DNA of 64,000 bases from Marsupella aquatica. Its lineage: Eukaryota > Plantae > Marchantiophyta. The position numbers and the translations under genes are program-made. Under the pieces are notes generated by a model, which was not told where the DNA came from, searched no databases, and worked only from the letters and a program-made list of their open reading frames with translations. Shown here one piece after another: positions 1-64,000 of the stretch (positions are counted from its first letter, which is position 1; each line of letters opens with the position of its first letter). The stretch covers positions 12,175,187-12,239,186 of the forward strand of contig OZ316898.1 of the NCBI GenBank assembly GCA_973895155.1. Reading direction: 5' to 3'.

Positions 1-37
1 TTGAAGTTTATCTCCCGTTACATTATGGGTTGGTCTA

Positions 38-825
38 GGATGGTCCTAGTCCAAGTTTGGATTCAGATGTGGACTAGGATCATCCGAGTCCAACTTTGCA
101 TTGGGATCATCCGAGTCCAACTTTGGATTGGGATGGTCCGAGTCCAAGTTTAAACTTGGATGGTCCAAGTCCTAGTTTGGATTGGGATGGTCCGAGTCCA
201 AGTTTGGATTGGGATGGTCCAAGTCCTAGTTTGGATTAGGATGGTTCAAGTCCAACTTTGGATTGGGATGGTCCGAGTCCAAGTTTGGACTTGGATGGTC
301 CAAGTCCTAGTTTGGATTGGGATGGTCCGAGTCCAACTTTGGATTGGGATGGTCCCAGTCCAACTTTGGATTGGGATGGTCCAAGTCCTAGTTTGGATTG
401 GGATGGTCCCAGTCCAACTTTGGATTGGGATGGTCCAAGTCCTAGTTTGGATTGGGATGGTCCGAGTCCAAGTTTGGATTGGGATGGTCCTAGTCCAACT
501 TTGGACTGGGATGGTCCCAGTCCAAATCCAGAATCGGAGGATCGTACTCCAAATCTAGACTCGGAGGATTCCAGTCCAAATCCGGACTCGGATGGTCCCA
601 ATCCAAATCCATAATCGGAGGATCGTAGTCCAAATCTAGACTCAGAGGATTGCAGTCCAAATCCGGACTTGGATGGTCCCGGTCAAAATCCGGACTCGGA
701 TGGTCCTAGTCCAAATCCAGAATCAGAGGATCGTAGTCCAAATCCGGACTTGGATGGTCCCGGTCCAAATCCGGAATTGAAGGATCGTAGTCCAAATCCA
801 GACTTTGAGGATCGCAGTCTGAATC
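38..825. repeat. 27-bp minisatellite (TTGGATTGGGATGGTCCNAGTCCAAST-like, drifting to a CCAAATCCGGA variant)
   Basis: Visible tandem array. It reads as 9-aa repeats (DWDGPSPTL / SPNPDSDG) and lies just upstream of the Sola-like ORF. Confidence 0.9.
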
Positions 826-865
826 AAAATTTGCATGACTTTGGTTGTAATCCATTTTTTTCAGT

Positions 866-3800
866 GTGCAGGATAATAGGAAAAGGATGTCTCAAAGGTT
901 TTCTAGGGGCGATGATGTGACCTTGACAATGGATGGTTACGACGTTGGAAATGGGACAGTTCAAAAGACAGATCCGCAAGAGAGTGTTCAAAATATTGTG
1001 CTGGGAGAGAATCGAATTGGGGTTCTCATTGAGAAGGCCTTTGGTGAGACCAGGAAGCTCCCTTTTCCAATGCCTAGGGCGGAAAATCTTCATGATGCCA
1101 TTGACTCATGTGTCATTTGGGATATGTCATGTGCATATCGATCTGCGGATAAGATTACTCAAAAACGCATCAGTATTGGTAGTTGTTCGACTCGAAAAGA
1201 TAACAACATCCATAATTCTGCAAATGTACAGGAGGATGCTTCGACCACCCTAAGGCCAGGTGATGAGGTTGAAATGTTTATCTCTGGCCATTGTGTGGCC
1301 TTTGGAGTTGTTTTCAACACTGATCCAATGGAGAGATGTCATAACATATTACTCGGTGAGTCTCAGGTTAGTGTAAAAATCACAGATGTGATTCATGGTA
1401 GTAAGACTTTACCTTACGCACATGGTGGAGCTGCAACAATTGAAGAGGCAAAGGGCTCCTGGGTTCTATGGGATGTGGCTGACGTCCACAATAAAGTATG
1501 GAATGTTGATATCGATGGGAGCAACAAATCTTCCTCTAAGAAGCAGAAGGACAAGGCGGATTTTGTTTCACAGTCTTGTTCGGCAAACACCACAGACACT
1601 AAGTGTGACTATTTTCATCGGGCAAACTGGATGTCAGAGTTGGTTGAACTCTACACTGGTTTGGATCGAACCAAAATGGTTGCCACGGGAACGATCACTG
1701 TCCCTCAAGTGATGGCGGCAGTTGATGATGAAATTCTTGGTGATGACCATGTTGGGATTGCTGTGAAAGATGTCGTGGCAGCACAATACTTTCCCAACAT
1801 CCACAAGGGAGTAGTGAGTTTGATTCGATGGCGGATTGATTCAACAAAACTAGTTGCAAATGGAAAATTTTTGTCAGATATTTTGGTGGAAGGTTCTGAA
1901 AGGATGGACTCAATGGATAGGGATGAACTCAATGCGGATGTAAGTGATAGAGGAGTACTGCGTTCAAGGCCCTACAATTTTAACAAGAGGAATCAAGTAG
2001 ATCCAAATGAAAAGAAGAGGAGGTTGTTGGAAACCAAGGCAATTTCAAAAACAACAGAGGCGTCAATTGATGATGTGAAAAGAGAAAATTGTTGCAAGCA
2101 AAAATGTTGTCTCATTATGCCAAGGGAAAACATCGAAGATATTAGGATGAAATTTCATGGGATGTCAAGCGAGTCAAAAACGTCACACATTTTCAACCTC
2201 TTTCACTATAGAGAGGATGATGTTCGTGATAAGGGACACCATGTTCTTAAGGGTATGGTCGTATGCAGACATGCATTTGCAATTATCCACGGTTTTAGCC
2301 ACACCAAATATTATGATTACAAAAGGAGATATGTGGAGGGTTGCAAAATTGGGTTCCATGGCAATACGGGCTTGATGAAAACAAGGGCAAATACCTTGCA
2401 TGCACGAGCTCTGTTGGAGGCTTTTTTGACTCGAAATGCAGAGCCCATGCCTCATATGCCTTATGGAGGGGCACATGGGACAGACTCTATTGAGTACCGT
2501 CTTCCGGCGTGTTACAAAAAGCTAGAGATTCTGGAAGATGTGAGAACAAAGATGAAGGAAGAAGGGCTTCCTCCTGTCACAGAGAATACTCTCTACAAGA
2601 TCTGGAGTAACTCATTTGCAAACTTCAGTTTTCATAAAGATGGTGCATTTGCCAAGTGTACTCTTTGTTGTGAATACAAAGACAGTTTGATGCGAGAAAG
2701 AAGGAAAAAAGAACGTGCTGAAATTGAAGAAAAACGAGCGCAACATCTTCGTGAGCAAATGTCACATAGATATGTTTACTACGCTCATCGAGTGATGGCC
2801 AAACAACACCCAGGAGAATATCTTTGCATTATTCACGACAAGATGGATCAAGCAAAGACATGGATTCCAAAAATGGTTAGTACTCCTAAATCTCTTTCGG
2901 GTCATGGAATGCCGCTACCTATTGCTCTCACAGGGATGTTGACCCACGGGAGGGATCCAGGAGTTTATGCACACTTTAGTGTCACTGGCCTTTGGCCCGG
3001 AGATGCCGATTTCACGGTGACATCCTTGGCTAAGTGTCTTCGAGACCTTGAAGAGTACAATGGAGACAAGACAGGTGACATGTTGGATGGCCTTCATTGG
3101 GAACCTCACAGACCTTTCTTTCAAGCCCTACTTGACTTTGAAGCATTTTTGACGGGTTATTTGGAACCAAAGAATATACCGGTGAATAGGTATATTGGTT
3201 CTGAAGATGGAGCTGAGAGTCGGACTGAGACCGTCCCAAACCAGCAAGATGAGGATGATGGAGAAGACATGCAAGGAGAGCAAGGCAGTCCATCGTTCAA
3301 GCCCTTGCCAAGGCACCTAACATTGCAGATGGATAATTCAGCAAAGGACAACAAAAACCAGACTGTCATGGCATTTTGTAGCGAGCTTGTGAGTAGAGGA
3401 GTATTTGAAACTGTTCAAATGTCTTTTCTAATGGTTGGTCATACGCATGAAGATGTTGATGCACTCTTTTCAAAGGTATCATATCAAGTTCAGCACAAAG
3501 AAGTTGCAACCCTCCTTGCTCTTATGGCAGAGGTATGGGAATGCGAGAGCATTCATCCAGTTCCCAGATTGATACAAGAAGTTGCATCTTACAAAGAATA
3601 TCTTCAAACTTTCAAGGTGAAAGATATTCAAGGTCACTCAAAACCTGTATCATTTCTTTTCTCTATGAGAGATAATGTACCAATATTTCAGTATAAGTCC
3701 CATGTAAAGCAAGCTTGGGCTCCACTTGGTGGAAGGTGCATTTGGGCAACAGATCTGACAACAAATTCTCTTCTTTTACCAAGTGGAGAGCCCTTAGCTA

Positions 3801-4648
3801 AATCCATTGGAGAGATACACAAAAAATCTGAAGAGATTATCCCATTTCTTAACAAGTACCTTGATTTTTTGAGAAGGAGTTGCACTGATGAGACATCTAT
3901 AGCATATAAGGAAAGATTTCCTCTTGTGAAATATTGGGAGAGAATTGTGGAGTTGTTGACAAATGGGCTCGCACTAGAAGGGGAGGGAAGTACTCAATTT
4001 CCCTTGGAAAACAGATTTTGGCCTAAGACTAACCACGGCACTGGTTACAAGGTCAACCAACCGGAACAAAGTGGTCCTCCAAGTGAAGATGAGGAGAATG
4101 CAGAGATGACGGCTCTTCAAAATGAGGTCTTGGAAGAGATGGAAGATCAGGCAGCACCATTTGTTGGATCTCGAGCTGAGAGAGAACAAGGACGATGGAT
4201 TCCTTTACAAGATATTTGTGAAGGAAACTTTGTATTTCTTCGACCCGAGGATGACTAGGAGAATAAAAATGGTGGAGGTCATTTCTGGTTGGTGAGAGCT
4301 TTGGGTTTGGTGGACCCAAAGCATGAAGTCCCAACTACATCTTCAACAAACCCTTCTCTGCCTCGACAGTACGCTCCAATGTTCCCAGTTGAATGGTGGA
4401 GGCCTAAACACTCTAGTAAACTTGATGTGACTGAGAGTGCGCGGTATCTAAATTGTTTCATGTCCACTAAGACATGGGAACGAGATCCAGGGTTTGGTGA
4501 GAATACTCAACATTGGCAGTATGCAAATTCTACAATGTATGGTTTTAAATCTGGAATGAAAGAAGAAAACATGGCAGGCAGAGGTTTGAAGATCCCTCGA
4601 AATGTTCTATAAACTGTCCAAAATTATCTTCAAAGGATGGACAAGTAG
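866..4648 (+). pseudogene. Sola-like / DUF7869-type DNA transposase with two in-frame stops near the C-terminus
   Basis: 1130-aa ORF with CCKQKC, AKCTLC, HDKMDQAK, QMDNSAKDNKN and FLMVGHTHEDVDALFS motifs. The frame continues past TAG (4256-4258) and TAA (4610-4612) to TAG at 4648. Acceptor-like TTTTTTCAG at about 865 suggests an upstream exon. Confidence 0.75.
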
Positions 4649-4897
4649 ACTTAGTTGTTAGAAGCTATAATAATTAAATAGATAGTTACTAGTTTTTATG
4701 TAACTAAGATAGTCACTCATTCAAACATAGTAATTTATGTACTAGTTATTTACTATTCTAATAGTTTTAATGTGATACTATCTCCTCATTTTCTAAACTT
4801 TTGATCATTATAAATATGAATGTTTGCTTTTTCTACATAATTAAAAATGTTTTTCTATTCATTCCTTTCTTTTAAATGATTATAATAAGAGTTGGTA

Positions 4898-5250
4898 GGC
4901 AAATGTACACTTTTTAGGCCAAATGTACACTTTATTGCACTAAAAGTTACACTTTCTAGACCAAATGCACTTAAATGTACACTTGTTAAGCCAAATGTAT
5001 GCATTTTGCACTCAAATGTACACTTTCTAGGCCAAATGTACTCAAATGTACACTTTTAAAGCCAAATGTATCTATTTTGATGTTCAAATTTACACTTTTC
5101 ATTGCCCAAATGTACACTCTTTAGGCCAATTGTAAACTTTTCTATCCCCAAATGTACACTTTTCATTGGCCAAATGTACACTTTTCCAAGCCCAAAAGTA
5201 CACTTTTCACTGCCCAAATGTACATAAATCAAATAATAATACACTTTTAA
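4898..5250. repeat. Degenerate array of CCAAATGTACACTTTT motifs, probable subterminal repeats of the Sola-like element
   Basis: More than 10 imperfect copies at about 20-bp spacing, downstream of the transposase. Confidence 0.8.
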
Positions 5251-5289
5251 TGAATAGGCTGATGGAACACTAGTACATTTTTGCTCATT

Positions 5290-5780
5290 TTCCGATGCTC
5301 CCGCTGAAACATGAAACAGGCGTCCGATAGCCAGAGTTACGCAAACTTTCGTTCACAAAAATATCGGAACTTGCGATCCCCACAGCTTCGGAAACACAGT
5401 ATCCGATTTCCAAAACATCGGACATAATTTGCGATACTCCTAATATCGGAACATATCCGATGTCTTGACTATCGGACCCCTCTTCTAAAAATTGTTACTA
5501 AATTTCCGATCCCTGAAGTATCGCATTTGATGTCCGATTGAGTAAATTACGGAAATATTGCGATCGAAAATGTATTGCTTAGTGCTTCCGATAGGTTGGG
5601 TATCGGAAATGTTTTCCGAAGTAGTGTGTATCACAAATAAGTCTGATGCTACAAGAATCGGAAATGGAGTCCGAAAGGGTTTATATCGGATATATGTGGT
5701 TCGAGGTCAAGATTTGAACAAGGAGGTGTTCCGATGGGCTTCCGTTGTTTTAATTAAGCATGGGAAATGGTATCGGGAAT
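5290..5780. repeat. CACTA left subterminal repeats (TCCGAT/ATCGGA in both orientations)
   Basis: Dense CpG-rich motif cluster next to the left TIR. Confidence 0.85.
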
Positions 5781-7997
5781 AAATGGACGTGACTCAAATG
5801 CATATATTACTTAGGGATTGCAATTTGGATTGTGTCAAGGGACTATATACAGTTGTATCCAAAATTATATCCAACCAATGAATCTTTGGGCATGTGTGAA
5901 ATGACAGGACAAAATGTATATGATATCCATGAAGATAAAACATATAGGGGTTTTACCTAGGTCGCATCTATTGTAATGAGGGGTCCAAATCCTCTACTAC
6001 AACTACACTTGGCTTGTCTTGAACAATGGATCGTGAGCGAGGGATGTAAGGCATAACAATGGACCACTCTGGGTCATTCGGATAAGGAAGATAGAAAGAT
6101 TGCTCCAAATGATGGGGAAATGCAAATGGATCTGAGGTCCTCCAATTGGAACTAATGACACTAGTTGCACTGGTCTTCAATCGTGTGAACCCACATGCAT
6201 CTTCTTCACAGGTCCGATTATGGCCAACAAGATTCATCCGAAACCATTTGCACTTGAACACCACCTCCTCCAAGGTTGTATGGGCATGATAATTTACGAT
6301 AAGAATCTCCTCTATCTTCCCATAGTGGGCCATAGTTGAACGTATTGGATTCCGGTCAGAAGTGCTACTTTGTGACTCTTGGGTGAACCACCCCATCACC
6401 CCACAATCTTGTGTTGCTGCTCTCTTCATATCAAGATGTTGGATTCGAAAATGCCTCCCCTTTGACCACATGGCTGTTCGAGTCGTGACCATGAGTAATG
6501 GACCATGAACAAGGGTGCGAATGTCATTGGTGACCTTCGGAAAGTGCAAAACACTCTCACCCTGACCCAACAAGGCATCAATCTCTGTCAACTTCTCCTT
6601 CATATATGGGAGAAACTTGGGGAAGAGGCGTGGCCGACGACTATTACTCTTCTCCTCCTCATAAAATGCAGTCCACTCCCCTGCAATCTCTGGTGAGTTA
6701 TACAACATGAATGTGGTGAGTTCCAGACGTTCAGCAGAGCCTAGTAGTCGTTCTCCCTTTGCTCCAGTGAGTCTATCCTCTTCATAATCTGCCTCTCGTG
6801 CTGACTCATCTATCCAACACCTTGGAGCATTTGGATCAAGTGTAGCCACAATGTTCGTACAATAGAACATACTCTCTGCTCCAAGGTGACGTTCGGCAAT
6901 GCTACCTTCCACCCTAGCACGGTTTGATACATATGATTTCATGACTTCCATGAATCGCTCTACCCAATACATCCAACGACAATGTACTGGGCCTGCAATG
7001 GCTACTTCACGCACTAGATGTACAAGAAAATGAACTTGACCATCAAAGAAGGAAGGAGGGAGTGCTCGCTCCAACTTGCACACAACCTCCACTCCAAATA
7101 CCTCCATGGCAGCAATCTCTACCTCGTTGACCTCCTTTTGACAAACCCATCTCAACAATCTACCCAATGACCAAAGTGCATCCCGAAGATTCTCGCTGCC
7201 CAATCCAATAATAGCAACTGGAATAACGTGCTGCAATAGACGATGATAATCGTGGGTCTTCAAGAAAGCTGGCCATTTTGGAGAGTCATCTCCACCAAAT
7301 GCCTTGCGAAGATTGGCACCATACCCTGTAGGAAACCGCATTGACCCTATCCGCTTGCGAAACTCTATTCGCTCACTCCTTGTGAAAACCCATGGGGGAT
7401 GGATAGTAAGGGGAGGGTCAGGGTCCATAGATGGCCAAAAACCATGAGGGCCATGCATCCCCATCTCCTCACAACTCTCCCTCCAATTGTTGTTTTTCTC
7501 TCCATATAGATGGCGGATCAATGACCTTCCAACATTCCCCTCAATATGCATAGGGTCCAATAGATGATTTATCGACATGTGTTCCCAATATGGAAGTTGT
7601 GCCAATGCAGACAAACGGGTCATGCCACATCTAGCCAAGGGTAATGGGTCATCTGGATCAGTCACCCTCTCCCATACCTCCTTCCAATATATTGGGTCCT
7701 TCGGTAAAGGTTGAGGTCTTGTGTCTGGCTGGCCCTCATCCGTGTCATACAAAAATGGATCATACCTCCAGTCATGCCCCTCAGGAAGATACTTTGTGTG
7801 ACCAATGTAAACTATCTTCCGCAGGGTGGTAGACTTTGGGCGTGCCACTCCCTCCAAGTCTGGTCCACAAGTTGGGCAAGCACGATATCCAGAAGTTTGC
7901 AAGCCAGAAATATATCCAAACCCTTCACAAACAATGGTCACAAATTAAAACCCATTAAGTTTTGAAACCAAACCAAAGGGAAAAAAAATAAACAGAA

Positions 7998-7999
<2 letters not shown>

Positions 8000-8033
<34 letters not shown>
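8000..8033. repeat. (TA)n microsatellite inside a transposase intron
   Basis: Pure AT/TA dinucleotide run. Confidence 0.95.
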
Positions 8034-8035
<2 letters not shown>

Positions 8036-9428
8036 TAGCTGCACAAGCCATACTTAATTTATAAAGAGTTGGGTACCTGGAAGATCATGCATGGTCCACA
8101 TAAGAATGGCTTTGAGCTGAAACTCACGGGGTAAGCCCCCTGTATGCACTCGACCATCATAGCAATCCACTCCCCCCCAAAGTTTCTGTAGCTCCTCAAT
8201 CAACGGTTGCAAGTATACATCAATCTTCTTCACTTGCTTAGGGCCAGGAATAATCATAGATAGGAGCAAATGACCCTTCTTCATGGCCATCCATGGTGGG
8301 ATGTTGTAGTTAGTGAAGACTACTGGCCATACAGAGTATGGTTTGGCCTTGCCGGCCAGTGCAAATGGGCTAATGCCGTCTGATGCCAAACCAAGGCGAA
8401 CATGACGAGGGTCAGTCTTGAACTCACCCCAACGCTCTTCCACAAATCTGTTTGCAGGAGAGTCAACCATCATGCGCATGGTTGGATCCTGAGTAGTGTC
8501 TGAACGGTGTTGGGAATGCCATACCATATACTTAGCCAACTCTGCACATCGAAACTGGTGACGCAAACGAGGAATAAGGGGAAAGTACCTCATAACCTTT
8601 TGAGGTACTCTTCCTGTCAACATATCCTCACGATATCTTGGCGCGTTGCACACAGGACATGTAAGAGCATTTGAGTGCTCCTTCCTGAACAAAACACAAT
8701 CATTCACACAAGCATGTATGACCTCATACTTGAGGCCTATGGACTTCAACACTTTCTTTGCCTCTTTCCATGATGCTGGCAAGTTATTCCCCTCTGGTAA
8801 CATACGATCATGCAATGTCCTGAAAATATCATCAAGAAGCAAGTTGCTTGCTCCATGTCTTTACTGCAAGTTCAGTAATAACATGATTGCTGAAAGACGA
8901 GATAATCTAGACCCCTCAAAAAGACGAGTCCGTGCATGCTCTTGAGCCTCCTCCCACTGGTGCAAGTGTCGATTCCGTGAAGGAGTATGCCTATGAGGAG
9001 GAGGTAAGTCAATGTCCTCCCAGTCACCTGGGTCATGATCACCCCGGGGATCACCCTCATCTGCATCCATGAATTGGTGCATCAACTCATCCATAGCCCG
9101 GTCCTCATCCACTCTTTCTTGGGTAGCATTAGGTAGTTCATGTGGAATGTCCATATCCTCAAAAGGTTGACCCCCTTGCCTACCATCCATGGCCTGAAGG
9201 AGATGTTGTCGCACAGCTCGTGATAATACCTCAATATCTGGCTGAACAAATGCATTCTATCATACACAAAAGAAAACAATGAGAATGATATAAGTCCAGG
9301 TCTCTCAACCAACAATTGAGACATCCATATATGAATGAGTCAAAAGACTCCATAGCTCTTGAAACCAATTAGAGAATGACTCAAGTAATATTTTTATAAA
9401 AGTGAACATATACACATGTTTGTATGTG

Positions 9429-10385
9429 CTATGAAGGACGACACCGTATGGCCATCTTAGGCGCGTTCCAATCATAGTCACAAAAGAGTTCCTCACCAGC
9501 CCTAATAGTCCTAATGGCTACAGTCATAACATGGTCATCCATATGCTTCACATAGTAAGGTGGTGGCGGTGCCCCAAAAATCTGAACCCACTCTACATTT
9601 GGTTGAAGTCCTCGTCCTCTCCCTTTGGTACTATTGATATACCCAGCGATGTTATCACATCGCACAGGATCACCATCAATCATCCTACAATGCCAAGGCC
9701 TCTTGAGGACCTCATCCGGATCGGAATCCATTTGCAATGCATACACTCCCCATGATGGTTGTTGCCGTAAAATAATGTTCCAATTCTTGGCAGTGTATAT
9801 AGGGCCAATATAAGGAAATAAGTGTTCCCCATCATAACCTCTTCGCCATGGCTTTGGATGGACCACAATGTCCTCCAAAGCAAATAACCCAAATCCTACA
9901 TCAACACCAAGGGAAGATGACTGCACTATCCAATGACGGCCCCATATCTCTATAGGGGTAGTGGGTATGCCTTGAGGGATTTTGAATATCTCAGACGAGA
10001 AGTCCTTCACAAGAGGCAACGCCTTTCCAGTGAGATATGACAATCCCAACCTACCCTCCACTACCACATAACCCTCACCTGGCTTCATCATAGGCGGACC
10101 TACCAAGTTTGGGTCTTGAGACTCACGAGTGCCCAATGGTTCATAATGTCTCCTATGCCTATGGGAGCGTGGACCAGTGCGTAAAACCCTAGATGGAGGT
10201 ACCTCCAGGTCACCTTGCTCAATGTCCTCCACCCTTGCTACAGGTACACTCCCGCCCTCACCATTGGGGCACGGGGCAGGAGGAGGGGGTGTAGATGTTG
10301 ATGCAAGCATCCATCTTGCACTAGCCAAGAATGTGTCTAGCCATAGCTCTTTAGAGATCAATGGAGGAGGGGGCCTACGGGGCAC
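9429..10385 (-). CDS. SET-domain (lysine methyltransferase-like) exon carried by the CACTA element
   Basis: Uninterrupted 318-codon frame with GFGLFALEDI, NIAGYINS, PNVEW and VAIRTIRAGEELFCDY. It begins directly after an AG acceptor (10387-10386), not at an ATG. Confidence 0.85.
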   Translation of the reverse strand: MPRRPPPPLISKELWLDTFLASARWMLASTSTPPPPAPCPNGEGGSVPVARVEDIEQGDLEVPPSRVLRTGPRSHRHRRHYEPLGTRESQDPNLVGPPMMKPGEGYVVVEGRLGLSYLTGKALPLVKDFSSEIFKIPQGIPTTPIEIWGRHWIVQSSSLGVDVGFGLFALEDIVVHPKPWRRGYDGEHLFPYIGPIYTAKNWNIILRQQPSWGVYALQMDSDPDEVLKRPWHCRMIDGDPVRCDNIAGYINSTKGRGRGLQPNVEWVQIFGAPPPPYYVKHMDDHVMTVAIRTIRAGEELFCDYDWNAPKMAIRCRPS

Positions 10386-11789
10386 CTATTCATTCAAAAA
10401 AAATCCAAAATTAATAAATATATGATGATAGTGGCCATGATTGTAAGTGACAAATTATGTTTCCTTCATTGAAATGTGTGGGATGAGAGTATGGGGTGCA
10501 TACCTGGTGAGCTGAATGTCCTGGTAAATCAGGTTGGTGTTGCCCATAATTCTCAATATGCTCAATACACTCCCAAGCTTGACGAACCACCATTCCCTTA
10601 CATCACACACACCAACATGGAATGGGGCCTAGAGGAGGAGGAGGATGATGCGGCCTCCGAGGGGGGGGAGGAATGTCCCCCTCAGAAGATGACGAGTCCG
10701 AGTCAGAATCTGACTCGGAACTCCCAGAATTTGACATCTGCCCATCAATGTGAAAATTAATCACATGTCAAAAATCTTTCCCACTCATATTAAGTACCCT
10801 AAATACAATATGTCAAGATTGGAACCTAGTTTACACTAAGCGAATAATTAAAAATAATGACTGTGCATCTTACCTAAATGATATCCGCACTGAACAATGC
10901 CTACTAGGATCTTGGCCTTAGAATATATGCTAAGACAATATCCGAAATGTCTGCACAATTAAAGGAATACCATCAGAATTTATCTATACATATGTCCCCA
11001 TAGAATCATATCCACTATATATTGTGGCCATCAATGAAAAAACTTTAGCCAAATATATACTTAAAGTGCTCACCTCCAAATGATAAAGGGAGTATATCAT
11101 ACCTTTCGGATGCACGGCCTATCGCGATGCATAATGCATTGCAAAAATGGACCTACAAAAATACAAACAAAGAGAACGACCCAACCCTCCGCAAAAAAAT
11201 ACTGCACAATACACGCACATGAGGTTAACTTTGTTTGGCCCCCAACATTAAATCCACATACAAGGTGGACAAATTTGTCAAAACTTTTAATGTGAGTGGG
11301 TCAATGATCATACCGTTCAACCCCAAAAGTATGTTGTTGTAAGGGGGACGTTACCGCACCTATAACCGGCTTTTATTCAAGAACCCCACCGCCCAAACAA
11401 AATCCGGCTACTCAACCAGGCCTACAATTACAATGCAAGTTTTCACATCAACTAAACTTACATTTCCTTACCACATCCCCAGCCCCCCCCATTGACTAAC
11501 TTATTATAAATCCATCCTTAAAGGCATAAAAAATAATGGACAAGCTAAGTCCGATCATATTGGAAGAGGGGTCCGATACTTTAAGCATCGCTATTTCCGA
11601 TCCCATTTTCGATAGTTCAAGTATCGGATGTTTTGATTCTTAAAAAGTCGGATGGAGGGCACAATAGGGTTTGGTACTTTTCCCGACTAAAGTACGAATG
11701 TCTTTGTATCGGGCTTGGTTTTGGATGCAACTTGGGAGGAGCTGCTGAGTGAACACAAAGTGGAGGAGCACGCATTGGAGGTCGAGGCT

Positions 11790-14566
11790 ATGGAGGGGAA
11801 TGGCACGGCTGGGGGGGGAGGAGACGGAGCAGCCAGGGTGGGTGGAGATGGAGCAGGGCCGTCACAGCAGATCTCGGACATTATGGCAGAGATTTTCAAG
11901 AGGCAAGCAGGCCTGTCTGCTGAAGCTGCGGCCATAGCAGCTCAATTGACCCAGGGCCTGATTGACGAATCCAGGCAATCTGCCATAAGTGAAGCAGAGA
12001 AGGCTTTCATGGAGAGGCTAGAGAAAGGAAAGGAGAAAAAAAGAAAGAGGAAGGAGGAGAGGAAAGGCAGGCCAGTGGAGGCCCTCTCACCACAAGAAAG
12101 AGAGAAGAGGCTTAGAAAGGAGGCTCGAGCTGCAGAGAGGGCAAGGATTGAGGAAGAGAGGCTACGAGCAGAGGAAAGGGCCAAACGGCCAAAATTGTTC
12201 ATTAATAAGGGAGGAGCTCCGATGACAAAGAGCTACAATTTGTTCAGAAGTCAGCTAGGGCAGGTGTTGAGGGCAAATTTCAGCCCCTTAGACTACTGGG
12301 GGAAGAAGAAAGAAGAGGAGAAATTTCAAGCAACGGAGCAAGTGAAGGAGCGATTCTGTAATGGCTGCTTCCTGGATGATCGATGGCTGAATAAGAAGAT
12401 CTCACGTTCACTTGCAGATAGACGTAATAATGTGAGAGAAAAGATGAGGAAGTACCTGGCAGATTGTAAGGAGGAGGCAGAGGTGATCAGGCAGAGAGAT
12501 CCCCCGGATGAGATACCAGCTGATGCCTGGTTTGCTTGGATTGATGCTGAGCTACAGGTTCGTGCTTGGCAAGCGAGACGTCACTGGCAGGCTGAGCTCG
12601 ATGAGGCAGAGAAGAGGGTCCTTTCAGGACAGACTGTTGACATCCCCCTCCTGCAGCAAAACTTAATGGAATGGGAGGCCAAATTAGCACTGCTTGGAGA
12701 CCCTCCACTTTACATTCAAAATGCAATTGAGAGGGTGGAGAAGAGACCTGCAGTTACTCACCGAATGGGGCAGGGTGGAGCGCATCGTCTCAAAGCAGAG
12801 TTTGTAAGTCCTCTGCTCCCCTCCTCCTTGCTCGCCTCCTTGCTGAATTTTCACCTTGAAATTGGGTCCTCCCTCTCCCTGATCACCTCAGGCACAACCT
12901 TGGCTATGCCTGCATAAGTCCTCCCAGACCTCCCCTCTTATCCCTGTGCGTTTGTTATCGAGCCTGTATCGCAAGTTTTGATGTGTCCTTATTTTTTTTT
13001 GTTTCCGATTCTATTCCGATTGCTGAAGAGTCGGAAATGGAGTGGGACTCTCTCTTATGGGTTTTGGATGCAAGGCTTCCGATTCTGGTCCGATTACCTG
13101 AGAATCGGACCCTGCATCGGACCTTAGGTTTTGGGGTTTAGGGTGGAGGGGTCCGATTAGGGAAGCATCGGAAAAATTCAAAATTTTGAATATTTGACTG
13201 TTTTAGGCCACGCCGGGGGGTTTGTTTTTTTTAAGGAGTGCCGGGCTTAGGTTGTCGTTGCTTTTTGCGATAGTTAGGCCACGATAATAAGGGAGTATTT
13301 TATATAGGTAGAGTGGGTAGTGATACCCATGAGTTGAAAGGGATGTGGGGGTGTTAGGGAATTTTTCTAAGTAATGTGTGGGGCTAGGTAGGGATTATTA
13401 TTCATTAAGTAATGTGGGGGATTTGGTAGGGATTAACTTTTAAAATAATGTATTTCAAGTAATGGGGGGTTTCAATTTTATTCTCATTTGCCGGGGAGGG
13501 GGGTTAATTATTATCTTGAGTATGGTGCAGGAGCGAGAGCATGGACGCCCAATCTTGCCACCTGAGAGAGAGTTGGCTAAGAAATTTGGAACGTGGGCTC
13601 TGAAACTTCACATGCAGGACGAGTTGGGGTCGGTAAGTATATGCACAATTGAAAACCATATTTCTAACCTTTGATGCAACATGGTTATAATCACTCCCTT
13701 GTAGGTCATTTTCAACACTAACACTTGGGTTCATGGTTGCTTACATGTATGTAGGAGTCAAATGCGGAGTCGAAGGGTTTGGACTCAGCCGAGGAGGGTT
13801 CGGGGGCCTCAGATTCAGAGTCTGAGGCTGAGGAGGGGAGTGTGGCACCCACCCCTGTTCGCTTGATTGGCGGCACATCCCGAGGGACTCGAGGTAGTCA
13901 TTCTAGACGGAGGACTGATGGTGATGTAGGTGGCCGTAGAGCAGCAGGAGGTAGTGGGGGTGCTACAGCTGCTGGAGGTGGTGTTGGGACAAGTGGTAGT
14001 GGGCGCCGGGGCGGTTTTGATCGATCTGCAGGTGCTGGTGGGCGGGGTAGTACTGGGGCCCATAGTGGTTCTCACAGGCCCGGGTCTGGTGGGGGGGGGT
14101 TGGTAGTGGGCCCCATGGTGGTTCTCGCCGCCATTCAGGGGTTGTTGGCGGGAATGGTTCTCGCCATTCAGGGGCTAGTGGGGGTGGGAGCACTGCTCGT
14201 GGTCATTCAGGGGCCAACAGGGTGAGTGGGACTGCAGTTGGTGGCATTGGTGATGGGACTCCATCTCACCAGTCAGGGGCTAGTGGAGGTGGAGGGTCTC
14301 ACCACTCTGCAGCCCAAGGGGGTAGTGGAAGTGCATCATTTCATACTTGCTCCGATGCTGGGGGTGTTACAGTGCCTTCTCATGACTTAGAAGGTGATGT
14401 TGGTGACGTTGGTACCGCGATAGCTCCAAGCACCACAGCTGCAACTGCATCTCATGCTGTCATTGATAGGGTCCTAGGGTTAGTGCCAGATGCCACTACC
14501 CGACCAGAGAGTTATCGCCCTCGTGCCAAGAAGAGGAAGGGACGACATGCACCAACATATGGATAG
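11790..14566 (+). CDS. TnpA/Ptta-like CACTA accessory protein; exons about 11790-12803, 13531-13632, 13755-14566; probable frameshift in a G-run near 14095
   Basis: Charged helical ORF with THRMGQGG (resembles the HxxGxxS motif of TnpA-like proteins). In-phase GTAAGT donors at 12804 and 13633, AG acceptors at 13530 and 13754. Gly/Ser-rich tail ending in an NLS-like RAKKRK. Confidence 0.6.
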
Positions 14567-14799
14567 GCCAGGTAGCTTAGCATAGGACCATTTGTAGGTA
14601 GGCCACGATACCATGCAGGTTGAGATGGATTATACACCTGTACATGTAAAGGTTGTACTTTCCATGCTAGAGGAGGCCATCCTCTTTTGTATATATAATG
14701 GCAGGGGTTTCCCCCTTTTGAGTCTCACTACCATTCTTGCTACCCATGCTCACTTCCATGCATCCCAACATTGTAACCCCCACACCCCCAAAATTAATA

Positions 14800-15315
14800 A
14801 TCGGAAATTTTACCCCTTCAATTATCCGATACTCCTCCGATCTTAAAAATATCGGAATGTCCGATTCTCCCAAACTCGGATTTGCCATCCCCAGAGAATC
14901 GATCTTTCCGATACCCTTGGTTACGGTCTTTCCGATACTTCTAGTAACGGTATTTTCGATCTTTATAACAACGGTATGTTCGATACTTTTATTTATGGTC
15001 TTTGCGTAACCTTTTGATACGCAATATGCGATATTCAAAGTTACCCAAAGTCCGATTCTTTACGTATCGGAAGTGGATCGGAAGTGTATCGGCTCCCCTC
15101 TTCCATTTCCGATTTGCAGAACATCGGACGGCTGATTTTCCGTTATTTTTGGGTACGCAAAGTGCGTTAAGTTTTGTATCGCAAAGTCCGATTATCTTCC
15201 GATTGTCGTTATCCGATGGGTTGAGAGTCGGAATTTGCGATACGTTTAGAGTCGGATGAGATGTTTTTCTTGGAAAATTTTTACAAAGGGATCCGAAGGT
15301 GTCCATATCGGAAAT
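14800..15315. repeat. CACTA right subterminal repeats (TCCGAT/ATCGGA)
   Basis: Same motif cluster as the left end, next to the right TIR. Confidence 0.85.
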
Positions 15316-16665
15316 TGGCCTCATAATGTACTAGTGGAACAAATCTCTCGTTGAGCTCAAGGATTATAGCATGATGGGGGCCGTATATATAAATGGACCC
15401 CATACTAGCTTTTTATCTCGGTGTGTGTGCTGGGGGGGGGGGGATCTTCCAAGATTTTCCCCAAACAATTGTAAACAAAAATCCCTCATGGACTAGCGCA
15501 GGGTATTCTCTTCCAACCAGTTTTTACTTGGTAGACCCCAGTAAAAGACAATTAAAAAATACACAACTGGGGGTTTCTACCTCAAGCCAATTTAATGACT
15601 TGAGAGTTCCCTTTAACCCTTGTCATGGGGAAGAACCGGTTGAGTGATTTCCTTCAAGCGTCCAACCCCGCGCCCAACAAAAATAATTTGAACCCAAACC
15701 CTTGTTTGCATAGCACTTCTGGTTATCTTAACCAGCCCGCTACCAAGTTTTAATTATGAACAACTTACTGGCTGCAACCCAAGCAGTAACCACACACATG
15801 CAAAGGATGGGTCCGAGGCCTGTGAGAAAGTAAGGGAGAAGGATAGGGGTTGGGCAAGTGAGTTAGTCAGACAAGGAAGAGGTCCCGATTTGAGAGTACT
15901 CATCTACTCAGGTTGCCATTCACACAGTGGCACAGCCCCCCTCAAATTTGACTGCTTGAGAACTCTCGGCCCGGTTGTAGCCAGTGTTGGTGCGCCCAAG
16001 CGCATCCCTGACCGCCCTTGAGGTGATTTGTTTTTGTTTTTCATATTTAAAAAGCACTACTCTGGACAGTATTGTGAAACCGAAAGGCATTGGACTAGTT
16101 ATACTATAGTATAGATATGTGCATGGGAGAGTGCCTACGTAATGTGTCTACCGGGCACATACTGGATGTTTCCACGCTGAGATCAGTGCGAGGCCATGGT
16201 TGGGCATTTGGGCACTTGGGCGTGAGTGAGTGAATGTGAGTAAGTTAGAGCTCGTCCGTGTTAACGTCCCTGGGCCACGGCGCGAACACGATTCTGGCAG
16301 TGAGTAAACTCGGGTTAAATGAGATTAAAGAGCGAGGCTAAGAAGTTAGTGGCATCGTGGGGAATGGGGACTATGGAGTCCTCCGGTGGAGGGACATTAG
16401 GAGGAGCAGCAACAGCTGCTTGTTGGGCGGAACGTGAGCACTCATAACTCTGCTTACACGGACCTGTGACGCAATTAATGCAGACGGAGCGTGGGATCGA
16501 TCATGAGATCATCCATCCATCAGTAGTAAACTGTTGTCTGTTGATCGTTGTCTGCACCATTACCTCTGCTCCCTCAAATTATGATTTTCAGGTGGCTTTA
16601 TACGTATGATCACTGTTGCAATTCTGTCCCCTAATGCAACAGTGCCCCCCATCTTCTCCCCAACA

Positions 16666-16724
16666 CCTATTTCGTTTACTTATAAAAGACAGCAGCCCTT
16701 CTCCCGGTTTCATCAGTTCGCTAG
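16666..16724 (+). promoter_or_regulatory. Pol II core promoter of pri-miRNA copy A
   Basis: CTATTTCGTTTACT-TATAAAAG (TATA at 16681), then TCATCAGTTCGCTAG about 30 bp downstream. Conserved in copies B and D. Confidence 0.75.
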
Positions 16725-17449
16725 GTAGCTAGGAGTAAGACTGCCTTCGTGGCTTAGTTGTTGATGAGTGAGTGAGTGAGTGATCGACTTCTACTTCCTT
16801 CAAGAATTGATCCGTTTGCGGCCTCGTCCTGGATCGAGTGATCCAGGCAGACGAGGTAGGAAGCCAGAATCCTTGACTCGATCGCAGACCCGCCAGTCGA
16901 TCGATGTTAAGTAGTCAGACTCGCTCTCGTCCTCTCTATCGCAGCGAGCTGGCCGAGATCCACCTCGCAGGTATTAGGATATTTCGTTCATCATCGACCT
17001 GCTAGAACACGGAGGTCCAGAGTCCGCACTCTGGCTGCTACTGCTGCCTAGAGCTGCAAGGGATTGGCTTCATATCATCCTCCTTCCTTCCTTGGTTACG
17101 ATCCTCGTTCCCTCCTGCCGCCTGTTGCTGGCTGATCAAAGTGATTTCGAGTACCAGTGATATTTGAAAACGTGTACACACCCGAATTCTCAGCAGCAGA
17201 GGATCATCCGTCATCCTCTGGGTTGAAAGGTGAATGTACTCGGGCCGCCTTTGGGCATGCACTTTTAGATCGTCAAATAGCAGTTGATTGATCAAGCAGC
17301 TGAGTGCGGCCCAAACCCAGGCAGGCAGCGGACGGACGGAAGTACGGACATACAGGCAGCGACGGGCATCGTTGACTGGCGCAGGCTGGAGTCGACATGC
17401 CTTCGACACGGCAGAACAGCAGTGGACGGGACGTCATGGTTCCCCACAT

Positions 17450-17544
17450 GGTTTTTGCGCTTGCACATTGGTCTCTTCACACACAAACATTAGCCGGGTG
17501 CGGTGTTTGTGTGAGAAGAGGCCAATGTCCAAACGTAAAAAACC
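17450..17544 (+). ncRNA. FRH1: pre-miRNA hairpin A, predicted mature 17508-17528 UGUGUGAGAAGAGGCCAAUGU (FRH1-like)
   Basis: 25-bp upper stem with one mismatch and one G:U, plus a lower stem. 21-nt arm with 5' U. Matches my recollection of Marchantia FRH1; needs miRBase confirmation. Confidence 0.8.
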
Positions 17545-20500
17545 CTTCTTACGTAATTCAGATGGCGTGACCCGGGCCGCTAAGAGTGTTACGGGATTCG
17601 AATCGAAGCTGCAGTCGACCTTCCAGTTTCCAAGGCTCTTGTAGAAGATTGTGTGCAGCAAGGGGATCACTATCAAATAAGCTTTTAATTTCATGACTTA
17701 CAGCTACTTTGCTCACTCAGGAATGAGTGAGCATCCTCTAGATTCAGAGACCACCAATGTACGTACCAGTGAGGAAAGGGAGACTGCGTTCGTTGCAGCA
17801 GCAACTGGTTGGCAAGGAACAAATTGAAAGAGATGATTACTAGTGCGCTTACTACTTATAATCAGCATGGTTTTTCCTAGACCTCAAGTCATGAAGATCT
17901 CCTGATACTCAAACACATCGGTTAATTTGTTGCCTGAGCCGAGGTGCAGAGTTCGGTTCTTCAATTGAGATTTCGAAGGCCAGATTTAAATTGTCGGAGC
18001 TAGCTAGTCTGTATCTCAAACATTTCAATTCGTGTAAACTCCGCCAACAATGTTTGTACTTTTCTGCAATAAAGTCCTTACATATTTCAACTCGGTGCAT
18101 ATTTACATTCTGAGCGTCGGTTCTTTATAATAATTTCTTTCATCATTATTGATATCTGATTCTTGGGAGCAAAGTCGGTCCAATCGATTTCGTGTAGCGT
18201 ACACCAGGCAAGAGTGCCATAGACGACCGGGAGGGGGGGGGGGGGCGGCCGCAAGGAGCAATCAAGTCTAGTGCCTTGTTGCTCTCGGACGACAATGGTC
18301 GTGATGCTTCCCGTGACTTCACATGTTCTAGGAATTCTTTCATTACCTGTGTCACGCGTCTCACTAGCTCGTTTTGATCAGGATGGAAACTTTTGCTCTG
18401 CTGTGGGATTTCAAATTGAATTTTCCAATCGACTATGGATGCAGCAGGTGGAGTGGCTTAAATCACTGGAGAGCGCAGGTGTCGCTGTCTGAGAGTCATG
18501 GGTTGATGATAAAGCATTTGACACAATTCGTCCGGGTTTTAGCGTGTTCTGTCATCTCATGCAACATCGCTCAGTGCCTGCGCGCGTCTCCCCTCCAGAA
18601 TCCCAAGTCTGTACTGAACCCGTGTACTTGAAATTACGTCAAATTCAAGCTTAATAACGATCTAGTAACGCAAGCAATGATTTTTCATATCTAACCTTTT
18701 CGAAGAATGTCGATAGATTAATTAGAATTGAATTCAGCTCCGGCCATTATATCGAAGCTGCCAGGCGGGCTGCTAGGCAAGCGCTGCATCACGAAGCGAA
18801 TTGCGATTAGGTACGGACCCAGCTCCTATCCACAGCTCCAAATACTGTGAATTTGGGTGTAGTACGTACTTAATCCTGTGAAGTACCATTTTGCCAAAGA
18901 TCAGCAGCTCAAGCTTTTCTTTGGATATTCAAGCTACCAAGGATATCATGAGACACAGTGGCTCCGATATATTTGAATCTTCCGAGTCGGTCATCATCCT
19001 TTACGTAATATCGATGGGCAAAAATTGAAGCAGAGTCATGATGGATCGAACAATCAACCCGTTTAAGCAACATTTGATTCTCTGAGCGGTGACACTTAAT
19101 CAGTCAGATAACATCGAAGCAATTTCGAATTTAAGTTAATTGTAACGCCCGAGCTGCTACAGTCGTGAATTATTAAAACCCGTGTGCTCGATCAGGATAT
19201 CCCTGAAGTTCATATAGTGGTTGTCCTTATACTTCCGTAATGAGTCCAATGAACCACCGATTTCATTTGAGCTCCAGTTTCTTTACGATACCACTTCTTG
19301 GTTTTAGGAACTGCCTTAGACTTTGGTGAATTTGGAGGAGAAAGTCTATGATCAAAAGATGAAGAAGTATAATAGGTGTGTACATTCAAGCTTGTGTACT
19401 ATCACTCCCATCATATATGCCCTCACTTGGCGCTTTCTTCCATCCATTGGAGTGAAAGAAGGCTTGTGTACTAGCAGTCTAGTCATGCTTGGAAGGCAAT
19501 AGTTCCTGGGTTCAGAAACATGAGAGCAGTACAGTTCACTCGGGTACAGTTCACTCGGGTACTCGGAAGTCGGTCTTTCAAAAGGCGATCTAACGCAAGT
19601 TAAAACCTGCAGTCTAAACACTCCAAACGTTATGAACTCGATCGGTCTTCAGGAGGAGCTTGAGGAGTCTGTCTGGAACGAGTCGACTGCATTTCACCCA
19701 GGTCTTGCTCATGGGTTCAAATCATAAAAAAGATAATCTGTGACGATAGTATGGTCACGACGAGCTCACACATGTGAGGCACACAGGGAGCGGTCCTGTT
19801 TCTGAACACAGTACTTGTTAGTGATTTGGTAGCTAGCCTGCGGTTTAGCTATAATACAAGACAAGAACCATCAGCAAATGAGAATCGAACGTTAACCAGA
19901 CTGGTACAGAAGTGCTGCAAGACTACAGGCCGCATGACCAAGGGGCCATTCGGTATATCGCATTTTCTTCTGTCAGTAAAAGTACCGGTTGACGTACGAG
20001 GCTGCCAGAAATCGTTTGGTGTGCTAGACGTCCCTCGTCATGACGTGGGAAGCATTCTATTCGACGGCTACTGGTCATGGCAGTAAGGCAGCAAAATTGA
20101 TCATGACCGAGACTTACAGCTCGACTTAAATTGTACCAACGTTTTAGCCCCGCTTGACATTATTTTGTTTCTCACGATGCCAAACGGCAAGCTCAATCCG
20201 AACCATGGAGATTAAAGGATTTTGAAATTCGTCTACTGTACAGCTGCGGTCGACCCCAATCTTCACACCCATCACCGTACTTTCCTCCGGAACATTCTCG
20301 CCACAAACGAACGACCGGCCGAATTCACTAGTTATTTCGCTGCTTGGTTTCTGTTCTACGAGCGCAGACATCCAACTGCTGTTTAGATTGAGCCGGATGT
20401 CTCCAGTTTCTTATATTGCCCAGAATGAATCCTGCATGGTTGTGTTCTTAATTTATTTCGAGCAGTGGAAGACGTCGTTGCATCTAGGAAAGTTCAGCAA

Positions 20501-23500
20501 AAGCGATATCGCGAACGAATTAAAACTAAAAGATCTAAGATCGACGACGACAGTTGTAAGTCGTTATAGCATTAAAAACCATTTTGTCCTAATATGTTTC
20601 GATTATAGGAAATGTCCTCTCAATCCGCAGAAAGAATATATATGAGAATCATTATCCCTTGAATATATATATTAACAAACGCAACTAATATATGGCGCAA
20701 CCTTGCTAAGCACGGGATATTTCTGATCTGGTAAAACGGCCAGTAGCTGCAAATGAGAACAAACTGTTACATTCACACTCGCTCGAGCTTGATCCAGATT
20801 GCAAATGAATTCGAAATGCTCTAAACCTTCTTGAATTGCATTCACAGTTGCTCCAGCTCGATCGAGATTGCGAATGAGTTCGAAGTACTCTAAACCTTCT
20901 TTAATTGCATCCACAATACTCGCAGACTTGTCGACGAATTTAACAGAATGTCATGCATCAGCTATCTGAGTATCTTCAAATCATGTCCATCTACATCAGT
21001 TGTTCAACGAACTAATAAAATTACATTTCCTCCGCCAATATATTGTCAACACTAATTTCACTACCATGATGCTAATGTTTTGATTCCACTACATATCATG
21101 ACTTTTCGTCATATGAGAAAAAAGTCTTCACATCAGCTCAATTCGAAGTAGTCCACGAAGCGTTTCGATATTTAACCAGTCAATGACGGTAACGGGACCG
21201 CTGCACTGTAAATTTGGGAGTGTCTGAGTGAGTCATCGATCTACGCTGTCTGAAATCGTATGCACAAAATTTTGAGCGAACTTTCAGCAGATAATTGGCC
21301 AGGTCTGCGGTGGGTTGAAGGAGGACGTACACAAAGGCTTGCGGGCCAGGAACAGAGGGGGCGTGGTTCATACATTTGACATCATGGTTCTCATTTCGGG
21401 CGGCCTTGTTGAGGTCACATAGCGACAATTGGTCACAAACTGCTTGGGTTAATCATCTTTACTGGATAATTGTATCCACGTGGCACAATTGTCAATTTAA
21501 GAGTGTTAGGTTGCCTTGGGGGTCCAGGCAAGAATTAATGTCTTGGTGGCGAATCTTCTCAGGTGAAGCACTGTGCTGTGGAGAGAGGCTTTGCTTCTAC
21601 GCTGTGAGCTTGGATTATTGATTTTTCGCCCTATTTTTGGTCCTGTCCGTATCCATACTAATTTGCCGAGTTTGTACGTTAACAAATATGTCGGATCGAA
21701 TGAAAGATATATTTCAGACTGCCAAAAAGCAAATGGCGCCCGACCGGGAGACATGATCCCTCAGGCAAAAAACCCAATCAAGGGGAACAACCAAGGGGCC
21801 AAGAAAGGGCAAGAATGTGAACAAAAGGTGATCGATGCCAAATGGTGAGAGCTAATCGTGGATATTAATCGCACCAGTGCGCGGAACGAGTAATCTTTCC
21901 TAGTGAATGTGCTTTATGGCGGACCCGGGGCAGATGTTCAAATGGACTATGGACTGCCTTTGCAGATTTCTTGAATGCGGTAACTGTGTTGCAGATGATC
22001 TGGAAACTTAAGGTTGAAATATAGGAGCATGCACCTCGAACTCAAGCAATTCTGATGGGTATGGATCCGTTGTCAGTGCACTATATATATTTGCATGTGG
22101 AAATGAACTTACTAATTTTTAGGATCACGCGCGGAGCTGCAACATGTTTCAACTGCTACAAAGTTCTGCACCCTTGAGGTTCATTCAGTCACAGAAGGTT
22201 AGTCTTTCCATACCCAGCGCCTTGGGGCATGGGTAAATTCCAAATTAACTTATGGCAATGTCACTACCTGGAAAGATAGCCTGAGTAGACCCAATTCGAT
22301 GAACCGAGTTTCCAGAACTCCAGCTTGAATATTTCAAAGAGAAACCTGTCTGACGAAATTTACAAGCTTCATCGTCGATCCGAAGTTTTGAGAATTTTAA
22401 GTTAGCCAGGCCATAGCTAGCTTGCTCACTTATTAAGTCATACTAAGCAATCCAGCTTGTGGCCAATGAAAATTTAGGGGAATCTCTCTGGCTAAATCCC
22501 AAACACTGTAAACGTCCACGATGAATTTAACAACTAGATCCGATCGGCCCCACTTTGAGCTACATCTAAGACGTACCCCCGGACGTACCACTGTGCATTA
22601 CAATACCAGCTCGTCTGCACATACAGTAAATCGATGACGCTGTTGATGCTGAGTCACTAGGAAGTCTAATTAAATAGGGCGAGAACTATGCCCTTGAGCA
22701 GTCCTCACCTTGTGAGGCTTGGTCATCTAGCTCCCCACAGGACCAAAGTAGTGCGTCCGTATGTTCAGCCTAAAGGTTAGGCATGGATCATAACCTCAGG
22801 GTCGATCTTCCAAATACCGTTTTCGATTCTCTTCTTGAATCTAAGTTTCAAGAGAATACACAGCTAATGCGCGCACTGTCCGAGACTTGCACCAGATTTG
22901 AAATTTTGTTGCGCAGTGCCTATCTCTGATTGCACCTTCCCTTCACCGAGGTCAGGTCATATTGTACGTCCACCGTTTCAGCATCTACTGTAGCTAGCTT
23001 CTTCAAACATTTTACAGGCTACGGACCGGGAAAGTCGTGGACAAGCTATACGAATACGAATAGCCGGTGAGTATCCTTTCGCTACTTGTTCTGCTTACGT
23101 ACCTGGGCAGTCGAGAAACATTTTCCCGGCCACCGTGATCGTCAGAGATACTTAAAACAGGTGGTGTGTTCAGGATGAATCGAATACTGCAGGAGATACT
23201 GCATGCCTTGGGGTGGGCGCGAAGACCTTCGGTAGATTATGTCCGCGACAGAACTCTGTTCATTTGGACTTCTTTGACCTTTAATTCATACTTAATTAAC
23301 TAGTCCATCCATCCCAGATTCCACTGACCACTCAAATCTCATTAGACATATATAGTTATGTACTACCATTACCGCCGTGTTTAGCTCTTCTGTGGAAAAG
23401 AATAGAACGGACTGAAGAGTGCTCCGCATCCCATGATGACATTGAACAAGTATTATAGCTAGAGCCTAGCTGCTTCCTTGTTAACCTTATATCCCAACGT

Positions 23501-26500
23501 AACCTATAACCTTCGTAGAACTGACAGAGTGTACAACACCATCAGTGCTGATGGATTGATCCAGTAAATGGTGCATGATGTCGTGAAGGTATCGACGCTG
23601 TCCGATCATCCGGACAACTTAATTACACGGTGCCGCACGATGTTGGCTAGCTACTTACTTTCTTAAGGTGTTCAACAGTCTGACCTAGCAAGACAGTCAG
23701 GCATTTAACCATTCGGTCACTCTGGAGATGGAGAGGGATTGCTGGCTTAGTAGTAAGGTAAGGTGCCACTATTGCGATGCCGTTGGAAGCAACTGTCAGC
23801 TCGATCCAAGCTTGTCTGAGGTGAGTATATACACGTACTACACCACGGACCGAACAACGCAGCTAGTGCTGGCATGGGATCCTGGAGCATGTAAGCATTA
23901 CGTGCAACCTTCAATAAAATCCCTATGTCTGCCTCATTACACAGGCATCCTCAGGGACCGGGGGACCCTGGAGACGTACTGTACCTTCCACAGTCATAGA
24001 AAGTTCAGCTGCTTGTCCGTGAAAGACAAGAGAGAAACGACCCAAAAATTCATGCACACCCGTTTGATCAAATTCACTGCACAACTGCCTGCGCTGTGGG
24101 CCGGCCCCAGTTTCCACCGTCATTATATCCAATCTGTACACAGTCATCGATAATGTCCTGTGCTTTCTCCTTACATTTTCTTCGTCTTTTTTGTTCCCAC
24201 TCCCAGCAACAGTAGTCACTGTACAACACCAGTAACAGGTAAAAGTGTTCAACAGCGGTGAAAGTGCAAAATCTCCCCGGAATAATCAATCAATGCCATC
24301 TTTAGTTAGTTTTGTCCCACCACGCATGATCAATACCCTGTCCAGGTTCAGAACCATATTTTTCGGAGGTGCTTCTCTTGTCTGAACTGTCCCCGGCACG
24401 GGATGCGACGGCCAAGTTTATAATGTTCACGGAGCCTTGCCTTAAACCCATCAATTCAGCAGGGAAAAGCTCACATTAACTTGCGACGGGCCCACTCTCA
24501 CTGGCAGCCCAACTCGATCAGCAGGGTGAAATGGCGCTAGCTGGGCTAGCTCAGCGAACCTATCAGTAGGCACTTTCCTACATAACGGTAGAGACAAGTC
24601 TGTCGGCTCTCTTGCACTCTAGTCATTCATTCAGCCCAGTTGACAGAATCTTCATTGTGTATGCTATAGCACATCAGCCCCGAACCGTGCGCACTTACCC
24701 GTTGTGCTGGACTGATAGTTGTCGGATGCCGTCCTTAACAATCTGCCTCCTTGCAAAGAATATTTTATTTCATTACAAATGATAGAGAAACCACGAACTG
24801 TAGAGCATTGGGAAATGGCAACCCATGGATAGTGTAGGTGACACAGACCACATTTCCCTCCGCATCACTTACCCTAGCCTGAACTTGGTTCGCGGTTATT
24901 TAACAGGTGGCCCTTGAAATCTTTTGCAGCCAAAGGTCACCCCTGATAAAGTCTGATAGATAACCAAATATGCACAAGCCTACTATTTCAACAGAAAACG
25001 GCTAGTTTTCATTGACATTAATTTTACATTAAGTTTGACAAGCTGGTGTGTGCAGAACCGAATTTCCTCCCAAGACGTGCATATTTTCCAGCCCACCATT
25101 TCTGGGATCACATTAACTTGTTCCCTCGGTGCCATGTGTAGTAGCCAATCCCAAAACTTTCCACATACCACTTCATAAATATCCTTGTATATTTTGCTAT
25201 TCATTTGTTCCCTTATCTTTGGGGGAGAATTTTAGGGTATTCTTCAATGTAAATAGCTGGTTCAATATCTCTGTATTGCAAAAAAGATGTTGTTGCATAA
25301 AGGATGTTTAGGCATGAAAAGATTTTATTCTGCAAAGAACTTTGTTGCTATACCAAGTGGTAATTTTGGTGTAAGCTGCATCACACCTACACACCTACAC
25401 TGTTCACCATAATCACTGTTATGCAAGAATTGGTGTTAGTACAAAATTAGTGTTAGTAACACTAATTTTGATAAAACTGATTTTGAGTCCAAATAACACT
25501 AAATTTTGTTGGTTTTCAAAACAGAATTTTTTTTCACTTTAGTTTAAATTTCTTATAAAAATTGGATAGTATTTAGTCCAAAGTAACACTAATTGTTGTG
25601 GATTTTTCAAAATAGGCAAGTGTATATTTTTATATGGACTAAAAATTTGGCTTTAAATTCCTGTTTTTTGAGAGAGCTTGGGTTAATTTCCACTTTTCAA
25701 AATTTTCTGAGTCATTTATAATTTTGGGTTTTTGCACAAAACTGAAGTTTTCCCAAACTTGTTGTAACTTTAATTTAAAAAATTCCTAAATTTCAATGAA
25801 AATCCTAAAATGCTGCCTACAATAGTTTGGTTGTAGACCCTTGAATTGTATTAGAAAGAAGCTATATATATAATTTGGGTTTGATCAATTTTTTCACAAT
25901 CAACAAAAGATGTGTATTTTTTTTCAGGTCGGTATATTTTTAGATTACTTGCCTTACGGGTACAAGAGTTTAGTAGACAAGACTTAAACCTATTTCGGTC
26001 AATATGTAAAAGGCACATTCACCAAACAAGATTGTCTAATATATAGGTGTCACTTGGAGCAGTAACTTCAAGCACCACAGTTGAACCAAAGTAGCTTCAC
26101 AATGCCGCACTGCAATGCAAAGGGCTTGCTTTCTACTAAGTATGTGACATAAACACTCGGTAGCTATATACTATATACCTTTTCTTTGCCACCTTCGCCC
26201 TAGGCAAAGAGTTAGGTACAGTTAATCCTGCCTCCATGAGCTCCACATATTTGCACCAATGCACAAGCTTCAATATTTAGGAATGGCACCCCTGTACACA
26301 ACTCTTGTATAATAGCTGGGGCCTACTCTTTTATATAGATGAAAAGGTTGGCTATAATAAAAAAAATTGAAAACTTGTATAAGATAAAAAAAAACTTTTT
26401 TCCACATAAAATTTCAAACCTGGGTTTTCTAAGCTTGCTGTAATTTTATTGATTTGTATGGAATTTTGATGAAAATCACAAAATGCTGGCTAGTTTGGTT

Positions 26501-27079
26501 ATAGACCCCTTCCTAAAACTAGTTTGTGGACCCCGGCTTTTATGTTTCTGAGTATATTAATGCATGTTCTTTTACAAAGGTTGATGGAGTTCACTTTACA
26601 TGCCAGCTCAATGCAAAGGTTAATGGAATTCACTGTACATGCTAGCTCAAAGCACCCCCCTTTGTCTCTCAACATATGTGAATCGAGCATGCCTCAATTC
26701 TGAGTCAAACCAAAGGATCAAAGACTCTAGAATACATCTCATGGTTATGGTTTGCCTTCGTTAGATTTTGGCAGAATACTTTATTATAGTAGTTCATTCC
26801 AACAAAATGGCTATAGAAAAAAATGTTCATTTTTTAAATTTTTTTTTAAATTTTAAATTCTTTTTTAGGAAAAAATGTTCATTACCCCAGAAGCAATTGG
26901 AAATGGAATTAAACACCACGATGCACAGTAAGTTCAAGATGTGGTTCTGTCGGTTAGGTCCGTAGCGGAGTCCTTTCTTCCCCCCAAACATTTCAATTGC
27001 TTAGATTGAAGTGAAGAACAACGCCGTATTATTTCAATTGCTTTGATTCCAGTGAAGAAGAACGCCGTATTATAGATTA

Positions 27080-27660
27080 CTAGCTCAATACCTGTGCGTT
27101 GCACAAAAGAAGTCGTGTCGGCCAAGATGTCGTTGAGAAAAAATGATGTCATTTTAGCCAAGAGGTCGTGGAGAGAAAAGATGTTGTGTTGGCCAAGAGG
27201 TCTTGGAGAGAAAAAAATGTTGTGTCACCCAAGAGGTCGTTGAGAGAAAAGATGTCATGTCGCCCAAGACGTTGTTGAGAGAAAAGATGTCATGTCGCCC
27301 AAGATGTCGTTGAGAAAAAAAGACGTGTCGGCCAAGAGGTCGTGGAGAGAAATTATGTCAAGTCGCCCTAAAGGTCATTCATTGAGAGAAAAGAAGTCGT
27401 TGGGAAAAAAAAGATATCATGTCAGCCAAGAGGTCGTTGAGAAAAAAGATGTTGTCTTGGCCAAGAAGTTATTGAGAAAAAAGATGTCGTGTCGGCCAAG
27501 ATGTCATTAAAAAAAAAATCATGTCGGCCAAGATGTTGTTGAGAAAAAAGATGTCGTGTCGGCAAAGACATCGTTGAGGGAAAAGATGTCGTGTCGGCCA
27601 AGACATCATTTAGATAAATACCCGTGCATTGCACAAAAGATGTTGTTAAGAAAAAGATTG
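27080..27660 (-). mobile_element. Non-autonomous Helitron-like 3' end with an internal 35-bp minisatellite
   Basis: Minus strand TGTGCAACGCACAGGTATTGAGCTAG-T (hairpin plus CTAG) ending at 27080, with a second copy at about 27610-27636. GTGTCGGCCAAGATGTCGTTGAGAAAAAAGATGTC repeats lie between them. Confidence 0.55.
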
Positions 27661-28085
27661 TTCCTTTCAAACCTTAACCTCCCCCTTTTCCCATTTTCCT
27701 ATTTTTGGTCTTCTCTTTTTCACATTCACCATCACTCCACTTGTTCACCGCCCCCCCTTCCCCACCCATGTGAGATCGAGGGGCTACCCTACATTGCGAG
27801 TGTGCCCCTCGCCTGAGACCTTGCCATCAACACCCATGCCATGCGCTTCACTATGTCTTTAGGCCTTATTACTTTTGTGTTTTTGGCATTGAAAATGACA
27901 CTGCAAATGACTATAAAAATCACCACAAATATTGGGAGAATAGTTTTTTTATTGATGTAGTAACTAAAATGTTGTTAGCAATTAAATTACTTTTATGGAC
28001 TCTTACCATTATTATACAAAATTAGGATGCACACAATATTGAAATATGTACAATGAATATGTACAATACAAATTTGCATGTGAAT

Positions 28086-28333
28086 ATCAAGAACTATAAT
28101 ACACAGTTCCTTGTGCATTGTGTTAAAGTCTTTCACTTCTTTTTTTGTGTACCTAGTGTGATTATTCTTGCTTGTCTTGGGCATTGGTGTAACTTTTTGT
28201 GACTCACACTAAACTCAATTCACATTTTGGCTTTATTGATTATTTTTGATTAAATTTTTTAATTTTTGTGCCCTGCAAATTTGAATGAGGACCACTCTAA
28301 AAAATGACACAACTGTGTATTATAGTTCTTGAT
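28086..28333. repeat. Perfect 23-bp inverted repeat pair (MITE-like, 248 bp)
   Basis: ATCAAGAACTATAATACACAGTT at 28086-28108 and its reverse complement at 28311-28333. No TSD seen. Confidence 0.55.
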
Positions 28334-31300
28334 GCTTTTAATTGTTCATCTCAATTAAGAAGTTGCTTACGTACTACAAACACGACACGTACGTTGGAGT
28401 GTTTACGGAAAGCTCCAAGACGTACGGTGCCGCGTCTGCCATAAATTGGGCTTTTTCTTCACGTTATCTTCTCTGGCACGAAACTTTTTCATGAGGAGAA
28501 GATTTTTGTCACACTTGGGAATCTGAAACAGCTTGTGAAGTTGTGAACCATCCAATCCCCATGGACGGAAGCCTTCACAGTCTCACTTCCCAAAATTCAT
28601 AATCAGGTAGACCTCCAATTTCTCCCTTGCTATGTAAATGAATCAGCTGTTCTCGGGTTAATAAGACGAGCCTCGGAAAGATCGTCTAATATGCTCAATT
28701 TTCGTAAAGATGCCGTTGTCACTGCACTGTCTTCACACATTCTAAAGTTTCTTATCAGCAAACTTCCGCTAACCCACACACTTCACTTTTCCTCGTCATA
28801 TTATTTTACCTCTGCTTGATAGATAATCCTCCTCAAGGACCACGTGTTTAAGATACCAAACTACTGAAGACAAAGAGTAGTACTGAGAGAACATGTAGTA
28901 CTGAAGACAAAGTGTCTTAAATTAATGTATTGAGGACAGTACCGGGGACAGTACAGAGCAGTAAGAATCCGAAATGGCCATTTGCTATCTAGCTTTTAAC
29001 TCAGGCTCTCGATCTCTTTGTCAAATTATATGCACTGTTAGCCGTCACTATTAACTTCGAGTTCGACGACGTCACTTCGTTGGCATGGCTAGCTGCATGA
29101 GTTGTGTGGGCCAGGACGGTTGTGTAGTACTGAGCTGCAGTATTAAGTTGGATGCCACTGCTGCCGGAGGACTTGGGTTGGACAGGATTGACCTTCATGC
29201 TGTATTGCTGCTGCTGCTACCTCTTGGGAACCGTACATCAAGGTTCCAGACCAGCAAAAGTGGCTAGCTATTGTAGCTGCTTGGCTTTAGAAACTCAGTC
29301 ACGGACCAGCTGCAATGACATGGCTGGAGGTCCGTGCTGTAGCACTGTACGTAGAATCAGCAAATCATTTTATGAGTCCCTCCCTCGGAATCTTAGTTGG
29401 ATAAAGCGCGCGGGCTTGGGTTCAGTCGACTACCTTAAAAGATATTTTAATCTTCATGAAAGTACAGTCATGAGTAGGTTATGTTACCAGATTCGCTGCA
29501 GGACGGAAACAACGTACCTCCTGCAGCTGCAGTGAGTCCCACTCGACCATTCTGCTGCTGGCTCTCAATGTGCTGCGATTTTAGTATGATCATGCCTTGC
29601 TTCGTTTTGTTATTCTGTTGAGAAATTCAAGCCCCAAAAAGGCCGCCGTAACCAATGTGACGAAGTGCATTAATTCGACGCGTTATACACTGATAACCCA
29701 ACCAGGCATGAAACTTGAGCAGAAACGAAATCATGCCAACATGGGGAAAAAGTGGAACATATCAAATCAGAGCATCGTATTTGGTACACGTTATTCCCTG
29801 ACGATTGCACTGGAACAACACCCACAACGTTGGGCCTCAGCTGGATTGAATGTGAATTGGTAGGAAGGGCACGTGGGACGCACGTGTTCAGAATATATGG
29901 GATCCCACGGCTCCATAAATTCGGTTTAGTCTTTAGGCTGAGGATTTGCATTAGAATTTCTAGATACAAACTTGCAATTTGCTCAATGAACCAGTCTGTT
30001 ATTACTTAGTCAGCAAGGCATTCTAATAATAGAATTGGATTACAACAACTGTCTTCGTTCCTTGGTGCAGGGCAGCTCAAGGTCACTAGATCATCCGGTG
30101 TTGTGCTTTGATGCTCGACAGAAGACGACCCGGCATCCAACTGTCCTTAGTGAAGGACTAACTTGTCTAGCTTGGTACCTTGCAATGCTTCAAAACAGTG
30201 GTTAGTAAACTTTCGAATTTATAATAATGCGACTCCTTCCAAAGTATCACTCACTGCCCAGAGCAGTGTCCACGTGTCCCGAGTTGGCTTATAAACTCGA
30301 ACTTCCTTATCCTTAGTTACTTAGTAAGGTTTTCCATGCAATTCCGGTCAACCTACGCGCGCTTCTAGCTAGTTTTACAAGGCAGCTGCTCTCGGAGACT
30401 GCCTCAAACATGATCAATTGCCTTCAATATTTTCGGTTTGCCAGGATATCTGGGTCAGCAGACGTTTCTTTACGAGGCAGCTGCTTTTGGAGACTGCCTC
30501 AAACATGATCAATTTCCTTGAAACTTTTCTCCTACTTTTACGGCCGCCAAATGCAGAGGTTTGGAGGCAGTGCGCTCTTCAATCTCAATGTGTCGATTGA
30601 GTTCCTGTTGCAGTACTAGTTAACGAGACCCATGACCACGAGTAAAAAGAATGATTTGCATGTGGTACGTCAAGTTATCCAAAACAAAGATGTCGTCCAG
30701 CTAAGCAGAATGCTGATTGGTTGGAGACTTATGAATCGCCCATGATGATGGTGGAGCTCCAGCCGCTGCATAAGGCTTTTGTCATCTTTATTGTCTAACG
30801 AAGAATAAGGCTCACGGCAGGTTTTCCTGTGGATTGCCTGCAGATTTCAACGATATTCTTAGTTTCTTCACCACTTCCTGTCACAACAATTTCGATACAG
30901 TGACGGACGGGGCTTCAGCTCAACATTGCCATCCGGCAGGGGATCTTCAACGTCAACTTCTGCCGCCACCACAACACTTAATTGTATTTGAATAGATCTA
31001 TGAGGACTTTCCCAATCCGCGTTACTGAGAATAACGTATATATTTCGCATACTTTCCAGCCAACATTATTCAGAGTACCTTGGGAATCTTTTATCCCCAA
31101 TACTAAGACGTCTTTAAACTAGCCTCCTCACTTGTCCAGTTTGTTGATTTTGTTGATTGCTAAGATTATTTCTCGAGCAAAGTTGAAGACACCTATAATA
31201 CTTAGGACACACGTCCGATACATTTTTGATGGGCTTACTTAACAGTCTGAGTGGACCAAACAAGCAAATGTTCTCCCATCCCAGTGTATCATCAATCGAT

Positions 31301-33861
31301 ATTGTTACTATAATTTACTATTTGTCAATTTTCAAGTCAAATTGTTAAATTGTCAAATATTTTTTGAATAATTTTCAGCTTGTCAAATTGACTCGAAAAT
31401 GAAAAGACCAATTTGTGTTGGGACTAGGATCCTTTTATACAATTCCTCCAGATGATATCGACTATATGTTTGCCCCAAAGCTAGGTTTGCTCAAATAGTT
31501 TCCTGGGCTTCAGAATCCCTGCATGCGGAACAGTTCTCTGAACAGTCTGCAAAAACTACCCTGCTGCCGCTCATTTTCACTTTATCTAAATATTTACTCT
31601 CAGGCCAAGAATACCTTTGTGGGGAATCTTGTATGTTATCCGCATAGTGGTCACTTAAAGTGTTTCCGAAACATGCCACATAAACCTGGAAGGTAAATAC
31701 GCGTGAGCCAGTGAGGTTAGACGGGAATTTTGCAGTACACGAAGACAATTTAGGAATCCCGTGGGTCACGGAAGTGCAGTAACCTGGGAACACCATTCGA
31801 CTCGACAAGTGATGGGAATTTGAATCAACTTTTGAAACCCCTCCCGCGGATTAGGTGGACAGCGATGTTAATCAGGAGAATAACGGCAGGACATGTCCGG
31901 TAACAAATCTTCTGTACAATGCCGTCGCTTCAGACAAACGACAGCAGAAACGTTGGTTCATATACAAATTCAGCAGAACTACCTTCAGGAGAATCCCCTC
32001 TTCTTCGTCCTACGTGGGCACTAGCTTGCAGCTCTTTTGTTATCAGCATTCAAAACAACTTTTATCGCTGGCACTGTCAATATAAGGAATAACAGGAAGC
32101 ACCCAAACATGAAACATAAAAAACTATATGTCTCTGTTACTAACACAAAGGCGTACTTTCCAGTGAACTTTCTGTTAAGCCACCACACCTGCAGCCATCT
32201 CAAGCCACGAACACAAGCAGCTGCTGCATTTCCAGGTAAGCTTACCAAGCAAAGCAGGGAAACTTGACCAAGCACTAGTCAGGAGGTGAGATACCTGGGC
32301 TCAGCAAGAAAACTATCAAGAAATTGGTCGTAGGAGTCAAAGCGCGCTGTGACTGTCCTGTAGCGGGCGAGGTAGCGGGTAGTAGCACGATCCTCAAGCT
32401 ATTGATGCCATGCCTCGATTTTGTCTTTGGGTGGTCAAATGTTTGTCAACGGATTTTTCTAGCTTTCGTTAATGGTTTAACAGCTCTGTACGTTGTGAAA
32501 GACTATCTTCTGTTATTTTCTGTTCTGTTCCAAGGGTGTCAGCAGACGGTAGCCTTGCCTGCACTATTCCTTTCACAATAATAGATTCTGAGATGCTACT
32601 CAACTTTAAATCGCTTAGGTAAACTTTACGGCTCATTAATTATCGCCCATACGAAGTATTGACTGAAACTACGTGCATGGTGTTTTGAATCGCACCTGTT
32701 CATTTCGCTGCTGACAATTCTTCTTTACTACACGGGAACGTCGGCCAAGTTGAGAATTATGTTGGTCCAAAACTTGGTAAGATCCGGCTTGCCAAACGTC
32801 CCAGAAACGAATAGCACCATCATGTGGAACCCCTAGTGATAATTAACACCGTTTCAATGGAGAGATCACTGCACATGCCAGCCCAAATACCATCCGGTGG
32901 TGCAATTTAGTAGAAGTAAGAAAATGACACGTATGAGTGCTTGGACCTAAATGAAGGAGTTGTGTAGTTGCGTACGTACCCCGGGGTCGTGAGTTGGTAC
33001 TGCCATGGGGTACACACCAATTCTTAAGGTGCCCAGTTCACCAGTTCCTTGCATTGAATGCAAGCCCTGTGTTGTACGTACAGTTACGCTACCTATGGGA
33101 AGCACAACTCTCGTGAATTTCGGTCGTATCTGTAAAACCTATTCATTTCAAATATCTGGTCTTAAATTTCCAGCACCTAACCAAATGTCCTATCAGCTTC
33201 TGGATCGTGATTTTTGGCTACCAAGATATTGTGCCGGGTTGGAGTAACCTTGATCAGCTCGCCAAAGATAAAATTCAATTTCCTCGGATCAGAGAGAAAC
33301 GCTTGACAACGAAAAATACTGTAATTTCTATGTTGTTTACGGGAAAAAAAAACTCAAGTGACAGGATCTTGATCATGACTGGCGAGTTGCCAACGAGGCT
33401 AGCTGCCTGTCAGGTCAATGTTGGGCCGTGAATTTCTGCTGCGCCAAGTTTCTTCATTCAGTTGGGGCTCGATATATGTAGGAAAAGAGAAACGCAGCAC
33501 GTAACTCATCGGTACTAGCCAAATTAGGCAGCGGCCTGATAACTATGTGATCTGGTTTGGCTAGCATAATGTAGCGGAGCCATGACGACATCGGGGAGCT
33601 ATTAGTTTCGTAGATAGGCGCGCTTTCTACTGCAAACTCTAAGTAGGGGTCAGTTCTTCAGTGATGAGATGCAATATGTATCAACAGTGACTTAAGAGAT
33701 TGACAATTACCATTTCTTGAGAGAATACAACTAGCCACCCATGCATTACTATTTCAAACACTCCCTCCTCTTGAGCGATCTCCTGTTCGAGCCATTGGAC
33801 AAACAGTCCCAATTCTGTCGCCGAATGCAACAGTAGCCCCCATCTCTAATTCGCCCCAAAA

Positions 33862-33919
33862 CCTATTTCGTTTACTTATAAAAGGCAGCACCCCTCTGCC
33901 AGCCTCATCAGTTCGCTAG
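33862..33919 (+). promoter_or_regulatory. Pol II core promoter of pri-miRNA copy B
   Basis: Same TATA block (TATAAAA at 33877) and TCATCAGTTCGCTAG. Confidence 0.75.
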
Positions 33920-34612
33920 CTCTAGAGTTAGTAGTAAGACTGCCTCCTTGCATTAGTTATTGGTGAGGGAGTGATCGACTACTACTTCCTTCAAGCATGG
34001 ATCCGTGTACGGCCACGTCCTGGATCGAGTGATCCATGCGGTCGACGAGGAAGTAAAGCCAGGATGCCTCATTCGATCGCGACCCGCCAATTAATGGATG
34101 TCAAGTGAGCTCGCAGGTATTGCGGTATGTCGTTCACATCGAAGTCCTAGAGCACGGACGTCCGGAGTCCGAACACTGGCTGCTGCTGCTGCTGCTTCCT
34201 AGAACGGGGAGGGCTGACTGTCTAGAGCTGCCAGGGGATTGGATTCATATTATCCTCCTTCCTTCCTTGGTTGCGATCCTCGTGGCCTCCTGCCGTCTGC
34301 TTGCTTGATGATCAAGAGATTTCGACCTAGTACAAGCGTGATTTTAAATCGTGTACATATGTCTCAGCAGTATCAATCCTCCATCATACTCAGGGTTGCA
34401 AACTGAATCTAAACTGAATCTACTCGGGCCGCCTTTGCGCAGCCACTTTCAGATCGTCAGACAGCGGTTGATTCCTTGTGCAGCTGAGTCCAAGCAGGCA
34501 GTGCACGGACGGACGGACGTACAGGCAGCTACAGACGTGCACGGTTGACTGGAGTCGACATGTTTTCGACGCAGCAGAACAGCAGTGGAAGCAACGTCAT
34601 GGTTTACCACAT

Positions 34613-34706
34613 GGTTTTTGCGCTTGCACATTGGTCTCTTCACACACGAACATTAGCCGTGTGCGATGTTTGTGTGAGAAGAGGCCTATGTCCAAACGTA
34701 ACAATC
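34613..34706 (+). ncRNA. FRH1: pre-miRNA hairpin B, predicted mature 34671-34691 UGUGUGAGAAGAGGCCUAUGU (A17U variant)
   Basis: Homologous hairpin with one uncompensated change at position 17 and a weaker lower stem. Confidence 0.7.
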
Positions 34707-36942
34707 CCGACTCATGTAACGAGATGGCATGGCTGGAGCCATAAGCACTACATGTCCTTCTCCGCTTCATCTATAGGGTCTCACCGTTCTTAATTTCCCA
34801 TGCGGTTGGTCTAATCCAGTAAGTGGACAAGCCCCTAAGGGTGCTACGAGATTCGAATTGAAGCAGCATTCGACCTTCCATTTCGCGAAGCTTTTGTAGA
34901 ATGATTGTGTGCAGCAAGACAATCACTTAACTAACCAGCTTATTATGATTATGAGTCAGTTCCTTTGCTCGATCACTCAGGGATGAGTGAGCACTCTCTA
35001 GATTTAGAGACCACCAATGTACGTACCAGGGAAAGGGACACTGCACATTCGTTGCAGCAGCTAGCAACTGGTTGGCCAGGAGCAAATTGAAACAGATGAT
35101 TACTACTGTGCTTATTACCCATTATCAACGTGGTTTTTTCTAGACCTGAAGTTATGAAGGACCGGGTGAAGGACGACCGGGTGAAGGACTCTGTACAATT
35201 TGGGTTTATTAATTATCTCTTCTGATACTCAGATAAATCGGCTTGTTGCCTAAGTAAGCCGAGCTGCAGGCTAGGTCTGGTTCTTCAGTTGAGATTTCGA
35301 AGGTCAGATTAAAATTGTTTGAGCTGCTCTGTACCCGAGTATGTCTCTAGAACAATCATTTCAATCCCCGTTTCAATCCTAGAAACTCTGCAAACAATGT
35401 TAGTAACTTTCTGCAACAAAGGCCACCTTGTTTAAACTCCTCTGCATAATTATGTTACATGTTGGGCGTCGATTCATCGTAATATTAAAGTTTTTGATCA
35501 TTAATGATGTCTGATTGGTGGGAGCAAAATCGGTCCGATGGATTCCATGTGGCGTACGCCAGGCAACATTTCCATAGAGGAGCCATGGCCGCAAGGACAA
35601 CCAAGTGCAAAGCCTTGCTGCTCTCGGACAACCTGAGTCGTCATGGAATCTTCCAGTGACATTTTACAAGACAAGGAACTTTTTTTATTAGTTTCTCGCC
35701 TCTCACAGGCTCGATGAATCGACAGGACAGATATTTTTACTTTGCCATAGTACATTTAACTGAACTTCCGAATCGACAATGCATGCAGGGTGCGCGCGGA
35801 GTGGCTAAAATTGTTCTAATCTTGTTGTTTGAGAGTATAGCTTGACGAGAAAGCATATGAAGCAATTCATCCGAGTCTTCGACTGTTCTGTCATCTCATG
35901 GAACACAGCTAAGTAGCCGGGTGCGTACGTTTCCTCTTGAGAATCTCAGGTCTGTACTGAACACGTGTAATGCCGAATTCGAGCCCTGTAACGCTCTATT
36001 AACGCAAGCCATGATTCTTATCATCAATCGTTCAGAAAATGCTGATTGGATAAAAATTTGAGTTCAGCTTCATTGTATTGAATAAGCTGATCGAATCCGT
36101 GTGCTTAGAAGGGGTCCAGATAACTTTGTCACGATGCCAACTGGCAAGCTCGATCCGAAACCGTGGAGACTAACTGATTTTCAAATTCGTCTCGTGTACA
36201 GCTGCCGGTCGCCCCCAATATTCAAACCACGGTACTTTTGTCCGGAACACTCTCACTTTCTGCCCAAATCAACGACTGGCCAAATCGACTACTTTCTGTA
36301 TGCTTTGATTCTGTTCTAAGCGCGCGGAATCCTGTCTGTTCCTGGGATTCGCCGTATACTACGTATTCAACGGCTTTTAAGATCGATCCGAATGTATCCA
36401 GTTTACGTTTATTGCTCAGATCCTAAGTGAAACCTGCATGGTTGTGTTCGTAATTTATCTCGAGCAGTGGGAGACGTCGTTTCATCTAGCTCAGCCAAAC
36501 GTGATGTCGCGAACGAAAAGAAATAAGAGGGTTTGTTGCAGTTTCCAAGTTTTTTTGTCTAAAAGATTTGATCAGAGCCATTCATTTGGGACAAACTGTT
36601 GTTCACTTTACAAAACATTAAGGGGAAACCTGATACCAATCATACAATCATGAAATATAGTGGGACCCAATTTTTGAGCACTTTTTTTCCTGGATTTTAG
36701 ATCACCTCTCTTGGTGGTCTCTTCTTCTGGCTCCTTGGTCCATTTCTTTTTTAACTCATTTGCATCAAAAAGGGACCCACAAGTCCTTCATAAGATTTTC
36801 TATTGTCACATGTAAAATGACTGCCAAAGATTACGTGCGGGATTAGGTGACATTCAGGTGGAGTGGACACTCAATCTGTCACCATTGGTTGCACTTTGGC
36901 TTTACAAGACCTTGGGGGCAATAAAAGGATTCAAAAAATGTT

Positions 36943-37897
36943 GTTTATTTATTATTTATTTTTAACAGTGGGGAAGCCCAGCAAGGCACACAAGAACCAC
37001 ACTGAAAGGGTCAAATCCACCCAAAGGAAACCACTAAGATCCCACACAAAGGATGATAAACAAGATTAAGGGCCAACCACCCAAAAGAAGGCAAGAGCCC
37101 TGAAACAAATCACATACCTCCCAAAAGTGGAGTTGGCTGTCCCCAGTCAACAGCAAGTCAGACTCCCCAAAAATGGGACAAAAGGGAGAGCATGGTCACT
37201 GCATCTCCTGGTCAATCGTAGCAGTGATATATGTCACTGAGTGTTCGACTCAACCGCCGAGCCTTTTTCACACTATTAGTATGTTGAAGCATAGCGTGAA
37301 CAATGATTGCAACTCCATGGAGAATGCGATGCAACGGGAACCAAGCAGATTTAGCTTGAAAAGTGCGTTGGCAACACTCCAGCCAGATGCTACTATACTA
37401 AACATTGTGTGAATAAGTAGAAGGAAGCCAAAATTGCATTTTGGGGACCTAATCGCAGTATCAAGTTTACCAAAGAAACTAAGAGCAGCCTGCAGCCTTG
37501 CCCATACTAGTGCCCACAGCTGTGTGCTCAAGTTGCATCTCGGGTTGGCACATCCATTGTGGGCGAAGCTAACAGCAATCATAGAACATATATATGTTCA
37601 ATCATTTCACTGGCTGCTTTACACGCAGTGCACAGTCCATCACTCATGTCCAGTTTAAGAGCACGAGAGTTGGAGAAAAACCCAGCATGAAGCACCTTCC
37701 AAAAATCTAACTCAACACTAGGAGAGGATAAACCTTTCCAAAGATGGATCCACCTACTCCTCCATAGCACATGAGAATCAAGAGGGACCTGGCGGCGATT
37801 GAATTGTGTAAGAGGAGGCATAGCTGCTGCAAGATGGTGGCCAGGTTTTAGTGAGAAGATTTCACCCTTTCTTAACTCCCGGCTGTCCATGTCCACC
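36943..37897 (-). mobile_element. 5'-truncated LINE (L1/Tx1-like) 3' fragment
   Basis: zf-RVT-like FWKVLH...GLCTACKAASEMIEHI. A-rich tail at about 36943-36963. 13-bp TSD TTCAAAAAATGTT at 36930-36942 and 37898-37910. Confidence 0.85.
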
Positions 37898-40800
37898 TTC
37901 AAAAAATGTTTTTAACCCCATAACACTATATTTAATATGTACAATGCCCTCCAGTTTGCTTCGGTGAAATAAACTCCCAATTGCCCCCACTTCTTGTAAA
38001 GTACTTCTAAGACTTGTAAGTCGTGAGAACGCCTCCTTGTCCTATGTTTTGATTGTAAAAACGTGCCGTACACTTAATTGTGCTGTCAGTCCACAGAATG
38101 AATATGGAGACTGCACCTTGGATGTCATAGGAATATAGGACCGGCAACTATTGTATTGGTGCAACGTTGCTGCGCATGGGATATTCTTGATCAGATTGTG
38201 CTATATGCCGTTCACGCTGGTAAACGGCGGATAGCTGCGAATGACTATTTTATTCACAGTCGGTCTAAACTCGAAATGCTCTAAACCTTGGCTTCACAAT
38301 CAGAGTACCGAGCCAACGATGTAATAGAATTTTATACATCTAACCTAATCTGATCTTAGTCTAGAGTCTAAATGCAGGGGATCCAGCTCCACAGCCTGCA
38401 CTTACCCTCTATCGTATAAGCTTATGGGATATGTTTTACGCATTTCCCTATCTGTGCATGGATATGCTTTATGGATATATCCATATGGGCATGGTCGCAC
38501 AGCCCAATTAGTGTATGGAAATCTTCTTGGCACTTTCTCCTATGTGTTGTCAGGTCACACATATGTGACTCCGATTCTGAGACTGCATATTACAAGATCC
38601 AGGTGGATAAACGCATGAAATCAGTTTATGTAATTACCTATGCACTTATCAATAAATGCTTCTTACATAAGCATAGCAAAATACTTAGAGACTAGAATGT
38701 TGTTCATTGAGCCAGGGTGGACCTACACTTATACAGTGTGCAATTTCCAAAGGAAAGGGATGGGGCTACCTGACCGGCCTGCAGTTAACCCTGGAATGAA
38801 CTTATGCACAGTAGACTGTTGAATACCCACTCCGTCACTGGAATAAATGCTCTTTGACAAAGTCACTTTTGATGTGAATTTATCATAGGATTAGTAGTTA
38901 TTGACTCAATTTCCTGGATACTGGCATTGTCTTAAAAAAGGGCATACTAAAACCTCTTACGTAGGCAAATGTGATGATAGGTGCGAAGGAATGTACATAC
39001 TAGGAGTACACTTGATTCGAACTGTGTGGTGAAATTAACTAAGTTGAACTAATATCTAGAGATTCTTTTGTTTGGGCAATGGGCTAGACAGTAAGTTCTG
39101 GGGCCATTTTGGGGCATCACAATTACATTGAACTAAGACTAAAGTTCAGCAAACAAGTTTATCTGGTATGCGTGGTACATCCTGTGTACAGGAATGGCAA
39201 AAGCCATAGATTGTACACCTCGCAAGCCATATAGTAGTGGGTATGGCAGTGATCGAGAGAGAAGGAAGGAAGGGGAAAAAAGGTCTGAAATATTTCCATT
39301 CCCACCCCCTATTTTGAGGTTTTATCTCTTCCATTTTTTATCTTGCTGGGGCAAGTTTTTTTTTTGGTAGTTTTTTGTGCCAACGATATGAAATATATGT
39401 AAAATCAATTGAAAGCTCATCACCTGCGGCCCACAGGATCTCATGACAAGTACCTCTTGTCACCCACGGTAGTATACTCACAGACAATACAATTGCACCC
39501 GATGAGGCTGTGATTTCATCTGCTTCAAGCAATACAGACTCCTCAATTATAGATTACACATCGGAACAAGGTGGCTTGAATACGTGAACCTCCAACGTAC
39601 CACCCATTGAGTCGAGGATGGCCTAGACAACACGACAGTCTCCAGGGCTCAGAAGTGGCTGCACCATCGAGTTTAGGAGACATGCTTCGAATCCGTGAAA
39701 GACATAGCGATCTTTGAAATTTGAGAGAGAACAGTGATGGGAGGAGAATAGAATTGAAAATTGAAGTACCTATAGATCACTTGAGTCCCCTAACCTGTTC
39801 ACCGAGCGATAATTACCATATACCCATCAATTAATCCAGCACAGCAAGAAGGGACCGCAACGGGCCCACTCTGATTGGCAATTACCCACCTGGATCGGCA
39901 GCTTCCCACCAGCCGCACGCTGGGGAAGCTACGTACTGAACAGTTTGCTCTATCGTGTACAGGACAAGAAGCCTGTCTGCTCTCGTATGCAGTCGTCATT
40001 TATTCACACCAGTTGACAGAATCTTCGTTACGTATGTTAGCACATCAGCACACAGCCGTGCGAACTTCGCCATTGTGCTGGACTGCTGGTTGTTGGACGC
40101 AGTCTTTGACAACCTTCCACCTTGGATGAGTATTTTATTTTAATACCAACCACCAAGAAACCAGGAGGAATATTTTATTCTACCCAAGATCGACAATAAA
40201 TCAGGAACAGTAAACTGGGCAATGGCAACCCACTGGAGTGAATTTCGTTCCCAGGCATGATCTGGTCGTGCAGTCTTTCCGATTCGTCTAGGCCATCTTG
40301 GTTATAGAGGTCTCCAACCCTTACGCTTACTAGGTACAAGAAAGACCCTGCCAGCATTGACACATCATTATTTTAGTTCATTGGACTAACCTGGCTACTC
40401 ATGCCAAATACCTCACAATGGATAATGCTCTTACCCAGTGTGAGTGCACACGGGTCTCAGCATTGTTGAGCCTAATAAATTACATCTTGAATTGCAATCA
40501 TGGTCTTGAACCCTCTAAACTGTGATTTTGGGCGTCGTTACAGCCAAGACTACACTTTGCATCAAAAAGTCCTGTCCTAACAAAGCCCCAATACAAGCAC
40601 CTAAAAACACAATTAGTCAAACCACGCCAAAAATAGTGCTGTGGGGCCTGTATTCAAGCAATGCCCTATATTTATAGAGTTGGGGGAGGCTCAATGCTAG
40701 TGCATTGCACATATATATCATGACGAAGTGAGGCAATTCAAAGAAATATAGGTGAGGCTGTGATAAGGCAAGAAAGTCATTGAGGCCAGAATAAAAGTGT

Positions 40801-41747
40801 TATGCAGGCATGCAAGGTGACTTTTGAGCCCAATGCCCATGTTTTGCACAGCTATCAGTGTGGTTGTATATGTTGTTATTATATTTGAGGTCAGGTTGTC
40901 AGTGCAGCCGTGTTGTGGGTGTGGAAGTCAATCAATGTTGTTTCAAAGGGGTAGTCATTGCATTGGTGTGGTTGTTGCGGAAATGTTTTCACAATCACAA
41001 CATGGCTGCAACAATCATGTAGCCTATGATTCGAACCCAGCATTCAGAACATGAATTTTACCATTAAATTGACAAAATCAAGGTGCACGGATCAGGAGGC
41101 CCCGATTTATTCTTACCCAGAATTCATTCCATAAGCAGACAAGATGGCACATTCTCGTGATTACATATTAGATAGAGTAGTTACAAGGAGCTTATTAAAA
41201 TTTAATGCTCAAAAATTTGTAAGATATTTGTGGGGGATGAAAGCTGTGTTCACTTAGTACTTTAAAGAGACATCAAGCAGTATAAATTTCATGTTTCTTA
41301 CCTCAAGTGATAGATCTTTCGGAGTCCCGACACTGGCTGCTGCTGTTGCTTCTTAGAGCGCGGAGAACTGACTGTCTACACGGGGATTGGATTCATTTCA
41401 TCCTCCTTCCTTCCTTGGTCGTTGCGATCCTCGTTGCCTCCTGCCGCCTGCTTGCTGGCTGATCGAGGTGATTTCGAGTAGTAGTGTGATTTGAAAACGT
41501 GTACACCCCCAAATTCTCAACAGCTAGCAGCATCAATCGTCGTCATCCTCAGGGTTGCAAACTGACTGAACTCGGGTCACTTTCAGAATTTCTAGCTGCG
41601 GTTGATTAATTGATCGAGCAGCTGAGTGCGGCCCAAAGCTAGGCAGGCGGTGGACGACAGGTTGACTGGTGCAGGCTCGAGTCGCGCGACATGCGTTCGA
41701 CGGATCAGAACTGCAGTCAGTGGATGGAATGTCATGCTTCCCCACAT

Positions 41748-41841
41748 GGTTTTTGCGCTTGCACATTGGTCTCTTCACACACAAACATTAGCCAGGTGCG
41801 GTGTTTGTGTGAGAAGAGGCCAATGTCCAAACGTACGAAAC
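41748..41841 (+). ncRNA. FRH1: pre-miRNA hairpin C, predicted mature 41806-41826 UGUGUGAGAAGAGGCCAAUGU
   Basis: Duplex identical to copy A. Confidence 0.78.
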
Positions 41842-44800
41842 TCTTAAGTAATTCAGATGGCTTGACCCGGGGCACTGATTAAGAGTGAGCCTACGAGATT
41901 CAGTTCAAGCAGCGGTCGACCTTCCAATTTCCGGAGCTTTGTAGAATGATTGTGTGCAGCAAGACGTCGATCACAATCAACTAACCAGCCAATTAAGTTT
42001 ATGACTCAGTTCCTTTGCGCAATCATGCACTCAGGGATGAGTAAGCACCCCACTAGAATTGGAGACCACATAAGTACGAATCAGGAAAAGGGTCACTCAA
42101 GGTTTGTTGCGGCGGCAAATGGTTGTCCAGGAACAAATATATTGAAGCAGATGATTACTTCTGTGCTTATTACGCATGATCCACATGGTGTTTCCTAGAT
42201 CGACCTGAACTTATTTATGAAGGACCCAGTACAATTTACGATAATAACCTCCCCCGATCGATACTCAGAGACATCGTTTAATTTTGTTGCTTGAGTCGAG
42301 CTGCAGTGGCTGGTTCTTCAGTTGAGATTTCGAGGGTCAGATTAAAATTGTTGTAGCTAGCTAGTCTGTACCAGAGTCTGTCTCTCGAACATTTCAATTC
42401 CTGGAAACTCTCCAAACAATGTTAGTATTTTTTTACATTAAAGACCACCTTGTTTAATCCTCAGCGTCGATTATATTCGTTGTAATAATTTCTTTCAAAT
42501 CATTATTGATGTCTGGTTCTCGGGATCGAGCAAAGTCGGTCCGATCGATGCAAAGTCGAATTCAAGCTCTACTATCGCAAGCAATAGTCTTCCGATCTAA
42601 CCTTTTCGGAAAATGTCGAGTGACTAGAGTTTGAAGTCTGCTTCGTTATATCGAACAAGCTGCCCGGCAAAGATTCTCAGCATTATGAAGCGATTTGCTA
42701 CTAGGTAGCAGCTCCTATCCATAGCTCCACATCCCGCCCCACATGGGAGCACTTGGTACGTACAATATTGGTCCTCGTGAAGCATCATTCTGCCAAAGAC
42801 CACCAGCTGAATCTATTCCTTTTATGTTCAAGCTGCGCGCCTAGTACGGGTCTACGGTAGCTCCGCATTGAATCTGCAGGCTCATCATCCCCCACGTAAC
42901 TTCGATGGCCGAGAGTTGAAGCTAACTGAGTCACGATCAAATATTCATCCCATTCAAGCAACTTACATTTGGTTCTTCGGGTGTGAACTTACTGGTTCTG
43001 TCAAAAATCATCGAAGCAATTTCGAATTCACGTTAATTGTAACGCCTGAAGCACTCCGGTAATGAAATTGATAAGCCCGTGCATGTGTTTACGAAATACC
43101 GTTTCACATAGTCGTTTTCTTCTCACTTCTGTGATGAGTTCAAGGAACCGCTGATCTCTGTTGAGCTGCAGTTTTCTTTCGATACCGCTTCTTTGCGTTT
43201 CAGTGACTTTCTTAGACTTTGTGGTGAATTTGTAGAAGAAAGTCTATATATGATCAAAAGGTGAAGCAAATATGACACATGTTTTACCATCACTCCAATC
43301 ATGCCCTCACCTGGGAATTAATTTCTCCATCGATTGGAATTAAAGTCGGCTTGTGTAGTAGCAGGCCAGTCTAATCATGGAAGCGCATTCCAATCACGCG
43401 CAATCGTTCTAGGGTCTAGAAACACTAGCTAGAGCAGTGCAGTTCACTTGGGGTCTACTTAACTACTCGGAAGTTGGTCTTTCGAAAGCTAGGCGATCTA
43501 ACGCAAGTTAAACAAATCACCTCCAGTCTGAAGAGTCGAAAGGATAGGAACTGGACTCGAGGAACTCGATCCCTTGTCAAGCAGGAAACAAGGAGAAGCT
43601 TCAGTAACCTGTTCTGAGATCAGTTGACTTGATTTCATCGGGTTTGCTTTTGGGTTCAAATCCATTAATTAAAAAAAGATAATTTGTGAGGATACCACGG
43701 TCACGACGAGCTCACACATATATGTGAGGTACAGGAAGCGGTACTGTGCCTGAACACAGTACTTGTGATTTGGTAGCTAGCCTACGGTCTCCGTTTTAGA
43801 CAAGCAACAGCAGCGAATAAGAATAATAGAACATTAAGCATACCGGTACAGAACTGCTTCAAGCTAAGCGGCCGCATGACCAACGTGCGGGCCAACGGGC
43901 CATTTAATGTGGACGTTCGGTATATTTTCTTCTGTCAGTAATAGTACTGGCTTATAGAGTCTGCCAGAAATCATTTGGTGTGCTAGACGTACCTCGTCAT
44001 GACTTGGGAAGCATGGCTGCTGGTCATGGAAGTAAGGCAGGAAAGTTGGTCATGACCCAGATTTAGCTCGACCTCAATTTATTGTACAAAAACGTTTTAG
44101 CCCCGCTTCACATTTGTTTCCCACGATGCCGACTGGCCGGCTCGATCCGAGCCATGGAGAGTCGATATGATTTTGGACTTCGTTTAGTACTATACAGCCG
44201 CCGGTCGCCCCCAATCTTCAAAGCACGTACGGTACCCAGCACCAGAGTACTTTTCTCCGGAACATTCTCGCTTTGTGGACAAATTAACCAGTGACTGGCC
44301 AAATTGACAATTTACTTTTATATAATTATGCTTCGTTTCTGTTGTAAGCGCGGGTACTCTTGTCAGTTCATGGGATTCACTGTCGTCTACAGATCCAAAT
44401 GCTTTGAAGATCGATCCGAATGTCTCCAGCTTACGATATTGCTCATTCATATATGTTGAATGAATCGTGCCCTGGTATACCCAAGTTCCACTGACCGCAC
44501 TCAAATTTCATTAGACATACCATCTGTTGAGCAATGTTTAGCTCTTCTATGGAAAAATTGGATCAGAGCGAACAGTGTTCCGCATGTTATCATGACACTG
44601 ACGAAGTACTATAGCTAGAACCAAGCTGCCTACTTGTTAACCATACACCCAACCTTCGTACTTCTTAGAATTGACAGAGTATACCAAACTATCAGTAATG
44701 ATGGAGTTTTCCATTAAATGTTGCTTTGAAGGTATCAATCCAGTCCGATTATCCGGACAAATTTAATTACTTGGTGCCGCACGATGTTGGCTAGCTAGCT

Positions 44801-45987
44801 ACTTTTCGAAGGTGTCCAACAGTCTGACCTAGCAAGAGAGTCAGGCATTGAACGATTAGGTCATTCTGGAGATGGAGGGATGCCACCTAGGTGGCTGGCT
44901 TCGTAATAAGGTAAGGTGCCACTATTCCTATGCCCTGGGAAACTACCCTCGATCCAAGCTTGTGAGGGTAGTGGACCATGTAAACATAACGTGCAATCTT
45001 CCATAAAATTGCTGTCTGGCTCATTACACAGGCATCCTAAGGCACCGGGGGACCCTTGGCACCTACTGTTTACCTTCCAGAGTCAATAGAAAGTTCATCC
45101 TCCGTAGACGCTACGGACGTGCTCGTCTGGGACCCGGGGACCCTGGAGACCTAGTCCACAGCGTAGAAAGTTCGGCTGCTGGTCCGTGAATTGAAAGACA
45201 CGAGAGCAACGACCCAATCCTATTCATGCACACCATCCTGTTTGATCAATTCACGGCACCACTGCCTGCAATGCCGGCCGGCCCCAGTTGCCACCGTCAT
45301 GAATATGCAATCTGTACACAGTCACCTATGGTGTCCTGTATTTTCTCCTTCCAGTTGGTTCGTGTTCAATTGTTTGTTCCCACTCTGCAGGAGGAAAAGT
45401 GCACAACACTACAAGTCCACTCTGATCGCAATTTCGCCCTTCGCCCCGGAACGGAAAATGGAATTTATCAATCAATCACTGCCATCTTTAGTAAGCTTTG
45501 TCCCACCATGCATGATAAGTCCTTTGTCCCGGCTCATAACCATATTTTTCGGAGGATGTTCTCATGTCTGATCTGTCCCCGGCAAGGGATGCGATGGTCA
45601 AGCTCAGATCAACCTGCAATGGGCCCACTCTTACTGGCAACCCAGGACCATCATCAGCATGAAAGCTTCCCACCATGGCGGTCGCTGCGCTATCTGCCAA
45701 GCTACTTAACAGTTGGCTCTATCCTACAGAACCCTAGTGACAAGCCTGTCTGCTCCCTTGTACACTAGTCATTGCTCCCTTGTACACCCGGCTTGTACAC
45801 TAGTCATTGCTCCCTTGTACACCCGGCTTGTATACTAGTCATTCCTCCCTTGTACACTAGTCATTCATTCACCCTAGTTAATAGAATCTTCATTGCTCAC
45901 AACCGTGCACACCTCCCTTTTTGTTGGCGTCCCTGTAATCACATTAAAAATGAATACCTGCATACACATATAGAATGACACTCAATT

Positions 45988-46167
45988 ATTTCAGAGCACA
46001 ATTGGGTTTATCATGAAACTAAATAATTTCAGAGCACAATTGGGTTTATCATGAAACTAAGTAATTTCAGAGCACAATTGGGTTTATCACGAAACTAAAG
46101 AATTAAAAATAGATACATATATAGAATAACATTGAACTATTTTAGAGCACAATTTATCATGAACTAA
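45988..46167. repeat. 38-bp tandem repeat, three copies plus one degenerate
   Basis: ATTTCAGAGCACAATTGGGTTTATCATGAAACTAA repeated, in an AT-rich insertion. Confidence 0.85.
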
Positions 46168-46784
46168 TTAAAGGCTAGGCAGCAATGACGGACTCCTAAG
46201 TTGTATTTAGTCATCCGCATGGACTGTCACAGGGAAACAGCTCACTTTACACCAAATCATGACACAATCTAAGACATTTGTCATGTTTGGGCTGGCAACA
46301 CGTTGCACCTCAGTATTGGTCACAAGGGACTACCCGAGCACTAAGTTAAGCATAACTTTTGGCCCCAGATTTTATTTGAGAACAATGAGACCTCATTGCC
46401 ATCAGCATTCTGGTGCCTACATGGGCATGAGAGGGAATATCCAATAGACCTTGTCAAGCTTTGTGGTTGGGGCCAAAACATAACAAACCAAAGTTGTTTT
46501 GGGGGTGATGAGAGGTTACAGAAGCATATATGAACAAGGACATATAGCTACACCGTTCTAACACTCTGCTATTTTAACTTATTGAAAATGATGTAAACAT
46601 GATCTTATCATATCCTATTTTAGTTTATTAAAGTAATCATTTGAATTAAAGTACAGAAATGAATTTATTGTGAAAAAATAGAGGCGCATCAATCTCGGAC
46701 AGCGTGCATCATACAAGCCATAGAATTTATAAATTTATGTAATTTAAGTAATAAATATCATGTCAGCTGCCTAATGTGCGGCAC

Positions 46785-46852
46785 AAACGCTGTAGCACAG
46801 TGGTGGTTGCCTTGTGTGGGATCTGGTGGGTTGGGGGTTCCAGCCCTGCAAG
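46785..46852 (+). other. tRNA-like Pol III A/B-box remnant (SINE- or TE-derived)
   Basis: TAGCACAGTGG (46793-46803) and GGTTCCAGCCC (46836-46846) with tRNA-like spacing. No clear cloverleaf. Confidence 0.35.
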
Positions 46853-49800
46853 AAATACTTATTTTACATCAAGATTATTTTGAATGACAAAATTCTATAA
46901 GAATTGTGTAAAGGAGTATAAGTGCAAAAAAGAGAAACAAAGTATTTTGAAATAATGAAAACATATAGGGGGTCTGAGATAAATTCAAAACTGATGAAAT
47001 AACAAAGAAGACAGCTCTCATATGCCAAATTAAAATTAAAATAATGACAAAATAAAAATGAACTAGGAAGACTGAAACAAAGATTCGCATTATAGCAATG
47101 TCGGAAAAAAGCATATATGAACAAGGACACTATAATACTCACCTGGCCATCCAAAGTTTGTGATCACGTTCACGCACACTAGTGGCCCTGTGATTCACAT
47201 GAAAGCACTAGGTTGGCAACAAGTGGAAATAAGGGGAGATTGATTGGCTTCTAAAGCTCAAGTCACCCTAAGGGGAGGTGACCTTGAGCTACTCTAGTTC
47301 TACTATGCATGAAGAATCTCATCAAGGACCCGCAATATATTGATAGTTAGTTGAGCGTTCTTGGATCTGTAGCGTGAGACCGTCTCTTAGTGACACCAGA
47401 CCATAAATTGCAAAGCTAGCAACAAACGTTATAAGACGACGAATGGCTCCCTTGAGAAAGGGACTGTGCGCAATACTTACCACTTGTGAAGTTGCAAACC
47501 ATCCAATCCCCATGGACTGTGACACACCCTTTAGAGTGTCACGAGTGTCACGTGCTGATCCTCCTCCCACTCCAAGATTTTTTTATGAGCCAATTTAGAC
47601 CTTCAATTTCTCGCTTTATCTGCAATTGAGTGGGTCTTAGACATAATTATCCTCGAGACACGTGACTGTTTGAAATACATCGTTTGCTTACTACAGTTCG
47701 ACTAGTACTGAGCAGTTGTAAGGATCCGAAATAGATTCTGGCAAATTGCTCGCATGCTGAAGCTACTCAGGCTCTTGATCTCGTTGTCAACTTACATGCA
47801 CTACTATTACCCAACTAGCCAAGTAGAGATGTTCGCCGTCATAACTTCGGTGGCATTGCGAACTACATGAGTCGTGTGGGCCAGGACGGTTCTGTACTGA
47901 GCTGCAGTAATATATAATTAAGTCTGATGACTGAGCAGTATTAAGTTTGATGCCTTTGCTGCCGGAGGACTTGGGTTGGACAGGATTGACCTTGATTCTG
48001 CATTGCTAATTAATTACTGCTGCTGCTACCTTCTAGAATTGTATATTAAGGTTCCAGACCAGACCAGCTAAAGTGGCTCGCTGTTGTGGCTGTCTTGCCA
48101 TCGATCTTTTTGTTAATCCCCACAGCTACAATGACATGGCTGGAGGTCTGTGCTGTAGCGCTGTAGAATCAGCAAAATCAATATATAACCTCCTTCGGAA
48201 TCTAGTTGGATAGAATGCGCGGGTTTGGGTTCAGTCCACTATTATCAATTCAAATATATTTTAATCTTCATGAAAGTACAGCCATGTGTAGGTTATGTTA
48301 CCAGATTCGCTGCATGCCCCAGGCCTTCACTCACTGCAGGACGAACACAACCTCTTGCAGCAGCAGTTAGTCCCATTAGACCATTCTGCTGCTGGCTCTC
48401 GATGTGGTGCCATTTAGTTTGATCGTGGCTTGCTTCGTTTTGGTATTTCTGTTGAGAAATTCAAACCCCAAAAACGCCGCCGTGACCAAAGCGAGGGAGG
48501 GCAATATTTTGACGCGTTTTTGCACTGAAGATCCACCCGGGCACGAGACTTGAGTAGAAACGAAATCATGCCAACATGGGGAAAAGTGAAATTTGTCCAA
48601 TCAGAGCAGCGTATTTGGTACACATGGCATTCCAACACGGAGATTGCATTGGAAATATACACCTGCAACGTTTGGGCCTCGACTGGATGCCATGTGAATT
48701 GGTACTAGACCATGTGGGACGCACGTGATTGGAATATCTGGGATCCCACGGCTATGACTCCATAAATTCTGCTGAGTCTCTAGGCTAAGGATTTTATTAT
48801 AGTTTGTTTGTACAAACTTGCAATTTGTTCAATGGATAAGTTCTTAATTATTGATTAAGCAGGCATTCTAATAATATAATTGCATTGCAACAACTGTCTT
48901 CGTTAGTTTGCATAGGATAGCGCAAGGGCAGGAGATCATCCGGTATAATATTTAATTTGATGCTCGACGGACAAGACGACCGGGCATCCAACTGTCCTTG
49001 TGAAGGACTAACTTGTCTACCTTGGTATCTTGCAATCTTCAAGGAAGAGTTTGTTATTAAAATTTCGATGTTTTGCTGTTCGGCACTACCTCAAACATGA
49101 TGATTTCTTTTGAAATTTTTCGGTTTACCATATATGATATTTAGCTTTACAGGGCAGCTGCTATTGGTGACTGCCTCAGGCAGACATGATCAATTTCCTT
49201 GAAACTTTTCTCCTATTCTTGCAGCCGCCAAGTATTCCAGTGTTACGGAGGCAGTGTACTCTTCAATCTGAATGTGTCAATTGAGTTCCTGTTGCAGTAC
49301 TAGTTAAAGTGATCCATGAGCTCGAGTTACCAGAATGATTTGTGGTACGTCAAGTTATCCAAATGAAAGATGTCGTCCAGCGAAGCAGAATGCTGATTGG
49401 TTGGATCGAGACTTATAAATTGCCCATGATGATATTGGAGCTCCAGCCGCTGCATAAGGCTTTCGTCATCTTCATTGTCTAACGAAGAATAAGGCTCACG
49501 TCAGGTTTCCTGTGGATTGCCTGCAGTTTTCAACGATATTCCTAGTTTCTTCGCCAGATTCTGTTACAACAGTTTCGATAGAGTGATGGACGGGCTTCAT
49601 GCTCAACATTGCCAGCCGGCAGGGGATCTTCAATTAACGTCAACTTCTGCCGCCACCACAACACTAGTATTCGAATAGATGAGGACTATTCCAATCCGCG
49701 TTACTGAGGATACGTATAGGTCGCATACTTGCCAGCGAACATGTTTCAAATTAACGTACCTTGACAATCTTCAATCCACAACGCTATGACCTTTTTGCCT

Positions 49801-51439
49801 AGCCTCTTCAACTGTCCAGCTTGTTGATTGCTAAAATCACTCCCCGAACACAGTTGAATAATACATATATAACTCGGACACACATCCAAGTTGCAATAGA
49901 ACTTTAAGGGGCTTTACAGAGTGGAAGAGACAAGTAATGTCCTCCCATTTATATCCCTGTCTATCATTAATTTTGTCATACTACTGTAATTTCAACAAAT
50001 ATCACAGTTCATTTCCAAGCCAATTTTCTCGAAGAACTCAGCCATTCGTTGGAACAACGATATTGTAAGATACACCTCGGGCAATTTTGATGTACTCAGA
50101 ACATCCTGAGTGAGCAACTTTGTGTACGTGCCGTTCCAGAACGAAAGGGAAAAAGACTAATTATGATGGGACTTCGATCCTTCTAGAACTCCTCAGATAG
50201 TCGTTACTTAATGTCTACTATCTGCCCCAGCGCTAGCTAGCTTTACTCAAAACTTTTGCTCGATTTCAGAATCCCTTTATGCGGAACAGTTGTCTGAACA
50301 GTATTCATCACGTTTGAAAAAATTACCCTGCAGCAGGTCATTTTCACTTTATATAATACCTACTCTCAGGCGAAGTATATAGAGCTTGTGGGGAATCTTG
50401 TCATCTGCATAGACGTCGTCAACTAAAATGTTCCCGAAACACGCCACATTAACCTGGGAGGTAAATAAACGTGGGCCAGTAGGGTTAGATATCAACTGAA
50501 TCCTTCAGTAACTGGGAGAAATTATGAAGACCATAATGATGGACCAGAAACAGCCCCCAAAGTAACTTTGCTAGTAGGAACTTTGCAGTACACGAAGGCT
50601 ACTATCGAGGAATCCCGTGGTTCACGGAAGTGCAGTAATCTGGGAAACCATTGGACTTGACAAGCGATCGGAATTTGAACCAACTTCTAAAACCCCTCCC
50701 GTGAATTAGCTGGACAATGGTGTTATTGAGGAGAATAACGGCAGGATATGTCCGATAACAAATCTTCTGTATGATGTTTTGAGACAAAGGACACAGCGGA
50801 AAAGTTATTTTCATTTAACAGAACTACCTTCATGAGAATCGCCTCTTCTTCGTCCTATGTGGCTTGCTATATTATAATTTGACCACCATGGGCACTTGCA
50901 GTTCTTTGTCATCAGCATCATGAATTTTGAGGGCAATAACTTAAGAGCTCTCAGATGACCATTTCACCAAGAGAGACCTAAATTCGAAATTTTCCCCTTG
51001 ATTACTCCAAGAATCTTGTGCAGGGCGTGCTCCTGAGGGTCGAGCTTGCGTCACGCCATCCTGAACAGAAGCAGGTGTCGTCAATTTCTCGTCACTCAAT
51101 GGCAGCAAATTCTTAAGTTGAATGCATGCAACAAAATTGAGTTGGTCATATAACCATAAACTAATGAGCAAAACCCGGGGTAGTAATGATGAGCTAAACG
51201 CACTTTATGAAGTTTAATCAGTGGACCATCTATATTTGACCTGTCCATGTACGATTCCACTAAGACATTCTAATCATTGAATTGAGCAACGGACCTGACA
51301 GAGGTCAACCCAGAAACCTTCAGTTCCAATAAATAAAGACGTGGTGAATTTGAAAAGCTAGGAGACGAAATTAAAAGACCAAGACTGCCGTACATAGGCC
51401 CAATCAGTCTTGCCGAGACAGATTGGGCCTATGTGACCG

Positions 51440-53300
51440 AGAATGCTGCAGAGATACATATTTGCAGGACTAAATATATCATTGGAAGAAGCCAACCAGC
51501 CCGGGAACCAGCCTTTTATAGAATTGGTGTAAACTGTTGCCAAATTTTGTGGCTTTACTCGTCTACTGAGTAGGAACAATTAAGGCTCATTTGAGTCAAA
51601 ACCCGACTTGTCTACTTGTGCTGCAAATCATTTTTGCACAATACATTAGACCTCGGATGCCTTCTTCATCAAGAATCTTATCCAATTATGATCAGTGAAA
51701 TTTTGCAGCTCGACAATCCTTCTCTACAAGGGAGTGAGCTCATACCAAATATAGTTTACTTTACTTAAGCACAACCTGAATATCAAATTAGACAGGACAA
51801 AATGATCACCGGGATTATCGAGACCAGAAAAGGGTGAAATGTGGTCAGATAAGCGCTTCACCTATTATAGGTAAAATCGGGGGGTAAATCCGGCTGCCTC
51901 TCCCCTGACAGAATCCTTTGTGGACAATGTCACTATCGAAACTACGATTCAGGTACTATCCAAAAGCTGCTGCATTTGCTTTGATCAGGTGAAGCTTACA
52001 GTTGGACGTGTGGCACACAATCTTAACGTTGGGAATCAGACTCTGCACTCCTACACGTGACCAGAGTTTTGGGCGCGTGATTTACATATTTGTGTTGTTG
52101 ACAATCATAATACTCCAAGTTATTGACATTTCCAGTAACACCGAGAACTAGGAATGACTCTTATATATGACAATATCCCACCAGAATTTTGCTCATGTCG
52201 TTTTCAACTCCCAGCTCAAAAGGATCGTGCACATTTCTAAGACACATCTGCGGATCTTCTACGACTACCGATTCCAAGCCCTGGACCTGCTTGCTCTACA
52301 CAATGAACCAGGTCATTGATTTCCTCAGTCAAAGACTAATGCATGATTTCATTTTCAATGGCTTTCACAACCATACCTACACAAATCAGAAGCAAATACA
52401 CCGGTAATGGTCTACATCTCTTGTCTGGCTAGTTTTATAGAAACAATGAGTGTACCTGTCGTGCAATGTCCCTGTGAAATGCTACAATCTTGGTTCGGGC
52501 CGATTTGGAATGTTTTCTGTTGCCTTATTAACTGCTTTGACCATGCCAAGGTGGCCTGTACTCACAAAAGTCATGCACAAAGAAATGAGAATGATAGGAA
52601 TACAACAGCCATTGAACAGAATACGTTTATCGAAATACATCAGTAAAATCGAGCATGCTAACTTAGGAAAACTAATTTGCGGCTGAAAATTGCTGGGGGC
52701 TTCAAATAGTCATCATGTGCAGGTAATTTGTTCTTGGCACAATTAAAGAAATCGCAACACTGCTCCAATACTACTCCCGTTTAGAAGAATGTTTAGTCCG
52801 AATGATGAACAGCATTTTTTATCGCTAATCTGAAACGAAGTTTGCGCATCTAAGAAGGTACTGAAAAGCTTTAGTTTACAAAGTGAGCAGATTTGTGAAA
52901 TCCAAAAATACTCGCAATGTACCACTGTTTCCTGAACTCCGGGATGCAAAGGAAGATTTCTGGGAAGGGATTCTTTTATATAGGACCTTTCGCTTGTCAA
53001 CCTCCACCCCTAATCTCCCCATATGTACGTCAACTCACCCTGCAGCACATGATCCAGAATCGAGCCCAGACTAAGTTTGAAACAATCCATCTTTGTTCAC
53101 AGGATTCGGATCACATCCACTTTTAACAATTGTTCAATGTAAGCTAGAATTTTTTTATCCTGCTCACAAGAAATTCTCCCTCTCATGTGAACATCTTAGG
53201 CCATACGTACAACATTCGTAGTCAACATCTTATGAAATGCAACATGAGCTTCTTGTTTAGACTGATAAGGAATGAAAGCTGCCGACTCTGTTCAGGTTTG
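51440..53300. repeat. Module X copy 1 (homologous to about 61930-63975)
   Basis: Collinear similarity, e.g. TTTTGCAGCTCGACAA...CTACAAGGGAGTGAGCTCATACCA. Reading frames are broken. Confidence 0.8.
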
Positions 53301-54718
53301 ATGCGCATTATGATAGAGCTCTGAGTTAACTTAATTAAAACCATCTGAATCCAACTATTGTGCATTTAAGTGAATCATGTAACATTCCCGGTAACATCTT
53401 AATTGCAACCTCAATATTCATAGCGGGCTCCATGTACTTTCGTTTTGTTCCAACTTTGGAGTATATTGTAATCACATCCATAGAAAAGTGAATGATACAA
53501 CTCTTCTTGACATCTGCATCCCGATTTGTATCAAACGGAGGCTGGGAACACAGGGCAATACCGCAGGATAAGACGATTGAATGCCAAATTTTCTTCATTT
53601 TGTAATCCATACTTGTAGCACTTGACTGATGTACATGTCTTCAGTTAAAGGTCCCAAGGAGGCTGAAACCAAACAGCAGAGAAACTGTCTTGAGTAATGA
53701 CATTAATTTATAAAAGACACGGGCCGTATACTTACAAGGCTCATTACTTGATTGGGATCAGAAAAATGAGGAACTCGGCCACACAAATCCCAAAGACTTA
53801 AAGTGAAACTAGGCGACTTAACACAGTAGAGTTGGCGTAATTCGTGTCCCACTGACCACCAAATATTCTTCTTGCTAATAGACCTTTGACTGGTTAGTCA
53901 ACACTTGCAGCTCACCTGCTCCTTGAAGTGGAATTTGATGGTCTTTAGGAAATTATTTACGACAACGCTATTTATGCTTCAATTGTGTTAGCCAGCACCA
54001 ACCTGAAGAAGTCTATGCTTCAGATCCTGAATATAACCCGCTCCAACCCAGAAGAAGAGATCTTGCGAGTCAGTCCAGCTGGTCCTTCTCTGTTTTCTGA
54101 TGTATGTGATTACATACAACGACTGACAATTATACTCACTTTCAGCTAACCCAATATCAACAGGTATGAACTACTTCGAACAGGACCACTGTCTAGGTTG
54201 ACGCGGGGGCTGAAGTTTAACCAGCTCCGTAAAACATATATGATCGCCCGTGTTCTTTCATTTTGCAATACGGGGAGTGTAGAATGGAGTCCCAGGATTA
54301 TCGAGGGGATTACGAGAATGGAATTTATTGTGCGGTTGTAACAAGTCAGGTCAGGCAGGTGTTTCGATGTGTTTCGTCATCTTGATCGATCCTAGCTGTG
54401 GGGTATGCGTGTCCTCTCTGTTCGGCCGTCATAATGTAGCGGACACATGATGGCATTGGGGAGCTATAAGTCTCGCAAGCAGGTACGCTTCCTACTCCCT
54501 AACTAGACAAACAACTTAAGTAGGGGTCAGTTCTCCAACGATGAGACGAAATCAGCAGTGACATCAGAGATTGACAATTATGTCATTCCTTGAGAGAATC
54601 CAAAGAGCTTACGTACCATGAATTACTCTTCTTCAATGGTCACCTGTTTGAGCCATTGCACAAACAGTTTCAAATCTGTCGCCGAATGCAACAGTAACCC
54701 CAATCTTCGCTTCAACAA

Positions 54719-54775
54719 CTATTTCGTTTACTTATAAAAGACAGCAGCCCGGTCCTAGTCTCATCAGTTCGCTAG
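54719..54775 (+). promoter_or_regulatory. Pol II core promoter of pri-miRNA copy D
   Basis: Same TATA block (TATAAAA at 54733) and TCATCAGTTCGCTAG. Confidence 0.75.
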
Positions 54776-54982
54776 CTAGTTAGTAGTAAGACTGCCTTCT
54801 TGACTTAGTTGCTGGTGAGTGATTGATCTACTACTACTTCCCTCACGAATGGATCTGTCAGCGACCTCGTCCTGGATCGAGTGATCCAGGCGGCCGGACG
54901 AGGAAGGAAGCCAGAATCCCTGACTCGATCGCAATCGCAAATTAACCCAGCAGAACAGCAGTGGATGGAACGTTCCCCGCAT

Positions 54983-55077
54983 GGTTTTTGCGCTTGCACA
55001 CTGGTCTCTTCACCCACAAACATTAGCAGGGTGCGGTGTTTGTGGGAGAAGAGGCCAATGTCCAAACGTAAAAAACC
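54983..55077 (+). ncRNA. FRH1: pre-miRNA hairpin D, predicted mature 55041-55061 UGUGGGAGAAGAGGCCAAUGU (U5G variant)
   Basis: Homologous hairpin. G55045 pairs with C55014, where the other copies have a U:A pair. Confidence 0.75.
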
Positions 55078-58000
55078 TTTCTTACGCAATTTAGATGGCG
55101 TGACCCGGGCTCCGAAGAGTAACGAGACTCGAATTAAAGCAGCGGTCGACATTTCATTCTCAGCAGCTATTGTAGAATCAGCAAGACGATCACAATCAAC
55201 TACGCAGGTAAGTTACTTTGCTCACTCAGGGATGAATAAGCACCCTCTACATTTAGCGACCACCTACGTACCTACCAGGGAACGGGAGACTCTACGTCCT
55301 TGCGGCAGCAGCTGGTTGGCCAAAAATAAGTTGAAACAGATGATATATTACTACGGTGATTTTTAGTCACCTATGATCCGCATGGTTTTTCCTAGACCGG
55401 AAGTCATGAAGGGCCCAGTACGATTTCGTTTAATAAGCTCTACTCATACTCAGATACATCGGTTTGTTGCCTGAGCCGAGCTGCAAAGTCTAGTTCTTCA
55501 GTTGAGAGATTTCGAAAACTTGTTGTAGCTAAATAGTCTACATACCTAGAACATTGCATTCCTGGAAACTCTCCAAACAATGATTTACAATTACTTTTGT
55601 GCAATAAAGACCAGTTTGTTTAAAGTCCTCAGTGCATATGTTACATTCTGGCATCGATTCGTTATGATAGTTTTTATTTCATCTCATTGATGTCTGGCTC
55701 TTGGGACCGGACCAAAGTTGGTGCGATCGATTCGAATCAAGATTTTCTACCATCACTCCAATCATGCCCTCAAGCTTGTGTACCATCACTCCAATCATGC
55801 CCTCACCTGGCGATTTCTTCCGTAGTTATTGGAGCTAGTCAAAGAAGGCTTGTGTACCATCACTCCACTCATGGCATTCCAATGAGGCGCAATCGTTCTA
55901 GGGCTCAGAACATTACAGAGCAGTGCACTGGGGATGTACTTAATTCCTCTGTAGTTGGTCTTGCACAAGGCGATCTCGCAACTTAAACCAATCACCTGTC
56001 GTCTGAAGACTCTAAAGGTAGAAATTAACAAGGAGTTCGTTATGGGACCAATTGACTTAATTTCACCCAAGTTTCGTTGCTGAGCCCGTTGCTGAGTTCA
56101 AATCCATAAACTAAGAAAGATACCTTGTGACGATAGTATGTTCAGGACGAGCTCAGACATGTGAGGTACAAGGAGCGATATTCTGCATGAACCCAGCACT
56201 TGTTTGTGATTGGTAACTAGTATGCGGTCTTAGGTAGAATACAAGACGGTAGCAGCAAATAAGAATCGAACGTTAACCAAACCAGTACTGCTTTAAGATT
56301 AGATGCCGCATGACCAAGGACGTTCACAGTTCACCAAGGCATTCACAGTTGCTCGCGCTCGATCGAGATTCAGAATGAGCTAGAAATGCTCTAAACCTAT
56401 TTTAATTGCATTCACAATCGCGGACTTGTTGAAGAATTAATGGAATTTCATACGTCAGTGATCTTCAAATTGTGTCCGTGTACATTAGTTGTTCAATGAA
56501 GTAAACAAATCATAACACCTTCGCCAATTGTCAAACTAGTTTACTACTTGGACTTTCAAACATTTAGTTGCCAGAGCTGAATTCAATCGCTCACCGCTGC
56601 ACACTCGACTAGGTTATTTGGCGAGTGCGGGCTGAGAATGTTTTGATATATATGATCTCATATCATGACTAGTTCATTTGGTGATGAACTGTGCGCGGTG
56701 AGAATGTTTTTTGAGTCCACCGCATATCGTGACTTTTTGTCCCATGAGAGAAAGGTCTTCACGTCTTAACAACTAAATTCGAGGTGTGCACTAGGCGTTT
56801 CGATCTTTAACCAGTCAATGACGATAACGGGAACCGCTGCGCTGTTCGAGAAGTTCTGAGTGAGTTGCACGCTTTCTGGAATAGTACGCACAAAATTTTG
56901 AGCTGACCTTCATGCACCAGCTAGGTCTGCGGTGGGTTGGAGGAGGACGTTCACAAGGCTTTGTGGCCAGGAATAGAGGGGCATGGTTCCATATATTTGA
57001 GATCAATGAATTCCAGGCAAGAAAGTCTTGGTAGCGAATCTTCACTGGTGAAGCCCTTGATACAGTGCTTCTTCGGTAAGCGGCCTTGCTTATACATGGT
57101 GAGCTTGGAACTTTGATTATTCTCCTCGTTTGTTTTATCATACAAACTTTACGAATTTGTTCCCAAATATATCCAAATGCACGAATGTCAACAAAGGGTG
57201 ATGCCTAATGGTGTGGAAATGAATCGAAACACTGCAATCTATGTACAGATTATGATCTGCGTTTCGTGTGTTCAACGAGTAGTTTTCTCTTACTTGATGT
57301 GCTTTATGGCGGACCTCGGGCGGACCTTTATATGCACAACGTACTGCGTTGCAGATTTCCTGAACGAGGTAGGGTTATGTCCCAGATGATCTGGAAAGGT
57401 CGATATCTAGGAACTTAACGCCTCGAAGATATCCTGGTGCGAATGGATCCGTTGGCAGTGCATGAAACAATTTGCCGAAAGACTAATATACTAATTTAAT
57501 CGACAGAACATTAGTCTTTCCGCGCCCAGCGCCTTGGGGCATGGGCGATTTGCAAAATTAGAGTTAGATTACCGTAATGTCTGTTCACTGGAAAGATAGC
57601 CTATTTGTCCGACCCAAAGCAACCGAGTTTCCAGAAGCGCTTGAATTTTTCAAACAGAAACCTGTCTGACTGCCAGTGCAATTTATAACCTTCAGCGTCG
57701 ATCCGAAGTTTTGAGCAGCATCCGTTAGCGAGGCCATAGATTGCTTAAAAAGTCACTTAGCACGCTAGCTTGTTGCTCATGAAGTTCTGGAGGAATCTCG
57801 TTCGCTAAATATCAAACCCTCAACAAGTTCATTTATTATACAACGAGATCCGATCGGCCCCACTTAATTTGAGATACAAGTAGGGCGCCATTGACGACGT
57901 ACCTCTGTGGATTATAATACCATGCAGCTCCTCTGCATGTACAGCACATCGATGACGCTGTTGATGCTGAGTCACTTAGTAGGAAGTCTAAATAGAACTT

Positions 58001-61000
58001 ACTAGCACTATCCCCCTCAGCAGTGCTCACCTGGTGAGACTTGGTCATCTCCACACAGGACCAAAACAGTGAATCTATCTTTTGCATGGATCATAACCTG
58101 GTCTTTCAAATAATGTGTTTTCGATTCTCTGGTATGAATCGAAGCTTCAAGCAGATCGCTAACTTCTTGCGCTCAATGTCCAAGACTTACATCAGATTCG
58201 GAATTTTGTTGTACAGTGCTTCATCTCAGTATGCCTCATGCACCTTCCCTTCACCTAGATCAGGTCATATTTTTCACCGTTTCAGGATCTAGCTAGCTTC
58301 GTCAAACTTCACAAAGGTCTGGAATGTTTTTGGCTGGGAAACTCGTGGACAAGCTTGTACGCATCGCCGGTGTATTCTTCCCGGTAATTGTTCTGCTTAC
58401 GTCGCACATGCCAACATATTCCTGGCCACCGTCAGAATACTTAAACCAGATGCATGGTAGGTTCAGTATGAATCGAATACTGCAGGAGATACTGCATGCC
58501 TGGGGGTGTGTGAACTCCTTGGGTAGATTGTGTGCCTGCAGACAGAACTCTGTTTGTTTGGACTTCTTTGACCTAGCTATAGATCATACTTAATTAACTA
58601 GTCCATCCCAGGTTCCACTGACAACACTCAAATTTCATTAGACTTATTATCTGTACAGCAGTCTCTAGCTCGTCTATGGAAACGGATGGAAGAGACCGAA
58701 CAGCGCTCCGCATCATATCATGATATTGAACAAATACTACAGCTACTGTAGAGCCGGGTTGCTTATTTGATAGCAGTATATCCAACCGTAACCGATAACC
58801 TTCGTAGTACTGACAGAGTACACAAACCTATCATGATGGATTGATTTAAAGAAATGTCGCCGGCGTTGTGAAGGTATCGATCCTGTCCGATCATCCGGCC
58901 AACTTACTTACACGGTGCCGCACGATGTTGGCTAGCTAGCTACTTCAATTCTTAAGGTGTTCAACAGTCTGACCAGGCATATAACGATGCATGAGGTCAC
59001 TCTGGGATGGAGGGAGATGACCAGCTTAGAATATAGGATGCCCTGGGAAACAACTTTAAGCTCAATCCAAGCTTGTCTGAGGTGAGTATATACACTAGAC
59101 ACCACGGACCAAACAACGCAGCCGTGCTGGCACACATTGGATCCTGGAGCAAGTAAACACTACGTACAACCTTCCATAAACCCCTGTGTCTGGCTTATCA
59201 CACATGCATCCTACTTAGACGCTACGGACAAGCTCTTCAGGACCGCGGGACGCTGGAGACCTACTGTGGAGCCATAGAAGTATGGCTGCTGCCTCGTTTG
59301 ATCAATTCACTGCACCCCTGCCTGCCGGCCAGCCCCAGTTGCCACCGTCACAAACATTGATACAATCTGTACACAGTGATCCATGATGTCCTGTACCTTC
59401 TCCTTCCAGTTCGTCCGTGAATCTCGTTTGTTATGAAGATCTGCTGGAGAGTGTAGTACAACTCCAGTCCGACATCGATATTTCGGGAAATCTCTAGGGG
59501 AATCGAAAATGGAATTCATCAATCAATCAAGGCCATCGTTAGTTGGGATTTGTCCCTCCATGCATGGTCAGTCCCCTGCTGTCCCGGTTCAGAACCATAT
59601 TTTTCGGAGGTTCTTCTCTTGCATGATCTGTCCCCAGCCAGGGATACGACGGCCAAGTTTATAATCTTCACCAAGCCTTGCCATAAAACCATCAATCCAG
59701 CACTGCAAGGAGGGGGAGGTAACATGTAAGCTCAACGGGCCCGCTCTCACCGGTAGCCCACCTCTCGGCAGGAAGAAAGCTTCCCAGTTCCCACCATGGC
59801 GCCCGCTCGGGTACACTCTTTGCAGTATCTAGATCTCACCTAAACTATTTTAGTCTCACCTAATTTATTAATTGTGATATTATATTTAGAGCAGGTGTGT
59901 GACTAATCTATGTAACGAAGGTGGGCCAGTGAGGTTAGATATTAACTGAATTCTGTGGCTGGGAGAAATTATGAGGACCAGAATGATGATGGACCAGAAG
60001 CACCCGCCCCCCGGATATAACTTGCCAACAGGAACCTTGCAGTACAGGAACACTCTGAAGGAATCCCGTGGGACACGGAAGTGCAGTGTTCTTGGGAAAC
60101 CTTTCCACTCGACAAGTGATAGGAATTTGAATCAACCTCTGAAACCCCTCCCGTGGATTAGGTGGACAACGGTGTAATCAGAAGAATAACAAAAGGATAG
60201 TCTCATGACATCTTTTGTATGATGCCGTCGTTTTGCGACAAAGCACTAGCGTCATGAGAATCACCTTTTCTTCGTCCTATGTGGCTTGCTAAATTAGGAA
60301 TTGACCTCCGTACATGCACAAACACAACCTAAATGCATAAATTCCTCTGTTCATGCAATAGGTTGTGTTTTGTGTAAACGCAACCAAAGAGCAAGGAGAC
60401 TTTACCCATAATTGACATTACCATTCGGAAAAGGGAAACGATGCCTACGGAATACTTTCACTTGTGCTTTGAACCGGAGAGCAGCTCAAACGTAAATGGG
60501 AGAGCAATCCATATGTGAAACAAACAGACACCCAGCCGTGAAACAATCTAACAGTGTATGAACATCTGTACTGAACGAAGAATAAGCAGAAGAGGGAGGC
60601 GAAAAGTCCATAGTGCACCATAATTCTATAAACCGAACTAAATGTTGTCTGCAAATGTATGACCACCACTTACGAGAGAGCACTGGCAGACAGAGCAAGA
60701 ACAAGCCTACGAATTTCCGTTTCAGAACCTAGGCGGCGGCTGCCAACCCTAAACAAATCCGCTCTACCTTTTGAGTTAGTCGAGGCCTTTCCAAAAATCT
60801 CCCATTGAATGAGACATTGTCCCGTAATATTTGACTCGGTGGCGCATTTCTAGCGCAGTGACCATCACATCCGAATGTCAAGCTACGAGACAGCTATTGG
60901 ATTCAGTGCAAGGATGGAGTCGGGAAGAAGTTGGTCAATGGCACAATTAACACACTTCGTTTAGGGGACCAAAGGAGCGAGATATTTTATGGGGTCGTAC

Positions 61001-64000
61001 AGGTCCCCAACAAGCTTTTACAAGTCGGTATCATGTTTAAACACTCCACTTTGCCAGTCAACGAACACTTTATTCTCAACCCTTTGAAACTTACGGTAGC
61101 AAAGAAAAGACAGTGCAGTCAGGGCAAATCTCCCTCATCTGAGAATTCGCAAGTCCCGTTCCCTATATTAACTGAAGTTGTTCCCATTGTCAATTGACGT
61201 GTGTAATAGCAAGTAAAATCACCTGTAGTTTAATTGTCTGATGTCTTCTGGATCTCTAGTGTTGCATCAGTTGCTTCAAAAACTTCCCTACTGACGGAAT
61301 CCAGAATGATACAAAGCCACCATGCTGAGCAAAAGGTGTAGGAGAGCAGCACTAAGATCAACTTCCTAATTGTGACTGTCACTCATGGCCCCTGCATTAT
61401 TCGAGAAGACTTGAAGAAATGATCAACCACTTACCCTGTAGGCCGGGGAACAACCATCGTTGCTTGCACAGGATAGCATGACCACTGCTGAAACCTTCAT
61501 TAGGACGCTCTTCCGACACTTCACAACCATCAAATTTTTAAAGGCTGAAGAGCAAATCATAATATGCCCTCCAGGGTCATACAAATGCACTGGCAATAGG
61601 CTCTACCCTTGTCAAGAGAAGATGGCCTTTTTTCGGGAAAAGTCGTGAATAGCACCAGCCGTCCACCGGGATTTTTCCCTACATTCTTCCTCAAAATCCT
61701 GACCGTTCTCGGAAATTTGGCAGGTATTCCCATAGTGAGAACTTACTCTGCTCTTCGGGTGACCGTCCTAGTGCTGCTCTCTCTTTTGGACAATACATGT
61801 GCACAAGTGATAATTCGTTGCGTTACCCAATAAGTTCAATCATAACTCTAAAGAAGTCGAGTTCTATACTTCGCAACTTCGCAGTCAAAAACCCGAGACA
61901 CGAAGAAAAATATAGATTGGACCTTTGTGATCGAGAATGCTGCAGAGACAATCATTTGCAGGACTAAATCATTGGAAGAAACGCCATGATGAGAACTAAA
62001 CCAAATTGCGAGTCCCACGTCTTGAAAACGGCTGTGTTCCATTAGAATCAAGGAAGGAGACACTGGCGACACATATAAAAAGTGCGTCAACCAGCCTTTT
62101 TATTCACTAGTTGTAAACTGTTGGCAAAATTTCATGAACTAATCACCTGCTGAGTAGAATAAAGCTCATTTGATTCACAGCCCTGACTCGTCTACTTGTG
62201 CTGCAAATCATTTTTACACGAAAATACACTGGACCTCAAACCGGGATGCCTCCTCCATCATGCCTCGAGTCCAAATATGATCAGTGCAATTTTGCAGCTC
62301 GACAACCTCTCTCTACAAGGGAGTGAGCTCATACCAGATATACACTACTTAAGCACAGCCCGAACCTATCAAATTAGACAGGATAGAATGATCAACAGGG
62401 ATTATCGAGACCAGAAAAGGGTGAAATGCGTTCAGATAAGCGCTTAACCTATTATCCGTAAACTCCGGCTGCCTCCCCACACACAGAATCCTTCGTGGCC
62501 GACATCAAGTTCGAAACTGTGATTCAAGAACCGTCCATAAGCTGCAGCATTTGATTTCATTCGGTGAAGCTTTAATTGTACTTGTGCACACAACCTTTCA
62601 TTGGGAGTGAGACTGCACTCCAACACGTGACCAGAGCTTTCAGCACATGATATACATATTGATACTGTTGACAATTATAATGCTCCACGTTACTGACATT
62701 TCCGATCAAAGCAAGACCTAGAAATGACCTTCATGTCAATAACCAATAAGAATATGGCTCTGTCGTGTTCAATTACCAGCTGAAAAGGATCTTGCACATT
62801 TCTTAGACACCTCTCCGGATCTTCTACGCCTACAAGTTCTATCCCCTTGACCTACTGGGTGTACACAATGAAACGAAAGTCTATCACTATCCTCTGATTT
62901 CTTCAGTAAAGACTCAACGACTTCACTTCAATGGCTTTCAAAGTACACTTATCACAAATCAGAATCAAACACACTGGTAATGGTCTAGCTCTAATGTCTG
63001 CCTATTTTTATAGGAACACTGTACCTGTCGTGAATGTCCCTGTCAAATGTTATAATCTTGGTTCCGGCCAATTTGGAATGTTTGCTGTTGCCTCATTAAC
63101 TGCTTTGACCAAGGTCACCTGTACTCACAAAAGTCATGCCCAAAGAAATGAGAACGATAGTACTACAACAGAAAAGGTTTAAATAAATACATCAGTAAAA
63201 ATCGAGCATGCCAACATGGAGGAAAACTAATTTGCGCCTTCAAGTTTCCGGGAGGTTCGACTAGCCATCACGTGCAAGTAATCTGTTCTAGGCACAAGAA
63301 ATTGCAACAGTGTTCCAAAGCTTCTCACGTTTGGAAGAATGTTCACTCCGGATGTTAATGAGCATTTTTTGTGGCTAATCTGAAACAAAATTTGCGCGAT
63401 TTGTGCGTTTAAGGGTGCCGAAAAACTTCAGTTTACAAAGTGAGCAGGTTCGTGAAATCCGAAAGTACTCCAAACTTACCACTGTTTCCGGAATTCCAGG
63501 AGGGGGTAAAGGGAGATTTCTGGGAGGATATTCTTCTGTAAAGGACCTCTTGTCAAACCTCCACTCCCCGATCTTCCCATACGTCAACTCACCCTACAAG
63601 AACATGATCCAGAATCCGAGCTCAGACTCAATTTGAAACAATCTATGTTTCTTAATAGGATTCGGATCACACTTTTTATTTTTCAACTTTGGATTTCTCC
63701 GCAATAGATTTAAAAGATTTGTTTTACTTGATTCATCAAAAACTTCATATTTAGTTGCGGGTCTTACAAAAGCGAAAGGTTTTTGTTTGGGAGGTATAAC
63801 CCATGGGAGGTATAAACCCTGTGTAGGTTAAAAACTATCTGTCCTGCTCACAAGAAATTCTTACTATCGTAACATCTTATGAAATGCAACATTCGTACCC
63901 AACTACGTCCTCCGGAAAAATATGGGTTCGTGGTTATACTGATAATGAATCAACGCTGACGACTTTGTTCACTTTTGTTGAGCATAATCGAGGATCAAAT

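Follow-up and report, generated by a model that had tools for sequence, protein, structure and literature searches.

Four hairpins of the FRH1 type

The 64,000-nucleotide stretch of Marsupella aquatica DNA analysed here (the window) carries four short, very similar hairpins inside duplicated DNA that is otherwise far from identical, and it raises the question of whether these are copies of the liverwort microRNA gene FRH1 and what has kept them alike. A sequence-only reading had placed hairpins of ~95 nt at 17450, 34613, 41748 and 54983, and all four are present there, on the plus strand and ~96 nt long:

17450-17545, + strand: FRH1 hairpin copy 1; predicted miRNA* at 17467-17487, mature 21-mer at 17508-17528, exact FRH1
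34613-34708, + strand: FRH1 hairpin copy 2; mature 21-mer at 34671-34691, A>U at position 17
41748-41843, + strand: FRH1 hairpin copy 3; mature 21-mer at 41806-41826, exact FRH1
54983-55078, + strand: FRH1 hairpin copy 4; mature 21-mer at 55041-55061, U>G at position 5

A profile search of the whole window found exactly these four hairpins of the FRH1 type and no degenerate fifth. Folding each of them, as the reading had proposed, gave minimum free energies of -45.6 to -52.7 kcal/mol (z -6.8 to -8.3; 0/200 shuffles folded as well), and they are the strongest plus-strand hairpins between 15 and 64 kb. Each consists of a 12-nt loop, a 21-nt duplex and beneath it an imperfect lower stem of ~15 nt, and a single mismatch interrupts the miRNA/miRNA* duplex of copies 1 and 3, two mismatches that of copies 2 and 4. 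The plant miRNA criteria of Axtell and Meyers (2018) reportedly call for a foldback shorter than 300 nt and a duplex free of large bulges with up to 5 mismatched positions, and all four hairpins (~96 nt; 1-2 mismatches) lie within these foldback and duplex limits; the same criteria also ask for small-RNA reads from replicate libraries that show precise miRNA and miRNA* with 3' overhangs of 2 nt. Rfam searched with the whole window gave no match at gathering thresholds and, at permissive E-values, generic hairpin matches alone, far under threshold; a family for the FRH1 microRNA appears to be absent from Rfam. An assembly artefact is ruled out as the source of the array, since the copy 1 sequence and the copy 2-type and copy 3-type hairpin variants recur in contigs of a second sample from this organism and in those of a ~1.4%-diverged one.

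Relationship to the Marchantia polymorpha FRH1 gene

The published mature 21-nt sequence of FRH1/mpo-miR11861 is UGUGUGAGAAGAGGCCAAUGU (Honkanen et al. 2018, PMC6141232), and it occurs exactly in copies 1 and 3 and with one mismatch in copies 2 and 4, so the name given to the 21-mer earlier is correct. The M. polymorpha hairpin was compared as two short arm patterns, of which the 5' arm (41 nt) matches copies 1 and 3 at 38/41 positions and the 3' arm (29 nt) has 0, 0, 1 and 2 mismatches across the four copies, where the chance expectation is 0 in both cases; the precursor is homologous to that of MpFRH1 and carries the miRNA on its 3' arm. The locus is distinct from the published MpFRH1, because the loop (~18 nt in MpFRH1 versus 12 nt here) and the flanks differ, all of the transcript flanks being unalignable by eye. 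Conserved arms around an unalignable loop are what orthologous pre-miRNAs usually show.

MpFRH1 (mpo-MIR11861; PMC6141232; Thamm et al. preprint 10.1101/854869) carries the same mature 21-mer as copies 1 and 3, also on the 3' arm, and its long non-coding primary transcript has the hairpin ~0.65-0.75 kb from a TATA-driven start, which is the layout predicted here; judged by eye, its core promoter is similar in TATA and start letters and in spacing to those of copies 1, 2 and 4. Deletion of FRH1 in M. polymorpha abolishes detectable miRNA, so the gene behaves as a single locus there, in agreement with the sequence-only reading, whereas here there are four tandem copies, two of which encode one-base mature variants and one of which lacks the promoter block. 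In Marchantia FRH1 limits rhizoid formation, and in M. polymorpha it restrains rhizoid, papilla and gemma initiation; its target site in RSL class I mRNA is reported to be 100% conserved in 12 liverworts. The RSL1 gene of the present genome lies outside the window.

Conservation of the hairpins within decaying duplications

The substitutions, indels and insertions described earlier for the surrounding DNA are borne out: the duplicated flanks are 66-82% identical by BLAST with many gaps, and in their best-aligned 552 ungapped columns, the set used for comparison, 213/552 columns are variable, versus 12/94 in the hairpin (p = 3e-7). The described near-identity of the hairpins also stands, with a mean column identity of 95%, but "indel-free" is true only of copies 1, 2 and 4, since copy 3 has one 3-nt gap at its base. 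The hairpin is more alike than the flank in 6/6 pairs (Fisher p 1e-6 to 0.012), K2P distances are 0.22-0.30 in the flank versus 0.03-0.12 in the hairpin, and the hairpin is the sole block conserved at ≥90% across all six unit pairs. In a sliding-window plot, identity peaks at 0.92-0.94 across the hairpin and is 0.0-0.77 elsewhere; hairpins no more alike than their flanks, which the sequence-only reading had named as one outcome that would tell against it, were not seen. The observation of conserved hairpins in decaying duplications is confirmed.

Within the hairpin, the miRNA and the 5' lower stem hold few variable columns (2/21 and 0/15), the loop and the 3' lower stem more (4/16 and 5/17). 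In the hairpin alignment 96.6% of pair cells (n = 148) are paired, and this value is 35-53% once partners are slid. Covariation across the four sequences is not significant by shuffling (123/500), and no further species could be added to that analysis because scans of the JGI metagenomes with the 21-mer and with a two-arm pattern both found nothing. Two other conserved blocks (23575-23720 and 30655-30800) have no significant fold.

Duplicated units, promoter blocks and predicted transcripts

The four hairpins lie in adjacent units whose features are as follows:

16612-64000, + strand: four head-to-tail units of unequal length (~16612-33500, 33565-41300, 41320-54400, and 54430 to past the window end)
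16666-16724, + strand: TATA box and initiator block, copy 1; predicted transcription start near 16717, ~730 nt upstream of the hairpin
33862-33919, + strand: TATA box and initiator block, copy 2; predicted transcription start near 33912
54718-54775, + strand: TATA box and initiator block, copy 4; predicted transcription start near 54768, block ~210 nt upstream of the hairpin
17546-18190, + strand: moderately conserved stretch (0.6-0.77 identity) after the hairpin in the predicted pri-miRNA of copy 1
18068-18073, + strand: candidate poly(A) signal AATAAA, copy 1; predicted transcript end shortly after 18073
55603 (copy 4, AATAAA), 42437 (copy 3, ATTAAA) and 35415 (copy 2, AACAAA), + strand: matching candidate poly(A) sites; transcript ends predicted shortly after 35420 (copy 2) and 55608 (copy 4)

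Unit blocks are colinear at 66-82% identity and are interrupted by large deletions and insertions; with four same-family plus-strand hairpins in adjacent colinear units, the locus is a tandem MIR cluster. No recognisable protein-coding gene was found in the units, whose open reading frames give no Pfam domain except a LINE relic, and no reading frame is common to them. Transposons crowd the window's left part. Loose contig ends suggest that more related copies exist beyond the window.

The TATA/initiator block that had been noted ahead of three hairpins is indeed present for copies 1, 2 and 4: copies 1 and 2 share an identical 23-nt TATA part, from which copy 4 departs at one position, and the 15-nt initiator part is the same in all three. 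It stands close to the hairpin in copy 4 because ~500 nt of copies 1 and 2 are absent there. Upstream of copy 3 both blocks were sought and neither was found, since homology to the other units begins only at ~41320. A TATAAAT at 41281 is a candidate TATA element for this copy. Searches of the promoters for RSL-type/root-hair-element motifs and G-boxes found none.

Plant MIR families are known to grow by tandem duplication, as in the MIR395, MIR169 and MIR166 clusters. (See also PMC3237417 and PMC4860694.) As in those families, the paralogous hairpins here share one orientation within tens of kilobases and have been kept, with small differences in mature sequence, while their spacers diverged; this retention of near-unchanged hairpins in decayed duplicated DNA marks the array as a microRNA family expansion of a common type. 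It is distinguished by its spacing of 7-17 kb and separate TATA blocks, which suggest that each copy is transcribed separately and not as part of a polycistronic precursor, and FRH1, unlike the MIR395, MIR169 and MIR166 families, is liverwort-specific. MIR genes of M. polymorpha are reported to be mostly single, with one polycistronic locus.

Differences among the four copies

Private hairpin substitutions number none in copy 1, 5 in copy 2, 2 in copy 3 and 4 in copy 4, and the presence of such changes in every one of copies 2, 3 and 4 argues against recent homogenisation. Copy 1 looks fully intact. Copy 4 also looks intact but encodes a one-base variant of the mature miRNA: it has a C.A mismatch opposite position 18, and its U>G change at miRNA position 5 is compensated by an A>C change in the star arm (an A-U pair becoming C-G), an event that 4-5 random substitutions yielded in just 2-3.5% of simulations. 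In copy 3 the hairpin is intact but a recognisable promoter is lacking. In copy 2 the promoter is present and the hairpin seems slightly degraded; it has six differences from copy 1, of which 3/6 break pairs, its A>U change at position 17 of the mature 21-mer gives a U.U mismatch, and its lower stem is weakened. The private changes of copy 2 have accumulated at about the same rate in hairpin (5/96) and flank (32/552), and this copy may be relaxed. Not all four copies are clearly under selection now, because copy 3 has lost its promoter block and copy 2 has pair-breaking hairpin changes at roughly the flank rate.

Origin and maintenance of the array

The explanation we favor, and consider probable from the features above, is that these are four paralogous FRH1 (MIR11861) genes that arose by old tandem segmental duplication and whose hairpins were held by purifying selection. 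Each unit would originally have been its own Pol II transcription unit of ~1.4 kb, with an initiator ~30 nt beyond a TATA box, the hairpin ~0.7 kb from the start of the transcript and, ~0.5 kb after the hairpin, a poly(A) signal. The ~15-nt lower stem under the 21-nt duplex fits base-to-loop cutting by DCL1, which would free the 21-mer from the 3' arm, and the miRNA would be expected to cleave the mRNA of the RSL class I bHLH gene, thereby holding back the initiation of rhizoids, papillae and gemmae as it does in M. polymorpha. As the remainder of the units decayed, purifying selection acting on the RNA would have preserved the hairpins. Transcription, processing, RSL1 targeting and phenotype are all inferred here from the DNA.

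The interpretation offered by the sequence-only reading is, as a whole, partly supported. Its proposal that the miRNA gene was the selected cargo of the duplications gains from the hairpin being the only highly conserved block in units without a recognisable protein-coding gene. Its description of a "dosage-expanded and diversifying" family is only partly supported, and "diversifying" would refer to the two single-base mature variants of copies 2 and 4. We regard as unlikely that the array is a functional innovation and not simple redundancy; in that reading copy 4, whose duplex was kept by a compensating change after the change at position 5, may be a retargeted or differently tuned paralog, and extra dosage from several active copies may alter lateral inhibition and with it rhizoid density or patterning relative to single-copy M. 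polymorpha.

It is also unlikely that a single gene works, most plausibly copy 1, and that the others are dead, their hairpins looking conserved through repeated overwriting by short gene-conversion tracts from that master copy. The copies lie near each other and are oriented alike, which favors conversion, the tract of conservation spans only ~130 nt, and the lost promoter block of copy 3 and the broken pairs of copy 2 are what dead copies might show. However, the tract borders are identical in 6/6 pairs and coincide with the hairpin base, recent conversion would have erased the private substitutions of copies 2, 3 and 4, including the compensated pair of copy 4, and the arms are conserved against M. 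polymorpha as well, beyond the reach of conversion. A mobile-element origin, in which the hairpin would be the inverted repeat of a small transposed element and its likeness to FRH1 would imply no microRNA function, is very improbable: same-organism contigs do hold a unit-related piece (16736-16874) and a copy 2-like hairpin with another 3' flank, both in contexts absent from the window, and transposons fill the window's left part, but the units are adjacent, head to tail and colinear over many kilobases, as unequal crossing-over predicts, the TATA/initiator block is followed by the hairpin at a fixed position, and the exact 21-mer is accompanied by a match of both arms to a precursor whose miRNA function is proven in another species.

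Significance for the FRH1 family

That plant MIR genes duplicate in tandem and keep their hairpins is already well known; what is new is that FRH1 forms a family of several copies, and outside M. polymorpha. In the papers searched, the FRH1 gene itself is described from M. polymorpha only, its age having been inferred from conserved liverwort target sites, and a 2023 review calls the module "identified only in Marchantia". The array documents the precursor directly in a genome other than that of M. polymorpha, and it reveals which parts are constrained, namely the core promoter and, in the hairpin, the duplex and the 5' lower stem. Duplicated FRH1 genes of the kind favored above mean that a dosage-sensitive cell-fate miRNA can occur in several gene copies, natural sequence variants among them, and the effects of dosage and of such variants on rhizoid patterning thereby become testable.

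Location and structure of the hairpins

The four FRH1-like hairpins that the sequence-only reading had placed at 17450, 34613, 41748 and 54983 are all present and all lie on the plus strand, one in each of four duplicated segments (units) delimited by self-comparison.

Hairpin copies and the units that hold them
Copy 1: 17450-17545, plus strand, FRH1 hairpin of ~96 nt; unit 1, ~16612-33500, head-to-tail
Copy 2: 34613-34708, plus strand, FRH1 hairpin of ~96 nt; unit 2, ~33565-41300, head-to-tail
Copy 3: 41748-41843, plus strand, FRH1 hairpin of ~96 nt; unit 3, ~41320-54400, head-to-tail
Copy 4: 54983-55078, plus strand, FRH1 hairpin of ~96 nt; unit 4, ~54430 to past the window end, head-to-tail

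Each copy folds into a single long imperfect stem with a minimum free energy of -45.6 to -52.7 kcal/mol and a z-score of -6.8 to -8.3 against dinucleotide shuffles, of which none (0/200) folded as well. These hairpins are the strongest on the plus strand in a sliding fold scan of 15-64 kb, and a profile built from them recovers exactly those four, with no degenerate fifth copy found in the whole 64 kb. In the four-copy alignment the lower stem consists of 7 bp, a bulged A, 3 bp, a C/A mismatch, 3 bp and a C/C mismatch (~15 positions), the duplex of 14 bp, an A.A mismatch at miRNA position 7 and 10 bp, and the loop of about 12-14 nt; standard pairs fill 96.6% of the pair cells over the four copies, but only 35-53% after the partners are shifted by 1-3 columns. 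A lower stem of ~15 nt beneath the duplex is the layout that, in plants, directs base-to-loop processing by DCL1.

Relationship to Marchantia FRH1

The mature M. polymorpha microRNA MpFRH1 (mpo-miR11861) is UGUGUGAGAAGAGGCCAAUGU (PMC6141232), and the name FRH1 proved right for the window hairpins: the 21-mer is exact at 17508-17528 (copy 1) and 41806-41826 (copy 3) and has one mismatch in the others, A>U at position 17 in copy 2 (34671-34691) and U>G at position 5 in copy 4 (55041-55061). Comparison with the M. polymorpha FRH1 transcript and promoter sequences in the supplementary files of that paper showed that the 41-nt 5' arm matches copies 1 and 3 with three mismatches, and that a 29-nt piece of the 3' arm matches the hairpins with 0, 0, 1 and 2 mismatches. 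The MpFRH1 loop, however, is ~18 nt long rather than 12-14 nt, and neither it nor the remainder of the 1.2-kb transcript aligns by eye with the window copies. Since the arms match while the loop and other transcript parts do not align, the window hairpins are homologs of the MpFRH1 precursor at a locus different from the published one.

In M. polymorpha itself, deletion of one FRH1 locus abolishes detectable FRH1 miRNA, in agreement with the single locus that the sequence-only reading gave for it; the name mpo-miR11861 carries no a/b suffix, although a suffixed family (Mpo-MIR11680a) is present in the same tables. On both grounds the four-copy array most likely belongs to a different liverwort species. 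The RSL class I target site of FRH1 is reported to be 100% conserved in twelve liverworts, and by analogy with M. polymorpha the window copies would target RSL class I as well. Metagenome scans gave no further FRH1 hairpin homologs. Several differently labelled organisms and air metagenomes contain 6-9% of the 31-mers sampled from the copy 1 transcript region (16650-18250), a share about the size of the hairpin, which hints that the hairpin, loop included, is near-identical in related species.

Conservation of the hairpins within the units

The duplicated DNA around the hairpins has decayed, as had been claimed: its colinear blocks are 66-82% identical and are interrupted by many indels, large deletions and insertions. 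A four-way alignment spanning -1000 to +1300 relative to the hairpins gives a 50-column identity of 0.92-0.94 across the hairpin and of 0.0-0.77 in the rest, and the hairpin block alone reaches at least 90% identity in every unit pair. The strictest flank control was the downstream flank that aligned best, with 552 ungapped columns: 12/94 columns vary in the hairpin and 213/552 in that flank (p = 3e-7). The hairpin has fewer differences in 6/6 copy pairs (p from 1e-6 to 0.012), and K2P distances are 0.03-0.12 for the hairpin and 0.22-0.30 for the flank. The variation is uneven: the 5' lower stem varies at 0/15 columns, the star arm (the 5' strand paired with the miRNA) at 3/24, the loop at 4/16, the miRNA at 2/21 and the 3' lower stem at 5/17. 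The hairpins of copies 1, 2 and 4 are indel-free, as had been described; copy 3 has one 3-nt gap at its base.

Gene conversion from one master copy could also keep hairpins alike, but we disfavour it, since the conserved tract has identical borders, at the hairpin base, in all pairs, the copies retain private differences, and the arms are conserved against M. polymorpha too. A transposon-borne inverted repeat is disfavoured by the tandem, colinear units and the match to a proven miRNA precursor.

Other features of the units deserve mention. The second-best conserved block (23604-23660, also ~44790-44850 and 58890-58950) lies downstream of hairpins 1, 3 and 4 at a distance of 3-6 kb, has a three-way identity of 0.85-0.91 with an invariant run of ~30 nt, and is absent from unit 2. 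Neither a significant fold nor a shared ORF or Pfam hit was found in it; it may act as a distal regulatory element or belong to a different non-coding transcript. A 200-nt stretch of units 1 and 3 (30661-30866 and 49342-49549) is 97% identical within a block otherwise at 76-80%, folds significantly on neither strand, and may reflect local conversion or be a conserved element. A minus-strand LINE-type relic at 37268-37902 (weak zf-RVT hit, E 4e-4) lies in a part of unit 2 that the other units lack; it probably belongs to the insertions that disrupted the array. Self-comparison also shows internal tandem-repeat arrays at 30-825, in the transposon-rich left part of the window, and at 27105-27658.

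State of the individual copies

Private substitutions in hairpin and flank
Copy 1: hairpin 0/96, flank 45/552
Copy 2: hairpin 5/96, flank 32/552
Copy 3: hairpin 2/96, flank 35/552
Copy 4: hairpin 4/96, flank 52/552

The miRNA had been proposed to be the selected cargo of the duplications. The hairpin of copy 1 is clearly constrained. That of copy 2 has changed at about the flank rate, and 3/6 of its differences from copy 1 disrupt pairs; with a non-canonical poly(A) signal and large deletions in its unit as well, copy 2 may be decaying. Copy 3 combines an intact hairpin with the lack of a recognisable promoter. In copy 4 both sides of the pair at miRNA position 5 have changed, from A-U to C-G (the pair is G.U in M. 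polymorpha); 2-3.5% of simulated trials with 4-5 random substitutions gave such a compensated change. Together with its promoter and canonical poly(A) signal, this variant suggests that the copy 4 hairpin remained under selection after the change of its mature sequence. Covariation among the four sequences is not significant by shuffling (123/500), which leaves stability and the pattern of conservation as the main basis of the structural argument.

Promoter blocks and predicted transcripts

Copies 1, 2 and 4 do lie downstream of a conserved TATA/initiator block, as had been noticed: a 23-nt TATA block with TTATAAAAG precedes copies 1 and 2 without mismatch and copy 4 with one mismatch, and the 15-nt initiator block TCATCAGTTCGCTAG, exact at all three, begins 21-22 nt past its end. 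The M. polymorpha FRH1 promoter ends ...TATATAAATGCCCGCAGGCGCTCTTTCTCCCTCATCATT, with the transcript beginning directly after (PMC6141232 supplement); its window counterpart is TTATAAAAGACAGCAGCCCTTCTCCCGGTTTCATCAGTTCG, and, compared by eye only, both have a TATA box, GCAG, TCTCCC and TCATCA-TTCG at similar spacing. On this by-eye match, transcription is predicted to start near 16717 (copy 1), 33912 (copy 2) and 54768 (copy 4), that is ~730, ~700 and ~210 nt before the hairpin, the last distance being short because roughly 500 nt are missing. Copy 3 has no such block upstream, homology with the other units beginning only at ~41320, and TATAAAT at 41281 is its sole candidate replacement TATA. 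Candidate poly(A) signals lie ~0.5 kb past the hairpins: copies 1 and 4 have AATAAA, copy 3 has ATTAAA and copy 2 has AACAAA. No RSL-type motif was found in the promoters. Given the 7-17 kb spacing of the hairpins and the promoter blocks of 3/4 copies, separate transcription seems likelier than a single polycistronic precursor.

The 5' part of the predicted copy 1 pri-miRNA contains a GC-rich stem-loop (16821-16857; -27 kcal/mol, z -4.25) with equivalents kept in all three promoter-bearing copies. Contigs of two organisms carry a piece like 16736-16874 whose flanks both differ and are absent from the window, so this piece is also present elsewhere in the genome.

Copy number and significance

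Contigs of the same organism from a second sample, and of a related organism (31-mer share 0.61-0.67, implying roughly 1.4% divergence), argue against an assembly error as the source of the array: they carry the copy 1 sequence, copy 2-type substitutions and the copy 3-type 3-nt deletion. They also show related pieces with flanks absent from the window, so more related copies probably exist in the genome, which makes four a minimum.

Plant miRNA families are well known to grow by tandem MIR duplication, with hairpins conserved and spacers diverging. Within the searchable literature, the only paper with the FRH1 sequence is the one on M. polymorpha (PMC6141232), and a second FRH gene is not mentioned; reviews describe the FRH1 gene as known only from Marchantia. 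The evidence supports only in part the joint claim that the cargo is selected, expands dosage and diversifies, and we consider it unlikely that copy 4 has become a paralog with a new target or that the dosage from the array changes rhizoid patterning. Judged from its sequence, the locus is a four-copy FRH1/MIR11861 array.

Follow-up and report, generated by a model that had tools for sequence, protein, structure and literature searches.

The window analysed here, a stretch of 64,000 nucleotides of Marsupella aquatica DNA, contains four hairpins of the FRH1 (miR11861) microRNA family. The last of these, copy D (54983-55077, + strand), is best explained as an FRH1 family isoform that is aimed at the same target, RSL1, without retargeting, a reading to which we give a probability of about 0.6. 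In Marchantia polymorpha, FRH1 restricts the formation of rhizoids, papillae and gemmae; its target, cleaved at the mRNA level, is MpRSL1, a bHLH gene of RSL class I (Honkanen et al. 2018, PMC6141232; Thamm et al., bioRxiv 10.1101/854869). The literature treats MpFRH1 as a single locus, whereas the array described here is composed of four tandem copies. Deletion of that single locus in M. polymorpha leaves no detectable miRNA (bioRxiv 10.1101/854869).

The 64-kb window has four matches to the family 21-mer and four to its near-complement, a total of eight arm matches against none in shuffled sequences. All four hairpins are on the + strand, have 95 nt and fold strongly, with energies between -46 and -52 kcal/mol and z-scores of -7 to -9. 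Copy A (17450-17544) is identical to the four-copy consensus, and its mature arm (17508-17528) and that of copy C (hairpin 41748-41842, mature arm 41806-41826) both read TGTGTGAGAAGAGGCCAATGT. The 3' arm of A and C, UGUGUGAGAAGAGGCCAAUGU, is exactly the published mpo-MIR11861/MpFRH1 sequence (21/21), while B and D match it at 20 of 21 positions, with the 5' U kept in D. In copy B (34613-34707, mature arm 34671-34691) the mature arm differs only by A17U, a change left uncompensated in the hairpin (U.U). Over the whole hairpin there are six substitutions in B, four in C and four in D, and each variable site is private to one copy. The mean pairwise identity of the hairpins is 0.92-0.93, versus about 0.7 or less in the flanks, and the pairwise p-distance is 0.03-0.11 in the hairpin and 0.22-0.26 in the flank; at the kilobase scale, flank identity among the copies is 66-82%. 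Judging from these comparisons, the four copies lie in old segmental duplications, and form a tandem array of putative miRNA FRH1 (miR11861) genes. The preliminary description had taken D for a paralogue, and the 20/21 match to mpo-MIR11861 identifies it as a paralogue of FRH1 type.

More blocks of the same old segmental duplication, with 70-80% identity, are found after the FRH1 units. Self-comparison places them at 22191-24531, 44480-45773 and 57503-59778, at 28999-32017 and 47765-50862, and at 51506-53311 and 62089-63988. Two ORFs in these blocks (23728-24153 and 45226-45768) were scanned and contain no Pfam domains, and for this reason most of the repeat unit appears to be non-coding. ORFs of the repeat units, among them one of 161 aa that runs through hairpin D, belong to no Pfam family and were treated as spurious. 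To the left of the array there are transposon-type ORFs at 866-4258 (+), 5968-7941 (-) and 9429-10385 (-); the Pfam domains of the ORFs on this side are DUF7869, Transposase_21 with DUF4218 and DUF4216 (CACTA-like), and a SET domain in one ORF. Internal tandem-repeat arrays were also seen by self-comparison, at 30-825 and 27105-27658.

Copy D is identical to A at 91 of the 95 hairpin positions. Its mature arm (55041-55061, + strand) reads TGTGGGAGAAGAGGCCAATGT, corresponding to a predicted 3p miRNA UGUGGGAGAAGAGGCCAAUGU, a U5G variant of mpo-miR11861. As positions 55041-55048 are UGUGGGAG, G55045 is position 5 of the miRNA. The register of the two arms, derived from the sequence and the alignment, pairs base i with base 110059-i, and the predicted miRNA* (5p) is ACUGGUCUCUUCACCCACAAA (55000-55020, + strand), in which C55014 faces G5 and C55001 faces A18. 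At 55014 copy D has C and the three other copies have A, so that a G:C pair replaces U:A. This is the change that had been reported previously, with pairing kept, and the sequence, the fold and the alignment all agree with it. Among the 41 pairs of the four-copy alignment, of which 97% are paired, it is the single pair changed on both sides (columns 32/63). The second change reported for D is equally present: a T>C substitution at 55001 leaves A55058, at position 18, facing C, and this A:C is unpaired in the fold.

The fold of D retains the G:C pair, with a minimum free energy of -50.8 kcal/mol (z -8.0) against -51.9 kcal/mol for A. Its 31-nt lower stem is unchanged, and in a 150-nt fold the stem terminates at a single-stranded junction. 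The miRNA/miRNA* duplex of D has -28.1 kcal/mol, with mismatches at position 7 (A.A) and position 18 (A:C), one G:U pair and no bulges. D thus stays within the community annotation limits for a plant MIRNA foldback, at most five mismatched positions and no large asymmetric bulge. The folds and a comparison of the arms by eye show its mature sequence in the 3' arm of a homologue of the MpFRH1 precursor. A search of the whole window against Rfam gave nothing at the gathering threshold. The best match below it was MIR1882, with 35 bits against 107, which is a generic hairpin resemblance, and a model for MIR11861 seems to be missing from Rfam.

The similarity to M. polymorpha is concentrated in the duplex. 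In MpFRH1 / mpo-MIR11861 the mature sequence is on the 3' arm, as in the array copies, and the two arms match the array over about 27-28 nt each (by eye), being nearly identical within the duplex, down to the A.A mismatch conserved at position 7. All four copies differ from the 1.2-kb MpFRH1 transcript in the loop, the lower stem and the remaining sequence (by eye). In the supplementary sequences, the M. polymorpha hairpin has, by eye, U at position 5, T at the equivalent of 55001 and A at position 17. Because this hairpin has U/T at position 5, the G5 of D is taken as derived, and by the same comparison the D and B states are derived relative to M. polymorpha. In the star arm, position 5 is faced by G in M. 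polymorpha, with a U:G wobble, by A in copies A-C and by C in D; this star position is labile across species. The MpFRH1 transcript deposited with PMC6141232 has GGCCAATCTCC within the mature miRNA, in contrast to GGCCAATGTCC in both the TAIL-PCR reads and the miRNA as stated; the former is probably a typing or sequencing slip.

The published target site is informative about the consequences of the change at position 5. The 5'RLM-RACE clones of the MpRSL1 product read TTCTCTCACATCCACC directly past the adapter, with the clone start at TTCTCTCACATCC (PMC6141232). With cleavage at the canonical 10/11 bond, the bases of MpRSL1 opposite positions 10 to 1 are UUCUCUCACA, and a perfect complement would be UUCUCACACA. 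Since the RLM-RACE product begins with UUCUCUCACA, the MpRSL1 base opposite position 5 is U, not A. The canonical FRH1 has therefore a U:U mismatch at this position, and the G5 of D a G:U wobble. In the published mutagenic primer, the 5' part that was left unmutated (…TCGTGGGCC…) shows that MpRSL1 has a G opposite position 17, an A:G mismatch with the canonical form, and the A17U change of copy B is predicted to form a U:G wobble there. Predicted duplexes on the MpRSL1 site have -28.6 kcal/mol for the canonical form, -32.1 for D and -32.9 for B; the site used is that of M. polymorpha RSL1, with positions 11-12 deduced and position 19 ambiguous. The RSL1 site is 100% conserved in 12 liverworts of two classes (PMC6141232).

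The array has just two mature-arm changes, and these coincide with positions 5 and 17, the sole internal ones left unpaired with MpRSL1. The probability that both would fall on the three unpaired positions (5, 17 and 21) is (3/21)^2, about 0.02, and that both would also create a pair about 0.01, figures that were calculated post hoc. Variation of the mature arm at positions unpaired with the target is, again post hoc, the pattern expected of paralogues still selected for RSL1.

The locus of D also has the elements of a putative promoter. A conserved core promoter block (54719-54772, + strand) contains TATAAAA at 54733-54739 and, about 30 nt past it, the start-site context CTCATCAGTTCGC (54760-54772). 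Within it, a 28-nt stretch bearing the TATA box is identical (28/28) in A (16667) and has one mismatch in B (33863), with 0 such matches expected by chance and an identity of about 75% in the surrounding flank. The layout is the same as that of the published MpFRH1 promoter, TATATAAAT...CTCATCATTCGGC with the transcript start TCGGC, and MpFRH1 resembles the array copies in its TATA box and in its CTCATCA-TCG start context. Downstream, in the predicted 5' leader of D, there is a small conserved palindromic stem-loop (54868-54891, + strand) with a perfect 8-bp stem, CCTGGATC-GAGT-GATCCAGG, found elsewhere only in A (16825-16848) and B (34016-34039). Its fold has a z-score of -3.9 in A, where it is inside a larger helix, and only -1.5 in D. 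About 480-520 nt of 5' leader retained in A, B and C are missing from D (54933-54983 versus 16886-17411), and due to this loss the predicted start site of D is about 215 nt from the hairpin.

Upstream of copy C (40700-41400) the TATA/start block and the leader stem-loop of A, B and D are absent. Homology of C to A and B begins only near 41320-41383, past unrelated AT-rich sequence. Thus, from its sequence, copy C seems to have had its promoter lost or replaced, despite its perfect canonical hairpin.

The preliminary description had further proposed that the double change in D reflects selection on processing. The kept pairing fits selection on the hairpin, and the numbers agree with this proposal only in part. 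For a random placement of the four substitutions of D on 95 sites (40 pairs), the probability of two falling on one pair is 0.054, and the fraction of such changes that restore pairing (0.33-0.44) lowers it to about 0.02. Allowing for the substitutions of B, C and D together, the probability of a compensated pair rises to about 0.1. The placement calculation was used because a shuffle control of changes in paired columns (106/500) is uninformative with only four sequences. A fold as good as that of D is reached by only 6.5% of random four-substitution variants of A. The compensation departs modestly from chance, with weak statistical support because there is one such pair in four sequences, and selection on the stem of D is suggestive, not proven. 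As in compensatory substitution in RNA hairpins generally, D would have gone from U:A to G:C by a double transversion via a mismatched intermediate.

The change at position 5 had been read as weakening the ancestral target or recruiting new ones resembling ACATTGGCCTCTTCTCCCACA, the star change being then selected for processing. Position 5 is in the region where mismatches between plant miRNAs and their targets cost most, and the compensation suggests that the hairpin still mattered; both points are in favour of such a retargeted paralogue. That proposal was not borne out, as it assumed a perfectly complementary target: MpRSL1 has U opposite position 5, and G5 improves the predicted pairing (-32.1 versus -28.6 kcal/mol). 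The variant of copy B shows a similar pattern at position 17, and the 64-kb window has no site complementary to the G5 variant except the star arms. We consider retargeting very unlikely. A search of other papers for the RSL1 site string returned unrelated matches only.

Drift of D as a decaying redundant copy after duplication, with the two changes on one pair being a coincidence, has several points in its favour. A compensated pair has a chance of about 0.1 family-wise, and D-specific changes are about 2-fold rarer in the hairpin (4/94) than in the aligned flank (45/495), a difference that is not significant (p=0.08). Three of the four D changes are in the 42-nt miRNA/miRNA* duplex, where the rate is not distinguishable from that of the flank. 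The uncompensated A:C and the large leader deletion point in the same direction, as does an unfavourable strand asymmetry. The 5' end of the miRNA has -3.5 kcal/mol in A and -5.1 in D, and the 5' end of the star -2.8 in A and -1.8 in D. A strand whose 5' end is relatively more stable is disfavoured under the usual asymmetry rule, and the G:C at position 5 together with the A:C at the far end are predicted to shift the asymmetry against 3p loading, the 5' U notwithstanding. However, the lower stem of 31 nt is without change and the fold energy is retained, the TATA/start block is identical to that of A at 28/28 positions amid a flank of about 75% identity, and the mature-arm change is at a target-unpaired position. 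Decay is on balance unlikely. The double change could also have a mechanistic origin, an intra-hairpin template switch or quasi-palindrome correction that copied the change across the arms in one event, without selection. Near-perfect inverted repeats are a substrate for template-switch mutation, and the arms of D form one. Against this, neither the new A:C nor the conserved A.A at position 7, only two bases from the changed pair, was repaired, which would limit the copied tract to 1-3 nt, and such an event accounts for the origin of the double change but not for the conservation of the remaining hairpin. This origin is very unlikely.

For copy D as an isoform that keeps RSL1 as its target, the following steps are proposed. 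By homology, a TATA-driven non-coding transcript would fold into the hairpin of 95 nt, which DCL1, measuring from the lower stem, would cut some 15-17 nt above its base, and a 21-nt 3p miRNA with a 5' U would be released. This miRNA may then guide AGO1 to cleave RSL class I bHLH transcripts, which would limit the rhizoid cell fate. In the D lineage, miRNA position 5 would have gone from U to G, and the star base opposite it to C, with the stem remaining paired, and the variant would still fit RSL1 through a G:U wobble in place of the U:U mismatch. What the analysis observed directly is the sequence of D, its fold, the compensated pair, the conservation and the promoter block; expression, processing and AGO loading of D, as well as the RSL1 site of this species, are features that we infer.

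Multi-copy plant MIRNA families such as MIR156, MIR166 and miR159/319 have members that differ by one or two bases, and in them tandem or segmental duplicates have hairpins conserved far above their flanks, with single-base isoforms among them, a few of these having compensated changes in the stem. The FRH1 array, with duplicates and single-base isoforms, is similar to them. In miR159/319 the sequence differences do separate target sets. Unlike these, D is not predicted to separate from the canonical form in its targets, since the changed base faces a target base that is already unpaired. As a one-base isoform with a compensated stem, the D variant is probably an ordinary family member. In the papers searched, neither the G5 mature form nor FRH1 paralogues are described. 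Metagenome matches to a degenerate 21-mer (n=14) consisted of the 21-mer only, with no hairpin, and were considered chance; no liverwort relatives are among them.

A more specific interpretation is that the array is an affinity series of FRH1 isoforms, in which B and D would be stronger RSL1 repressors through their wobble pairs. This is rather improbable. If true, the species would tune lateral inhibition of rhizoid fate by which copy is expressed, and the canonical form would be keeping its mismatches with RSL1 at positions 5 and 17, both internal and conserved. Taken alone, an isoform that differs by one base and has a compensated stem change is nothing unusual in the evolution of a miRNA family. 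FRH1-RSL1 is a textbook case of lateral inhibition mediated by a miRNA in a basal land plant, and work on it has dealt with a single gene. With its four copies and two variants, a species of this kind would offer a natural test of the pairing that FRH1 requires to cut RSL1, of whether the conserved FRH1:RSL1 mismatches are functional, and of the diversification of a miRNA family without target loss.
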